A stretch of 64,000 nucleotides of DNA, from contig NC_091291.1 in the NCBI RefSeq assembly GCF_032444005.1, forward strand, positions 134,726,001 to 134,790,000. Direction: 5' to 3'. Positions 1 to 64,000 of the stretch are shown here, piece after piece. Origin of the DNA: Ranitomeya imitator. Lineage: Eukaryota. Both the position numbers and the translations under genes were made by a program. The notes beneath the pieces were generated by a model. It worked only from the letters and a program-made list of their open reading frames with translations, did not search any database and was not told the origin of the DNA. Each line of letters starts with the position of its first letter. Position 1 is the first letter of the stretch.

Positions 1-1049
1 AAGGGGGTGCCGCACTGTGGAGAGCTTTGTGGGTGAGAACAAGTACTTTGAATTGTATCCCGTAATGAATGGGCAGCCAGTGTAATGACTGGCGAAGAGC
101 AGACACATCCGAGTAACGATTAGCCAGATGGACAACCCTGGCTGCTGCATTAAGGATGGACTGGAGAGGGGAAAGTCGCGTGAGGGGGAGGCCAATTAAT
201 AGAGCGTTACAGTAGTCCAGACGGGAGTGGATCAGGGCGACTGAGAGTTTTTGTTGTTTCCATGGTGAGAAAAGGGCGGATTCTAGAGATGTTCTTTAGG
301 TGTAAGCGGCACGAGCTGGCAAGAGATTGTATATGGGATGTGAAGGAGAGATCGGAGTCAAACATAACACCCAGACAGCGCGCCTGCTGCCGGGGTGTTA
401 TTATGGTGCCACCCACAGAGAGGGAAATTTCAGATTTAGGGAGGTTAGTAGATGGCGGGAGCAGAAGAAGTTCAGTTTTGGAGAGGTTGAGTTTCAGACA
501 GAGAGTGGACATGATGTCGGAGACTGCAGACAGACAGTCAGTGGTGTTCTGTAGTACAGCGGGGGTAAGGTCAGGGGATGACGTGTATAGTTGTGTGTCA
601 TCGGCATAAAGATGGTACTGAAAGCCAAATCTGCTGATGGTCTGTCCAATTGGGGCTGTGTAGAGGGAGAAGAGAAGGGGGCCAAGGACTGAGCCCTGAG
701 GTACCCCGACAGTGAGAGGAAGAGGAGAGGAAGTGGAGCCAGAGAACAGAACACTGAAGGAGCGGTCAGAAAGGTAGGAGGAGAACCAGGAGAGAGCAGT
801 GTCCTTAATGCCTAGTGACTGGAGCCTAGAGAGTAGGAGAGGGTGGTCAACATTGTCGAAAGCTGCAGAAAGATCGAGAACAATGAGCAGATAGTGGTCA
901 CCATTACGTTTTGCTGTCAGAAGGTCATTGGTCACTTTGATGAGTGCAGTTTCTGTCGAATGTAGGGGGCGGAACCCGGACTGTGAAGGGTCTAGGAGGG
1001 AATGAGTGGAGAGGTAACGGGTAAGGTGGAAGTAGACTAGGCGCTCCAA
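1..1049 (-). mobile_element. L2-clade LINE fragment (reverse transcriptase), runs off the left edge
   Basis: ORF 207..1049 contains RT motifs [35 protein letters not shown] and YADDTQLY, typical of L2 RT. Confidence 0.9.
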
Positions 1050-1659
1050 GAGTTTTGAGATGAAGGGGATATATGAGGTAATTGTGTCACTACTGTATAC
1101 GCGGTAGGTCGTATTATATGAGATTTTTGTGTCACCATATGTAGCTGTGTCACTATATGCAGTAGTGTTCTCATATATGAGGTAGTTGAACTACTGCATA
1201 TATATCTTCCTTCATTAGGGAATACTGTCAGCAACAAAGGTAACTTTGTCTATGTATCATATGGTCACATATGTTCAATACATCTAACTTCTGTGGATTA
1301 TTGCTGAGACCTTTGACGGTCTCCAATAATTGAGGTCTTTAGGAAAAAGGTTTTTAGTGAGTTGATTTTACTTACATTTCATTTCTGTTTTTGCATATTT
1401 TCTGCTATTTCCACTTAGGTGTATTATATATACCCTACAGAACAGTAATTTTAGAGTTCCAGATTTCTGGTGAGATAAGCAACCTGGTGCCACTATTTCA
1501 ACCAGGTGTCTAGGAGGCACACTTTATTAACCATTTTGTGTCTCCGGTGACACTAATAGTTATTCCTCACATTGGGGTCTAAGAGCAAAATTATCTGTAT
1601 GTTTGCCCTTGAACCTTTTTCTGAGTGAGGACAGATTATATATATTTAGTTTAGGGCTT

Positions 1660-2423
1660 TCATATGTCTTGCACTGAAGAGTGGGTTTCATCGGGCTACT
1701 CTGCCATGAAGGCCCGACTGGTGGAGGCTGCAGTGATAGTTGGCTTTGTGGAGCTTTCTACCATCTCCCTACTGCATCTCTGGAGCTCAGCCACAGTGAT
1801 CTTGGGGTTCATCTTTACCTCTCTCACCAAGGCTCTTCTCCCACGATTGCTCAGTTTGTCTGGACGGCCAGGTCTAGGAAGACTTCTGGTGGTCCCAAAC
1901 TTCTTCCATTTAAGGATTATGGAGGCCACTGTGCTCTTAGGAACCTTGAGTACTGCAGACATTCTGTTGTAACCTTGGCCAGATCTTTGCCTTGGCCACA
2001 ATTCTGTCTCTGAGCTCCTTGGCCAGTTCCTTTGACCTCATGATTCTCCTTTGGTCTGACATGCACTGTGAGCTGTGAGGTCTTATATAGACAGGTGTGC
2101 GCCTTTCCAAATCAAGTCCTATCAGTTTAGTTAAACACAGCTGGACTCCAATGAAGGAGAAGAACCATCTCAAGGAGGATCACAAGGAAATGGACAGCAT
2201 GTGTCTGAGCAAAGAGTCTGAATATGACCATGAGACATTTCAGTTTTTCTTTTTTATTAAATTTGCAAAAAATTCTACATTTCTGTTTTTTTTTTCAGTC
2301 AAGATGGGGTGCAGAGTGTAGATTAATGAGAACAAAATGAACTTTTTTTAATTTACCAAATGGCTGCAATGAAACAAAGAGTGAAAAATATTAAAGGGGT
2401 CTGAATACTTGACGTACTCACTG
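1660..2423 (-). mobile_element. Degenerate Tc1 transposon, 5' portion
   Basis: ORF 1696..2001 has the paired-like DNA-binding region (KSTVASIILKWKKFGTTRSLPRPGRP). TIR end ggggtctgaatacttgacgtactcactg is followed by TA at 2424-2425. Confidence 0.85.
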
Positions 2424-4329
2424 TATATCAGTCAACTAGATATGAAGAATTAAGAGAACAGTATCACACGTGGGGCAATGAAGAAGTGGAGGGGAATAAT
2501 CACAATGTGACTCTTTTATTAGTCTTGCTTCTGCTTTATTAATTATCTGGCACATAGTAAGTCGTCCTATCAAATATTCATATTACAAGCAATGCACAAA
2601 CACCATGACATCCACATCTAGATCAATAGTAGATGAAATTAGAATCACATTGCACTCAGAGGATTTTTGGGGACTTGGAAATCTGCGATTACGACTGACG
2701 GAGATTTGCCCCTTTATTTTTAGAATTGGTTGAGAACATCCACAAAGGATTTTCCGCACTTCCGAACATCCACACTGAAATGTTCTATGGAAAGACTGCG
2801 GACTTATCTCAGATCTCATCTTCAGCATGGCATAAAATATCCAAATTATGGCATTGCATTTCATGATTGTCAACAGAGCCTTGCTGCAATCCGGGGTTAT
2901 CATCACAAGAAAATGCAAACCTGTTCAATTTCCAGTTTCAGCTCACTTACGACTTCAACGTAAACTTGCGTAAAATCACTGCTCTTAAATAGTCCCGCAA
3001 CCGCATCCTGCGCAGTGTGTAGTCCTAGCCTTATGCTTAAAGGGGATGCCCACCTTTGGGGTCAGTTTTGTTCTTTTTACATAAATTCATGAATTTGGGG
3101 CTAAAAAATCATTTTTGGAATTTTTGTAAAGCCTCTTGCCTTTTATAGACTACATGGTGCACTGTCTATTGCTGAGCGCAGACTGAGTTTACTGAGAATC
3201 CATCAGGGAGCTTGTTCTGATTGTGAGTTTATAACACGTATCCGTTTTTTTTCTTAGCTCCTCTCTGCTGATTTATGACCACAGACTGTGCAGGGAAACA
3301 AAGAGCCTGTAAAAGCCAAACGGTGCAACATTTTTAAGGAAACCCAATCGCAAAAATGATTTTTAAGCCACAAATATATGCATTAAAAAATAAATTAAAA
3401 AAATATCACTGACTTAAACGCCACTTAGCAGGCAAGGAAATACAGATGTCAGACATGTAAATGAGTCACCTGTTGGGATTGATAGTCAAGGTAACCATGC
3501 CTCACAGCTCTGAGCGTTCACCCCGCCTGCAAACATCTCAGATTCCACCACGCTGCATCCATAGAAAAGAGTTTACTAACAAAGTCATGCCATTGTTGAT
3601 CCACCGTGCCCCTTAATGAGTGACTCTTCCAACTGTCTTACCTGCAGCGGATTGTCTTAGGGAACCTGCTCAGCAAGACGCTCCAAGAGATGGATGTGCG
3701 ACCCACGAGGAGGAAAAGTTGATCATCGCCTCCAAACACAAGCCACAAAAAATGAATAAATGTTTATTTCATGTATGCCTGGTTCTGCTGCCTGCGCCGA
3801 ACACATGAATATCACAACTTTTTTTTTTTAAGTTGTAAAAACTTTTTGGCAATCCCGGTCTTGATTGGGTCCTGCGGTCACCATAGTCACCGGCCGGCGT
3901 GACACTTTTTTCTTTCTTGTACAAGCTCAGGCATGTCCGCAGTGCAAATATAATCAGCGTAAGAATGTTTGCTCAGATTCTGATGTCCAAATAAAAATGT
4001 ATTAAAGGTGATCGGACATATATCGTCATATGCTTTTTTATGTTGCGGATGATTTTACCATTACGTGCTATATATTAGAAGATCAGTTGCTTATTTACCT
4101 GAATATTGTAGCAATATGTCAAGACAAGACTGTTCAACAAGACAGACATAGATCAAATTTAGGGCTGTATTTTTGGTCCAAGTGTGATCCTACAAAAGAT
4201 CGGATCGCACGCAGACCAATGTTATGCTATGGGGCCGTGCATGGGGCTATCTTCAGATAGCACTCGACCATATAAATCAATGGTTTTGTAGAAAACGCCA
4301 GAATACACTTAAATGACATCTGAGTGGTT

Positions 4330-6968
4330 CTGCAGGGGTGACCACAGACCATTTCTCTTTTATCATCCTTTTTAGCTGTTGTTTTGGTCACTTTTGCAAT
4401 TTGTTATTTCCCTCACCCCTAGAGGTACAGTAGCATGAGGTGGTGTCTGCAACCCACAGATGGTGCTCAGGTAGGCAGCTCATCCAGGATGGTACATCAA
4501 TGTGAGCTGTGACAAGAAGGGTAGCTGTGTTTGTCAGCACAGTGTCCAGAGCATGGAGCAGATACCAGGAGACAGGCCAGTACACCAGGAGTTGTGGAGG
4601 GGGCCGAAGGAGGGCAACAACCCAGCAGCAGGACCGTTCCCGCCTTTGTGCAAGGAGGAACAGGATGAGCAATGCCAGAGCCCTGCAAAATGACCTCCAG
4701 CAGGCTACTAACATTCATTTGTCTGCTCATACTGTCAGAAACAGTCTCCAAGAGGGTGGTATTAGGGCTCAATGTCTACAAGTGGGTGTTGAGCTTACAG
4801 CCCATGACCATGCAGAGCGACTGACATTTGCCTGAGGCCGTCAAGAATGGCAGATTCAACATGGGTGCCCTGTGCTCTTCACGGATGAAAGCAGATTCAC
4901 TCTGAGCACATGTGACAGACGTGACAGAGTATGGAGACACTCTGGAGAATGTTCTTCTGCCTGCAACATCCTCCAGCATGACCAGTTTGGCAGTGGGCCA
5001 GTAATTGAGTGGGGAGGCAATTCTTTGGAGGGTCGCACAGCCCTCCATGTGCTCGCCAGAGGTAGCCTGACTGCCATTAGGTACCGAGATGAGATCCTCA
5101 GACCCATTGTGAGACCATATGCAGGTGTAATGGGCACTGGGTTCTTTCTGATGCATGACAGTGCTAAGCCTCATGTGGCTGGAGTGTGTCAGCAGTTCCT
5201 GCATGATGAAGGCATTGACGCCATGGACTGGCCCGCTCGTTCCCCAGACCTGAATCCAATCTATCACATCTGGGATATCATGTCTCGCTTCATCCACCAC
5301 ACCACAGACTGTTCAGGAGTTGACTTGTGCTTTAACCCCTTACCGGCATCGGACGTACTATACCGTCCGATGCCGGCTCCCCTGCTTTGATGCAGGGCTC
5401 CGCGGTGAGCCCGCACCAAAGCCGGGACATGTCAGCTGTTTTGAACAGCTGACATGTGCCCGTAATAGGTGCGGGCAGAATCGCGATCTGCCCGCACCTA
5501 TTAACTAGTTAAATGCCGCTGTCAAACGCAGACAGCGGCATTTAACTACCGCTTCCGGCCGGGCGGCCGGAAATGACGTCATCGCCGACCCCCGTCACAT
5601 GATCGGGGGTCGGCGATGCGTCTGGATGGTAACCATAGAGGTCCTAGAGACCTCTATGGTTACTGATCGCCCGTCGCTGTGAGCGCCACCCTGTGGTCGG
5701 CGCTCACAGCACACGTGCAATTCTGCTACATAGCAGCGATCAGCAGATCGCTGCTATGTAGCAGAGGCGATCGTGCTGTGCCTGCTTCTAGCCTCCCATG
5801 GAGGCTATTGAAGCATGGCAAAAGTTAAAAAAAAAAGTTTAAAAAAATGTGAAAAAAATAAAAAAAACATAAAAGTTTAAATCACCCCCCTTTCGCCCCA
5901 ATCAAAATAAATCAATAAAAAAAATATCAAATCTATGCATATTTGGTATCGCCGCGCTCAGAATCGCCCGATCTATCAATTAAAAAAAAGTATTAACCTG
6001 ATCGCTAAACAGCGTAGCGGGAAAAAAATTCGAAACGCCAGAATTACGTTTTTTTGGTCGCCGCGACATTGCATTAAAATGCAATAACGGGCGATCAAAA
6101 GAACGTATCTGCACCGAAATGCTATCATTAAAAACGTCATCTCGGCACGCAAAAAATAAGCCCTCAACCGACCCCAGATCATGAAAAATGGAGACGCTAC
6201 GAGTATCGGAAAATGGCGCAATTTTTTTTTTTTTTTTTTTTAGCAAAGTTTGGAATTTTTTTTCACCACTTAGATAAAAAATAATCTAGTCATGTTAGGT
6301 GTCTATGAACTCGTAATGACCTGGAGAATCATAATGGCAGGTCATTTTTAGCATTTAGTGAACCTAGCAAAAAAGCCAAACAAAAAACAAGTGTGTGATT
6401 GCACTTTTTTTGCAATTTCACCGCACTTGGAATTTTTTTCCCGTTTTCTAGTACACGACATGCTAAAACCAATGATGTCGTTCAAAAGTACAACTCGTCC
6501 CGCAAAAAATAAGCCCTCACATGGCCAAATTGACAGAAAAATAAAAAAGTTATGGCTCTGGGAAGGAGGGGAGCGAAAAATGAACACGGAAAAACGAAAA
6601 ATCCCCCGGTCATGAAGGGGTTAATCAAGGTTTGTGGAGATCCCTTAGGAAAACATTCACCGCCTCATCAGGAGGTCATATAGGCACATGGAGGCCACAA
6701 ACACTACTGAGCATCATTTCCTTGTCATTAGGCATTTCCACTGAAATTGGATCAGTCTGTAATTTGATTTTCCACTTTGATTTTGAGTATCGTTCCAAAT
6801 CCAGACCTCCGTGGGATATTAGTTTTGATTTACATTGATCATTTTTATGTTTTAGTGTTGTCAACACATTCCACTATGTCATGAATAAATATTTACAACT
6901 GGAATATTTCATTCAGTGATATCTCGGATGCGGGATTTTAGTGTTCCCTTTTGTTTTTTTGAGCAGTG
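4330..6968 (+). mobile_element. Degenerate Tc1 transposon interrupted by a TTAA element at 5332-6624
   Basis: Frameshifted ORFs 4509..4835 and 4872..5390 with LFTDESRF, HDSAKPH and WPARSPDLNPI. Sequence resumes after 6624 and ends gagcagtg|TA at 6968. Left end approximate. Confidence 0.85.
5336..6620. mobile_element. Non-autonomous piggyBac-like element with TTAA target duplication
   Basis: TTAA|CCCCTT...AAGGGG|TTAA (TTAA at 5332-5335 and 6621-6624). No transposase. Internal hairpin array. Confidence 0.8.
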
Positions 6969-8259
6969 TATATATTGCACATCAGCAGTATCAGTAGGAT
7001 AGCTTCACATCTCTGGAGCTTCACATCTTGGTACTATGGATTCCCTCCATTGACATAACATGTGTAAAGATAATGGCTATACCTTGTTTAGTATATGTTT
7101 TTCACATGCTTATTATAAATTTTTTCACATATCTTATGTTTGTATGTTCAGATGCCCTTGAAAAGCGCCATATAGCCGAAACGTTGTAATACGTACCTGT
7201 TCATCATCTGTTGGTTTAATAAGTTACTTTTTTTGGATTCACCTTATCCTACGTATCCTCATTCAGTGACGAAGGTTCTTCTTTTTACAATGGAAGGACC
7301 ACAAACCGAATATCACAGATACGTCACAATGAAAGCTGGACTGAAGTAGTAAAAGTCAGAACAAATGAGCCGCATTATTCACGTGTGGTTCCTGTTTATT
7401 AATAGACGGGATGACGGCACAGTTTGTGCCACGTGTTTCAGGAAGCAGTATTTCTGTGTCTTGGTTTCTTTGTAGAGTCCAGTCATCCATTGTGTCACAT
7501 GAGAATATCTTAATACTTTGGGCTTGTCTGGGCCTGTAAGAGAATGCCACTCACGGAGAGTATTGTACCATGCATGCCATGCTTCACTTGCTCGCATTTG
7601 CCTTCTATACAGACACTATTCACATCTCCTAACAGTTACCTTTAGTAAAATTTGGAATAGAAGATAGAAGTATCCAGAATAAAGACAACATCAGTAGATA
7701 ATACATACTACCACCTAATTGGACAGCCTTTTTAGAGATACACCCCATTGACAAGTGGAATGGAAACAACCAGTTGACATTTTATTTGTGCATTTCCAGG
7801 AATAATATCAGAGACATGGCACAACACGGAAGAAAAGGGTTCACAGCGCTGTTATTTTTATGGGGAATTTATGCATCTACTGAATCAGACCTGCACTCTA
7901 TGGAGAACAGTATTGAGATCCACGTCTTAATCATTGAATTCTCATTCCCCCGCGTCTATAATATCTGTCCCCATTGCCCCTCCCCAGGTGTATAAGGGCT
8001 CACTGTTACCAACATGGTCCTGTAATAGGATCCCCCTGGTGTAACAAGTCCATTAATGACATTTCGTCCTCCTGAATCTTCCTCCATCTCCTGTTAGTGA
8101 TATTATTGAAAAGTGGGAGGAACTGCAGCAACTCAGCCACGAAGTGGAGACCCCATAATGTTACAGAGTGGGGGCAGAGTACTGAGGATCAGAGGTTAGA
8201 ATAGTCACCACCGCTCTGCTGACCCCATAACTGCGGAGTCCAGACCTCCTCTGTTATTA

Positions 8260-11000
8260 ACATCAGCACAAAGACTGCGTCCCCGCCGGGAGCTTCATGC
8301 CCGAGCCGTACATCACCAAGCACAATGCCGAGCATCGGATGGAGTGGTGTAAAGCTGCCACCACTGGACTCTGAAGGAGACGTGTTCTGTGCAGTGAGGG
8401 ATCGCACTTCTCTATCTGCGTCTGATGGAAGAGTCTGAGTTTGGTGATTCCAGGAGAACGTTTCCCTCTGACTGCATTATGCCCCCTGTACAGATTATTA
8501 TTGTTATTTATTTATTTTTATAGCACCATTGATTCCATGGTGCTGTACATGAGAAGGGGTTACATACAAATTACAAATATCACTTACAGTAAGCAAACTA
8601 ACAATTACAGACTGATACAGAGGGGAGAGGACCCTGCCCTTGTGGGCTTACATTCTACAGGATTATGGGGAAGGAGACAATAGGTTGAGGTTTCCAGGAG
8701 CTCCAGTGTTGTTGAGGAGGTAGCTTCAGTAGTGGTGAGGAGGCAGCGGGGTCAGTGCAGGCTGTAGGCTTTCCTGAAGAGATGAGTTTTCAGGTTCCGT
8801 GTGAAGGATCCGAATGTGGTTGATAGTCGACGTGTTGGGGCAAAGAATTCCAGAGGATGGGGGATATTCGGGAGAAGTCTTGGAGGCGGTTGTGTGAGGA
8901 GCGAATAAGTGTGGAGGAGAGAAGGAGGTCTTGGGAGAGCCGGAGATTACGTGAGGGGAGATATCGGGAGATTAGTTCAGAGATATATGGAGGAGACAGG
9001 TTATGGATAGCTTTGTAGGTCAGTATTAGTAATTTGAACTGGATACGCTGAGGGAATGGGAGCCTGTGCAGAGATTTGCAGAGGGGGGAAGTGGAGGAGT
9101 AGCGAGAAGATAGATGAATTAGTCGGGCATCAGAGTTAAGGATGGACTGGAGAGGTGCAAGGGTGTTGGCAGGGAGGTCACAGAAAAGGATGTTGCAGTA
9201 GTCAATACGGGAGATGTGAGGGCATGCACAAGCATTTTAGTAGATTGACGGTTGAGGAAAGGACGGATTCTGGAGATATTTTTGAGCTGGAGGCGACAGG
9301 AGGTGGAAAGAGCTTGGATGTGCGGTTTGAGGGACAGGGCAGAGTCAAGGGTTACTCCGAGCCAGCGGACTTCCGGTACGGGGGAAGGCGTGATGTCGTT
9401 AATTGCAATAGATAGGTCAGGTAAGGAAGATCTATGGGATGGAGGAAAGATGATGAGTTCAGATTTGTCCACATTGAGTTTGAGGAATCGAGAGGAGAAG
9501 AAGGAGGATATGGCTGAGAGACACTCCGGGATTCTGGACAGCAGAGAGGTGACGTCTGGGCCAGAAAGGTAGATCTGAGTGTCATCAGCATAGAGGTGGT
9601 ACTGGAATCCATGAGACTTTATGAGTTGTCCCAAGCCAAGTGTATAGATTGAGAAGGGGTCCTAGAACAGAGCCTTTGGGGACTCCAACAGAGAGAGGGT
9701 GGGATGAGGAGGTAGTATGGGAGTGGGAGACGCTGAATGTGCAGTTGGAAAGGTATGAGGAGATCCAGGATAGGGCGAGGTCTTTGATGCCAAAGGAGGA
9801 GAGGATCTGTAGTAGGAGGCAGTGGTCAACTGTGTCGAAAGCAGAGAACAGGTCTAGAAGGAGGAGTACAGAGTATTGTCTGTTAGCTTTGGCTGTAATT
9901 AGGTCATTAGTAATTTTGGTCACGGCTGTCTCATTTGAGTGATGGGGGCTGAAACCAGATTGTAGATTGTCAAAGAGCAAGTTAGATGAGAGGTGGGAGG
10001 AAAGTTCAGCGTGGACGTGCTGCTCCAGGAGTTCGGAAGCGAATGGGAGCAGTGATATTGGGCGATAGCTGGACATAGCAGTTGGATCGAGGGTTGGCTT
10101 TTTAAGGATAGGTGTGATTGTGGCATGTTTGAAAGCAGAAGGGAAGGTGCCAGAAATTAGTGATAGGTTGAAGAGGTGGGTTAGGGATGGGATGAGAGTG
10201 GTGGTGAGGTTAAGGAGGAGGTGGGATGGGATGGGGTCGAGCGCACAAGGTGGTGAGGTGCGCTTTCGAGAGGAGACAATTAAGTGATGTTGGATAGGGA
10301 GGTTATGGGGTTTGGGCATTGGTCTGGTATACAAAGGGGTTGTGGTGGTTGAACAATGAAGACGTGGCTTGTTTGGTCGATCTTATTTTTAAAGTGTGTG
10401 GCACTCAGTCCTCAGCAGAGATGAGGGAGGTTGGAGCGGGTAGTGGGGGGTGGAGGAGGGAGTTAAAGGTTTTGAATAACTGTTTGGGGTTGTAGGATAG
10501 GGAAGATACGAGGGCTGTGAAGTAGGCCTGTTTAGCAGAGGGGAGAGCAGATTTAAAAGCGAGTGTTGCCTGTTTGAATGCAGTGAAGGCATCTTGTGAA
10601 TGTGTTTTATTCCAATGCCGCTCCGCAACCCTGGACACTTGCCAGAGCCTTTTAGTTGTGTTATTGTGCCAGGGTTGGAGGAGGATAATACTATGGGCTG
10701 TTATCGGGGGGACGGCCTCAGCCCCTTAGTTATAGCGAAGGGAAAGCTTAATGCTTCAGCTTTATGTAGGATTTTGGGGACTGCCTCATGACTGTGCCCA
10801 CTGCACAAGGTCCATACAGACATGGAAGGGGAGAACATGAGCGGCCGCACAGAGACTGGATCTCGGACCCATCCAAGACCTTTGGGATGAACTGGATTGG
10901 AGATTGTGAGCCTGGCCTCTCCCCAACATCAATATCTGACCTTACAAAAGGTCTTCTGGATGAAGGGGAAAAAATTACGATAGGCACCTCCAAAATCTTG
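8260..11000 (+). mobile_element. Highly degenerate Tc1 remnant split by an L2 insertion
   Basis: tgcattatgccccctgta before 8494 and ggaggataatactatgggctgtt after ~10680 join into a decayed CIVPTVKFGGGGIMLWGCF motif. Boundaries approximate. Confidence 0.55.
8494..10680 (-). mobile_element. 5'-truncated L2 LINE with frameshifted RT and intact 3' stem-loop/tail
   Basis: ORFs 9585..10334 and 9119..9634 are RT pieces ([29 protein letters not shown]). 3' stem-loop AGCACCAT-GGAATCA-ATGGTGCT at 8522-8544 followed by a (TAA/TAAA)n tail. Confidence 0.9.
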
Positions 11001-11499
11001 TTGAAATCCTTCCCAGAAGAGTCAGACCTGTTTTATCTGCAGAGGGCCGACTCCATATTAATATCTATAGAATGAAAGCTCCAGTAGGTGGAATGTGGAG
11101 GGGGCACATACTTAGGAGGAACTTTAGGAACTATGAGGCCAATGCTTGGGTGAGTGACTGTGTGTTGCTGGAATGAGTGCTGATAGGAGAGCGAGATGAA
11201 GATATGAATTGCTACTTCTATATTTCTGTACAAGATTATTCAAAATTTGGTTATTTTCACCATCCTTCTCACCCCTTATAAATACCAGAGATCCTCGCAC
11301 AGCCAGCTTTCTACATAGAAATCATGGGGCCCCATAGCAGAAGTTTTAATTCGACCCCCCTAAAAAAAATAGATAAATAATTGTCGGGGTCAAAGGAAAG
11401 CATACCTCACAACTTTCCAGACTTTACATAGTAATTTTCCTCTTGCTGAAGTCCTAGATTACTTTTTCATTTCCCCATAAAGTATGATACCAACAAAAG

Positions 11500-11905
11500 G
11501 GCCCCCCAAACACAGTATGATACCCCATAGTGAATTCTTCCACATTAGCCTCCATATGCACAGTATAATGACCCTACTGTATCCCACCTCAACTCCCAAG
11601 GCAAAGTATGGTGACCCCAACACAGTATGATCCCCCAACTGTGACCCCTACACAGCCCTCCATGCAATATAATGGCCCCCACACCTCACCATACTGTATA
11701 ATGGCCCCCACACAGCCCTCCACACAGTATGATGGACCCCACGCAAATCTTCATACTGTATATTTGCTTGCATACAGTATAATGCCCCCCATATAGCCCT
11801 TCAAATACTATAATGGCCCTACATAGCCTTCCATATAGTATAATGAGCCCCATATAGTCCTCCATATAGTATACGTCGCCCCCATAATCCTCCATGTAGT
11901 ATAAT
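11500..11905. repeat. Degenerate ~30-bp minisatellite (cccccatatagcctccatatagtataatg-like)
   Basis: Repeated tataatg/ccccac/ccatatag units; reverse-complement relative of the 25318-25738 array. Confidence 0.7.
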
Positions 11906-12021
11906 GGGCAGTACGTGGCGCAGTGGTTAGCACAGCAGCCTTGCAGCGCTGGGGTCCTGGGTTCAAACCCCACCAAGGACAACATCTGCAAAGAGTTTGT
12001 ATGTTCTCTCCGTGTTTGCGT

Positions 12022-12052
<31 letters not shown>

Positions 12053-12185
12053 ACATTCTAAAGACATACTGATAGGGAATTTATATTGTGAGCCCCAACG
12101 GGGACAGCGATGATAATGTGTGCAAACTGTAAAGCGCTGCGGAATATGTTAGCGCTATATAAAAATAAAAGATTATTATTATTAT
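11906..12185 (+). mobile_element. tRNA-derived SINE (V-SINE/SINE2-like) with L2-type tail
   Basis: A box TGGCGCAGTGG, B box GGTTCAAACC, central GTGGGTTTCCTCCGGGCACTCCGGTTTCCTCCCAC domain, 3' stem-loop AGCGCT...AGCGCT and (ATT)n tail. Confidence 0.85.
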
Positions 12186-12539
12186 AATGCACTCCTATGG
12201 TTCTCCATAGAATCTAATGCACCCCCATAGTCATCCAGTTGAAGTTTCTGCTGGCATCGGCGGGCACCTGACCCAGCAGGCCCGGTTGCAGCGGTGACTA
12301 CTGCAACCATGATTGTTTTGCCCCTGGTTACGGCAGGTTGCAGGCTTGTCGGAAGAAGTAGGCCTTCAGGTTCTAGAAGGTTTTCATGGTAGATGAGAGT
12401 GTTGTATGTTGAGATAGAGAGTTCCATAGTAGGGGGGATGCACGGGAGAAATCTAGTGTGAGATTATGGGAAAAAGTGATTAGAGGGGTGTAGAGAAGGA
12501 GATCTTGTGAGGATCAGAGGTTGCGTGCAGGTAATGTCA

Positions 12540-13660
12540 TGGTTAAAGTTTTGTACTGGAGTCTAAGGGCAATGAGGAGCCGATGAAGGGATTGACAGAG
12601 AGTAGGGGAATAGCGGGGGGACAGGTGGATTAGTCGGGCAGCAGAGTTTAGAATAGATTGGAGGGGTGCGAGAGTGTTCGAGGGGAGGCCACAGAGCAGG
12701 AGGTTGCAGTAGTCAAGGCGGGAGATAATGAGGGCATGGATTGGGGTTTTTGCAGATTCTTGGTTAAGTAATGTAGGGATCTGGGAAATATTTTGGAGTT
12801 GGAGTCGGCAGTGGTAGAAAGGGTTTGGATGTGTGCTTTGAAAGAGAGATCAGTGTCAAGGATTACCCCGAGGCAGCGAGCTTGTGGGACTGGGGAGAGT
12901 GAGCAGCCATTGACTTTGCTGGCCAGGTCTGTTGGGTGTGTTGAGTGAGATGGGGGAAAGATGATGAATTCTGTTTTGTCAATGTTAACTTTTAGAAATT
13001 GAGCAGAGAAGAAGGATGGAATAGCAGACAGACATTGTAGGATGCTGGTTAGAAAGGAGGCAATGTCAGGTCCAGAGAGATAGATCGGTGTCATCAGCAT
13101 AGAGGTGATACTGAAAGCCATGGGACTCTATGAGCTGTCCTGGGCTGAATGTGTAGATGGAGAAGAGCAGGGGCCCTAGAACTGAACCTTGCGTGACATC
13201 GACAGATAAGGGGTGAGATGAAGAGGTGGTGCGTGAGTGGGAGACTCTGAATGTCCGGTCTGTTAGGTAAGAGGAGATCCAAGATACGGCCAAGTCTGTG
13301 ATGCCAAGAGATGAGAGGGTCTGTAGTAAGAGGGAATGGTCCACTGGGTTGAAGGCAGAGGACAGGTCCAGGAGGAGGAGGACGGAGTAGTGTCGCTTAG
13401 CTTTGGCGGTTAGTAGGTCATTAGTGATTATAGTCGGGACAGATTCAGTCGAGTGATGCGGTCATATAGGGAGCAGGAGGAGAGATGATAGGACAGTTCA
13501 AGATGGACGTGTTGTTTCAGTATTTTTGATTCATAGGGGAGAAGTGATATGGGGCGATAGCTAGACACAGAGGATGGGTGTGATTGAGGCATGTTTGATG
13601 CATGAGAGGAAAGCACCAGTTATTAGTGATGGCTGAAGAGATGGGTTAGGGTTGGGAAGA
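12540..13660 (-). mobile_element. Degenerate L2 LINE fragment
   Basis: ORFs 12648..13121, 13066..13344 and 13428..13616 are frameshifted L2 RT pieces ([17 protein letters not shown]). Confidence 0.85.
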
Positions 13661-14999
13661 AGACTGAGGATTTAGCCAGCTTCAGAGCAGTGCTCGCAGG
13701 AGCTACAGCAGATCATGCAAGTACTCTGCTCCTTGATTACGGGATCGGCCACCGCTGATGGGCTGCAGAGGTGGCCGGTAACATTGTCAAAGAGCAGAAA
13801 ACTTGAGAATGAAAAAGTTTGTTTTACCAGCAGGTTGCGATTTTACCCATTTAAGAAAATGAGACGAAGCTGGCCAAATATATGAGCTAGCTACTTGCTA
13901 AGCTGACAAGTTTATTCAGTAGGAAAGAGGGAGTCAGGCTGCTGCGAAACCATTCACTTCCGTGGGTGTAAATGGAGAAACGCTACAGATATTGTGAGAA
14001 CCGTGGCCTCAAATCTGACCAATGGAATCATCAGCCTGGAGGTTGTATGAATTTGTGTGAGATTCTCCGGTTTCCGCCAAACACTCCAGAAACATACAAT
14101 ACTGAAAGTTTAAGTAATAGCCTGTGTACATTGCTACAGAATATGTTGGTGCTATGTATATAAAGTAATTATATGTGTTATATATGCAAATAAAGATATG
14201 ATCGTGCGGTTTAAACTAGTACTCCGCGAGCTGCAACAGAAAATTATGACATTTCTATATAGAACTTCTAAGCGTCATCCACTTGTTGGAAAAGAGACAA
14301 GGCCACAACAGACATCCAAAAAAGTCACAAAAGAGTATACGGGGCCCGAACTCTTCTTTACTAGTGCAGATCTCACAATGTGAACTTTGGCGCCATCTAT
14401 TGTAGAGTCTGTGGTACTGACACCACTACATTCAGCATGGACCCACCATAGAGGAATCCCACGGCACTGCTATGAGTCCAGCACTGAGAATGGGATGGGG
14501 TCCAAAATTCTTATTCTATTTTTTCTTTTTTTTTTAAAAAAAGGGTCCAACCAACCCAGAGTTTTTAGACAAAGCCAAGAATTCATCCACTGAGGATGCA
14601 ACCTGTTCAGAAATACTGGCACACCGCTTATACTGCGTGCTGACATTACCGGGGCTATAACCATCTAACCACCATTAGATCCATGCTAAGATTAAGGTTT
14701 CTGTGTATGACCCTGGTTTCATAAATCCTGCAGGATTAGATGCCTGCACCGAGCTAATGAAGTACAATATCCTTGTGGGCAGCGGGTGCACAGGCAGAGG
14801 GCACAGGTCCTATGTGCGGATGTCAGAGCAGGGCACCATGATGCAACTGGATTTTAGTGTATTTATATCATGTGTCAGTTTGGGATATCAAGACCCCTGG
14901 TTAGCCTGACACTTACCTCTACAAATCAGGCATGAAAAAAAATCATTCATCTGAAATTAACCAAAAACGATTAAAAAAAAGGGGTCAAAACACCATCTC

Positions 15000-15361
15000 T
15001 TAGATCTGATGAGACTGGTGTACTTACTATATGGGAAACAAAAAATAATAATGTCATAACGACTGTATTTGAGCATATTTTAATCCATCCCTGGCTCAGG
15101 ATAAGAGCATGTGCACACATTGAGTATTTGGTGAGTTTTTTTTACCCCAGTATCTGTAGGCCAAAACCAGGAGTGGAAGAGTCAGAGCTAAAGCATAATA
15201 GAAACATTTGCACCCCTTCAGCATTTATCACCCATTCCTGGTTTTGGCTTACAAATACTGGGGTAAAAAAAACGCACCAAATACTGAATGTGTGCATTCG
15301 GCCTAATACAGCCATTCTAAATGGAACTTCAAAGTAAGTATATCAGCCTCATCAGGTCTAA
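15000..15361. mobile_element. MITE with ~27-bp TIRs
   Basis: Left ttagatctgatgagactggtgtactta matches the reverse complement of right taagtatatcagcctcatcaggtctaa. Confidence 0.55.
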
Positions 15362-16295
15362 TACATCTGATTAATAGCGTATACAGCTTGCATCACGACA
15401 CCTGGTGACAGATCCGCATTCATACAGTTGTCAGTATTATTATATGGCGCTCTAGACCACATTATCCTCATACCAGCAGGGGGCACTCTTAGGCTGCCTT
15501 TACACTCACAGATTACCGTGAACGAGCGCTCTTTAAAAGGAGATTATCTTTAATTTTAAAGAGGCTGTCCATCACTCGTTAGATGAGAAAAATGTTCATT
15601 CATCGGGTGAAATGATCTTTTGCAGAAGATCCTTGTATTCCGTGGTGCATCTTCCTGTGCAGACGGGACTTGTACGACCGCGAACCGCCGCAGCACGCAC
15701 GCACTGAGCCGTCCATTACAGGTTGGGGGCTCTAGTACTTTGGTGGCAGAAATGATAAAAGAATTTGCCGTCTTCCGCTAAGCTCAGTTCACTTTTCAAA
15801 AAAAGTGCCAAAAGTAGCAAAGTTTTTGCCCAACTACAAGTTGTACTCGTCACATTTGAAAAGTTTTTTTCCCTCCAGATTGTCCGTTACGTTCCTCGGC
15901 GTTCATTTTTTAATTGTTAAATTATTTTTTTCGATTGATTCAGACGTCAAATCTGAAACATTTTTTTTTTAAGCCGATGCGCCTCAGAAATTGGAATGTT
16001 GCTTCTCTGTCCACGTGGAAAATAAAACAGCACCAATGTGCACTCTAGGTGCGTTTTTCTATGGAAATGAGTAGGACGCTTGTTCAAAGAGTTATGTGAA
16101 GTGGTAGTAAATGTGGATTTTGGTGCCAAATTCTTTCCAAAACGTTTTTTTTTTTTCAAGGATTCGTGCATATGACGTCTTTTTCAGTAGATCGCCTGAA
16201 AAAAAAAAAAAAAAACCCCCGCAAAAGTGGTGCTGAAGAGGAATATTAAAAACAATATTGCTGCGCATGTGTTCAGTCTATTGTTACCTCTTTTT

Positions 16296-16673
16296 AGGCT
16301 GTGTGCGCACGTTGCGGATTTAGTGCAGATCAGCAGCGTTTTTTTTCCACGCAGAAACGCTGCAGATCCGCAAAGTGATTTACAGTACATTGTAAATCAA
16401 CAGGAAAAAAAAAATGCAGTGCTGATGGTGCGGAAAATTCCGCATGGAAAACGCAGCGGATTGAAAGAAGGAGCATGTCACTTGTTTTGTGCGGATCTGC
16501 CGCGTTACTGCACCCTTCCATTATAGAAATCCACAGGGGTAAAAAAAACGCATAAAATCCGCAACAAAGACGCGCAAAATCCGCATCAAATCTGCACCTG
16601 CGTTTTCTGCCAGGAGATGCAGATTTTGTGCAAAAACTTCTGCACCCCAATCTGCAACGTGTGCACATAGCCT
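16296..16673. mobile_element. TTAA-type (T2/Kolobok-like) MITE
   Basis: TIRs aggctgtgtgcgcacgttgcggatt / aatctgcaacgtgtgcacatagcct; internal GCGGAT repeats. Confidence 0.7.
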
Positions 16674-16760
16674 AACTGTCTCAGTTAAAAGAAGTAGCAT
16701 TTTTATTGCTTGTATAGTGAAACCGCCACAAAATGACGCTAAACCCATCAGTTTTCCTTA

Positions 16761-17152
16761 AGGCTATGTGCACACGTTGCGGATTAGGCTTAGGAATTTC
16801 TGGTGCGAATTCTGCCTCTCCTGGCAGAAAACGCACCTGCGGATTTGTCGCGTTTTTTGTGCGGTTCCGCAGCGTTTTTTGTGCGTTTGTGCTGCGGGTT
16901 TCTTGCGGATTTGCTGTGGGTTTTTTTCCCCTGCGGTTTTCTATAATGGAATGGGTACAAAAACGCTGCAGATTCACAAAAAAGAAGTGACATGCTTATT
17001 CTTTTGAACCGCAGCATTTCCGCAAAGTGTGCACAGCATTTTTTTCTCGTTGATTTACATTGTACTGTAAATCAATTGCGGATCTGCAGCGTTTATACAC
17101 TGCAAAAAACGCTGCGGATCCGCAGAGAATCCGCAACGTGTGCACATACCCT
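16761..17152. mobile_element. Second copy of the same MITE family
   Basis: TIRs aggctatgtgcacacgttgcggatt / aatccgcaacgtgtgcacataccct. Confidence 0.7.
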
Positions 17153-17282
17153 AAGCGTTTCCATTGGCAGAACAAAGACATAATGCGCACATACCCCAAC
17201 CTGCATAGAATGGTCATGAGATCCTAGCCTACATGTGGTCAGATCCCTCTGTGAGCTCCCGGTGATTAGTGTCATCTAGATC

Positions 17283-17361
17283 CACCTGTGGCGGTAAGAC
17301 TACTCCTATATAATCCTCCATCACAGAGCTGAGTGCTACATCAGAGGAAGCTTGTACTCAG
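17283..17361 (+). promoter_or_regulatory. Putative BTG4 core promoter and short non-coding exon 1
   Basis: E-box CACCTG 17283-17288, TATATAA 17307-17313, donor CTCAG|GTGAGG at 17361/17362; acceptor CACAG| at 18555 precedes the ATG exon. Inferred, no transcript data. Confidence 0.4.
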
Positions 17362-17820
17362 GTGAGGATGGAGACAAGTGGCTCCTTGTGAGCAGAGGCT
17401 AACAGGTTGTGGAGTCTCATGGACGGTTTTGCCCTTCTGCGAAAATGTAGACGTTTTCTAAGACTGAAAGTTGGTTTCATGGGCTTGTTTCTGATGACTG
17501 GGAATGGTTGCAGGTTGTGCTGAGAACTTAAATTTTGCAGGCTACCCACTGCAGCCCAAAGAGGGAATATACAAGTCCATGCACAGTGGACATTAACCTT
17601 CTCTTTTTTTTTTTTTTTTTGCACAAGTGACACTTTCTGCAGTGGACCAACATGAATATCTGTTGCAGGTTTTGGCTTATAATTGGAGGAAAAGTATACT
17701 AGGAAACCTGTCACTGCTTTTCACCCATCCCCGGCTTTGGCTTACAAATGTTGAACAAAGCTTTAGAGAACTGCCATCCTCCTGATCAATAGGAGCCCTA
17801 AAGATTTATTAGCACATACT

Positions 17821-18146
17821 AAGCTACTTTCTCACCAGCGTCGGATTCGGCCCGTCGCACTGCATCCGCTGCCCCATTGGGAGGTGGGGGCAGAGTTCCG
17901 GCTGCGCATGCGCGGTCGGAAAAAGCGGTCTTTAGGCAGCAAATAAACGTTACATTTAACGTTTTTTGCTCCCGGCGGTCTGCCACAACACGGCGCAACC
18001 GTCGCACGACAGTTGCGACGTGTGACAATGTGTCGGTAATGTTACTCTATGGGGCAAAAACGCATCCTGCAAACAACTTTGCAGGATGCGTTTTTTCCCC
18101 TAAACGACGCATTGCGATGTATTAAAAGCCAGTGTGAAAGTAGCCT
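17821..18146. mobile_element. MITE in putative BTG4 intron 1
   Basis: TIRs aagctactttctcacc / gtgtgaaagtagcct. Confidence 0.65.
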
Positions 18147-18592
18147 TAGATACTTATTGGTCTTATTGTGGCCCATTGGGTAGGTTGTCCGGCAATGTGG
18201 CCCTTGGACTGTAGAGGGAAGGGTAGGGACTCTCCATATCCCAAAAGATGAATGTGTAGTAGTAAAAAAAAAAAAAAAACCCTAACAATTAAACCCTGAA
18301 TGCACTGGAGAATCAGATGATCAAAGCCCTGTTCACACTGCAAGTCGACCATGTGTGCGCTGTCTTTCCCTTTCTGACATAACTGCAGCACATGCTCACT
18401 GGAATCCTGTGTTCAAAGGGTTAACAGCACCAAAGCAACAGGGGATAAGTAACATGCAACGTATTAAAGTGCCGCTTCTTCAAATGCCTTGTGTACTTGT
18501 TCAGTCTTCTGCAATAATTCAGTAAAAAAATGCCCCGTTTTATTCCCCTCCACAGCTCTTCCATCACCCAGTGTCATTTACTAAATTAAATA

Positions 18593-18765
18593 ATGAAGGA
18601 AGAAATTGCCGCCACCGTTGTCTTCATCACGATGCTGGTGAAGAAGCACCAGAAGCTGAGCAAGCAGAAAATAGAAAAGTTCGGTGCCAAACTGACGACC
18701 ATCCTATTTGCAAGATATAAATCCCACTGGTATACAGAAAATCCATCAAAAGGACAAGCTTTTCG
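18593..18765 (+). CDS. BTG4: BTG4 coding exon 1
   Basis: ATG 18593; ends TTTCG|GTAAG; 173 nt. Confidence 0.95.
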
Positions 18766-20084
18766 GTAAGATGGTTGAGATGATCGCTACACCTCTCCCA
18801 ATATATAGTTTCTCTTTAATCCTCTACATACTGTCTAACTGCAGATATTAGGGACTTGTGATTGGAGAAGGAAGCAGACTTCTGATATCGCAAGTTTCTT
18901 ATCTCCCAACCCTCCAACATATAGTAGTTTTGGTGGCCACATTGCCAATATGAGTTACTTGGAGGCCAAAGTACCGTAATTGTATAGCAATGTCCTGCTT
19001 ACCTGCTTGGTAAAAGGCAAAATCTCTTCCAGATGCATAAGAATTAATAAGTGTCAGTCGGTTGACTCAGTCTTGGAGCAAACCTGTGCCGAGAGCGACG
19101 TAGACTTTGAGGATCTTGGATTGCCAAAGGAAATGACCATCTGGGTGGATCCGTTTGAAGTCTGCTGTAGGTAGGTGGTGGAGTGTGTTTTGCATAGCTA
19201 GTGAGAAGTATGAAGACAAAACTCATGTTCTACTTCTGCACAGATATGGTGAGAAAAACAACCCGTTCACAATCGCAAGCTTCATGGGTAAAGATGATTG
19301 TAACGTGTCAAAGAGAATTAGCACCGCCGTAGAGAAGGCCACTTCTGACTATCACTCCGGGACGTCTTCGGATGAAGAGACTTCTGTAAAAGAACCGAAG
19401 ATCATCCCTACTGTGAGCAATCCCAAGAGTATCTACCGGGCACACCCGAAGGTATGGAGGTCTTCACTTATGGCTTACTGTGCTATAGCAATGATGCGCC
19501 GTAGGTTTGGCTTTCTAAAAGGGACTGTCGGCACAGAATGACTGTTAAAAACTAGGTCCTGACTCTCGGCGCTTCACAGCAGAGCTGGCCACTTGGATAC
19601 CTTTTCCCTCAATCACCCCCTCATTTCACTACCAGCTCTGGTGTTATTGAGACAGCAGTGTGGGGAGTGTATGTAAAGGTTTGCCTCCGCCTTGAAGCAC
19701 CGAGCGCCTGTAACTAGTTTGAACAGTCATTCTGTGAAGTCTTGGCACAAAATGATCAACCAATGCGCAGGTGCTATGCCACAAATACTGTAACGCTGCC
19801 TTTCTCCATTGGTGGAAACCCAATATGGCTCCTTTTGTTTAGGTCTTCATGTTGCACTACTGTCTGTACCCCATAACCCTGTCCTGTCTCTCTTGCAGTG
19901 CACAGAATACAGCCAACCTACCCAAACCTGGTCCCAATTCCCTCGTCGAAAGAACTACCCAAATGATGGCTACCACCAGCCCCAGCCTGCGGGTTACTAT
20001 CCTCAGCACAGAGCCTACAAACCCTACAGAAAGGCCGCCGGCCCTCGCCTTGACCGATATCACTGGGTGAACACAAAACGATGA
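18593..20084 (+). CDS. BTG4: BTG4 (maternal B9.15-like, BTG/Tob family), ~234 aa; join(18593..18765,19033..19170,19244..19451,19899..20084)
   Basis: [30 protein letters not shown] start; Box [20 protein letters not shown]; Box [21 protein letters not shown]; BTG4-type [20 protein letters not shown] and C-terminal [14 protein letters not shown] introns with consistent phases; total 705 nt. Confidence 0.95.
19033..19170 (+). CDS. BTG4: BTG4 coding exon 2
   Basis: CCAG|A TGC ATA AGA...TGT AG|GTAGG; 138 nt; CIRINK...VCC. Confidence 0.95.
19244..19451 (+). CDS. BTG4: BTG4 coding exon 3
   Basis: CAG|A TAT GGT GAG...CCG AAG|GTATGG. The 3' end could alternatively be 19439 (non-canonical GC donor). 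Confidence 0.85.
19899..20084 (+). CDS. BTG4: BTG4 coding exon 4
   Basis: TTGCAG|TGC ACA GAA TAC...CGA TGA; CTEYSQP...[10 protein letters not shown]. Confidence 0.92.
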   Translation, partial: CTEYSQPTQTWSQFPRRKNYPNDGYHQPQPAGYYPQHRAYKPYRKAAGPRLDRYHWVNTKR

Positions 20085-20125
20085 CAAGAAAATGACCTGG
20101 TTTTAGAAAAAAAGTGGTGCTCTGA

Positions 20126-20227
20126 TTTTATACAATGTTTTTATGAAAACTGACTATTTATATTTTTATGTTTTGTTCTGTGACATGATCTATGCACTGA
20201 CATTTTTATTTTTAACAAATGAATAAA
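20126..20227 (+). promoter_or_regulatory. BTG4 3'UTR cytoplasmic polyadenylation elements and poly(A) signal
   Basis: TTTTAT/TTTTTAT at 20126, 20138, 20163 and 20203; AATAAA at 20222-20227. Confidence 0.75.
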
Positions 20228-21798
20228 TTAAGTAATTCTTTTATTTCTTACTGGCTTGATCTGTGTATATGGTGACAGATTCCCTTATACTTCTAATTGC
20301 ATAGCTCCCCACCGTGAAATGGTCACTCTTGGTACTGCAGCTCCTATATCAGCTGCTGTATGTCTGGCAGGGACTGATGCACAGGGGCCCAAGATGTAAC
20401 TGGGCCCATTTCCACAGCCAAAGCAGGTGGCCTACAAAAGGTTCATATACTGATCTTGATCTCTCATGCCTGGCCACTTCAGGCCCTGCTGTGTGGAGTT
20501 TTGGAACCCCCTCCAATTCAGCATTGATCTCCACAAATAGAAGTCCTGGATAATTCATTCTTACACTTTTAAGAAACCGCTCTATGCCGGACCATGGTCT
20601 GTCTGGTATTGTAACTTTGGAGCACAGCTGGTATGCCACTGGCAAGGGTGGTGCAGTTTCTGATCTCAGGTGACACAACTAAATTGGACCTACTCACTTA
20701 AATGGGTGTACCGGCTCTAGGTCTTCACACCTAGCATCAAGACTTATTATGATGTTGGAGACTTAACGTCCTATAGAAGGATAAGTGTCCTATGTAGGTC
20801 AACTGAGATGTTGGGACAACACGGCTAGACTTGGTACATTGACATAACTGATATCACAAACAGTTGGATGACAACCTACAAAAATATGCTTGCACCTGAT
20901 ATCTTGGCATGTTCATCTACTGTAAGTGGTACAAATGACCGTGTCTCTGGACACCTGATACAGACTGTATTCATGGCCACCCACCTGTATCACTTCACAA
21001 GGTGAGAACAACGCTCTTGGCTGTAATGACTCGGGTGCTATTTAATAGTTCATGTAGGGGAACTTCCTTGTAACATTGAAGCCATAAGGAGAATCGGGAG
21101 CCACAGAAGTAGGGCATCTTGATCCTGAGCTCAACTGTGTTACTGGATTTTTAGGGAAAAATTCATCCATTGTAATTCCAAAAAAAAAAAAATATTTCAG
21201 AAGGGCAAGGTTTATTAAGCAATAATGAAGGCATGTATACTCTTCACCAGTTTCTAGATCAGCTACAGACTTAAAATCCACTACATGTGGATGGGGCCGT
21301 TTACAGCCTCCGGTGCAGATACTGAAGCTGTCTACTTTCCACCAACTTGCTCAATTTTCATCAACTCTTTAATGACTCCTCACGTTCTTCACCTCATCTG
21401 TGGCCTAAAATAAGCAAATGCTCTGTTAGACTCCACCTTTTTGACTCCAAATGTAATTTCTCAAGCCTGTCCTTTCCTTAATCTTGACTCAACAAAATTG
21501 TACTGCTTGCCCTAATCTCCGCTCTCCTGGACTACTGCAACATTTGTTCTTAGGTCTTCCGTCTAACTCTTGTGGTTCTCCAACTACCCATGTGAATCTC
21601 TTCACTGACCACAACCCAAAGAATTATACTGACTTAACCTGACCCCTTCCACACATCTCTGATGTAATCTCTTGTTCTCTCCCTCTTTTTACTCGCGCAG
21701 TCTTTCTCCTCTGCTTCCCTCATACTGTGGAGCTCGCTACCCAAAAGCCTCCTTCGCCGTCTAAATCTTTAAAAACAACACAAACACTCTTTTGTATA

Positions 21799-22177
21799 AA
21801 GGTACCTTCACACTGAGCAACTTTCCAACGAGAACGACAGCGATCCGTGACGTTGCGGCGTCCTGGATAGCGATCTCGTTGTGTTTGACACGCAGCAGCG
21901 ATCAGGATCCCGCTGTGCCATCGCTGGTCGTTGCTGGAAGTCTGGAACTTTATTTGGTCGGCGTGATTCGTCATGTTTGACAGCAAAAGCAACGATGCCT
22001 GCAATGGTTTTTCATGGAGCTAACAACCGGCGAGAACGATAAGTACGTCACTGGATCGCTCCTGCATCGTTCAGCTGTTGCCGGTGTTTGACGTCTCCTA
22101 GCGACCTAAACCGCGATGCTGCAGCGATCGGCTCATTGTCTATATCGCTGCAGCATCGCTTAATGTGACGGAACCTT
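21799..22177. mobile_element. T2/Kolobok-like MITE
   Basis: TIRs aaggtaccttcacact / atgtgacggaacctt; CG-rich internal CGCTG/AGCGA repeats; related to 58479-58927. Confidence 0.65.
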
Positions 22178-22633
22178 AAGTCTGCAAACTACAATGACTC
22201 CTACTGCCCCACCACCATATCCCTCACCTGCTGTCCTCTCCCCCTTCCTTCCAGGTCTCTGGAATAAAGGGTCTGTTAAAATATTTTGATTATTTATTTT
22301 TTTTAAATGGCAAAAAAAACACCTAAATCTTATAAACTGTCTGAAAGGCCCAAAGTAAAAAAACAAACAAACAAACAAAAAAAAAACACTTGTTAAACCA
22401 TACATATCCTGTAGCATTGTGTCTTTATATTTACAAGGCGTTGTTCGTCCATCCACATTTATATTACAGATTTAGCTGATATCTGTAAAGGAGAATTGTC
22501 TCCGCAACTTGATTCTGTCTGGTCAGGTGTCCTCTCTCCTGGGGAAAAAAAAAAAATACAGAAAAGATGAAATTACACCTGATTCCCATCTCCAATTACA
22601 TATTCGTGTAAAATCTACTGTCCTAATGTGTCA

Positions 22634-22717
22634 TATAAATATTCTGAGCCCCGAACCTGCGGATTCCAGAAGAATATGCCGCAGTGGAATGAGCAGGGGA
22701 ATCACTTGCCTGTCCCG
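22634..22717 (+). promoter_or_regulatory. Putative TATA box and non-coding exon 1 of ZP gene A
   Basis: TATAAA 22634-22639; donor CCCG|GTGAGT at 22717/22718; acceptor TTGCAG| at 23752 precedes the ATG at 23762. Confidence 0.45.
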
Positions 22718-23761
22718 GTGAGTAATTCTCATTGTTGACTTCAAAATACATTTATATTTGTATTATAATATTATATTTTCATATTAAGATATGGCGATTC
22801 TGCATCTCTTGGTAGGAAATAAGCTGCATAAAATACGTGTTTTTGATGCATTTTTTTTTTTTCATGCACAAATACGCAACATGTGCCTGAGACTTCAGGA
22901 ATCTCATTCCTTTTGGCACTAGAATATCCATGTTTTTTTGTGACAAATCTGCACAGAAAAGTGACAAAAACACGACAAATCTGCTACGTGTGCACAGGCC
23001 CTTATACTAAATTTGATTAACTTTCCTATTTATCTCATTCTGAATTTTATGCATTTAAGTTTTGAGAAATGTGTATTCAACATTTTTTTATATTTTTAAG
23101 TCTATAATATTTTCCTAAGGATTTCTATTTTATTACCATATTCCACAACCTGCAATTCTAAGACTTTATTTCTAATTACATTTCATTCTATATATTAATC
23201 ACCTAACTTTACTCTTAAATTGAGCCATATTTTATTTTCAGATTCGTAAAGGTTTGCAATCCATTGGGCTCACATCCTCTTTTATTTTTTCCCCTCCTCT
23301 CGTCTTTGCTAATAAAAAAAAACAGCTCAAATCTGTGATTTATGAATGATTCTATCATAATATTTTCTCGTCTTTGCTAATACTTAATAAAAACAGCCCA
23401 AATCTGTGACTTATGAATGAATCATAATATTGGAGCATTTTTTGGCATAAAATTCCACCGCTGCGTGATATACACCAACTTAACCATTTCCTTTTGTCTT
23501 GTACACCAAACTGGACTACAAACACCAATTTTTAGCATACAAATTGTGTAAAGTATTCTAACCCTGACTTGCATGTATTTTTATCATGATTATTATTTTG
23601 TTAAAATTTGCAATTTTCTCGTTTTTCACCACTTTTTTTTTTTTTATCGTATCGTATTCACGAGCAATCCATCCATATTGTATGTAACTTTTTTGGCATG
23701 GCGACGACATAAGTATAAATGTATTCTCATGGGTATATTTTGGTATTTGCAGATTTTGAAG

Positions 23762-23849
23762 ATGTATCTCGGCATAGTCCTGCTCATATTCTCCTACTTG
23801 GAGCCCCATAATTGTCAGACATGTTCCCCAGCGTATGACCGTCTACCGG
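23762..23849 (+). CDS. ZP gene A exon: signal peptide
   Basis: MYLGIVLLIFSYLEPHNCQTCSPAYDRLP; CCG G|GTAAG. Confidence 0.85.
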
Positions 23850-26800
23850 GTAAGATGAACCCTTTGAATCGGCTGCTAATCTGAGTTGGATGTTATGTGA
23901 GCAGCTTTTATGTTTTTTTTGTTGTTGTAGAAAACAGTGATATATCTGTTACGTGCGGATCCTCAGATATTCACCTGTCCATAAACATCTGCCCGGTTTA
24001 TTTTGCCAATTTTCTTCCCAATGAGCTTGCCTTGAATGGAAAACATAACTTAACGGAGTGCAAGGGTCTCATGGATATCTCAACAGATCCACCGGTCTTG
24101 AATTTCACTCTACATCTCGATGACTCTAGTAATAATACTTGTGGAAATTTCATTGACGTGAGTACTGACAGTATTAAGAAGTTAGAAGGTTTTTTTGTTT
24201 TTTTTTTTCTATACAGGAAAATGTTCAATTTATTAAAAGTTTGAGCTCAGATATAGCCGAACTAAATTTACGGGACTGATAGACATCCATCCAGGTGGTC
24301 CTATAGAAGTGTAAGGAGTGGTGTCTCAGCATGGAGGCCAGTGCTCCATTCACGCAGATGATGTTGGGATCTACAGGGTCCAAAATTATTGGACCTACAA
24401 CAAAATTAATCAATGTATAAAAAAAAAAATAGCAAATGTGTCACCTACAGCATGGATAGGTTAAATTTGTATGTAATGGACAACCCCTCTAAAGGTTTTT
24501 TCCCATGTTGGACATTGTGATTAATGTATGTAGTACGAACACCCCTTTAAAGGGGTTGTTGCATCCTTTCCAAAATGGAGTCAGCACATGCACTTAATAA
24601 TTTACAGAACCCCTATAGTAACGAAGGGGGGAGCCGAGCATGTACGGACACCACTCTGCTGGCAACAGGACCCAGTGATTGAGGTATAACCGGAGGAATC
24701 ATGTGGATAGGCCAGAAATGTCCGAGATGGGTCTACCCCATCATACTGGACATACAATAACACACCCCAGAGAGCTGTGGTGCATACGTGTGCCGAACGT
24801 ATAATAGGCTATCAACTCTTCAAAGGATAAGTGATTTATGTGCAGATCAGCAAGGTCCTGACTGCTGGGAATCCCCATAGACCCTGATAAAGGGGCTCTG
24901 AAATGCCAGTCACCGTCATTCCATTCATCCTCCCTAGGTCTGCCGGATATAACCAAGCACAGAACGGTACTGAACAAATCGCACAAATTCATTTCAGTGC
25001 CCATTTTTCAGCAGTGGTCAGAGCTCCACCGATCTGCAAGTTATCCTTTAGGTGGTTGTTATAGATTTTATATTGGAATTCTTTAATATGACTCTTTGCC
25101 TCCACAGATTATAAATGAGGTTGGCGTAGGTCAATTCAGTGCCTATTCAAATGTCCAAGCAGTCAGCATCTCGGGATTTGTGGATTCATTGCCAATAGCC
25201 GAAATGGGACTTGTGTCCTACAGCACAAATCTATACTACAACTTCTCCTGCCACTACCCGCTGCAGTACATATTAAACAACACCGAGCTGCTAACGTAAG
25301 TATGTGGACACGTTTTATTTATTATGCTCTTATGTCGAGGAGTATGGGGAGTGCATTATACTATGTTGAGGACTATGGAGAGTGCCTTATACTATATGGA
25401 GAACTATGGGGAGTGCATTATACTCTTATGGAGGACTATGGAGAGTGCCTTATACTATATGGAGAACTATGGGGAGTGCATTATACTCTTATGGAGAACT
25501 ATGGGGAGTGCATTATACTATATGGAGAACTATGGGGGGTGCATTATACTCTATGGATGACTATGGGGATACATTATACTGTATGGAAGAGTTTGAGCAG
25601 TGCATTCTACTATATGGAGGACTATGGGGAGAGCATTATACTATAGGGAGTGCATTATACTCTATGGAGAACTATGAGGAGTGCATTATATTCTATGGAT
25701 GACTATGGAGGTGCATTATACCATATGGAGGACTATGACAACTTTGCAGGGGTAGTTGAGGTGGGGTACAGTAGGGTCATCATACTGTGCATGTGGAGGG
25801 TACTGTGAAGGAATTCACTGTGGGGGTATCGTACAGTGTTTGTGGAGTACTTTTGTTGGCATGTTGCAATGAAAGTGGAATCTAGGGCTTCCGTATGAGG
25901 AACACACTAGGCTGACGGGTATCTACTGTGTATAACCAGCTTTACGTTTTTTTCCTATTAAACCTTTCAATTATATCTAATCATTTCCCATAGTTCCTTT
26001 GGAGCGGTCGCCATTAACAACAACAGTGGTAGCTTCATCAGTACTCTCCGGATGGGGATTTTCACGGTATGTGGGATCAAAAGTCATCGCTAAAACTTAT
26101 CAGTAGTCTTTTTCTCTTATAATTTCTTAGATTTTACCCAAGTGTTTTTGGCAGTGTATAATTGTACGATTGTTAACTAGACCATATACATTGTTCATCA
26201 AAGGATGAAAACTTCACCACAGAAGCAACTGGAAATGGCAACACTTATGAACTGAGGAAAAAAATATACGTGCAAGTAGCCAGCAATAACACGGCTATGA
26301 GGTACAGCATGGGTTCAACTGATGAATGTGTAATTTCTTTGTTGATTTTTTAGTCACATCGTTTCATTGTCAACTATATTGTCACCAAAATGTTTCCAAA
26401 GGTATAGTTGAATAGGCTGCTCCAAAAGGTTGGGCCCATTTAGACAAGTCTATAACCGAGAACTAGAGTTCCTAGGAATCCTCAATTGTCCAATATTGGC
26501 TCGTCCAAACAAGCCAACAATCAGCTGCCGAACGAGAAAAAAGCTCGTTCAACAGGTGAGATTATTTTTAAGTTTGCCTTAGGCCTCATTCAGATGTCCG
26601 ATTTTTGTGTACGAGTGCTATCCGTGTTTTTCAAGGATAGCACTCATACCCATGATAGTCTATGGGACCATCCACAGGTCCTATTTTCTTCCACAGACCA
26701 AGTGGTCTTGGGCAAATATTGGAGCCATGTCTGATTTTGATCTGAGGGTCGGATCAAAATCGACAATGAATGTCAACAGGTCTGTAAAACAAAAATTGCA

Positions 26801-29800
26801 CTGCATTCGGATGAAATGCGAGTACAGTCCGATTTACACAAACTGTCAGAATGGAGAAGACTCAAATAACACTCTGATCAGAATAATTGGTCAGATTTTC
26901 TCGTATGTGAAAAAAATCAGACAAGAAAATGAGGACTAAAAAGTCATCATTCTTGGCAGCACATTACCCGTGTAAACAGGACATGTGCTGCCTGTATAAT
27001 ATTCTGTGTGCTGTCGGCCAGTCTATTAAGGTCTATTAAGTTACCGCCGATCAACTTGTATGTATCCAATTGGCCATCGTTTAACAGCCATGGTTGGGCA
27101 GTCTAAATGGGCCTTAACTCTACTGGTAGAAGGTGAATTTTATGTTAAGCCTGCCAAGCCATCTTGCCTCTTCAAGGTAAGTGACTCGACCAGGGCTTAC
27201 AACTTCCGTATCCTCTGACCAACTGGTTGCAAAGAACGCACCTCCTGACAACCCTATGGAAAAGACTGGTTATTAGCCAGTTTATCCCTAGGAAGCAGTT
27301 TGTCCAACAAGATCTAGCAGAGGCAGCCAAACCTTGATTGGGTACATGGAGCAGTTCTCAAAACTAAAACCGTGACTAAATCTACGATAAGTAGATGGTT
27401 TCCACTGACCGTGAAATCGTAGTGTTTTGGACCTGGCACAACACTATGGCTTCTACTGCCCAAGGCTGTGTTCACATGTGTAGTAGTTATCTCCATCTTT
27501 TGACAAACAGAAATATAATGATTCAGTATAGGACCCATTCATTTGAATGAGGATCGAAAAGTCCTAAGAGGTCTTGACTGCAATCCAGCTAAAATCCAAC
27601 CAAAAACAGTTAGCAACTGGATCCATTTTTTTTCAACAGTGAAACATTTGTGTTTTGGGGAAATTAATCTTAATGGAAGGTCATCTGTAAAGTCATCCAT
27701 TAACGGATCAATTATTTTAGCACTGTGCATGCTCTCAGGTAGGCATTAGTTAGCGTTCACATGGGCAATACGATTTTGTCCAAACATGCAGTTTTATTAC
27801 TTTCATAAAACTCCAAGGGATTCAAACAGAACAACCTCATCTGGGCACAAAGGTATTACAGCAAATAAACAGATCATTCATCAGGCACATATCACATATA
27901 TCACTGTGGGCTAACCCAAACAGATTACAGTCCTTTCTCCAGGAGCAAACTTTACACACAGAAGAGGTAGTGTCTTACCAGCCTCGGTATCACCTTCAAC
28001 CTGAGCACCAGCAGTTTCCAGCCCCAAACAGAAGTGTTCAACTCCATACACAGCACACACTAAACAGACTGCAGCTGCCATAAGTTACTCTGCAGCTCCA
28101 ACACACAGACTGCTCAGCTTTCCTAGCTGACCTGAGCAGTCTGCATTCAGAGAGAGACCTAAGCTTGTCTCTCTCCCAGCTACAGCTCACATTTTGGCTG
28201 GTCACTCACCAGCTTCAACACACTCGACTATGCTCAACATCGCCAGCAGACTGAGATCTACCAGGTGAGCACATGCCTTGGTTCTTAGTCAAAGCTAGCC
28301 AAGTGTATCGAATCAGGACATAGTGCTAGAATTTAACCAACTACTACCTGGCTTTCTAACTATACCTGGAACACTAGAAAGGTGCAGAGACTCCTCTAGT
28401 AAAAACAGATCCGTTACAAATAAAACAAAAAGGTATGTAAAACGGAAACCAAAGTGTGCATCCGGAGAAGTGAACAGAGGCTAATCATCATAGATCGGTA
28501 TCTGCATAGCGTTTCACTGTATTTGCAAAGATATTATATATGTTGGGCATAAATGTTGTAAATAAAATTGTGCTAATTTTTTAAACTTTTTGAGAATTTG
28601 TCTAAACAAAATCAGGTTAGAAAATCTTCTGCTGATTCCCTGTATTTGATATTAACTGTATGACAATTTTGCACAATTACTCTACAAATCCTTTTTTATT
28701 TTTGTTTTATTTCTAGCTACTATGTTAATCTGGATGAATGTTTCGCCACACCTGGTCCTATTATCACAACTGTGGGAAATGATAGCTACTCTTTCTTCAC
28801 AGGGTAATGTAATGCCTGTTTCCAGAGTTAAACTAAGTAGACTGTAGTTTCTATTGTACTGGAGACATTACCTAATCTATGTATTTCATCTTGATTCATT
28901 ACAGCTGTAACAAACAAAACAAGACGACCATTATTCAAAATGGGCAAGCCACGACTGCAAAATTCAGTTTTGAGGCATTCCGATTTCTGCAGCACAGTGG
29001 CCAGAAAACGTCGTCAATATATCTGCACTGCTTCACCCGCCTCTGTCTGGCTGATCAATGTGCTGTAAGGGATCTTCTATTGGATCATACTTATGTAATA
29101 GGGACATAAATCTCAGGTCTACATTATCCACATATGTTGCTCATATCTATAAGGAGAAACAACCCTAGAAAAATGGACTTATATATAAATATCAGACAAA
29201 GTATATTGAATATAAAATTGCCTTTATTAAATACACATTGGCAAACGGTAATACTAATTAAAAAGAAAAATGTGCACGCGTCTGGACAATTTCTCCAGCA
29301 AAAATGTATATCAATTATATAAAGGTTTTAAGAAATCCTAAAATAGAAATCGGACCAAAGGATAATATAATTTATATCTGTATTGCTGACAAATATATAA
29401 TGATATAAGAGCCCCCCCCAAATAAAAATATGATGCTTAAGAAATTTTATGGATTCATGAAATCATAAAAAATCCTAAAAAATGTTTGTAGTTGTCAAAC
29501 TCATTTAAATAACAAATCTCAACGTAATATATAGTGCAAAAAGCGCATAGTTATCATTAGGAATAAAACTTGATAGATGGGACTTAACTCACAGTGAATG
29601 GCAAGAAAGTGAAACAAAAACTTCACCATTAATGTGGATCCATATTGGATTGTGAGGGTGCAGTAATGCAAACAAAAAAATCCCACAAATATATAAGGGC
29701 AATTCTGGGGCAATATATCTTTAAGGTCCGGTTCCGGGAGAGTCACAGACAACGCAAACACCCCGACGCGTGTTTTATATTCAATATACTTTGTCTGATA

Positions 29801-32800
29801 TTTATGTATAAGTCCATTTTTCTGGGGTTATTTCTGCTCTTCTTCTTGAGTGGTTATCACTCTTTGTCACAAACACTTTCTGGCTATCACTGTTATTGAA
29901 ATATATATATACATGCTTATATTTCTATGATTTAATTTGTGTATACCCATTAAGTGTTGTTTTACTCATATCTATAAGCAGTCAAGTCAGGTGCATTTTT
30001 AGTGTTTTTCACCAGAATTACCGGCATACACCAAGGCCCCTGTAAATGAAAAAGTATACACATGTTCACTAGGTTTCCCCACATACAAAATATAAGCGGA
30101 AAATATAAAAAATGTCCAGTTTTAGAACAATATAGAACAGCGATTCTTATAGCCTGTGTATATAGTTTTGCATTTTAGGTATAGCAGTATTTTACAAAAT
30201 GGGAAAATGCTGATAGAAATGTTTTACCAACATCCATATTTCCTGTCTAGAAATGCAGCGGCTCACGAAAAAGGAGAGAAGCTAATGCTAATAAAGAGCA
30301 GGTGATGGTTTCATCCGGACCCCTCTATGTAACAGGTACATGTCTGCAACTGAGATTAAAGGGGACCCATCACTTTTAGGACTCCAAACCACAACGTTTA
30401 GCTGACAGTGCCGCTCCCTTGCTTTCTAAAGGTGCCATAGCAGATTCTGGATTTTGCTTAGGGAGAACTTTATCTCCCCTGTATGTATAACAATAATGTT
30501 TTTGTAGTAAAGCAGGTGGAGATGATCGGGAAAGAAATCTGACATGGTTAACGTAGCTGAAGACAAGGGCTTGTAATGACATACTGTCCTCTGGGATGTC
30601 AATCAAATTAATTGGGCAGAATTAGGGTGCAACAGTCCTCTCTCCCATTCACTGCAAGGAGGTTATTAACATACAGCATGCACAGTAATTAAAGGGACTG
30701 TCCAGGACTAAAGCCCCAAATACAATACAGATAGTTGTCGGCCAAGTGATGTTTGGGTAGTAGCTAATTTGCCCAACTGTCCCATACACAGGAGCGCTCC
30801 TGTGTTCTCTAAACAGACCTTCTGCTAGACTCCTGCCGCAGCGGACTATCTCTCGAAGGACAAAAGCAAAGTCAGTCCTAAATTGGAAATACTGGATCCT
30901 TATCTCTCCCCACAATCTTGTCGGGGACCTCTATACACCCTAGACTGTCGGACGATCTTGTGGATATTAGCGGGTTTGGCTGACAACAGTCTAATGTGTA
31001 TGGTAGTCTTAAGATCCTTAGGATAAGTCATCGGAGGGATGACATCAGACATCCGGCACCTCCACCAGTTGGCCATATCCCGGTCTTGCATCTGATGGAT
31101 GTTCATAGTGTACAGATACCATTCACATGAGGGGCACCATCAGCTAGTGATGGCAGTTTGGAGACCAAAAAGCTACTGATGAATCCTCTTGGCGGTTGGC
31201 ATCGGCGTAATAGAACATCATATGACATTATTCATAAACTTTTTTTTTGCATGAGTCACAAGTTCAGGGTCCAGTGCCCCCCGTTTGGTAAGAATTCTGT
31301 TCTGTATCTTCATTTTCAGTACAATAAATGAGGTAAAACTAAAGCCAAACAGAACAGCAGAAAACTAGGATCTTTTTTATATAAATAATTACCAGTCGGA
31401 AGCTTTTTGCGTGGATTCTTCCCACTGTTCCCTGCTGAAAAGATATGACATGTCATCTATTCGTGTCCTGGTCCAGACGCGTAACATAATCCGAAAAACC
31501 CAGGTTTCTCCACCAACCGTGTATCTTTCATCCACTAAATTTAATTGTTTTTGCTTCCATCAGAATTTTACATTAGGAGTGTTCCCCGACATTTATTTCG
31601 GACTGAAGTCTCCTTCGCAGGCCACTGCATGTGCATAGAGGATCATACATTGGCACATTGACTCCCATAGTAAAAAAAAGTAACTTTTTACTGTGTCCCT
31701 ATATACAAAAACCCTAAAGAAATGTAAAACAGATGACATAGTAAAAAAAAAAGGTGTGTGTTCACGCTTTTTCATAGAAGAACTTGGGCACCATGGTTTG
31801 AGAACGACTGGAACTTCTGCCCTTATCAGTTACCAATACTTCTCATCTCAATTTTCATCATTTCTAAGGTTACTTGAACACTTTTGGTAATTTTTCTGAT
31901 AGTTTCTGCTGCATCTGCTCAATGCCAATTTCAGGGAAGAGGTGGCTAAAATTCCCTGGAATAGAAGGCACTCTAAATGGCACTTGTGATTGGCTTTTTT
32001 GATTTACTTTTGTTTTATTAAAGGAGTTTTTCTTTCACTCCACCCTTGAAAATTGCCCACTGTGCCTAGTATTTATGTACTTTTAACCTTAATCATGACC
32101 ATTTGTAATTCGTGGCATCCCTAGCTGTACTGGATTGGTTTCCTGAAAGAAACTATACAGAAAAAAATATCCCATTTTTTTTCCCCCTAGTTATTCATAG
32201 GAAATGTTAATTTCTAATTGGCTACTAAGATACAACAAAGCATCTGCGTAATAAAATAAAACTCGGCATGATATTGTCTTTTATCTGTTTTGCAGGGGAA
32301 ACGGGTGAATGGTCTGGATTTAACAGTGGTGGTATGTGTTCCTCTATGTACAGGTCCTTCTCAAAAAATTAGCATATAGTGTTAAATTTCATTATTTACC
32401 ATAATGTAATGATTACAATTAAACTTTCATATATTATAGATTCATTATCCACCAACTGAAATTTGTCAGGTCTTTTATTGTTTTAATACTGATGATTTTG
32501 GCATACAACTCCTGATAACCCAAAAAACCTGTCTCAATAAATTAGTATATTTCACCCATCCAATCAAATAAAAGTGTTTTTTAATAACAAACAAAAAAAC
32601 CAACAAATAATAATGTTCAGTTATGCACTCAATACTTGGTCGGGAATCCTTTGGCAGAAATGACTGCTTCAATGCGGCGTGGCATGGAGGCAATCAGCCT
32701 GTGACACTGCTGAGATGTTCTGGAGGCCCAGGATGCTTCAATAGCGGCCTTAAGCTCATCCAGAGTGTTGGGTCTTGCGTCTCTCAACTTTCTCTTCACA

Positions 32801-34337
32801 ATATCCCACAGATTCTCTATGGGGTTCAGGTCAGGAGAGTTGGCAGGCCAATTGAGCACAGTAATACCATGGTCAGTAAACCATTTACCAGTGGTTTTGG
32901 CACTGTGAGCAGGTGCCAAGTCGTGCTGAAAAATGAAATCTTCATCTCCATAAAGCATTTCAGCCGATGGAAGCATGAAGTGCTCCAAAATCTCCTGATA
33001 GCTAGCTGCATTGACCCTGCCCTTGATGAAACACAGTGGACCAACACCAGCAGCTGACATGGCACCCCACACCATCACTGACTGTGGGTACTTGACACTG
33101 GACTTCAGGCATTTTGGCATTTCCTTCTCCCCAGTCTTCCTCCAGACTCTGGCACCTTGATTTCCGAAGGACATGCAAAATTTGCTTTCATCAGAAAAAA
33201 GTACTTGGGACCACTTAGCAACAGTCCAGTGCTGCTTCTCTGTAGCCCAGGTCAGGCGCCTCTGCCGCTGTTTATGGTTCAAAAGTGGCTTTACCTGGGG
33301 AATGCGGCACCTGTAGCCCATTTCCTGCACACGCCTGTGCACGGTGGCTCTGGATGTTTCCACACCAGACTCAGTCCACTGCTTCCTCAGGTTCCCCAAG
33401 GTCTGGAATCGGTCGTTCTCCACAATCTTCCTCAGGGTCCGGTCTCCTCTTCTCGTTGTACAGCGATTTCTGCCACATTGTTTCCTTCCAACAGACTTAC
33501 CATTGAGGTGCCTTGATATAGCACTCTGGGAACAGCCTATTTGTTGAGAAATTTCTTTCTGGGTCTTACCCTCTTGCTTGAGGGTGTCAATGATGGCCTT
33601 CTTGACATCTGTCAGGTCGCTAGTCTTACCCATGATGGGGGTTTTGAGTAATGAACCAGGCAGGGAGTTTATAAAAGCCTCAGGTATCTTTTGCATGTGT
33701 TTAGAGTTAATTAGTTGATTCAGAAGATTAGGGTAATAGGTCGTTTAGAGAACCTTTTCTTGATATGCTAATTTATTGAGACAGGTTTTTTGGGTTATCA
33801 GGAGTTGTATGCCAAAATCATCAGTATTAAAACAATAAAAGACCTGACAAATTTCAGTTGGTGGATAATGAATCTATAATATATGAAAGTTTAATTGTAA
33901 TCATTACATTATGGTAAATAATGAAATTTAACACTATATGCTAATTTTTTGAGAAGGACCTGTATTTTCCTACATATAAAAGGACCCTAAAGCAGCTTTT
34001 ATACAAGGGCTGGACAATTTCCTTGATACGCATAACATTGCTGGTTGAAGAAACAACATGATTATTGCCATCAGCTTTGTCCCGTTATTACAGCCCAGCC
34101 CCCTTCACTTGAGTAGCGATAACCTGTAATACCAGGCACAGCCTGCTGACGGGTGGCGCTGGTTCTGGGCAAAAAAAAAAAGAAAAACTCGCCAATAATT
34201 TGTAACTATTTTTTCCTGATTATTTTACATCATATTAATTTGCCTGTTTTTGTTGATTTACAGGGACAAATCTTCTGACCGGAAACCATGCAGGACTTGC
34301 TGTTGGTCTCATCGTCGCTGCCGTCATAAGAGCTTGA
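23762..34337 (+). CDS. ZPLD1/cupulin-like ZP-module protein A, 371 aa; join(23762..23849,23931..24157,25108..25295,25994..26066,26204..26301,28717..28803,28905..29064,30251..30335,32296..32331,34264..34337)
   Basis: Signal peptide MYLGIVLLIFSYL; ZPLD1-like motifs LALNGKH, YNFSCHYPLQY, SFISTL, LDECFATP, FSFEAFRF and IYLHCFTRLC; furin site RKRR; EHP VMVSSGPLYV; hydrophobic C-terminus. All introns GT-AG, phases consistent, 1116 nt open. Confidence 0.9.
23931..24157 (+). CDS. ZP gene A exon: ZP-N first part
   Basis: 227 nt, NSDISVTCG...TCGNFID; same length as 48541-48767. Confidence 0.92.
25108..25295 (+). CDS. ZP gene A exon: ZP-N second part
   Basis: 188 nt, IINEVG...FSCHYPLQYILNNTELL; same length as 50928-51115. 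Confidence 0.92.
25318..25738. repeat. ~32-35-bp minisatellite in ZP gene A intron
   Basis: About a dozen copies of ggagtgcattatactatatggagaactatgg-like units. Confidence 0.9.
25994..26066 (+). CDS. ZP gene A exon: linker/IHP
   Basis: 73 nt, SFGAVAINNNSGSFISTLRMGIFT; CATAG|...ACG|GTATGT. Confidence 0.9.
26204..26301 (+). CDS. ZP gene A exon: ZP-C start
   Basis: 98 nt, DENFTTEATGNGNTYELRKKIYVQVASNNTAM. Confidence 0.88.
26581..26938. mobile_element. MITE in ZP gene A intron
   Basis: TIRs aggcctcattcagatgtccgatttt / aaaatcagacaagaaaatgaggact. Confidence 0.55.
28717..28803 (+). CDS. ZP gene A exon: ZP-C (DECFATP)
   Basis: 87 nt, YYVNLDECFATPGPIITTVGNDSYSFFT. Confidence 0.92.
28905..29064 (+). 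CDS. ZP gene A exon: ZP-C end
   Basis: 160 nt, CNKQNKTT...FEAFRF...LHCFTRLCLADQCA. Confidence 0.92.
30251..30335 (+). CDS. ZP gene A exon: furin site and EHP
   Basis: 85 nt, KCSGSRKRREANANKEQVMVSSGPLYVT; CTAG|...ACA G|GTACAT. Confidence 0.88.
32296..32331 (+). CDS. ZP gene A 36-nt micro-exon (phase 1-1)
   Basis: TTGCAG|GG GAA ACG...GGT G|GTATGT; ETGEWSGFNSG; positional equivalent of 59293-59316. Confidence 0.7.
32351..33962 (-). mobile_element. Full-length Tc1 (DD34E) transposon with intact transposase, in ZP gene A intron
   Basis: TA|CAGGTCCTTCTC...GAGAAGGACCTG|TA; ~197-bp near-identical TIRs; uninterrupted ORF (MGKTSDL from 33633 to 32629, 334 aa) with FSDESKF, QHDLAPAH and, 34 residues later, PIENLW. 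Confidence 0.95.
32629..33633 (-). CDS. Tc1 DD34E transposase
   Basis: Open frame with paired-like HTH and complete DD34E triad. Confidence 0.92.
   Translation of the reverse strand: MGKTSDLTDVKKAIIDTLKQEGKTQKEISQQIGCSQSAISRHLNGKSVGRKQCGRNRCTTRRGDRTLRKIVENDRFQTLGNLRKQWTESGVETSRATVHRRVQEMGYRCRIPQVKPLLNHKQRQRRLTWATEKQHWTVAKWSQVLFSDESKFCMSFGNQGARVWRKTGEKEMPKCLKSSVKYPQSVMVWGAMSAAGVGPLCFIKGRVNAASYQEILEHFMLPSAEMLYGDEDFIFQHDLAPAHSAKTTGKWFTDHGITVLNWPANSPDLNPIENLWDIVKRKLRDARPNTLDELKAAIEASWASRTSQQCHRLIASMPRRIEAVISAKGFPTKY
34264..34337 (+). CDS. ZP gene A last exon: short hydrophobic C-terminus
   Basis: TTACAG|GG ACA AAT CTT...GCT TGA; TNLLTGNHAGLAVGLIVAAVIRA*; aligns with the LHGTLTGLIVGIII region of gene B. 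Confidence 0.75.
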
Positions 34338-34364
34338 CTCTAAAATGTCTTTAATGTTGCCGTA

Positions 34365-34495
34365 AATAAATGACTAAGAGTGCACAAAGCGTATAATGAT
34401 GATACATAAATTACAAGGATTGCGTACAATGATAGACCGCTGATTGTAAAAATTGTAAAAAAATATTGTAAACTGTATGATTCCTGTGTAATAAA
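34365..34495 (+). terminator. Candidate poly(A) signals of ZP gene A
   Basis: AATAAA at 34365-34370 and 34490-34495. Confidence 0.5.
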
Positions 34496-35419
34496 GCACA
34501 GATTAAACATGGCTGAATATCGGGTCTGCTTCGTTCTTCCCACGTGTAAGAATAATGAATTGAATGATGCACAATGTGACCAACAAATACATCAAAATTG
34601 TCAAACTGTTATATTGTAAAGCGTTATTCCCAACATATAAAATAATCACCTGTGCATAGGACAGGTGGTAATAAATGGTGGATCAGTGGGTGTCCGAATG
34701 CAGGGAACCCCAACGAGTCCAAGAACGAGGGTTTGAAATGTGCATTTGCAGAATCACTCCTTTCATTATTTGTGTGTGCCAGAGATGGCCAAGTGTGGTC
34801 ACCTCTGTATTTCAGATAATTTCCCTCTTTGTCTTACTTACTCTGTCCTATCTAGATCCGCAACCTTTGCGAGTTATAAACTCTAGGCTGCTCTGCTAGG
34901 CATCCTGACCATGAACCCGTCTCCAATTGTCACTCTGTTCTTTTGGTCACTTATTTTGCTCTTTCCGCTAGGATCTCGCTATCTCTCAGCTTGGTCTCCT
35001 TTTACAGTTTGGACACCCTTGTCATGCGGCACTGATCACAATAGACCTTAGGTCTTCTTTCTATGCACACTGGGCCCTTTCCAACCTCCTAACAGGAAAA
35101 AACCTCTATCCCTTCAGCTTGCCCTTCCTACTCTGGGCTAGTCCCAACCATTAACTCTTACTTTTCCACTGTCAAAAATACATCATTAAAGGGAACCTCT
35201 CAGCAGGATTGTGCTGAGTAACCTACACACACTGTTAGGTTGGCACCGTTATACTGATTAAAATGATACCTTGTTTGATTAAATGCATCTTGTGGTTGTT
35301 GTTTAATCTTTATTCTCAGTTTTTAGTTAATGATTTGCTCGTGCTTCAGGGTTGGGCTGTGGGGGGTCTTCATGTGGTGCTCTGATTAGCTATCCATCAG
35401 TATGGCTTCTGACAGGTCA

Positions 35420-36328
35420 CTGATTTTAACAACTGTTAAGAGGAGACTTAGTGCAGCAGGCCTTCATGGTAAAATAGCTGTTATGAAACCACTGCTAAGG
35501 ACAGGCAACAAGCAGAAGAGACTTGTTTGGGCTAAAGAACACAAGGAATGGACATTAGACCAGTGGAAATCTGTGCTTTGGTCTGATGAGTCGAAATTTG
35601 AGATCTTTGGTTCCAACCACTGTGTCTTTGTGCGACGCAGAAAAGGTGAACGGATGGACTCTACATGCCTGTCTCCCACCGTGAAGCATGGAGGAGGAGG
35701 TGTGATGGTGTGGGGGTGCTATGCTGGTGACACTGTTGGGGATTTATTCAAAATTGAAGGCATACTGAACCAGCATGGCTACCACAGCATCTTGCAGCGG
35801 CATGCTATTCCATCCGGTTTGTGTTTAGTTGGACCATCATTTATTTTTCAACAGGACAATGACCGCAAACACACCTCCAGGCTATGTAAGGGCTATTTGA
35901 CCAAGAAGGAGAGTGATGGTGTGCTACGCCAGATGACCTGGCCTCCAGTCACCAGACCTGAACCCAATCGAGATGGTTTGGGGTGAGCTGGACCACAGAG
36001 TGAAGGCAAAAGGGCCAACAAGTGCTAAGCATCTCTGGGAACTCCAACAAGATTGTTGGAAAACCATTCCCGGTGACTACCTCTTGAAGCTCATGAAGAG
36101 AATGCCAAGAGTGTGCAAAGCAGTCATCAAAGCAAAAGGTGACTACTTTTGAAGAACCTAGAATATAAGATATATTTTTAGTTGTTTCACACTTTTTTAA
36201 GTATATAATTCCACATGTGTTAATTCATAGTTCTGATGCCTTCAGTGTGAATTTACAATCTTCATAGTCATGAAAATACAGAAAAATCTTTAAATGAGAA
36301 GGTGTGTCCAAACTTTTGGTCTGTACTG
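35420..36328 (+). mobile_element. 5'-truncated Tc1 remnant
   Basis: ORF 35402..35986 with VLWSDESKF, VKHGGGGVMVWG and QQDND, then a frameshift; TIR ends ctgtactg|TA. Confidence 0.88.
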
Positions 36329-36330
36329 TA

Positions 36331-36396
<66 letters not shown>

Positions 36397-36400
36397 CATA
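36329..36400. repeat. (TG)n(TA)n microsatellite
   Basis: Directly visible dinucleotide run between two Tc1-type elements. Confidence 0.95.
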
Positions 36401-36402
36401 CA

Positions 36403-39125
36403 CACTGTGTGCAGAATTATTAGACAAGTTGTATTTTAGAGGATTATTTTTTATATTGATGAACAACTATGTTCTCAATCAACCCAAAAGACTCATAAAT
36501 ACCAAAGCTTAATGTTTTTGGAAGTTAGAGTGGGGTTTTTTAGATTTGGCTATCTTAGGAGGATATCTGTTTGTGCAGGTAACCATTACTGTGCAGAATT
36601 ATTAGGCAACTTAATAAAAACCAAATATATTCCCATCTCACTTGCAAATATATTCCCATCTCACTTGTTTATTTTCACCAGGTAACCCAATATAACTGCA
36701 CAAAATTTAGAAATAAACATTTCTGACATGCAAAAATAAAACACCAAAAAATGAGTGACCAATATAGCTGTGGCGCACCAGGGTCCTGGTCGTCACAGTG
36801 TTGTCACTTTCCTCACGGGGAGAGTGTTGTTACGTTTGGAGGCAAGAAAGGATAACTGTCACCAGGTACCACAAGCATGCAACATATTCACATTCCAGGC
36901 CACCAGGGGGAGCTTTTGATATTGTTTACTAGTTTACTCCCCATATATATATATAACTGGTAGTCTGTAGGGAAAGTTAGTGAGTTCCAGACAGCTGTCT
37001 GAGGAGGATAGAGGGTTCACGGAGCTGTGCATGCCCTAAGAGCTGCAGCTCCCGGGAAAGAGACACATAGAAAGCCGAATACCTTGCAGTGAGCATGCAG
37101 GAAAGCAAAGCACGGGAGAGGATACCAGAAGGGGACCAGCCCCGAGCAGGCTGCCTCCTTCTGAGGCGCAGAGAGCCGGTAGCCGGAACACCGAGGTAGT
37201 AAGGACCTCTACGCCTTACTTCAGAGACCGGCAGGACAGCTAATTGCACGTTACCTGTCATGCACCTACACCCAGGAGGCACGGTGACACCCCACAGAGC
37301 CGGGTTATCTAAGAGACCCTATAAACAGGCTCAAGTCACCAGTCATACGGGTTTTGTCCTATCCTATACGGGGGACAGAGAGAGAGACACCACATCTGTG
37401 AGGACCTTATGAGAAGCTTAGCAGTAAGGGACTATACCACTACAGTACAAGGTAAGGCTATTGATTTCCACCTGGACAAGGGGACTCTGGACTTGCCTCC
37501 AAACTGGCCCGTACTCTACCTGCCCTGGGATCCAGTGCCCTGGACTGTGGCTGCTTAAGATTTCAGTAAACGAGGTAAAGAGACTGCAAACCTGTGTCCT
37601 CGTTCCTTACTGCACCTCTCACCATTCTATCATCTACACACCGGGAAGCCCTGGGGACATACTTCACCTGTGGGAAGGTATACCATCTAGCTGCCATAAC
37701 ATCACCCCAGCGGACCCCTTAAAGCAGCGTCGGTCACCCTGACTGAACACCACAGGTGGCGTCACAAACATAAACTTTATCCCTTTAAAGATCTTTGCCT
37801 TTTACATGGGTGCCCAGGGCACCGGACTGGGTCGCAGCCACCGTGACATCCCCCTGTGAACCAGCTGGACCTTGTACCGAGTACCCCACGGCCCTGGTGG
37901 GCAACTCATAGCCACCTTTCTTTATGATGACCCTCAGCAGCCTCCATCCATAGATTCTGTCAGTTGCTTGATCTCTTTACGACCAACATTGCGTGCAGCA
38001 GCCACCACAGCCTCCAGACACTGTTCCGAGAGGTGGACTGTTTTCCCTCCCTGTAGATCTCACATTTTATGAGGGACCACAGGTTCTCTATGGGGTTCAG
38101 ATCAGGTGAACAAGGGGGCCATGTCATTTTTTTTTCTTATTTGAGACCTTTACTGGCCAGCCAAGCTGTGGAGTAGTTGGAGGCATATGATGGCGCATTG
38201 TCCGGATTGAAAATCATGTTTTTATTGGACGATACCGACTTCTTCCTATACCACTGCTTGAAGAAGTTGTCTTCCAGAAACTGGCAGTAGGTCTGGGAGT
38301 TGAGCTTCACTCCATCCTCAACCCGAAAAGGTCCCACAAGTTCATCTTTGATGATACCAGCCCATACCAGTACCTCACCTCCACCTTGCTGGCGTCTGAG
38401 TCGGAGGGGAGCCCTCTGCCCTTTACTGATCCAGCCTCTGGCCCATCCATGTGGCCCATCAAGAGTCACTCTCATTTGATCAGTCCATAAAACCTTTGGA
38501 AAGTCAGTCTTAAGATATTTCTTGGCCCAGTCTTGACGTTTTATCTTATGTTTCTTGTTCAGAGGTGGTCGTTTTTCAGCCTTCCTTACCTTCGCCATGT
38601 CCCTGAGTATCGCACAACTTGTGCTTTTTGTTACTCCAGTAACGTTGCAGCTCTGAAATATGGCAAAACTGGTGGTAAATGGCATCTTGGCAGCTTCACG
38701 CTTGATTCTCCTCAATTCATGGGCAGTTATTTTGCGCCTTTTTTGCCCAACACGCTTCTTGCAACCATATTGGCTATTTGCCATGAAACGCTTGATTGTT
38801 CGGTGATCACGCTTCAAAATTTGGCAATTGCAAGACTGCTGCATCCCTCTGCAAGACATCTCACAATTGTGGACATTTCAGAGCCGTCAAATCTCTCTTC
38901 TGACCCATTTTGCCAAAGGAAAGGAAGTTGCCTAATAATTAAGCACACCTTATATAGGGTTTTGGTGTCATTAGACAACACCCCTCCTCATTACAGAGAT
39001 GCACATCACCTGATTTACTTAATTGGTAGTTGGCTCTCAAGCCTGAACAGCTTGGAGTAGGACAACATGTATAAGAAGTATCATGTGAACAAAATACAAC
39101 TTGCCTAATAATTCTGCACGCAGTG
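36403..39125 (-). mobile_element. Tc1/mariner DD37E (TRT-like) element, decayed, with nested solo LTR
   Basis: TIRs cactgtgtgcagaattattagacaagttgtatttt / aaaatacaacttgcctaataattctgcacgcagtg|TA. ORF 38137..38859 plus in-frame continuation past a TAA gives DNAPSY...37 aa...PIENLW. Confidence 0.85.
36769..37908. mobile_element. Solo LTR (1140 bp) with 4-bp TSD
   Basis: TAGC|TGTGGCGC...GCAACTCA|TAGC; removing it restores the host Tc1 sequence gaccaatatagccacctttc. Confidence 0.8.
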
Positions 39126-39184
39126 TAGTGAATGGATCTCTTGGGGGTTTCATCTGTCATGTCACTTGGAGATTTAGATGGAAA

Positions 39185-41660
39185 CTCTGATGTAAGGGCT
39201 TAGCGTGGAGCCCCGGATAAATGTGATCCCAAATGTTATGTAAATTGTTCCTAACAAAAGCTTCAACTCAATCCGCAAAAAACAAGTCCTCACTCAAATC
39301 CATCATCTGTTAACGGAAATATAGGGACCTTTCACGTTACTGGTAATACAAAGGATCTGGAAAAGCAAATTGGCTCCTCGCCCCCCAAAAGAAATTCAGA
39401 AAATTCTGCACTCCCAAAAACAAATGCCCCTATCCCTTCTGAGCCCCAGTGTGTCTAAACCACTTATAGTGTCCACAAGTTTGGCATTTCTGTAGCGATG
39501 AGAGGCCACCTAATTTACAGGTGCATGTCTCCAGAAGGATGAGCGGGGCATGATGTGCTGGTCACTACAACGTACTGGTCACTACAATGGCAGTTTGCAA
39601 TTTTCATTCAGCAACATCCACTGCTGCTTGCTTCTGCAAAACAGCCATGGAGTCAAAATCGTCACTACACCAGTAGATAAATTCCAAATGGGGTATAATT
39701 TCTAAAATGGGGTCACTTGAGGGAGATTCTACCCTTCTAAAACTTAGGGGCTCTGTATATGGAGTCCACAAACTATTCTAGAAAAATCTGCGCTACAGGA
39801 GGAAAATAGAGCTTTGTCCCTCCAGTTTCAACATGTAGCTAAGCAGTACTGTACAGCCATACATGGGGTATTTTTACATTCAGCAGTAATTGTAGGACAA
39901 ATTTTGGTGCCATTTTTACCCATTTCCCAGTGTGCAAATGTAAAATCTCAGGCTAAAACAACATTTTGGTGGTAACAGTGCAATTATTTTTTCTTCATTG
40001 CCCAATGATATAAAATCCTGTGGCACACGTTTGGTGTCAATATGATCACTGCACCCGTAGATGAATTCATTGAGAGGTGTAGTTGGAAAAATAGGGTCTC
40101 ATATGGGGGGAGGGGTTCGGCTTTTCTGGCACCTCAAGGGTTCTGCCAATGTGACATGGCACCCTCAAACCAGTCCAGTAAAATCTGAGCTCCAATATGG
40201 CGCCTCTTCCCTTCTGAGCTTTGCACTGTGCCTCAAAAGTAGTTTTCAACCATATGTGAGGTATCTGTGAACTCAGGAGAAATTGCCCAATACATTTTGG
40301 TGGTCCATTTTCTCCTGCTATCCTTGCAAAAATGAAAAAAAATTGGGGCTAAATCACCATTTTTGTGGGAAAAATATATATTTTTTTATTTTTACAGATC
40401 AATGTTGTAAAATTCTTTGAAGCACCTGTGAGTTCAAGGTGCTTACCACACATCTAGATAAATTCCTTTGAGAGGGTCTAGTTTCCAAAATGGGAACACT
40501 TGTGGGGGGTTTCCACTGATTAGGCACATCAGGAGCTCTCCAAATGAGACATGACACCTGCAGAACAGTCCATCATAATCTGCATTGCAAAACGTCACTT
40601 CCTCCTTTCTGAACCCTGCCGTGCGCGCAAACAGTAGTTTTCCTCCACATATTTGGTATCGGTGTACTCAGGAGAAATTGTACAACAAATTATATGGTGC
40701 AATTTCTCCTGTTACCCTTGTGAAAATAAAAAAATTGGGGCTAAATGAACATTTTCATGGGAAAAAATGTGGTTTTCACCGCTCAACATTATAACCTTCT
40801 GTGAAGCACCTGATGGTTCAAGGTGCTCACCACACATCTACATAAGTCCCTTGAAGGGTCTAATTTCCAAAATGGGGTCAATTGTGTGGGGTTTCAACTG
40901 TTAAGCATATCAAGGGCTCTCCAAACACAACATGGCGTCCACTAATGACTCCAGCAAATTTTGCATTAAAAAAATCAAATAGTGCTCCTTCCCTTCCGAG
41001 CCATGCCGTGCGCCCAAAGAGTAGTTTCCCCCCACATATGGGGTATCGGCATGCTCAGGAGAAATTGCAAAATAAATTTTGGGGTCCATTTTCTCCTGTT
41101 ACCCTTGTGAATGTAAAAAAAAATGGGTCTAAATTTACAGTTTTGTGAAAAAAAGTTAAATGTTCATTTTTTCATTCCACATTGCAATAATTCCTGTAAA
41201 CATTTTGCATGTGCTTTTGAGCACTTTGAGGGGTGCAGTTTTTAGAATGATGTACATTTTGGGTATTTTTTTTGTCATATATACCCCTCAAAGTCATTTC
41301 AAATGTGATGTGGTTCCTAAACAAAGTGCTGTTGTAAATTGTGTTGTAAAAATGAGAAATCGCTGGTCAATGTTTAACCTTTATAAATTCCTAAGAAAAA
41401 AAATTATGATTCAAAAATTGTGCTGATGTAAAGAAGACATTTGGGAAATGTTATTTATTAACTATTTTGTGTGATATGACTCTCTGATTTAAGGGCATAA
41501 AAATTAAAAGTATGAAAATTTAAACATTTTCAAAACTTTTGCCAAATGTCCGATATTTTCACAAATAAACGCAATTCGTATCAAAGACATTTTACCACTA
41601 TCATGAAGTACCATATGTCATGAGAAAACATACTCAGAATCAGTGGGATCCATTGAAGCT
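39185..41660. repeat. Internal fragment of a non-autonomous DNA element with ~390-bp diverged tandem units
   Basis: Recurring aaatggggtca..tgtgggg...ccccacatatggggtatc...caggagaaattg units at ~39706, 40090, 40488 and 40870; shares aaaaaacaagtcctcac motif with 5336-6620. Boundaries approximate. Confidence 0.55.
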
Positions 41661-42232
41661 CTATCTACAGCATCTAGGTATCACATATTATTGCCAGTGC
41701 CGTACTGCCACCCAGTGGCAACATATAAGTATTTGTTTTTTCTTCCGTTCCTTTCAAGAGCCATAACTTTTTTTTTAAGAACATAGCATAGGGAGGGTAT
41801 TGCTTTTTTTGTTTTACAGGGCAAGTTGTTGTTTTGAATTCACTTTGCTACTTACTATGCTGACAAAACTAAAAAAAATTCCATTTGTGGAAAAAATAAA
41901 TAAATCTGCGATTGTGTTTTGGGTTTAATTTTTCAATGTTCATTCTGAGGGAAAAATGACTTCACTGCAAGATTATACTGGTCAGTGTGATTACTGCAAT
42001 GCTTAATTCTGAGGCTTTTTTAATTTACCGTATTTTATTTTAGTAGTTAAAAAATTATGAAGTTTGAAAAAAAAAACATTTTGGGCTACATATGAAGTTT
42101 TTATTGCATCTTTTAGAGGGTAATGTGGTGATTGAAAAATGGCAATTCTGGCTTTTCAATGTTTGTTTTCTTTTCAGTGCTTACTGTACTGTTTAAATGG
42201 TTTTATATAAAGTGGTCAGAATGTGTAATATA

Positions 42233-43835
42233 CAGTGGGGCAAAAAAGTATTTAGTCAGTCAGCAATAGTGCAAGTTCCACCACTTAAAAAGATGAGAGG
42301 CGTCTGTAATTTACATCATAGGTAGACCTCAACTATGGGAGACAAACTGAGAAAAAAAAATCCAGAAAATCACATTGTCTGTTTTTTTTACATTTTATTT
42401 GCATATTATGGTGGAAAATAAGTATTTGGTCAGAAACAAAATTTCATCTCAATACTTTGTAATATATCCTTTGTTGGCAATGACAGAGGTCAAACGTTTT
42501 CTGTAAGTCTTCACAAGGTTGCCACACACTGTTGTTGGTATGTTGGCCCATTCCTCCATGCAGATCTCCTCTTGAGCAGTGATGTTTTTGGCTTTTCGCT
42601 TGGCAACACGGGCTTTCAACTCCCTCCAAAGGTTTTCTATAGGGTTGAGATCTGGAGACTGGCTAGGCCACTCCAGGACCTTGAAATACTTCTTACGAAG
42701 CCACTCCTTCGTTGCCCTGGCGGTGTGCTTTGGATCATTGTCATGTTGAAAGACCCAGCCACGTTTCATCTTCAATGCCCTTGCTGATGGAAGGAGGTTT
42801 GCACTCAAAATCTCACGATACATGGCCCCATTCATTCTTTCATGTACCCGGATCAGTCGTCCTGGCCCCTTTGCAGAGAAACAGCCCCAAAGCATGATGT
42901 TTCCACCACCATGCTTTACAGTAGGTATGGTGTTTGATGGATGCAACTCAGCATTCTTTTTCCTCCAAACACGACAAGTTGTGTTTCTACCAAACAGTTC
43001 CAGTTTGGTTTCATCAGACCATAGGACATTCTCCCAAAACTCCTCTGGATCATCCAAATGCTCTCTAGCAAACTTCAGACGGGCCCGGACATGTACTGGC
43101 TTAAGCAGTGGGACACGTCTGGCACTGCAGGATCTGAGTCCATGGTGGCGTAGTGTGTTACTTATGGTAGGCCTTGTTACATTGGTCCCAGCTCTCTGCA
43201 GTTCATTCACTAGGTCCCCCCGCGTGGTTCTGGGATTTTTGCTCACCGTTCTTGTGATCATTCTGACCCCACGGGGTGGGATTTTGCGTGGAGCCCCAGA
43301 TCGAGGGAGATTATCAGTGGTCTTGTATGTCTTCCATTTTCTAATTATTGCTCCCACTGTTGATTTCTTCACTCCAAGCTGGCTGGCTATTGCAGATTCA
43401 GTCTTCCCAGCCTGGTGCAGGGCTACAATTTTGTTTCTGGTGTCCTTTGACAGCTCTTTGGTCTTCACCATAGTGGAGTTTGGAGTCAGACTGTTTGAGG
43501 GTGTGCACAGGTGTCTTTTTATACTGATAACAAGTTTAAACAGGTGCCATTACTACAGGTAATGAGTGGAGGAAAGAGGAGACTCTTAAAGAAGAAGTTA
43601 CAGGTCTGTGAGAGCCAGAAATCGTGATTGTTTGTTTCTGACCAAATACTTATTTTCCACCATAATATGCAAATAAAATGATAAAAAAACAGACAATGTG
43701 ATTTTCTGGATTTTTTTTTCTCAGTTTGTCTCCCATAGTTGAGGTCTACCTATGATGTAAATTACAGACGCCTCTCATCTTTTTAAGTGGTGGAACTTGC
43801 ACTATTGCTGACTGACTAAATACTTTTTTGCCCCA

Positions 43836-43838
<3 letters not shown>
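42233..43838 (-). mobile_element. Full-length Tc1 (DD34E, ZB/Tdr2-like) transposon with intact transposase
   Basis: TA|CAGTGGGGCAAAAAAG...CTTTTTTGCCCCACTG|TA; ~208-bp near-identical TIRs with internal direct repeats; intact 340-aa ORF 42449..43471. Confidence 0.95.
42449..43471 (-). CDS. Tc1 DD34E transposase, 340 aa
   Basis: LPRSGAPRK linker, [16 protein letters not shown] and, 34 residues later, PIENLW; no stops. Confidence 0.93.

Positions 43839-43871
<33 letters not shown>
43839..43871. repeat. (TA)n microsatellite
   Basis: Directly visible, between the Tc1 right TIR and an LTR. Confidence 0.95.
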
Positions 43872-43875
<4 letters not shown>

Positions 43876-45385
43876 GCAGAGTTACTGGTGAAGTGGTAAA
43901 GTGATGGAGGGGAGATACGTGTCATTGTGCATGATGGCGTCAGTGATACAAAACCAGAGTAGTTTCCTCCAGCACACTGTTGAGAGTATGAATGAGAATT
44001 ATGTTATGGGCTGGTTCTAGTAGACCTTCATACAGCGGGTGGGAGGGGGTCCACCATATCTCCCCATGCACAGCCCTTACAGGACCTGTGTAATGTCAAG
44101 ATCATGTGATCAGTCACATGATGTAGAGTCACATGGTCTGGCCATAAATAGCTGAACTCCAGGGTTAGTCTGGGCTGTTGAGGGCCTGGAGAGGAATACT
44201 CCAGGAGAGTGTTTATGCAAATAGTGCTTGTGCAAGGACATTGTTAACCCTGAGTGGGCTGACCCGCACTGGTGCAACGACTGCACGAAGGGCTATGTTG
44301 TGTTTTTTTTTCTGTTTTTTGCCCAGAGGGCCATGTTTATTTTTGTGCTTAAAACTTTTGCTTAAAACTTTGGTTTATGCTTTACTAAATAAACAACAAG
44401 TGCATCATTAAAAGCGCAGTGTTGCATTTACTACCTCCGTGTGCAGCCGAGTGAGCCGATCTACCACATGTGATGTGCGGGCAGCGTTTCCAGTGAACAC
44501 GTGTGATTGCCATAAGCCAGCGGACTAAGTCAGGCAAGATGGAGGACCTGCTCAAACATCTACTACAAGCACAGCCGCAACAGCAGCTACAACAGCAGAT
44601 GCATCAGCAGCATCAGCAACACCAGCAGCATATTGACTGGATTACAGCACCTCCCCCAAGTCCAGGTGAAGACACGTACGTCCGGAAAATGGTAAGAGGA
44701 GCCATGCAAAAAATTACCCCGGGTGATGATGTGAGTGTATTTTTGACTGTGTTCGAGTGGGTAGCAGAGCGTGAGAAGCTACTGCCAGAGCAGTGGGCAG
44801 AGGTGCTAGCCTCCTATTTGACTGGTAAGCCCCAGAAGGCCTATTATGAATTGGCATTATAGGATGCGCAGGAGTATGCCAAGTTGAAGACTGGAATTTT
44901 GGCACGCGCAGGAGTGACTGTCGGTCAGAGCACAACGGGTTCATCACTGGGCATATTATGGGGACAAACCGCCTCGGTCTCAAATGTTTGAACTACTGCA
45001 TCTGGTGCAAAAATGGCTGATGAACTGGTAGGCCTAGTGGAACAGTTCCAGGTGGTTGAGAGGTCCCTAAGAAAGATGGGGGGGGGGGGTGATGCATCCT
45101 CATTTTGGGGTACTCAATGACAAACTGAGCCTCAAAAGAGGGGTAGTAAAGCCACCACTGTGGGGAGTCCTAGATCCCAAGGGGTCACTGAGGAGTCGTC
45201 AAAGGCCACGAGTAAAGACTTGCTTTGCTGGAGATGTCGCGGTCCTGGTTATATAGCCGCCCGTTGTGCCTTGTCCTCCGAAGAAATGGACTGTAGCCTA
45301 GGGAGGCACTGCGCCTACTATGCCAACCCTGCCTACAGCATAGACTATCAGCCTGGTGAGGGGCCGCAGGCATGTCCCGTGCTGA
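43872..45385 (+). mobile_element. Gmr1-like Gypsy remnant: 5' LTR (~43872-44468) plus decayed gag with SCAN-like region and zinc knuckle
   Basis: LTR ends (t>a)gtggcag...ctaccaca; gag MQKITPGDDVSVFLTVFEWVAEREKLLPEQWAEVLASYLTGKPQKAYY; degenerate knuckle CWRCRGPGYIAARC; stops and frameshifts. Confidence 0.8.
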
Positions 45386-45399
45386 CGTTTCTTATAACG

Positions 45400-45800
45400 A
45401 TATTGAAGTTGAGGTTTCTCCATCTTTTTTTAGGCCACCATTCCAGACTTGTGTAATGTGTTTCGCACGGTGCTTACATCGCTGTCTGTGATCTCACTAT
45501 TATGAAGCATACAAGCCTCCTCCACTGCTGTGTTTGTCGCACCGGAACTGATAGACCTTGTGATGAGCCGACTTGTTGACTTGATATTTTACCTGGACGT
45601 CCGTCCACCTTTTGGCTTCATTTCGTAGTCTTCCACCTGTCATGGCGCTCACATGATGCAGTTTGGCAATTTTCTTGGCCGAGAGACCGCATTGATGAGC
45701 TGGATGCTGCTGCTTCTCTTTTCTTGGGAAATTGTTATCATGGCTGCACCTCGATTCGAACCAATTACCTTTCTCTTGGGAATCAACCTAATAACACACG
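45400..45800 (-). mobile_element. Degenerate Tc1 N-terminal remnant
   Basis: Frameshifted GLSAKKIAKLHHVSAMT...KPKGGR...STVRNTLHKSGMV. Confidence 0.6.
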
Positions 45801-46355
45801 GAGCTATTAGGAAATGTGAGAACAGGCGGGAAAACAGTAACAATGCAGTGACATGACAAGAACCTGCATAACTAATCAAATGCAAAATTCTCGTGTGAAC
45901 GATGGAGGATCGAAACAAGAACAATTGTAAATCCGTACATGAGGACAACAACGCATCTACTGCCAGATTATATTTATTCTGTTTCTAGATAATAGACATT
46001 CGTCACAAAAACTTAAATATTATCGTGACACCAATATGAAATGTTCTCTACCCACCTTCTGCCGGGAGGAATAGATTAACATTTACCATGATTCCAGGTC
46101 ATCGATGTATCATTTCTGCACATAGATTGAATTTATGATTTAGCGCACGATATGTAATCGGAGGGGGGTAAAGAACATTCTCCTGTATCATAATGTCCCA
46201 AATTCTTACAGAGAAACCGATATCTTTTAGTTAAGTATTTCCCATTGTATCTATGATGGGATAGTCAGTGACAATGAAATACATACCGCTCTCCGCCCCG
46301 GGCCGTAGCCAGAAATTCACTCCTTTCCCAAAATATCACTTTCCCAGCCTGTTAG

Positions 46356-46413
46356 TATAAATGGTCCTGACGGCCAATTGTCCTACCGTATATTCACCAT
46401 AGATCCTCTGCAG
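46356..46413 (+). promoter_or_regulatory. Putative TATA box and non-coding exon 1 of ZP gene B
   Basis: TATAAA 46356-46361; donor CTGCAG|GTAAGA at 46413/46414; acceptor TTGCAG| at 48318 precedes the ATG at 48324. Confidence 0.5.
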
Positions 46414-47511
46414 GTAAGACTGTGTTACTTACTTTGTAGGAGAATATGTGGACTCAGGACCAAACTCCACAAGGGGCATTTTTTTATCAAATATTTGCAT
46501 CCTCAGCAGCAAATTCTAAATTGTCATTGCATTACGTTATTGTATTACTACATTGCATTGTTTTTTTTATTTATTTTTTGACTTTTTGAAAGTTGTAAAT
46601 TAAAATGCTTTTATGTAAGGTTGCTAAACACTGTGACACACTTGCATTTCTGAATACTTTTTCCTGAGCTGCGGCTTTGAAAACAAACAAAAAAAAATTC
46701 CACAGCGCAAAAAATTTCAAATCCTTTCACTATAATTTAATAAACTATTTTAAAAAATGTTTAGTAAGCAGGAATTTTATATCCCATTCTCAAACAAATA
46801 GCCCGTTGGAGTAAGATGCACCAAACTTTATTAAGAGGTAAAATTTAAAAAAAATTCTGTGAACAAGAACTTTATTGATGAACTGGAGTAGATTTTGCAA
46901 CAGCTTTTTTCATATACTTTATGGTAAATATTTTGCATGATGATGATTGAACCAGCACTCTTTTGCTAAAGCCCTACTTGCTTGAAGAAAAAGTAGCAGG
47001 AAACATAAAAAATGGCAAAAAAAGTGGCAACATTTTTGTACAATTTAAATTCTCATCATCACAAAAGGGTAAAATTGCAAAAGGTTGGTAAAAACAAGTA
47101 ACTTAGAAATTTGCCTCTTATTTAAGATCCTCTCAGTTCTTACAAATGTTTAACCCCACAGTTTAACTTCTCCACTGCTGCAGTCAGAGATGGCCTCCGT
47201 ACACGCTGTTTGCTATAAAGTTTGCAAGTGCGGTTCTGAAGGTGGCCGGATTGATGCGTCCGGCCAACTTTAGTACCCTTGCATCCCTCTGATGCTGCAG
47301 AGGCAAAGCTGCCTTTGCTTGCAAGCATGGGAGAACACAAGGTAAGGGACTCTCATTTATGTTAATCATTCAGGAGCGCATTGCCACCAGCAATCAGAAA
47401 TCCAAGAAGCAAAGGAACGGTGCGCTCCTGATCAGCCATTATGACAGCAATCCTTAAAAGAGGTTTCCCAGTAACAAAATTTACGATCCATTCAATTACT
47501 TGATTGAGGAA

Positions 47512-47819
47512 TAATGATGAGCGAATGTGCTCAGGTAACATCTTATCTGAGCACGCTTGGGTGTTATCCGAGCATCTTGTAGTGCTCGTATATTATGTTC
47601 GAGTCCCTGCGGCTGCATGATTTGCAGCTGTTAGACAGCCTGGACACATGTGGGAATTCCCTAACAAACAGGCAATCAACACGTGTTGAGGCTGTCGAAC
47701 AGCCGCGAATCATGCTACCACAGGGACTCGAACATAATATACAAGCATGCCCCAGTTGCTCTGATAACACCCGAGCATGCATGGATAATACATTATCCGA
47801 GCACGTTCCCTCATCACTA
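47512..47819. mobile_element. hAT-type MITE with 8-bp TSD
   Basis: ttgaggaa|taatgatgagcgaatgtgctc...gagcacgttccctcatcacta|ctgaggaa (7/8 TSD match). Confidence 0.7.
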
Positions 47820-48323
47820 CTGAGGAACTCACAAGTCTCACCCTCCTCCTGACCAGCTCATTTATGATCAAAATGTGCTTTTTAGATTAGTTAGCGAAAT
47901 GAATGCTGACATTCACACATCACTGGTGGGAAGGAATTCAGGCCCCACACTAGTGATCGGTAGTCCCCTCATCATCTAACATCTACCACCTATCAGTTGT
48001 TGCATCACTCTTGTGTATACCGGATTAAAAAATGCTGTTTGCAACATTATTTCTTGGGCCGACTGATGTATCAATAGTCAGGATCGATTTCACTACCATC
48101 TTGAAGAAGAAAAATAATTGGTGGCTGGATACATGAAAGTGAAGCCTAAGTCAGCTAGTGTTCCACCATTGACTCTACCTTTCCGTTGACATTTTTGCCA
48201 CCTCCTTTTCTTTTATGTTGATATACAGTATTTGTGTTCTTCTTTGACGTCAGAACCTCATAGAATAGTCTGTACCAAGTTCACTATTCTCATAATATTG
48301 GGTTTTCTTTTCTTGCAGGCACA

Positions 48324-48417
48324 ATGATTACACTTGTGGTTCTTCTACTTGGTTTAGCCGGGAAAGAATGTCTTGGAAACTACTTAAACTGCTCATCCCT
48401 TTATGCTCGATATCCAG
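48324..48417 (+). CDS. ZP gene B exon: signal peptide
   Basis: MITLVVLLLGLAGKECLGNYLNCSSLYARYP; CCA G|GTTAG. Confidence 0.88.
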
Positions 48418-51400
48418 GTTAGTTTTGTTTCCGCCTACAAATCTCTGTGATTTTACCTTTTCGTGTTGTCTCAATTTTGCTTCAAAATCTGTATAAAGTT
48501 TACATATTGCATCCTAATAGTAACTTTGTCTCTCCTTCAGTGGACAGTGACATTATGGTTAATTGTGGTCCATCCACCATTGTGTTGACCATCAATGCCT
48601 GTCCAGTTCAGTTTGCGGAGTTTGACCCTACCAGTTTGGCTCTTAATGGAAAACACACCTTGCTTAATTGCAACGGAACACTGGATACTACGGTAGACCC
48701 CCCAGTCGTAAAATTCATTTTTCCAATTAATGACACAACAGAAAATGCGTGTGGGAATAACATTGCGGTAAGTAATGTAACGTGTGTAACTTCTGTATAG
48801 TTTACCAGTTTATCAAGTATGTAAAAAAAAAAAATTTGTACAGTCTGAAGATATGTCATTGTTATAATTGTTGAGCCATTGGTAACTTGGAGAATTTCTA
48901 TAGTAGGACATTACGCTTTCAAGCCACTTTCCAATTGAGCAGCTAATGCGGTCCACAAGATGAACTGCACTCTGAACTTTGAAATCAGTGTTCGCATTGT
49001 CATGGCATCCATTATTACAGGAGCCATTAAGAATTCAAAGCATCAATTGTGTAGCAGACCCTAACCTGTGCCAATGACTTATCACAGGGGATATCCAGAA
49101 TTGAAAATATGGTTAGTAGTAATATTGATGGATGATGTTTCAAGTCTTGAGACCTCCACCAATGTTGGGTGTCATGGGGTTACCGTGACAGTGTGGAGCC
49201 AGAAGACCGCAGCATCTGATTGCTCCTACTCTGGCGTTGAGAAGAAGCACTTCTCCTTCATTTTAAATGTGTTTATCTCTTCTGGCAGAACAGGGGTTAA
49301 TCGGCCATGTTGGAAATCTCTGTGCTCACAGCTGTGCTAGGTTAGCCACTACCTTCCCCTTTATAATCTGGGCTCCGTTACAAATTCTTGTCAGAGCTAG
49401 TATTTGCTGCATAGCTAACAGAGGGAGAGGAGCACATATGAGAAGGAGAGTTGGAGGAGTTATCTGTGACTGTTGCTTGCTTTGAATGTGTGATAACTCC
49501 CTATCCTTCTCTATTTTGCTTTATTCCCCTACCTCCATGCCCCAGTGCATTCCTCAGTTATATGTGAGTGAATATTTTGTATGCCTGGAGTTTTCTGTTA
49601 ACCCTTGTTTGTGTTGACATGTTTGTTGGGTTGGTGTACTACGGTGCACAGTAGCACACCTCTTCCCTGGGTGGGGGAAGAGAACAGACGGAGGGCTAAC
49701 TCAGGAGATAAGGCAAAGGTGGAGGCCCTGGCATCTTCACATTCAGAAGTATCCTGGGGAATAGGGTGAGCTAGGGCGCCCCCTCGTGTTAGGGACAGGG
49801 AAGTAGCCCCTGGTCCCAGGTCACCCGACAGCTGTGTCATGACATTGGGTCAGAAGTTTTCAGCTTATCCTCAGTAGTGTTACAGAGCTATGTACAGGTT
49901 CACTAGAAAGTACATGGGTCCATACACCACATTGCTTACACTCTGAGAATTGCCCTGACCTCTTCTGACTCTTGGTTTGTGCAAGGGGTCTCAGGACCTG
50001 GTACCTTGCCAATCAACCCTTTTGACCCAAATCTCATATGCAGACCAGTAACTTTTCTCAATCCAGTGATTTCCAACACTCCACAATTTTTCCTTCTTGG
50101 TGTTACAATTTCAGTGTTGAGGAGTACGTGTTTTCATATGTGACCTACAGAAGTATCCCCAAGTGCCGTGTCTTCCAATATTCACGTAAACAGGAAGCTA
50201 TAAAGAAATTATGACCCATGCTCTATTTTATGGTTGTAATCTGTTTCTTTGGGTCTTGAAGTCTAAGGAATTTGCTGTTGCTGCTGTTTCATAACTTAAT
50301 GGACTCTAGTGGAGGAGGCCATGTGAGGCCTGAATGTGGCAAGATGTTTGCAGGTGGCTGACACACTTTTTTGCCCAAGGACCTCCACCAACCTTCATTC
50401 ATCACTGTCACCTTATATTAATCGTTGTCCAAAATGACCAATACGTTCTACATTTTCTTTGTTTCCACATCTGAATTACAGAATATCTGTTTTCTCCATA
50501 GCTTTCATCATATTTCAAGAACTTTTTTTTGTTTTTTTAAACAGTAAGTTTGCTCAGATCTAAACATACTTAACAGTAATTTAGTAGTTGGAGATGCTCG
50601 AAAAAAAAAAAAGATATTTGATTTTTAGCTTTTTGTAGATGAAAAGAGGCAACTACATTTTGAGCTAAAAATATGAAATCTGCTCAGGCAGTTGTCACTT
50701 TCTCTCCTTTACTCCTAAGAACATTATTCAATCGTGTAGGTCAATCAGCCCATGATTTATACAGAAAACATTGCTGTCCTTTTGTGTTTGACGGGAATAG
50801 AATTCAGAATAAAATGGCATTTAATAAGACATATTTTCAAAAATGTGAACACTTATTTCACCACTTTTCTCCCATTAATTCGAACTTTTCGTTACTATTT
50901 ATTAATAACAATTTTTCTTTTTTTCAGATTGAGGATGACGTAGGAACTGGGATATTCCAGTCTTACTCTATTATCCAAACAGTGGTCATCTCGGGCTTTG
51001 TGAACACCCCGGTGATAGAAGACAGCAAACTTATCAGCTATAGCACAAACCTGAATTATAATTTCTCCTGCTATTACCCACTTCAGTACTTCTTGAACAA
51101 CACTGAGCTTTTGACGTGAGTACAGGACATACTGTATATATTTTGCTTAGCTGAGCAAATGTACTGAAATGAAAAAAATGAAGTAAAATTAAAGATTACA
51201 TAGTGTTACTCGTGGTCTTACAGAGTATAAAGAACCTGAGTCGACTGTTACAAAGTTTTAGTGAAAAGATTCATATATATATATATTTTTTTTGTGCCAA
51301 TTTATTATTTAGTGGCTTTCAGCTGGATCTCGCGGCATGGCGACTTGATGGATGAACACTCTTTAGGAAGATCGAACTTGTGCAGCCTAGATAGGTTCTA

Positions 51401-54400
51401 CAGGGTCTTGTTAGTATCAAAACATCAGGTCACTGATCCTCCTCTTCCCCTTGTTTCTTCTTTTCTTCCGACCATGATGTCCTTCTCCAGTGATTGCTCT
51501 CTTTGTATGATGTGTCCAAAGTAACATAGTAACATAGTAACATAGTTAGTAAGGCCGAAAAAAGACATTTGTCCATCCAGTTCAGCCTATATTCCATCAT
51601 AATAAATCCCCAGATCTACGTCCTTCTACAGAACCTAATAATTGTATGATACAATATTGTTCTGCTCCAGGAAGACATCCAGGCCTCTCTTGAACCCCTC
51701 GACTGAGTTCGCCATCACCACCTCCTCAGGCAAGCAATTCCAGATTCTCACTGCCCTAACAGTAAAGAATCCTCTTCTATGTTGGTGGAAAAACCTTCTC
51801 TCCTCCAGACGCAAAGAATGCCCCCTTGTGCCCGTCGCCTTCCTTGGTATAAACAGATCCTCAGCGAGATATTTGTATTGTCCCCTTATATACTTATACA
51901 TGGTTATTAGATCGCCCCTCAGTCGTCTTTTTTCTAGACTAAATAATCCTAATTTCGCTAATCTATCTGGGTATTGTAGTTCTCCCATCCCCTTTATTAA
52001 TTTTGTTGCCCTCCTTTGTACTCTCTCTAGTTCCATTATATCCTTCATTAGCACCGGTGCCCAAAACTGGACACAGTACTCCATGTGCGGTCTAACTAGG
52101 GATTTGTACAGAGGCAGTATAATGCTCTCATCATGTGTATCCAGACCTCTTTTAATGCACCCCATGATCCTGTTTGCCTTGGCAGCTGCTGCCTGGCACT
52201 GGCTGCTCCAGGTAAGTTTATCATTAACTAGGATCCCCAAGTCCTTCTCCCTGTCAGATTTACCCAGTGGTTTCCCATTCAGTGTGTAATGGTGATATTG
52301 ATTCCTTCTTCCCATGTGTATAACCTTACATTTATCATTGTTAAACCTCATCTGCCACCTTTCAGCCCAAGTTTCCAACTTATCCAGATCCATCTGTAGC
52401 AGAATACTATCTTCTCTTGTATTAACTGCTTTACATAGTTTTGTATCATCTGCAAATATCGATATTTTACTGTGTAAACCTTCTACCAGATCATTAATGA
52501 ATATGTTGAAGAGAACAGGTCCCAATACTGACCCCTGCGGTACCCCACTGGTCACAGCGACCCAGTTAGAGACTATACCATTTATAACCACCCTCTGCTT
52601 TCTATCACTTAGCCAGTTACTAACCCATTTACACACATTTTCCCCCAGACCAAGCATTCTCATTTTGTGTAGCAACCTCTTGTGCGGCACGGTATCAAAC
52701 GCTTTGGAAAAATCGAGATATACCACGTCCAATGACTCACCGTGGTCCAGCCTATAGCTTACCTCTTTATAAAAACTGATTAGATTGGTTTGACAGGAGC
52801 GATTTCTCATAAACCCATGCTGATATGGAGTTAAACAGTTATTCTCATTGAGATAATCCAGAATAACATCCCTCAGAAACCCTTCAAATATTTTACCAAC
52901 AATAGAGGTTAGACTTACTGGCCTATAATTTCCAGGTTCACTTTTAGAGCCCTTTTTGAATATTGGCACCACATTTGCTATGCGCCAGTCCTGCGGAACA
53001 GATCCTGTCGCTATAGAGTCCCTAAAAATAAGAAATAATGGTTTATCTATTACATTACTTAGTTCCCTTAGTACTCGTGGGTGTATGCCATCCGGACCCG
53101 GAGATTTATCTATTTTAATCTTATTTAGCCGGTTTCGCACCTCTTCTTGGGTTAGATTGGTGACCCTTAATATAGGGTTTTCATTGTTTCTTGGGATTTC
53201 ACCTAGCATTTCATTTTCCACCGTGAATACCGTGGAGAAGAAGTAGACAGGTCATAGTGGTGAATTTGATCCTTGCTTCGAGTGACACCCTGTACCAATA
53301 TTTTGGTGCCAATTACTGATGCAAAGTAAGCCAAATAATAGGTGGTGTAAACTTAGAGTACAGACAGTCTAGAGAGGCGCCAGATTTATCATAGTCTTTC
53401 ATGCTGGCTAATCATTTTGACTCCTCTTTAATCTACGTTTACGCCACCTATTATTTGGCTTAATTTTGGGCCAACATTTTATGCCAAAATGTTGACCCTT
53501 TTTGTGATGTTCGCACTGTTGGAGTTTTGACCGTGCCCATTTCCTTCAAACAATAGGATTAAAATAGCCGCGCTCGTAGGTGAACGCAAATACTAGAAAG
53601 TTTTATGTACAATAGTCACCACACTAAGAAATATATTACAATAGGTGATGGTTCAGGAGATAGAATTATGCAACGTTTCGACCCAATCCTGAGTCTTTTT
53701 CAAGCATTGCTAGAAGAAATGTACACAAGCATTGGGGTGTCATATGAACGAAACAAAAACAAAACATACAAACCAAACATACAGAGATATGTAATTAATA
53801 CAGCTTTTTTTTGTAAATTGTTATGTTGGATTAGTCCAGGTCTGCCGGCACCAACCCACCGTTCTGAGCGCGCACCTTTTCTGTAAACCCCACCACTTGT
53901 ATGGTGAAGTTCTCCCACCACTCGTCAGACATGATGCAGGAAGTGCCTAAAGCAAATCATAATTTCAGAGTAAATCATGGAAAACAATTTTTTTGGGTAA
54001 ATGTTATACGGACCCCAGTGATGGACATCGACTCTCTCATTTTATCAATCAAGCAAATTATGACAAAGAGATGTGAATGCAAGACAAGTGTGGAAGTGAA
54101 TAATACTAATATCAATATTTTATTGGCAGCTCTTCAGCTAATGTTGCTGTCAACACGAATAACGGCACCTTCATCAGCACCTTGAGTATGCAATTATTCA
54201 TTGTAAGTATTTAACCCCAGAAACCTAATTGTGACACTTCTTCCTGTTCTATTAGTAAATTATTATTTATTTTTGTCCTTCCCTACAGCAATTTGATCTC
54301 CCCAGGTAGTAGATAATTGGCAATTAATTTTATACTCCACACCGTTAACTAAGAATATTTATTTCTGTAATATTTTTCATTGGACAACCCCTCTAAATGT

Positions 54401-57400
54401 TCTTTTTATGTCAGAGTCTTTTTTAATGACTTGTGTCGTTTTTTTCTTCTTTAGATTGATTGTTAGATTTTTTCTTATCATTTTTGGCTTCTGTCTTTTC
54501 TTTTATAGAATCTAGATCTCTAAGTTTTCTATCTTTCATTACTAAGTTGATCTCACGATAGTGGGCCATTGCCCCCAAAAACGAGGACTCTTAACCGTTT
54601 TTTGGCTTTTCGTTTGCAAGGCCCTGCTTGTGATCCAAGCTCCAAGCCAAGAGTGGTGGTGAAAAAAAACTGAAATTGCAGAGACATAGGATTTTTATAT
54701 GTGTTTGCCTATTTTTTTTTTTTTAAGTTTCAATTTTTTAATTATTTCAATTCTGATTCAGCATTTGAACATTTTCGAAAAAGTCGTACAATTTGTTGAA
54801 AATTTACTCCGGTCCACCTAAGTACAATGTTTGTTTTCATGCAAGTTCAGTTCAATTTGACGAAAAGTTACAAAGAAGGTTAAAGACAAAAAAGGGACCG
54901 TTTTAGACTTTACGCAAAATTTGTGAAAAGATATTGGTGCAATAAATGGCAAAGAATATCACAACACAAAAATAGAAAAGTGATTAAAATTTTTTTGCAC
55001 ATGATGAGTCGGGGCCATCGTCAGTTTAGTTTGATCATTTGGTGCGAAATCAATATAATATATCAATGTATTTTCTTATAGGATGAAAATTTCACCGTTC
55101 CTCTGCAATTTAATGGCAGTGCCCTCTCACTGAAAAAGAATGTGTATGTGCAAGTGACAGCAACGAACCTCACTGCCAAGTAAGCAAGGGCCACATGATC
55201 ATGGACCAAACTGATAATATGTTGTTTACTGGTAGGAATGAGCGGACTCATGGAAGTCCAGGTTCTAGTGCCGGATCGAACTTTATTTCGAAGTTCGGTC
55301 TCCGTACCAGAACAGTACCCAAACTTAAACCAGAACCTGAACCCCATTGAAAGTGGTTGGAAAAAATAGTTCTCTCTTCTCTCCCTTCTGTCTCTTCTCC
55401 CTCTCCTGCTCCCTCTTAAAACTGACCTGGAAATATTATTCTCCAGGCCAGTGTGAGTACGCAGACACCAAACATGTATAGTTTTTTTTTAGTTAAGTGG
55501 TTAAAAAATTTTGAAAAAAATTTGTAATTTTTTTTTTTTTGCTTTTGTCGTCATTTTCCGAGACCCGTAATGTTTTTATTTCTCGTGATCGGGTGTTATC
55601 CGAGTATCTTGGGTGTGCTCATATTATATGTTCGATCTTATCCGATCATGTTCGATCATCACTATTGACAACTCATCGGTGCCCCGGGATCATGTCACGG
55701 TCAGGCCGACGGGAGAGTGGACCGACGTGATTGACAGTGGCGTTTAGCAGGCTAACAGCCATGAGTGGAGCTGCACTTCTTCCGTGCTTTTAGAGGCACA
55801 TGATGGCGGATATAATCAGCCATCATGAGCGGTGAGAGATGTGGGTTTGGTGTGAGAGTCTATTTAAAAGGCAGGGACAGGGACACGACACATTTCATAA
55901 GTTTATGTCGTATGTTGTGAAGGGATTAATGATGCAATATTCAATAATACAAGCAAAAAGAAGAAACAATGTAATGTTTCTTATCGGAGAAATATGCTTC
56001 TTCCTTCATTTTTGAGCCACCTGGTCTCCTCTCCTTCAATAACTCATCACTCACTCTGAAAATCCAACTTGCTCAAGATAAGATAGATTAGAAACTCACT
56101 GAGGTATCAGATTACTGCAGCCCACTAAAGTATACAGAGGGAGGATAATGAGAAAATTAGGGCAGGCAAAGTCAGACAGGCAGGGCTTGCTGGACCTTTG
56201 TAGTAAGTGATTAGCTTATCCTAGTGTTGGATTCACAGCTACACTGCTCAGTACTGTTGTATAATGTCCTCCATGCTGCTGCTGCTGCTGCTGCTTCTGA
56301 ACATGTGCTACATAGAGACAGGAGAGCAGGAATCCCTCATGTCCGTGTGTTCTGTGTATGGGGGACATGAGAACAGCTTATCTCCATCCACGAGATCACA
56401 GACAGCTGAAAATTAAAGATAGTACCTGCAGAGGGGAAACTGGTGAAAAATAGAGGATACAATGACCGGTTATAGGGTTATTCCTCATGCACACAGACAT
56501 AATGGCCTATTCTGAAAAGATTTTCTTTCTTATTTTTTAGCTTCTATGTCCATCTGGATGAATGTTTCGCCACTCCGTCACCATTGTTGACAACTGACGT
56601 TGCAAGCAAGTTCTCTCTGCTGTCAGGGTAAGCATTCATGCATTAATGTGAGAATAAGCACCTGATATAAATGTTCTTCATATTCCCTAATTACTCCTTC
56701 TCCCCTCAGGTGTAGCACTGCCAACAAGACTAAAGTACTGTCCAATGGACTCGGAAAATCAGCTCAGTTCTCATTTGAGACGTTCCGTTTCTTGCAACAC
56801 AGCGGTCAGCCTACGTCTACCATCTACCTGCACTGCGCCACCAGACTGTGTCAGCCTGACACCTGCGCAGCCATTAATCAGGTAGCTAGGCGGTATTATA
56901 GAAATCCACCATAAGGAAAAGGAAGCTGCTGCCAGACACCTGGTTTAAAAAGAAAAAAAATCAGCCATGTTGAAACCCAACATGCCCAGTCCTAGACACA
57001 GGAATATGTATGACCTTAATGGTCGTCCCACAAACAACATTTATCACCTATCTATGGGGCACATAATAAGTGTACGATCTGCCTGATTAGACCCCACTGA
57101 TCCAATGACCGGGGAGTCCAAGGTATGGAGCTGAAGTGTGCATGTGCGGCCCTCAGCTCTATTAACAGTCAACATAGCAGTGGTCGCACATGTGCACTAC
57201 TACTCCATTCACACAGAGGATATTGGGACCCCTAATCATGATTGTGGGGGTCTCATTGCCCCTGATATCCACCATTGGTGTTATGGGCTCATCTGATGAG
57301 GTGGATTTGCTAAGTCATAGATAAGGGTGAGCAGCACGGACCAGAGGTGTTAGAGCAGCACGGACCAGAGCAGCTGGGTCTGCAGGATGGGTTTCATCTC

Positions 57401-60400
57401 ATTATATAAAATATCAGCAGCAGCATTATCTATATGACCAGTGAAAAGTCTCGTAATAAACAGCACAATAATAGTGAGTTACATATAAAGCCAGACGCAG
57501 CTCTAAATGGTATTCTGTATATGCAACATCAGGCGTGTAATGCTGTGTCCGCCACATCGGCTGCACCCAGTTCACAAAGGAGGAGGAGAGCGGCGGAGGT
57601 GTCAGCATCAGAAGGGACGACAGAAAGTGTCACCGTGTCTTCTGGCCCCATAACTACCAGGGATGAAGNNNNNNNNNNNNNNNNNNNNNNNNNNNNNNNN
57701 NNNNNNNNNNNNNNNNNNNNNNNNNNNNNNNNNNNNNNNNNNNNNNNNNNNNNNNNNNNNNNNNNNNNNNNNNNNNNNNNNNNNNNNNNNNNNNNNNNNN
57801 NNNNNNNNNNNNNNNNNNNNNNNNNNNNNNNNNNNNNNTTTTCTATCTCTTTCTTTCCTTCTGTCACTCTTTCTTTCTTTCNNNNNNNNNNNNNNNNNNN
57901 NNNNNNNNNNNNNNNNNNNNNNNNNNNNNNNNNNNNNNNNNNNNNNNNNNNNNNNNNNNNNNNNNNNNNNNNNNNNNNNNNNNNNNNNNNNNNNNNNNNN
58001 NNNNNNNNNNNNNNNNNNNNNNNNNNNNNNNNNNNNNNNNNNNNNNNNNNNNNNNNNNNNNNNNNNNNNNNNNNNNNNNNNNNNNNNNNNNNNNNNNNNN
58101 NNNNNNNNNNNNNNNNNNNNNNNNNNNNNNNNNNNNNNNNNNNNNNNNNNNNNNNNNNNNNNNNNNNNNNNNNNNNNNNNNNNNNNNNNNNNNNNNNNNN
58201 NNNNNNNNNNNNNNNNNNNNNNNNNNNNNNNNNNNNNNNNNNNNATTTGTCTCATTCTTTCTCTCCCTTTTTATCTCTTGGTCTCTTTCTTTTGTTCTTT
58301 CTCTTTGTCTTTCTATCTAATTTTGTCTATTTCTTTCCCTCTTTCTTTCTTTCCTTTTTTCAAACATTTGACTGCCCCAAAAATCCCCCAAATCTCCAAC
58401 AATCCGCAGTGCTGAGGAATGTTGCTTCCTGAGATAAACATCTGTAAGTTTGAGATATAACGTAACTGTAGAACATTAAGCCCCCGTCACACAAAGCGAG
58501 ATCGCTAGCGAGATCGCTGCTGAGTCACAAGTTTTGTGACGCAACAGCGACCTCAGTAGCGATCTCGCTATGTGTGACATGTAGCAGCGACCAGGCCCCT
58601 GCTGTGAGATCGCTGGTCGTGTCGGAATGGCCTGGACCTTTTTTTGATCGTTGAGGTCCCGCTGGGTAGCACACATCGCTGTGTTTGAAACCTTACCAAC
58701 GACCTCATGACAGGATGTCCCTCATTGAGGTCTGTTTATCGTCATGAAATAGCTGTTATGTGACATCGTTGTACAGGTCGCTACAGGTCGCCGCATCGCT
58801 GCTGCGTCGTTGGGGAGATCTCACAGTTTGACATCTCACCAGCGACCACATAGCGACGCAGCAACGATCCCTGACAGGTCGTATCGTTGTCGGGATCGCT
58901 TTAGCGTCACTAAGTGTGACGGGGCCTTTAGAATGCTGAGAGTCAGAATGAAATATGTTATTCAATAAATACATTTCCACAAGGAAAAGCTGAGGAACAG
59001 CACAACACAAAGCACAGATTAGTGACAAAGCAAGTATTTTCCGTGGGCAAACAAGTATTTGCTAAAACATACATATAAGGAGAGAGCAAAGGTCCTGTGT
59101 TACTGCTGGTGGCAGGACGTATCTCCGTGTGAAATGTAGGCTCTCCGCTAACTTCTCCTGGTTCTTCCACTTTGTATAGTTCTCTGCTTTCGTGTCCACT
59201 TCTTGCATCACAGGAAATGATAAAATAGGTAATTGTTTTATGTTGTTTGCTAAATTGTTATATAATCGCACCTAATTTCCTTATTTTTGTAGAATCCACT
59301 GGGAGTCACCCCAGCGGTGAGTATCCTCACATATTACCTACTTATGTCCTCTACAATTCTAGCGCTTCCAGTTTCATCTGTGCACCAGAGCTTCAGGGCC
59401 ACCCTGCAATATTAGAGAGGAGCATTACTATAAGTGGCCACAACGAAATATCATGGGTAATGTGCAAATTGTCTCTTCAGAGAGGAAAAGCGCCACCTAT
59501 TGCAAGTAGCAATACTAAAAGTCAATATCGACCCTTTAACAAGACACATGACTTACAATAAAAGCTAAACCAAAATCTCAATTTCCAGGCACATGTTTCG
59601 GGGTTTTGCTACTCTTCAGTGCAAAGCAAGATATCTGATTTGGCTGTATAAAATGTCTCTGACCGGGGTCTAAGCAGTCATGTTTCTTCTTGCGGAGAGT
59701 GACATGCCTGGTAAGGACTCTTATAGGTAGTGCACAGGCATTCAGTTCTCCATGGCCCAAAACTTCAGAAAAAATTCTGATTCACCAGAACCTGAATATT
59801 TTATGATTCAATTCGCTCAAATCAAGAACAATGGCATCCGTCTGGCACTGACCAGGGCTCAAGTAACGTCATTAAGGTGCCGAAGAGCAAAATAATGGAA
59901 GAGAAAACTGGACTTGGATGGAGGAAGCAAACAAGTTGAGGACTGGGCAGGGAGCGCTGGACCTAGGCAAACATGGGGGAGAGGGGAGTATAATATATTT
60001 TTAAAGACCTTTATTTATTATGCTCTAGAGTCTGGAGAGACCTCAGAACGTAACAAAAAAGTTATTCCAGTGATTCTATTTGCGCCAAAAAATGGTTTTT
60101 CACGTGGCCTCCACCAAGCTTGCTGGGCTCCTTCCTGTGGATTCTGAGCGAATGGCAACGTGTTCTGCCGAGTGATGTGGAGGGTGTACCGTTCAGAGCA
60201 CAATGACAGCCGAATGGCACACAATTTCGGCTAGTCATACACGACGACATGTATCCGCACGATTTGGGATCACAATGTTGCACGGACATGCCGCAAGATG
60301 CATTGTGCAAGATGCTGCGTCCGTGACCCGACACTCGTCAGAAGGCCAACCTTGCTGGATTTCTCTGTGACCCCATTCACTGCTTGCGCCCTCACCTCCA

Positions 60401-60930
60401 TCGTTTCAGCACATTTTGCTTCGGCGCTCTCTGTCGGGATTGTAAAAGATGAGTTCTAACGTCAAACATCTGGTGATGCACCGTTCTGGTCTCATGACCG
60501 CTGCGACAAATCACTGGCCCTAGAGGTCAGGTGACTGGAGAATTGGACATCATCTCTTGCGGTACCGATGGAGACCTCCGGAGCAGTCTGCCCTGGAGTG
60601 CCGGAAGTATAAGTGGGTGGATATTCCTCATTTTTGAATTGTATCTTATTTTATCCATTATCTGCCTACAGAGTGATGTATGTTAGGGTCAGACGACCCT
60701 CGTTAACTGTTCACATTAATGAAGATTAATCTTCGATTTTTCTCTTCCCAGGCGTTTCTGAAGTCAATCAGCTTCATGGGACGCTAACGGGACTCATCGT
60801 TGGAATCATCATTGCCGCTTTGCTGGGGGTAGCCCTCGCCATTGCCAGCCTGATTTTTTACAAAATGTCCCGACTCCGGAGTCAGAATAATAAGAGCGGG
60901 GTGGACAACTTCTCCTACACTGGGAAATAG
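48324..60930 (+). CDS. ZPLD1/cupulin-like ZP-module type I membrane protein B, 425 aa; join(48324..48417,48541..48767,50928..51115,54130..54202,55082..55179,56541..56627,56710..56881,57533..57668,59293..59316,60752..60930)
   Basis: Signal peptide MITLVVLLLGLAG; same ZP cysteine pattern and exon phases as gene A; furin site RRRR; EHP VTVSSGPITT; TM GLIVGIIIAALLGVALAIASLIFY; tail ending DNFSYTGK*; 1278 nt open. The donor after 57668 is hidden by Ns. Confidence 0.9.
48541..48767 (+). CDS. ZP gene B exon: ZP-N first part
   Basis: 227 nt, DSDIMVNCG...ACGNNIA|GTAAGT. Confidence 0.92.
49170..49844. mobile_element. Solo LTR (675 bp) with 5-bp TSD in ZP gene B intron
   Basis: TTGGG|TGTCATG...CATGACA|TTGGG. 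Confidence 0.85.
50928..51115 (+). CDS. ZP gene B exon: ZP-N second part
   Basis: 188 nt, IEDDVG...FSCYYPLQYFLNNTELL. Confidence 0.92.
51521..53245 (-). mobile_element. 5'-truncated CR1 LINE with uninterrupted RT-encoding ORF, antisense in ZP gene B intron
   Basis: 528-aa ORF 51635..53221 ([39 protein letters not shown]); 3' (TATGTTAC)n octamer tail at 51521-51546; no endonuclease domain. Confidence 0.93.
53668..53707 (-). ncRNA. Penelope-type minimal type I hammerhead-like motif (U3-A8 variant core)
   Basis: Minus strand AUGC UUGAAAA A GACUCA ggau UGGGUC GAA AC GU U GCAU: stem I, stem II and palindromic stem III (AACGUU) all formable. Confidence 0.5.
54130..54202 (+). CDS. ZP gene B exon: linker/IHP
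   Basis: 73 nt, SSANVAVNTNNGTFISTLSMQLFI|GTAAGT. Confidence 0.92.
55082..55179 (+). CDS. ZP gene B exon: ZP-C start
   Basis: 98 nt, DENFTVPLQFNGSALSLKKNVYVQVTATNLTA. Confidence 0.92.
56541..56627 (+). CDS. ZP gene B exon: ZP-C (DECFATP)
   Basis: 87 nt, FYVHLDECFATPSPLLTTDVASKFSLLS. Confidence 0.92.
56710..56881 (+). CDS. ZP gene B exon: ZP-C end
   Basis: 172 nt, CSTANKT...FETFRF...LHCATRLCQPDTCAAINQ. Confidence 0.92.
57533..57668 (+). CDS. ZP gene B exon: furin site and EHP
   Basis: ACNAVSATSAAPSSQRRRRAAEVSASEGTTESVTVSSGPITTRDE; 3' end abuts the N run. Confidence 0.85.
57669..58244. other. Two N runs (57669-57838, 57882-58244) in a CT-rich tract
   Basis: Uncalled or masked bases flanked by (TTTC/CT)n low-complexity sequence. 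Confidence 0.95.
58479..58927. mobile_element. T2/Kolobok-like MITE
   Basis: tta|agcccccgtcacac...gtgtgacggggcct|tta; CG-rich internal repeats. Confidence 0.7.
59293..59316 (+). CDS. ZP gene B 24-nt micro-exon (phase 1-1)
   Basis: TTGTAG|AA TCC ACT GGG AGT CAC CCC AGC G|GTGAGT. Confidence 0.7.
60150..60600 (+). mobile_element. Probable very degenerate Tc1 remnant
   Basis: CpG-rich tract with decayed similarity to Tc1 coding sequence (gactggagaattgg...catctc near the W..VIFSD region). Weak. Confidence 0.35.
60752..60930 (+). CDS. ZP gene B last exon: TM helix and cytoplasmic tail
   Basis: CCCAG|GC GTT...AAA TAG; GLIVGIIIAALLGVALAIASLIFY KMSRLR...DNFSYTGK*. Confidence 0.9.
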
Positions 60931-60956
60931 GCGCTTCCTGTAATGACCACAGCAAA

Positions 60957-61094
60957 AATAAATCTCTTCTGACTTTAATTGATACGTTGAGCTTCTACTC
61001 TAGTGTAATATAATCTATTGTGACGCTGCCATTATGGACTCTAGTATGTTAGGAATTAAGTATTGATTATTTTTATGATCGCCTGTAAAATAAA
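60957..61094 (+). terminator. Candidate poly(A) signals of ZP gene B
   Basis: AATAAA at 60957-60962 and 61089-61094. Confidence 0.55.
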
Positions 61095-61165
61095 AAAGAG
61101 CCGAATGTTCGATCATTTTTGCCATTGATTGTGTCGATGCTGATATACAGTTACTTGCATTAAAA

Positions 61166-64000
61166 TGTAATGACCAGAGGTCCGAATAAGATCCAGTGAG
61201 TCACAAACCAAGACCAAGGCAGAAATCTCCAAAGGTATTTACTCAAAGGCAAATTAATCAAGGTAATATGGAGAATATTAAGGCAGATGCACCCCAAAGA
61301 TACACTAATTCAGCAGCAGCTGAAATCACTGTGCCACTCAAAGGTCTCCTGAGAACTGTGTACTACAACAGACTAGTAAGAAATTTACCTAACAGGCAAC
61401 TAAAAACAGAAACAAGTGTAAATTGAATGTAGTGTTATTAAGGGAGCCCCTGGAATGGCACATTGAGTATAACTTACACAACTCTAATATAAGATACACC
61501 TCTAAAGTAACAATTTAACACTCTGAGCAGAGATACCCGGGTATCTATAACTATGGTACCGTATCCTGAGATAGATTTCCTCTCAGGCAGGAATCCGCAG
61601 AGGCTGTAGCCAGTCCATATCTTCAGCGCCAATAAGTTACAGCAAGCTCCTCTTGTCTCTGCTTCTGTAGCTCCTAGGAATGGTTCCACGACAATCCGTC
61701 TGTCTCTGTATCAGCAGTCTGTCCAGACTTGTTCCTCCACTCAATGCACAGGGAATCCACAGACTTCCAAATTCGTACTGGGTTCTTAGCAAAGTCTCCG
61801 TCTTTTCTTAGATAAAGGGTTAGCTCCTCTCCAGGAAATGTTAGCAACACAAGTCTCTCACAGAGTTAAACAAAAGGTTAGCTCTTCTCCAGGGGAACGT
61901 TAGCAACAAAAAGTCTCTCAAAAGCTTCTTTTCCTCCAAAAACACTTGCAGTAAATCCACACAGTCTCTTTTTAAGATCTCACAGCAGCTTCTCCTTTTC
62001 TTCCCGCCTTTTCTCTCTCAGCTCTCACTTCCTACTTTCACTTTACACTCGAGACACTAGACCCCACCCCGCAGCACACATTGTCTCTGGGAGGTCTGTC
62101 CTCTGCTGCAACAGGCAAAAACCACAGGGTCCTAGTGCCCTCTCAGTGGGACTACAGTTCACCCTCTTACATGCCACCCCACTAGAGGTTGGCGTCCTCG
62201 ACATACCTTCCCACTCAAATTCATCTTGAGCATATCGCTGAGGCGGTATTCCTGCCGTAGATCGTGTAGTTCTCCTGAGTCCTACATCAACAGGTGCGAC
62301 CTTAGAGGGAGCTAGAGTCTCTTCCGTGGTCGTGTTAGTGGACGTAAGTGGAGTTGTCTCCTCCTGCGGCTCGATGTCCTGTGATACAGCGTCAGGACCA
62401 AGCAGTTGACCTGATGCACTCTCCTCAACAACATCCTCCATATCCCCAACATTCTCATCACCCGAGGCCAGATCGGTCACAGGGGGCAAATAAGCAGGCG
62501 CAGGAGTAAGCACACCATCAAACTCAAGATCATTCAGAGCTTCCGCCCCTTGGAACATGGCCTCTGGCTCTAGGGGGGTAGGCGCTGAATCTTCAAACCA
62601 GCACCGTTGTAACATGTTACGATGCAAATTACGGGTTGGCCCCCCTGTCCCCACCGGTTCGACCTCGTACACTGGAATCTCAGGGTTCACTTGTTTTTTT
62701 ATCAGATACGGTATCGCCTCCCATCGGTCACTCAGCTTTCCTGGCCGTCGTTTTGTCCTCACCAACACTCTGTCCCCCGGAGAGAACAGCTCTGTTTGTA
62801 CAGGTCGCGTGTCCTTATGGACCACCTGTCGAAGGCGGTCGCCAACCACCTGATGCACCACCCTCAACCGCCGCCGATGCTCTCGTACCCACTCGGATGC
62901 AGTCCGAAGGGGGGCGGAGGAGGGATCTGGCATGTTCAAATCCTCAATGTCTCGGCCAGGTCTACCAAACATCAACATGTGTGGTGAGTAACCAGTAGTA
63001 CTGTGCACCCTGTTATTGTAAGCCCACATCAATTCGGGGAGATACTCAGGCCAGCATGTCTGTTGCTGACTCTCTAAGGACCTCAACATTTGCAACAGGG
63101 TCCGATTAAAACGCTCACACGCCCCGTTACCCTGAGGGTGGTAAGGCGTTGTTCTCGACTGCTCGATACCATAGAGCTGGTGCAACTCTTTCATCAGCGT
63201 CCCCTGAAAGCAGGCCCCTTGATCTGAATGTATTCTCTGCGGACACCCGAACACTTGGAAGAAATGTCGGCACACTGCCTCAGCCGCCGACTTGGCCGTC
63301 TGATCTCTTGTCGGCACCGCTACAGCATACTTGGTAAAGTGATCTGTCATCACCAGGCAATAGGAGTACCCTGACGTAGAGTACCCTATCAACACGTAGT
63401 CAATCATGAGTAGCTCCAGTGGAGCTGAAGTCTTAATAGACTGTGTGGGAGCCCGCTGTTCAGGGCTTTTGTTGAGCCCACAAATTCGGCACTGCCGACA
63501 CGCGTCGGCCACCATCCCTCCCAACTCAGGGCAGTAGAGGACTCGCTGCAACCACTGAAGTGTCTTTTCACTTCCAAAATGGGCCCCCTTCTCATGCGCC
63601 TCACGAGCGACCACTGGCCCCATCCCCACAGGAATTATCAGTTGGTACCGATGCTGCAGCTCCGATGGCAGGTCCACCTTACGATACAAAAGACCTTGCT
63701 CCACACACAATTTATCCCATTGTCGAAGGAGTTTCATTCCTTCCATGGACAACTGAGCCTTGTCCTCTGCACTGGGCCAGGCCTTGTTTTGTACCCAACG
63801 GCGCACAAGTGCAATGTCCGGACACTCATCCTGGACTCTTGTCCAATCTGAGGGTGTTTTACCCAGGACACAGGGCATCCCGGTGGCCACCCCACTTGAG
63901 TGTACCACACTTTGGAAGATAGGTATCTGCCCCAAAGCTGGAGTTTCAGTATCCTCAAGTTGTTCGTCAACATCTTCCCCGGATGACCCAAGGGGCACCC
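61166..64000 (-). mobile_element. Ty3/Gypsy LTR retrotransposon, 3' end (3' LTR ~61166-62171 plus integrase), runs off the right edge
   Basis: TGTAA...TTACA bounded ~1006-bp LTR; purine-rich tract AGTGGGGTGGCA 5' of it on the minus strand; pol ORF with integrase. Confidence 0.88.
62043..63998 (-). CDS. Gypsy pol C-terminal part: integrase (HHCC zinc finger, DDE core)
   Basis: HEKGAH...CRQC; LLMIDY, IHSDQG, TTPYHPQGNGACERFNRTL; open for 651 codons. Confidence 0.92.
   Translation of the reverse strand: MPLGSSGEDVDEQLEDTETPALGQIPIFQSVVHSSGVATGMPCVLGKTPSDWTRVQDECPDIALVRRWVQNKAWPSAEDKAQLSMEGMKLLRQWDKLCVEQGLLYRKVDLPSELQHRYQLIIPVGMGPVVAREAHEKGAHFGSEKTLQWLQRVLYCPELGGMVADACRQCRICGLNKSPEQRAPTQSIKTSAPLELLMIDYVLIGYSTSGYSYCLVMTDHFTKYAVAVPTRDQTAKSAAEAVCRHFFQVFGCPQRIHSDQGACFQGTLMKELHQLYGIEQSRTTPYHPQGNGACERFNRTLLQMLRSLESQQQTCWPEYLPELMWAYNNRVHSTTGYSPHMLMFGRPGRDIEDLNMPDPSSAPLRTASEWVREHRRRLRVVHQVVGDRLRQVVHKDTRPVQTELFSPGDRVLVRTKRRPGKLSDRWEAIPYLIKKQVNPEIPVYEVEPVGTGGPTRNLHRNMLQRCWFEDSAPTPLEPEAMFQGAEALNDLEFDGVLTPAPAYLPPVTDLASGDENVGDMEDVVEESASGQLLGPDAVSQDIEPQEETTPLTSTNTTTEETLAPSKVAPVDVGLRRTTRSTAGIPPQRYAQDEFEWEGMSRTPTSSGVACKRVNCSPTERALGPCGFCLLQQRTDLPETMCAAGWGLVSRV

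What the first reader, a model, noticed from the sequence alone, without database searches (positions are those of the whole stretch)
23762..60930. Tandem pair of divergent ZPLD1/cupulin-like ZP genes: a candidate two-component extracellular filament locus
Seen: two same-strand genes with identical exon phases and five identical exon lengths (227, 188, 73, 98, 87 nt). They conserve all ZP-N/ZP-C cysteines plus the ZPLD1-type extra pair (pre-ZP Cys and NICP/NACP), a furin site, an EHP and about 10 N-glycosylation sequons each. By eye they are only roughly half identical and their introns do not align, so the duplication is old and both frames are intact. Known: ZP modules polymerise into extracellular matrices (egg coat, cupula, tectorial membrane, uromodulin), often as heteropolymers; the exon layout matches ZPLD1 as I recall it. 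Inference: these are not the ZPLD1 orthologue but a separate, possibly amphibian-expanded subfamily that may co-polymerise in skin, larval epidermis, lateral-line cupula, oviduct or egg coat.
Basis: partly seen in the sequence, partly recalled or inferred. Interest (0 to 1): 0.72.

Follow-up and report, generated by a model that had tools for sequence, protein, structure and literature searches.

The report
Tandem ZPLD1-like matrix genes in frog
Two neighbouring, intact and transcribed poison-frog genes encode filament-forming ZP (zona pellucida module) proteins; they are old paralogues of the inner-ear cupula protein ZPLD1, not ZPLD1 itself, and belong to an unstudied family seen only in fishes and amphibians.

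Summary
The window is Ranitomeya imitator. Gene A (23762-34337, 371 aa) and gene B (48324-60930, 425 aa) lie on the + strand. Each has 10 coding exons with identical phases, and five exon lengths are identical (227/188/73/98/87). Each has one micro-exon that I first missed. Both N runs lie in intron 8 of gene B, so no coding letter is hidden and the frame closes.

The products equal RefSeq XP_069597181.1 and XP_069597091.1, both auto-named "ZPLD1". They are only 35-38% identical to the true, highly conserved ZPLD1, which sits on another chromosome. In trees they fall in a fish/lungfish/amphibian sister family (si:dkey-103g5.3 type), with no amniote member among the hits.

The A/B duplication predates crown frogs. 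The order BTG gene, then A, then B is shared with Xenopus. Both copies are under purifying selection (dN/dS 0.23 and 0.33).

Four RNA runs that hold gene A exon words also hold correctly spliced gene B. One ranid run holds full-length transcripts of both types.

Co-polymerisation and tissue remain untested. Zebrafish relatives mark lateral-line neuromast support and mantle cells, which makes the neuromast cupula the best guess. Verdict: a real, annotated but uncharacterised pair, of moderate interest.

The parts
23762..23849 (+). Gene A exon 1: start codon, signal peptide, pre-ZP Cys (88 nt)
   Evidence: The joined product equals P0413.
23931..24157 (+). Gene A exon 2: ZP-N first half (227 nt)
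   Evidence: Pfam ZP-N; AG/GT splice sites.
25108..25295 (+). Gene A exon 3: ZP-N second half (188 nt)
25994..26066 (+). Gene A exon 4: linker and probable internal hydrophobic patch, GSFISTLRMGIF (73 nt)
   Evidence: Strands E170-191 in the AF2 model.
26204..26301 (+). Gene A exon 5 (98 nt)
28717..28803 (+). Gene A exon 6: ZP-C (87 nt)
28905..29064 (+). Gene A exon 7: ZP-C core (160 nt)
   Evidence: Pfam Zona_pellucida.
30251..30335 (+). Gene A exon 8: furin site RKRR (30266-30277) and EHP VMVSSGPLYV (30302-30331) (85 nt)
32296..32331 (+). Gene A exon 9: 36-nt micro-exon (GETGEWSGFNSG)
   Evidence: It is needed for identity with XP_069597181.1. D. tinctorius has the same 36-nt exon.
34264..34337 (+). 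Gene A exon 10: short hydrophobic C-terminus without a cytoplasmic tail (possible GPI-type signal), stop TGA (74 nt)
48324..48417 (+). Gene B exon 1: start codon, signal peptide, pre-ZP Cys (94 nt)
48541..48767 (+). Gene B exon 2: ZP-N first half (227 nt)
   Evidence: Pfam ZP-N.
50928..51115 (+). Gene B exon 3 (188 nt)
   Evidence: The loose end of RNA contigs before 54130 reads the end of this exon.
54130..54202 (+). Gene B exon 4 (73 nt)
   Evidence: RNA joint 54202>55082 in 4 runs.
55082..55179 (+). Gene B exon 5 (98 nt)
   Evidence: RNA joints in 4 runs.
56541..56627 (+). Gene B exon 6 (87 nt)
   Evidence: RNA joints in 4 runs.
56710..56881 (+). Gene B exon 7: ZP-C core (172 nt)
   Evidence: Pfam Zona_pellucida. 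RNA joint to 57533 in 2 runs.
57533..57668 (+). Gene B exon 8: furin site RRRR (57578-57589) and EHP VTVSSGPITT (57629-57658). 136 nt; the donor is hidden by the first N.
   Evidence: D. tinctorius has the same 136-nt exon.
57669..58244 (.). Two assembly gaps (57669-57838 and 57882-58244) with a 43-nt CT-rich island between them, all inside intron 8 of gene B
59293..59316 (+). Gene B exon 9: 24-nt micro-exon (ESTGSHPS)
   Evidence: AG/GT splice sites. D. tinctorius has the same 24-nt exon.
60752..60930 (+). Gene B exon 10: transmembrane helix and conserved cytoplasmic tail (...KSGVDNFSYTGK), stop TAG (179 nt)

Best explanation
These are two intact, transcribed, anciently duplicated tandem paralogues in Ranitomeya imitator. 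They belong to a 'ZPLD1-like' ZP-module family, the fish si:dkey-103g5.3 clade, which is the sister family of ZPLD1/cupulin. Members were found only in fishes and amphibians.

Shown here:
- Each gene encodes a precursor made of a signal peptide, a short N-terminal piece with a Cys, ZP-N, a linker, ZP-C with 10 module cysteines plus 2 extra, a furin-type site, an external hydrophobic patch and a membrane anchor.
- B keeps a transmembrane helix and a conserved cytoplasmic tail.
- A, in hyloid frogs, ends in a short hydrophobic segment with no tail, which may be a GPI-type signal.

Inferred from solved relatives (UMOD, ZP3/ZP1, ZPD): cleavage at the furin site releases the hydrophobic patch, and the ectodomains assemble head-to-tail into extracellular filaments.

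Inferred, with lower odds:
- The two products are laid down together in one apical matrix of an aquatic life stage, most likely the lateral-line neuromast cupula (about 0.35).
- They form mixed rather than separate filaments (about 0.25).
For: Gene models and frames. The products are identical to RefSeq P0413 and P0496.

Domains and fold:
- ZP-N and ZP-C by Pfam.
- 12 conserved Cys columns.
- The AF2 model of the gene A product has pLDDT 75.7. Its best fold matches are the UMOD polymerisation region, the ZPD filament, UMOD filaments, ZP3, ZP3/ZP1 and GP2.

Not ZPLD1:
- 35-38% identity to R. imitator ZPLD1.
- True ZPLD1 is 75-81% conserved from shark to lizard.
- The clades are separate (100*).
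- ZPLD1 is on a different chromosome.

Age of the duplication: anuran A clade 99/94 and anuran B clade 100/99, both including Ascaphus; Ambystoma groups with A at 100/92.

Synteny:
- X. laevis has BTG, then A-like, then B-like on the same strand, 12 kb apart.
- D. tinctorius has A then B on the same strand.
- Gene tags or accessions are adjacent in X. laevis, bullfrog and R. imitator.

Selection: dN/dS is 0.23 (A) and 0.33 (B) against D. tinctorius.

Expression:
- Runs X1-X4 hold 11-16% of the gene A stretch's words; the expected exon share is 13%.
- The same four runs hold spliced gene B contigs with my exact joints.
- Ranid run SRR16937528 carries full-length A-type and B-type transcripts.

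Cupula lead:
- si:dkey-4p15.5 is a top neuromast support-cell marker (bioRxiv 10.1101/2025.09.30.679639).
- si:dkey-103g5.3 is enriched in a neuromast branch together with mantle-cell markers (PMC6363392 supplementary file 7).
Against: - No protein-level or localisation data exist for any member of the family.
- The tissue and stage of runs X1-X4 and of the ranid runs are unknown. Sample-level co-occurrence could come from different cell types.
- The strongest neuromast marker (si:dkey-4p15.5) belongs to the other branch of the family (clade X), not to the A/B branch.
- The zebrafish gene names reach my tree only through names projected onto medaka, Myripristis, Paramormyrops and Latimeria proteins.
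- Absence from amniotes rests on hit lists that also miss X. tropicalis.
- The GPI signal of A was judged by eye only.
- 10-Cys ZP proteins such as UMOD, GP2 and ZPD form homopolymers, so a partner is not required.
Confidence: 0.78

Rival explanations
1. A and B do not co-polymerise. They are subfunctionalised paralogues that each build homopolymers (or act as membrane-bound ZP proteins) in different cell types, stages or sub-layers of a matrix. Their different anchors give them different trafficking and release.
For: - Both carry 10 ZP-module cysteines. The closest folds include the homopolymers UMOD, GP2 and ZPD.
- The anchors diverged: A is tail-less in Hyloidea, while B keeps a transmembrane helix and a conserved tail.
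- Identity is only 52%.
- The family duplicated independently in lungfish and probably in a caecilian, as ordinary tandem duplication would.
Against: - Both transcripts occur in the same four R. imitator runs and in one ranid run.
- Both copies are retained in about 20 anuran species.
- None of this excludes separate filaments.
Confidence: 0.45
2. One of the two genes is the frog ZPLD1 (cupulin) gene and the other its recent copy, as the RefSeq product names suggest.
For: [quoted passage not shown]
- They share the 12-Cys pattern and the 10-exon, same-phase layout with ZPLD1.
Against: - A separate ZPLD1 (XP_069616298.1) exists in the same species on another chromosome. It is 81% identical to lizard ZPLD1.
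- A and B are 35-38% identical to it.
- True ZPLD1 forms a 100%-supported clade that excludes A and B.
Confidence: 0.02
3. The pair serves reproduction or skin (egg coat, oviduct or jelly, larval or adult epidermal mucus layer, olfactory or oral epithelium) rather than the lateral line.
For: - ZP-module proteins are typical of egg coats and apical matrices.
- Four other R. imitator runs lack gene A words, so expression is tissue- or stage-restricted.
- The tissue of the positive runs is unknown.
- Neuromast cell sorting in zebrafish does not exclude expression elsewhere.
Against: - From my own knowledge, the well-studied Xenopus egg-envelope components (ZPA, ZPB, ZPC, ZPD, ZPAX) are not of this family.
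- The nearest characterised relative, ZPLD1, is a sensory-organ matrix protein (PMC4219815).
- Fish relatives are neuromast markers.
Confidence: 0.3
4. Gene A is decaying: a copy that lost its anchor and is on the way to becoming a pseudogene.
For: - A lost the cytoplasmic tail and part of the transmembrane segment in Hyloidea.
- A-type branches are longer than B-type branches.
Against: - The 371-codon frame is intact with canonical splice sites.
- D. tinctorius has the same 10 exons.
- dN/dS is 0.23.
- The tail-less C-terminus is conserved across hyloid families.
- Gene A exon words are present in four RNA runs.
Confidence: 0.04

Closest known systems
ZPLD1 / cupulin (major matrix protein of the semicircular-canal cupula; PMC4219815)
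   Same: - The same architecture: signal peptide, ZP module, furin site, external hydrophobic patch and anchor.
- The same 12 conserved cysteines, including the pre-ZP Cys and the extra ZP-N Cys.
- The same 10-exon gene layout and intron phases, with exon lengths 73 and 98 identical.
   Different: - Only 35-38% identity, whereas ZPLD1 itself is 72-81% conserved across vertebrates.
- A separate clade and a separate chromosome.
- No amniote members found.
- Gene A lacks the transmembrane-plus-tail anchor.
Zebrafish si:dkey-103g5.3 and si:dkey-4p15.5 (uncharacterised ZP genes)
   Same: - Same family. Proteins carrying the projected name si:dkey-103g5.3 fall in the same branch as A/B, and si:dkey-4p15.5 falls in the sister branch.
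- Both zebrafish genes are expressed in neuromast non-sensory cells.
   Different: - The fish genes are co-orthologues of the whole amphibian A+B clade, not of either gene.
- No zebrafish sequence was in my tree; placement is by names projected onto other fishes.
- Function is unknown there too.
Uromodulin / GP2 (GPI-anchored homopolymeric ZP filaments)
   Same: - Best structural matches of the predicted gene A product (4wrn, 6tqk, 7pfp, 8xc5).
- 10-Cys ZP-C.
- Furin-type or hepsin-type release and EHP logic.
- Gene A's tail-less hydrophobic C-terminus resembles a GPI signal.
   Different: - About 18-23% identity.
- UMOD and GP2 have extra N-terminal EGF and D8C domains, whereas A and B are bare ZP modules.
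- Different tissues.
ZPD and the ZP3/ZP1 egg-coat filaments
   Same: - ZP-module fold (28yj, 8bqu, 3nk4).
- They give precedents for homopolymeric (ZPD) and heteropolymeric (ZP3/ZP1) assembly.
   Different: - Distant sequence (13-22% identity).
- A and B did not group with any egg-coat family name in the searches.

Membership tests
ZP-module (zona pellucida domain) proteins | ZP-N and ZP-C domains recognised by profile | tested here: met
   PF23344 matches exon 2 (E 4e-5 and 3e-7; gene A's score of 24.2 bits is just under the 24.7-bit cutoff). PF00100 matches exon 7 (E 6e-9 and 8e-10, above cutoff). Both domains are precomputed on the full-length products.
ZP-module (zona pellucida domain) proteins | Conserved cysteine pattern (C1-C4 in ZP-N; C5-C7, Ca, Cb, C8 in ZP-C) | tested here: met
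   All ten module Cys columns, plus the two extra ones discussed under ZPLD1, are invariant or more than 90% conserved in 74 sequences. The disulfide pairing itself could not be read, because no model coordinates are available.
ZP-module (zona pellucida domain) proteins | Consensus furin cleavage site followed by an external hydrophobic patch and a membrane anchor | tested here: met
   RKRR/RRRR, VMVSSGPLYV/VTVSSGPITT, and a hydrophobic C-terminus (A) or transmembrane helix plus tail (B). Judged from sequence; cleavage itself was not tested.
ZP-module (zona pellucida domain) proteins | ZP fold | tested here: met
   The top 35 Foldseek matches of the AF2 model are ZP modules (UMOD, ZPD, ZP3, ZP1, endoglin, betaglycan, GP2).
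ZP-module (zona pellucida domain) proteins | Polymerises into extracellular filaments | not testable with these tools
   Needs expression and electron microscopy. No multimer prediction was available.
ZPLD1 / cupulin orthologue group | 1:1 orthology to ZPLD1 in a gene tree | tested here: not met
   The ZPLD1 clade (100*) excludes A and B. R. imitator has its own ZPLD1, P0504.
ZPLD1 / cupulin orthologue group | High sequence conservation (about 70-80% from fish to mammals) | tested here: not met
   A is 34.9% and B 37.8% identical to R. imitator ZPLD1. ZPLD1 itself is 75-81% conserved.
ZPLD1 / cupulin orthologue group | Genomic location and synteny of ZPLD1 | tested here: not met
   ZPLD1 lies on an 847.7-Mb chromosome and A/B on a 150.8-Mb chromosome. 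A/B lie next to a BTG-family gene, as in X. laevis. The neighbours of ZPLD1 itself were not examined.
ZPLD1 / cupulin orthologue group | Extra cysteine pair and 10-exon, same-phase gene structure | tested here: met
   This shared ancestral feature shows family kinship, not orthology.
ZPLD1 / cupulin orthologue group | Expression in crista supporting cells and presence in the ampullary cupula | not testable with these tools
   The run metadata carry no tissue label.
ZPLD1-like family of fishes and amphibians (si:dkey-103g5.3 branch) | Falls inside the clade with coelacanth, lungfish, ray-finned fish and amphibian members | tested here: met
   The 66-row clade has 99* support and the amphibian clade 100/99.
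ZPLD1-like family of fishes and amphibians (si:dkey-103g5.3 branch) | Conserved tandem A-then-B arrangement in frogs | tested here: met
   X. laevis, D. tinctorius and the window share the order and strand. Accessions or gene tags are adjacent in bullfrog, X. laevis and R. imitator.
GPI-anchored ZP proteins (for gene A only) | C-terminal GPI signal: small omega residues, polar spacer, terminal hydrophobic stretch, no cytoplasmic tail | tested here: inconclusive
   The ending ...FNSGGTNLLTGNHAGLAVGLIVAAVIRA fits by eye and is conserved across Hyloidea. No GPI predictor was available.

The most novel reading that the evidence does not exclude
The ZPLD1-like family supplies the matrix of the lateral-line cupula, in the way ZPLD1 supplies the inner-ear cupula. 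In frogs the A (tail-less, possibly GPI-anchored) and B (transmembrane) products would co-assemble into a two-component filament in tadpole neuromasts. The family would have been lost together with the lateral line in amniotes and perhaps in direct-developing amphibians.
Probability: 0.15. Interest if true: 0.7.

Novelty: new member of a known kind. Interest (0 to 1): 0.42.

Why it matters
Public annotation gives these genes the same name as ZPLD1, which hides an old, separate ZP family found only in fishes and amphibians. I found no paper that characterises it.

The matrix protein of the inner-ear cupula is known to be ZPLD1. In zebrafish, zpld1a is not expressed in neuromasts, and I found no paper naming a ZP protein of the lateral-line cupula. 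This family offers concrete candidates, because its fish members mark neuromast support and mantle cells.

The frog pair is a natural case for asking whether a tail-less and a transmembrane ZP paralogue build one filament or two. If the tissue turns out to be ordinary skin or oviduct, the finding is a routine tandem gene pair with a misleading name.

Tried and rejected
1. My first gene models were incomplete. Gene A had 9 exons and 359 aa, and gene B seemed to run open into the gap. Comparison with orthologues showed a 36-nt micro-exon in A and a 24-nt micro-exon in B. So the idea that about 8 codons of B are hidden in the gap was rejected.

2. A PDB sequence search with exon 2 alone found nothing. 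The fold search did find matches.

3. Taking the neuromast marker si:dkey-4p15.5 as the direct fish counterpart of A/B was rejected. It lies in the other branch of the family, together with a third frog paralogue (P0292, P0293, P0084).

4. I tried to learn the tissue of the RNA runs. The run metadata are coded or empty. Paper searches for the ranid SRR numbers and the bullfrog papers gave no mapping.

5. Paper searches for a named ZPLD1-like family, or for ZP proteins of the neuromast cupula, gave nothing relevant.

6. The tail-less C-terminus itself is real and conserved.

7. Disulfide pairing of the extra Cys pair could not be tested, because model coordinates are not exposed.

8. The joined spliced models were built only inside scripts. 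Searches used exon references and the database proteins identical to the models (P0413, P0496).

9. The N runs were not filled or looked up. P0496 was compared with the visible-letter model only, and its equality was reported.

Full report
**What is in the sequence**

The window has two N runs, 57669-57838 and 57882-58244. Comparing translated fragments of the two halves of the region showed six colinear pairs of conserved coding pieces on the + strand. Pfam recognises ZP-N in the first pair and ZP-C in the last.

Reading the splice sites gave two genes with AG/GT borders, identical intron phases and five exons of identical length, 227, 188, 73, 98 and 87 nt. Each first coding exon holds a start codon, a hydrophobic signal-like N-terminus and a cysteine just before the ZP module.

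**Completing the models**

A profile of exon 2 was searched against the representative protein library. Cluster look-ups followed, then word searches with three full-length hits. These gave named relatives.

The gene A product is identical to RefSeq XP_069597181.1 of Ranitomeya imitator once a 36-nt micro-exon at 32296-32331 is added. This identifies the genome.

Gene B at first seemed to run open into the gap at 57669. Its last exon is at 60752-60930. The exon maps of the Xenopus laevis relatives showed a micro-exon before the last exon. The window has the equivalent at 59293-59316, which is 24 nt with AG/GT borders.

The ten visible exons of gene B sum to 1278 nt. They give one open frame of 425 codons with a terminal stop, identical to RefSeq XP_069597091.1.

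**The gap test**

Both N runs lie in intron 8 of gene B, and the first N is the first intron base. Only the donor dinucleotide of exon 8 is hidden. The supporting points are:
- Exon 8 is 136 nt in the orthologous gene of Dendrobates tinctorius too.
- RNA contigs cover 57528-57668 without a mismatch and continue beyond.
- The sequence beside the gaps is CT-rich low-complexity DNA.

No N was filled or looked up. The joined models were built only inside scripts and were not sent to any search tool. Searches used exon references and database proteins.

- A and B are 51.8% identical locally and 53.4% globally.
- At DNA level only 43 bases of one exon align, so the introns are unrelated.
- Twelve cysteine columns are shared with true ZPLD1, including the one before the module and the extra one in ZP-N (IN.C). 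They are invariant or nearly so in 74 sequences.
- Furin-type sites (RKRR, RRRR), an external hydrophobic patch and ten ectodomain sequons each are present.

**What the genes are**

[quoted passage not shown] True ZPLD1 is a different, very conserved gene:
- Lizard ZPLD1 is 81% identical to that of a dendrobatid frog and 75% to that of a chimaera.
- R. imitator has its own ZPLD1 (XP_069616298.1) on an 848-Mb chromosome, against 151 Mb for the chromosome that carries A and B.
- A and B are 35% and 38% identical to it.

In an 89-row maximum-likelihood tree, true ZPLD1 forms a clade with full support. The rest splits into two branches:
- One branch holds fish proteins named si:dkey-4p15.5 and a third frog paralogue.
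- The other holds coelacanth, lungfish, ray-finned fishes (named si:dkey-103g5.3) and all amphibian A-type and B-type proteins.

A careful tree of the second branch gives these supports:
- anuran A clade 99/94;
- anuran B clade 100/99, with both clades containing Ascaphus;
- Ambystoma grouped with A at 100/92, although on a long branch;
- the amphibian clade 100/99.

The duplication is therefore older than crown frogs and probably older than the frog-salamander split. Lungfish and a caecilian have pairs of their own.

No amniote member appeared in any hit list. This is weak evidence, because X. tropicalis is also missing from those lists.

**Gene structure and synteny**

X. tropicalis ZPLD1 and the X. 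laevis A-like and B-like genes have the same ten coding exons and phases as the window genes. Exons of 73 and 98 nt are shared by all. The 227 and 188 nt exons are shared by all A/B-type genes, and 87 nt is shared by all of them except X. laevis A-like, which has 90 nt. It is a shared ancestral trait.

In X. laevis a BTG-family gene, the A-like gene and the B-like gene follow each other on one strand, with 12 kb between the two ZP genes. The window has BTG exons at 18593-20081 upstream of gene A. In D. tinctorius A and B have the same order and strand, about 119 kb apart.

**Selection and anchors**

Against D. tinctorius, dN/dS is 0.23 for A and 0.33 for B. Both genes are therefore maintained.

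B-type proteins keep a transmembrane helix and a strongly conserved tail (...NGVDNF.F.GK). A-type proteins keep a helix and a short basic tail in Xenopus, Spea, Pelobates, Pelodytes, Leptobrachium, Rhinophrynus and Mixophyes. In hyloid frogs, including this one, they end in a short hydrophobic segment with no tail. This looks like a GPI-type signal, but no predictor was available.

**Fold**

The predicted structure of the gene A product has a mean pLDDT of 75.7. Its best matches are the uromodulin polymerisation region, the ZPD filament, uromodulin filaments, ZP3, ZP3/ZP1 and GP2. These include both homopolymers and a heteropolymer.

**Expression**

Four runs of one study hold 11-16% of the sampled words of 23700-29100. 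The exon share of that stretch is about 13%. Four runs of the same species from two other studies hold almost none.

The same four runs, laid on 53300-57668, carry spliced contigs with GT..AG joints that fit the exon borders I modelled for exons 4 to 8. A loose end reads the end of exon 3. Thus gene B is transcribed as modelled, in the samples that also hold gene A exon words.

In a ranid frog, full-length A-type transcripts occur in nine runs. One of them, SRR16937528, also carries a full-length B-type transcript. The tissues could not be identified.

**Mechanism**

- Shown: the precursor architecture, conservation, transcription and co-occurrence.
- Inferred from solved relatives: furin-type cleavage removes the hydrophobic patch and allows head-to-tail polymerisation.
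- Inferred with lower odds: the site of action.

ZPLD1 is the main protein of the ampullary cupula (PMC4219815; PMC7618414). [quoted passage not shown] The uncharacterised si:dkey-4p15.5 is a leading neuromast support-cell marker (bioRxiv 10.1101/2025.09.30.679639). It is detected in 94-98% of sorted neuromast cells. si:dkey-103g5.3 is enriched (46% against 18% of cells) in a branch listed together with sfrp1a, tnfb, ovgp1 and ponzr1 (PMC6363392 supplementary files). From my own knowledge of that paper, those four are mantle-cell markers.

Together with the fish-and-amphibian distribution, this makes the lateral-line cupula the best single guess, at about 0.35. Whether A and B share one filament is open, at about 0.25.

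**Verdict**

This is a real, intact, co-transcribed tandem pair. It is already present in RefSeq under a misleading name and belongs to an uncharacterised sister family of ZPLD1. It is a new member of a known kind. The interest is moderate and rests mainly on the testable link to the lateral-line cupula.

Noticed in passing
window 18593-20081 (+): A BTG-family gene lies about 3.7 kb upstream of gene A (Pfam BTG on two exons). The exons are 59-86% identical to the BTG gene that sits upstream of the A-like gene in X. laevis, so the order BTG, then A, then B is conserved. An Amia calva predicted protein fuses BTG and ZP-C domains (P0276), which hints at the same neighbourhood in a ray-finned fish.
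   Followed up: partly
window 32629-33696 (-), 42449-43471 (-), 38137-38859 (-), 35402-36152 (+): Tc1/mariner-type transposase ORFs. Two are full-length (355 aa inside gene A intron 9; 340 aa with a Sleeping-Beauty-type HTH domain between the genes). The others are fragments.
   Followed up: partly
window 51635-53221 (-): A 528-aa reverse-transcriptase ORF (LINE-type, Pfam RVT_1) inside intron 3 of gene B.
   Followed up: partly
window 34264-34409: Gene A ends in a short hydrophobic segment with no tail. This ending is shared by hyloid frogs, whereas Xenopus, Spea, Pelobates and Mixophyes A-type proteins keep a transmembrane helix plus a basic tail. R. imitator and D. tinctorius stop two codons earlier than Phyllobates (...RA* against ...AAWL*). 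No clear remnant of a lost tail is seen after the stop.
   Followed up: partly
window 54168, 57569, 57572, 57598, 57600: RNA contigs of run X2 differ from the window at these exon positions of gene B (C>G, A>G, T>C, G>T, T>G). These are probably alleles of another individual.
   Followed up: no
window 21849-21955 and 58538-58644: A short repeated element is shared between the region upstream of gene A and intron 8 of gene B (48-66% identity at the translated level).
   Followed up: no
related proteins P0292, P0293, P0132, P0084: Ranid frogs and Rhinophrynus have a third ZPLD1-like paralogue on another chromosome. It groups with the fish si:dkey-4p15.5 branch. In Rhinophrynus it lies on the same 638-Mb contig as true ZPLD1. 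Whether R. imitator has one was not checked.
   Followed up: no
hit lists: No A/B-type protein from Eleutherodactylus coqui, Microcaecilia, Geotrypetes or any amniote was listed, although true ZPLD1 of E. coqui, Microcaecilia and several amniotes was found. From my own knowledge, E. coqui is a direct developer and the two caecilians lack free aquatic larvae. X. tropicalis A/B-type proteins are also missing from the lists, so this is only a lead.
   Followed up: no
related protein P0166 (Mantella aurantiaca, 640 aa): This predicted protein covers the whole B-type query at 69% identity and matches the A-type query at 50%. It is far longer than either type, so it may be a fused model of two adjacent genes.
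   Followed up: no

What the first reader, a model, noticed from the sequence alone, without database searches (positions are those of the whole stretch)
34264..34409. Gene A may have converted a transmembrane anchor into a GPI-type signal; a fossil TM and tail remain in its 3'UTR
Seen: gene A ends ...FNSGGTNLLTGNHAGLAVGLIVAAVIRA*, a ~13-residue hydrophobic run with no cytoplasmic tail and small residues (N/S/G) ~24-27 aa upstream. Paralogue B has a 24-aa TM and tail at the same position. Reading in frame past A's stop gives *L*NVFNVAVNK*LRVHKAYNDDT* (34335-34409); single-base reversions (TGA>GGA, TAA>TTA, AAT>ATT x3, TGA>AGA) would give GLLIVFIVAVIKRLRVHK, a TM end with basic stop-transfer residues. 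Known: ZP proteins need a TM or GPI anchor for secretion and assembly; UMOD, GP2 and tectorins are GPI-anchored. Inference: a nonsense mutation created a GPI-anchored (apical, released) paralogue. Caveat: six substitutions must be assumed, and AT-rich UTR can mimic this pattern; early pseudogenisation is an alternative.
Basis: partly seen in the sequence, partly recalled or inferred. Interest (0 to 1): 0.75.

Follow-up and report, generated by a model that had tools for sequence, protein, structure and literature searches.

The report
Frog ZP gene's anchor shortened long ago
A poison-frog zona-pellucida-type gene does end in a short, tail-less hydrophobic stretch that looks like a lipid (GPI) anchor signal and descends from a true membrane-spanning anchor, but the change is ancient and shared by many frogs, and the supposed "fossil" anchor in its 3' untranslated region is no better than chance.

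Summary
The sequence facts hold. Gene A (10 exons, 23762-34337, +) encodes a 371-aa protein identical to Ranitomeya imitator XP_069597181.1, "zona pellucida-like domain-containing protein 1". It ends ...NSGGTNLLTGNHAGLAVGLIVAAVIRA-TGA. Tandem paralogue B keeps a full transmembrane (TM) segment and a 22-residue tail.

A-type orthologues of Xenopus, Rhinophrynus, four pelobatoids and Mixophyes keep TM plus basic tail. All eight complete hyloid orthologues have a 10-18-residue tail-less hydrophobic end behind a conserved [N/S/V]-[S/N]-G-G cluster (Dendropsophus differs), which fits the textbook GPI-signal layout. So the conversion dates to the hyloid ancestor. Ranoids changed differently.

The present TGA is a later TGG>TGA change. 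It is shared with Dendrobates tinctorius and R. variabilis and removes two residues. The next in-frame stop (TAA, 34341-34343) is the old hyloid stop.

Beyond that stop no fossil is demonstrable:
- Orthologues contradict the proposed reversions.
- Half of random non-coding 54-nt windows pass the same six-change test.
- Similarity to TM/tail coding DNA is at background.
- Hyloids lack about 66-71 nt here (dendrobatids about 91-93), which points to deletion.

dN/dS of 0.16-0.29 excludes a pseudogene. GPI anchoring remains an inference, because no predictor or RNA-read tool was available.

The parts
23762..23849 (+). Gene A exon 1 (start codon, signal-peptide-like N-terminus MYLGIVLLIFSYL...)
   Evidence: Exact mapping of P0159 residues 1-29. 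The donor GTAAGA at 23850 is seen.
23931..24157 (+). Gene A exon 2, first part of ZP-N
   Evidence: Pfam ZP-N, E 4.7e-05. Splice sites read. 54% identical to B exon 2.
25108..25295 (+). Gene A exon 3 (rest of ZP-N)
25994..26066 (+). Gene A exon 4
26204..26301 (+). Gene A exon 5
28717..28803 (+). Gene A exon 6 (ZP-C)
28905..29064 (+). Gene A exon 7 (end of ZP-C, ...LCLADQCA)
   Evidence: Pfam Zona_pellucida, 36.4 bits against a cut-off of 24.6. Splice sites.
30251..30335 (+). Gene A exon 8: furin-type cleavage site RKRR, then the hydrophobic patch VMVSSGPLYV
   Evidence: Both are conserved in all orthologues.
32296..32331 (+). Gene A exon 9, a 36-nt mini-exon (G)ETGEWSGFNSG carrying the small-residue cluster (candidate omega site S346)
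34264..34334 (+). Gene A exon 10, coding part: spacer TNLLTGN, then the hydrophobic end HAGLAVGLIVAAVIRA
34335..34337 (+). Present stop TGA, derived from TGG (Trp) of other hyloids
   Evidence: Phyllobates, Rhinoderma, Engystomops and Hyla all have TGG here. The Dendrobates tinctorius and R. variabilis proteins also end ...IRA.
34338..34343 (+). CTC TAA: the former last codon (Leu in Phyllobates) and the ancestral hyloid stop, now the first 6 nt of the 3'UTR. This is the only demonstrable ex-coding relic.
   Evidence: The stop position is shared by five hyloid genomes (TAA/TGA/TAG at the same column).
34344..34409 (+). The claimed 'fossil TM end and tail': ordinary 3'UTR, alignable among hyloids, with no significant likeness to TM/tail coding DNA
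34480..34495 (+). Conserved 3'UTR block ATTCCTGTGTAATAAA carrying the likely poly(A) signal AATAAA at 34490-34495. It is also present in five other frog genomes, including Mixophyes.
60752..60930 (+). Gene B last exon: TM (about 60790-60861), 22-residue cytoplasmic tail, stop TAG 60928-60930
   Evidence: TM and tail are near-invariant in 20 frog B-type proteins.

Best explanation
Gene A is the Ranitomeya imitator copy of the 'A-type' frog paralogue of a ZPLD1-like, single-ZP-module protein. It lies in tandem with the 'B-type' paralogue.

The shared precursor architecture is signal peptide, ZP-N, ZP-C, furin-type site, external hydrophobic patch and membrane anchor.

Shown:
- The ancestral A-type anchor was a TM of about 23 residues or more plus a short basic tail. 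Xenopus, Rhinophrynus, Spea, Pelodytes, Pelobates, Leptobrachium and Mixophyes keep it.
- In the ancestor of hyloid frogs the second half of the TM and the tail were lost. The data favour deletion(s), not a point nonsense mutation.
- What remains is 10-18 uncharged hydrophobic residues ending ...G/R-M-W-x-stop, behind a conserved [N/S/V]-[S/N]-G-G cluster (seven of eight; Dendropsophus has L-S-G-G farther upstream).
- In the Dendrobates + Ranitomeya lineage a further TGG>TGA change removed the last two residues. CTC TAA became the first six bases of the 3'UTR.
- The gene is under purifying selection.

Inferred:
- The new C-terminus works as a GPI-attachment signal. The best candidate is omega at S346, with N-S-G-G as omega-1 to omega+2, spacer TNLLTGN and hydrophobic tail HAGLAVGLIVAAVIRA.
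- The precursor would then be lipid-anchored on the apical surface until cleavage at RKRR releases the ZP module for polymerisation, as in uromodulin or the tectorins.
- The rest of the 3'UTR is ordinary UTR and holds no readable fossil of TM or tail.
For: Identity of the gene:
- A search with exon 2 alone found the family.
- P0159, XP_069597181.1 from R. imitator, 371 aa, equals the exon model exactly.
- Pfam finds ZP-N and ZP-C.

Orthology:
- The A clade (21 frogs, SH-aLRT 96) and the B clade (20 frogs, 98) are each monophyletic and each reaches back to Ascaphus.
- Mixophyes A lies inside the neobatrachian A clade.

C-termini:
- TM-type A proteins have uncharged runs of 23-30 residues plus 7-15 charged-tail residues.
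- Hyloid A proteins have runs of 10-18 residues plus 0-4 residues (mis-scored Hyla; its end GTSVTVGLIIAIFLGMWF is read).
- All 20 B proteins have 26-28 plus 15-23.

GPI layout: the four-region description in PMC2571997 is met with omega = S346.

Stop history: TGG at the TGA position, and a shared stop two codons later, in Phyllobates, Rhinoderma, Engystomops and Hyla DNA. The ...IRA end is also seen in D. tinctorius, R. variabilis and a second R. imitator assembly.

Deletion: the mid-TM to poly(A)-block distance is 149-176 nt in hyloids and 242 nt in Mixophyes.

Selection: dN/dS is 0.21-0.33 over the whole gene, 0.16-0.29 in the mature part and 0.45-0.72 in the propeptide (hyloid pairs).

Expression of a tail-less form elsewhere: P0003, a ranid protein, is held on contigs of at most 2,032 nt and is complete. 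For an intron-rich gene such a contig can only be spliced mRNA.
Against: - No GPI predictor and no experiment were available. The GPI call rests on a rule-of-thumb layout.
- The tail carries an Arg two residues from the end (four in Rhinoderma and Leptodactylus).
- Propeptide dN/dS of 0.45-0.72 shows weak constraint.
Support is indirect: RefSeq models of four dendrobatids and the cross-species conservation of the exon.
- The route of the loss is unresolved. An out-of-frame, decayed relic of the Y-K-M-Y juxtamembrane codons at the very start of the UTR cannot be excluded.
Confidence: 0.6

Rival explanations
1. A point nonsense mutation in gene A cut a full TM, and the second half of the TM and the basic tail survive in frame in the 3'UTR (34338-34409), six substitutions away from an open reading.
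For: - The in-frame reading contains V, F, V, A, V and a K/R/H-rich stretch. The joint pattern, with at least 4 basic residues in 7 codons, occurs in only 0.8% of random non-coding windows.
- A's hydrophobic run is homologous to the first half of B's TM.
Against: - TGA comes from TGG, and TAA is the stop shared by all hyloids.
- GCC GTA (A V) is CCA GAA (P E) in Rhinoderma and TCA GAA (S E) in Hyla.
- The hydrophobic criterion alone is met by 50% of random windows.
- Post-stop identity to B's TM/tail is 31%, which is background.
- Local alignments to five TM-bearing sequences are at background.
- Hyloids lack about 66-71 nt here, dendrobatids about 91-93 nt.
- The truncation predates the hyloid radiation, where pairwise dS is 0.6-0.87. 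About 0.3-0.4 changes per neutral site are expected on this lineage, roughly 16-22 substitutions in 54 nt rather than 6.
Confidence: 0.03
2. Frameshift relic. A deletion of about 19 nt in the TM-coding part shifted the frame in the hyloid ancestor. The hyloid stop T-AA is then the misread Y-K codons (TAT AAA), and the first 20-35 nt of the UTR (T AAA ATG TCT T...) are a decayed, out-of-frame remnant of the juxtamembrane Y-K-M-Y-R-R tail.
For: - MAFFT places a 19-nt gap exactly there.
- Ungapped register 19 is raised against Mixophyes, Spea, Pelodytes and gene B: z 1.0-1.9 for Rhinoderma + Hyla, and up to 3.8 for dendrobatids against Mixophyes.
- The motif AAA[A/C]TGT is shared with AAA ATG TAT / AAA CTG TAT / AAA ATG TCC of the TM-bearing genes.
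Against: - It is not significant after 150-170 offsets are tested.
- The dendrobatid signal is inflated by the derived GCT TGA.
- Xenopus shows nothing.
- Rhinoderma prefers register 45, an in-frame 15-codon deletion with the same stop as Mixophyes (z 3.8).
- Local alignment scores are at background.
Confidence: 0.25
3. The short hydrophobic end is not a GPI signal. It is a degenerate propeptide, serving as a weak or transient membrane tether or nothing at all. It is tolerated because furin cleavage at RKRR discards it anyway, so the protein is simply secreted.
For: - Propeptide dN/dS of 0.45-0.72 against 0.16-0.29 in the mature part.
- Arg near the C-terminus.
- Length and sequence of the end vary among hyloids and ranoids.
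Against: - A hydrophobic, tail-less end of 10-18 residues is kept in all eight complete hyloid proteins, and a small-residue cluster at a constant distance in seven of them, over a radiation with pairwise dS of 0.6-0.87.
- From general knowledge of ZP proteins, membrane anchoring of the precursor is needed for proper assembly.
Confidence: 0.3
4. Gene A is an early pseudogene, or its true last exon lies elsewhere.
For: None beyond the short C-terminus. RNA reads could not be consulted.
Against: - The ORF is intact and all ten exons have canonical splice sites.
- dN/dS is 0.21-0.33.
- The same exon, frame and stop region are found in five hyloid genomes.
- No other TM-like exon lies between A and B.
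- RefSeq models in four dendrobatids agree.
Confidence: 0.04

Closest known systems
ZPLD1 / cupulin (single-ZP-module protein of the inner-ear cupula)
   Same: - Same name given by NCBI to A and B.
- Same precursor plan as described for cupulin: signal peptide, ZP module, consensus furin site, external hydrophobic patch, TM, short cytoplasmic tail (PMC4219815).
- Gene B, and the A-type genes of early-branching frogs, have exactly this plan.
   Different: - Hyloid A-type proteins, including this one, lack the second half of the TM and the whole tail.
- Orthology of the frog A/B pair to mammalian ZPLD1 was not tested. The nearest fish hits carry the names ZPLD1 or si:dkey-103g5.3.
GPI-anchored ZP-module proteins: uromodulin, GP2, alpha- and beta-tectorin
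   Same: ZP module followed by a cleavage site and a C-terminal GPI signal. Release from the apical membrane drives matrix assembly (PMC4755741 and PMC6881170, listed). Gene A's end has the same layout by rule of thumb.
   Different: - They are not close in sequence to A; none appeared among the hits.
- Their GPI anchors are shown by experiment, whereas A's is inferred.
- In A the GPI-like end can be traced to a TM within the same orthologue group.
Gene B of this window (B-type frog paralogue)
   Same: - Tandem neighbour on the same strand with the same exon plan and splice phases.
- Exons are 54-65% identical.
- Its last exon is homologous to A's up to the middle of the TM.
   Different: - B keeps a 28-residue uncharged run and the tail KMSRLRSQNNKSGVDNFSYTGK, which is near-invariant in 20 frogs.
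- Its clade has shorter stem branches than A's.

Membership tests
ZP-module (zona pellucida domain) precursor proteins | ZP-N domain | tested here: met
   Exon 2 alone gives PF23344 at E 4.7e-05, 24.1 bits, just under the 24.7-bit whole-protein cut-off. The full-length identical protein P0159 carries precomputed PF23344.
ZP-module (zona pellucida domain) precursor proteins | ZP-C domain | tested here: met
   Exon 7 gives PF00100 at 36.4 bits against a cut-off of 24.6. P0159 carries PF00100.
ZP-module (zona pellucida domain) precursor proteins | Consensus furin-type cleavage site after ZP-C | tested here: met
   R-K-R-R is encoded in exon 8 (30251-30335). R-[KR]-[KR]-R is conserved in all aligned orthologues. 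Cleavage itself was not tested.
ZP-module (zona pellucida domain) precursor proteins | External hydrophobic patch between cleavage site and anchor | tested here: met
   V-M-V-S-S-G-P-L-Y-V follows the furin site by about 10 residues. The V-x-V-S-S-G-P-I motif is conserved in A, B and the outgroups. The assignment is by position and conservation only.
ZP-module (zona pellucida domain) precursor proteins | N-terminal signal peptide | tested here: inconclusive
   A hydrophobic N-terminus MYLGIVLLIFSYL is present. No signal-peptide predictor was available.
ZPLD1 orthologue group | Orthology to vertebrate ZPLD1 (cupulin) | not tested
   There is only the NCBI name and clustering with fish proteins named ZPLD1 or si:dkey-103g5.3. 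No mammalian ZPLD1 was in the trees.
ZPLD1 orthologue group | C-terminal TM plus short cytoplasmic tail | tested here: not met
   Gene A has 13 uncharged hydrophobic residues plus R-A and no tail. Gene B and the early-branching A-type proteins meet the feature.
GPI-anchored proteins (C-terminal attachment signal) | Small residues at omega-1 to omega+2 (omega among C, D, G, N, S) | tested here: met
   N-S-G-G with omega = S346. The same cluster ([N/S/V]-[S/N]-G-G) is present in seven of eight complete hyloid orthologues. The criteria come from PMC2571997.
GPI-anchored proteins (C-terminal attachment signal) | Spacer from omega+3 to omega+9 | tested here: met
   T-N-L-L-T-G-N, seven residues, moderately polar.
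GPI-anchored proteins (C-terminal attachment signal) | Hydrophobic tail from about omega+10 to the C-terminal end, with no cytoplasmic tail | tested here: met
   H-A-G-L-A-V-G-L-I-V-A-A-V-I-R-A, mean Kyte-Doolittle 1.86. Mean over the last 20 residues is 1.44, against -1.6 to -0.2 in B-type and 0.06-0.66 in TM-type A proteins. Caveat: an Arg at position -2.
GPI-anchored proteins (C-terminal attachment signal) | Positive call by a trained predictor (NetGPI, PredGPI, big-PI) | not testable with these tools
   No such predictor exists in the tool set or on the script machine.
GPI-anchored proteins (C-terminal attachment signal) | Release by PI-PLC, or a chemically shown anchor | not testable with these tools
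   This is an experiment.

The most novel reading that the evidence does not exclude
One member of an ancient tandem pair of ZPLD1-like matrix genes switched from a transmembrane to a GPI anchor at least twice independently in neobatrachian frogs. One switch was in the hyloid ancestor and one or more in ranoids, each by a different lesion. The sister copy B stayed frozen. This would be a natural experiment on how the mode of membrane tethering tunes release and assembly of a ZP matrix. In dendrobatids the signal was trimmed again by a TGG>TGA change.
Probability: 0.4. Interest if true: 0.45.

Novelty: new variant of a known kind. Interest (0 to 1): 0.3.

Why it matters
ZP-module proteins are tethered either by a TM or by a GPI anchor, and the type of tether affects where and how they are released and polymerise.

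Here both states occur within one orthologue group. The ancestral state survives in living frogs, and an unchanged tandem paralogue serves as an internal control. That gives a clean comparative system for asking what the anchor type does, using anchor swaps between Mixophyes or Xenopus A-type and hyloid A-type proteins.

For the scan itself the lesson is methodological. An AT-rich 3'UTR can nearly always be 'repaired' into a hydrophobic reading. Orthologue DNA settled the question here: the real relic is six bases long, not seventy.

Tried and rejected
1. DNA BLAST and tblastx of A's 3' part against B's 3' part gave nothing beyond short chance words.
2. tblastn of B's last exon against the whole window found no alternative TM exon for A. 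The only hit was A's own last exon, first half of the TM only.
3. Local alignments were run with the 60 nt after the hyloid stop of five hyloids, against the TM-half/tail coding DNA and against the 3'UTR starts of Mixophyes, Spea, Pelodytes, Xenopus and gene B. No consistent signal appeared.
4. Ungapped offset profiles gave two competing registers (19 and 45). Neither survives multiple testing.
5. The last exon of the Pseudophryne A-type gene was not found within 10 kb downstream of its truncated model. The Leptodactylus protein was not on record for a DNA look-up.
6. Rfam matched nothing in the window.
7. The scan's earlier findings held nothing for this place or these words.
9. The joined spliced protein was not sent to any search tool. 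Searches used single exons by reference and then database protein ids. P0159 happens to equal the joined model.
10. The N runs in gene B (57669-57838 and 57882-58244) were left as they are. B's exon 8 end, and any mini-exon there, are therefore not described.
Full report
**What is in the window.**
Two paralogous single-ZP-module genes lie in tandem on the + strand. Gene A has ten exons, all with canonical splice sites:
- 23762-23849
- 23931-24157
- 25108-25295
- 25994-26066
- 26204-26301
- 28717-28803
- 28905-29064
- 30251-30335
- 32296-32331
- 34264-34337

They sum to 372 codons. Exons 2 and 7 hit Pfam ZP-N and ZP-C. Exon 8 encodes R-K-R-R followed by the hydrophobic patch VMVSSGPLYV.

Gene B starts near 48324. 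Its exon 8 runs into the assembly gaps at 57669-58244, which I left untouched. Its last exon is 60752-60930.

The joined protein model was not submitted to any search tool. I searched with exon 2 by reference and went on with database protein ids.

**Check of the observation.**
- the last exon from 34264;
- the end ...FNSGGTNLLTGNHAGLAVGLIVAAVIRA;
- the stop TGA at 34335-34337;
- the in-frame continuation L * NVFNVAVNK * LRVHKAYNDDT * up to 34409;
- in B, a full TM followed by KMSRLRSQNNKSGVDNFSYTGK.

A's hydrophobic run is homologous to the first half of B's TM (50% identity).

**What the gene is.**
The exon-2 search against 1.84 billion representatives, followed by a word search with the best full-length hit, placed A among frog proteins that NCBI names 'zona pellucida-like domain-containing protein 1'.
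- P0159 (XP_069597181.1, Ranitomeya imitator, 371 aa) is identical to my exon model, including the ...VIRA end. The window is therefore R. imitator.
- A maximum-likelihood tree of 49 proteins gives one A clade (21 frogs, SH-aLRT 96) and one B clade (20 frogs, 98). Each reaches down to Ascaphus, so the duplication predates crown frogs.
- The characterised relative is cupulin/ZPLD1. Its precursor plan is signal peptide, ZP module, furin site, external hydrophobic patch, TM and short tail (PMC4219815).

**The anchor across orthologues.**
B-type proteins are almost invariant: 26-28 uncharged residues plus a 15-23-residue charged tail in all 20 frogs.

A-type proteins fall into three states:
- *TM plus basic tail.* Xenopus, Rhinophrynus, Spea, Pelodytes, Pelobates, Leptobrachium and the neobatrachian Mixophyes (...LMLYKLYRRRR).
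- *Short and tail-less.* All eight complete hyloid proteins have 10-18 hydrophobic residues and at most four more. They end G/R-M-W-P/A/F/L in Rhinoderma, Leptodactylus, Engystomops, Hyla and Dendropsophus, A-A-W-L in Phyllobates, and R-A in Ranitomeya and Dendrobates.
- *Ranoid forms.* Other tail-less ends occur in Lithobates and a Rana-like transcript (...GLNF.....LKCF) and in Hyperolius (...KNTLKTY).

Mixophyes keeps a tail that is plainly homologous to the pelobatoid one, and it sits inside the neobatrachian A clade. The hyloid and ranoid losses are therefore most simply independent.

**History of the stop codon.**
I fetched the DNA of the last exon and its downstream flank for ten orthologues. 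The alignment shows:
- Ranitomeya: AGA GCT TGA CTC TAA
- Phyllobates: GCA GCG TGG CTC TAA
- Rhinoderma: AGA ATG TGG CCC TGA
- Engystomops: GGA ATG TGG GCC TAG
- Hyla: GGA ATG TGG TTC TAA

The present stop is thus a TGG>TGA change. The next in-frame stop (34341-34343) is the stop used by all other hyloids.

The ...IRA end is also found in R. variabilis, Dendrobates tinctorius and a second R. imitator assembly. It is a fixed change of that lineage, not an assembly error. It removed two residues. The only demonstrable ex-coding DNA in the UTR is CTC TAA (34338-34343).

**The claimed fossil (34344-34409).**
Five lines of evidence speak against an in-frame relic of the TM end and tail.
1. The first two 'reversions' are contradicted by the stop history above.
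2. The hydrophobic look is partly derived. Ranitomeya GCC GTA is CCA GAA in Rhinoderma and TCA GAA in Hyla. The hyloid in-frame reading was about x-V-F-x-V-P/S-E-N-x-K.
3. The test is weak. Of 117,170 random non-coding 54-nt windows of this same window, 50% can be made into 11 hydrophobic plus 7 open codons with six or fewer changes. Only the post hoc demand for at least four basic residues lowers this, to 0.8%.
4. Post-stop identity to B's TM/tail in codon register is 31%, against 51% before the stop. Local alignments of the 60 nt after the hyloid stop against the TM-half/tail coding DNA of Mixophyes, Spea, Pelodytes, Xenopus and gene B are at shuffle level.
5. The truncation predates the hyloid radiation. 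Pairwise dS is 0.6-0.87 among hyloids and about 1.3-1.5 to Mixophyes. A neutral relic on this lineage should carry roughly 16-22 changes in 54 nt, not six.

**How the TM half was lost.**
Two anchors were measured: the conserved mid-TM codons (GCT GCC ATC ATA GG) and the conserved UTR block with the poly(A) signal (ATTCCT....TGTAATAAA). Mixophyes has 242 nt between them. Non-dendrobatid hyloids have 171-176 nt and dendrobatids 149-151 nt. The deficit of about 66-71 nt is larger than the 45 nt of missing coding sequence, which points to deletion rather than a bare nonsense mutation.

The exact lesion is not resolved. MAFFT and ungapped profiles give two competing registers:
- *Register 19.* A frameshifting 19-nt deletion. 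The hyloid stop T-AA would then be the misread TAT AAA of Y-K, and the first UTR bases would be an out-of-frame, decayed relic of Y-K-M-Y-R-R.
- *Register 45.* An in-frame 15-codon deletion that keeps the stop used by Mixophyes.

Neither survives correction for the number of offsets tried.

**Is the end a GPI signal?**
By the four-region description in PMC2571997 the protein fits:
- N-S-G-G as omega-1 to omega+2, with omega = S346;
- spacer TNLLTGN;
- hydrophobic tail HAGLAVGLIVAAVIRA running to the C-terminus, with no cytoplasmic tail;
- mean Kyte-Doolittle over the last 20 residues of 1.44, against -1.6 to -0.2 for B-type and 0.06-0.66 for TM-type A proteins.

The small-residue cluster sits at the same distance from the tail in seven of the eight complete hyloid proteins; Dendropsophus has L-S-G-G farther upstream. 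It is absent from the TM-type proteins. A run of 13 uncharged residues is too short for a stable TM helix (general knowledge).

This is an inference. No trained predictor was available, the tail carries an Arg near its end, and the propeptide is only weakly constrained (dN/dS 0.45-0.72 among hyloid pairs).

**Not a pseudogene.**
The ORF is intact. dN/dS is 0.21-0.33 overall and 0.16-0.29 in the mature part across hyloid pairs. The same last exon is conserved in five hyloid genomes. A ranid tail-less form is held complete on contigs of at most 2 kb, which for this intron-rich gene must be mRNA.

**Limits.**
- The scan's earlier findings held nothing for this place.
- A literature search for ZPLD1 together with GPI and transmembrane returned only unrelated papers. 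I know of no description of this switch.

**Verdict.**
The GPI-like reading of the C-terminus is reasonable and now rests on comparative evidence. The 'fossil TM and tail' is not supported. This is a new variant of a known kind (ZP proteins with TM or GPI tethers), of modest interest.

Noticed in passing
window 32629-33696 (- strand), in the last intron of gene A: An intact 355-aa Tc1/mariner-type transposase ORF. Pfam gives DDE_3 at 69.5 bits and HTH_Tnp_Tc3_2 at 55 bits. It has no internal stops, so it may be a young copy.
   Followed up: partly
window 25321-25737, intron 3 of gene A: A tandem array with a basic period of 31 nt (also seen as 63 and 94 nt), about 10 copies, 77-87% matches. 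It produces long spurious ORFs in three frames.
   Followed up: partly
window 57669-57838 and 57882-58244: Two N runs sit just after the readable part of gene B exon 8. About eight residues of B, seen in R. variabilis P0189 as ESTGSQPS between ...TTRDE and the last exon, have no visible coding DNA here. They may lie in the gap. The gaps were not filled.
   Followed up: no
L006 9437-9472 and 9805-9843 (Hyla sarda); L005 7382-7417 and 7748-7783 (Engystomops): The 36-nt mini-exon 9, which carries the small-residue cluster, is present twice in these two hyloid gene models. In Hyla the two copies encode the same 12 residues. This looks like tandem exon duplication within the propeptide.
   Followed up: no
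P0152 (Mantella aurantiaca, 640 aa): This RefSeq model fuses an A-type N-terminal part to a complete B-type protein. It is probably a read-through annotation artefact. It does show that the A-then-B tandem order is kept in a ranoid.
   Followed up: no
L003 about 11000-11040 (Mixophyes A-type last exon): The Mixophyes tail (...YKLYRRRR-stop) ends earlier than the pelobatoid tail (...YKMYRRRAAETK-stop). Its UTR start, GG TGA AAA ATG ACC, resembles the pelobatoid GCT GAG ACA AAG TGA C with about 5 nt missing. The tail may have been shortened by its own small frameshift.
   Followed up: partly
window 8001-14000: There is strong positive GC skew (0.35-0.39 in 2-kb bins at 8-10 kb and 12-14 kb) in a region upstream of gene A. 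The cause was not examined.
   Followed up: no
window 34378-34388 and the matching columns in L001, L002, L005, L006: The UTR block GAGTGCACAAA is conserved in all five hyloids despite frame-shifting indels around it. It is therefore conserved as DNA or RNA, possibly a regulatory site, and not as former codons.
   Followed up: partly
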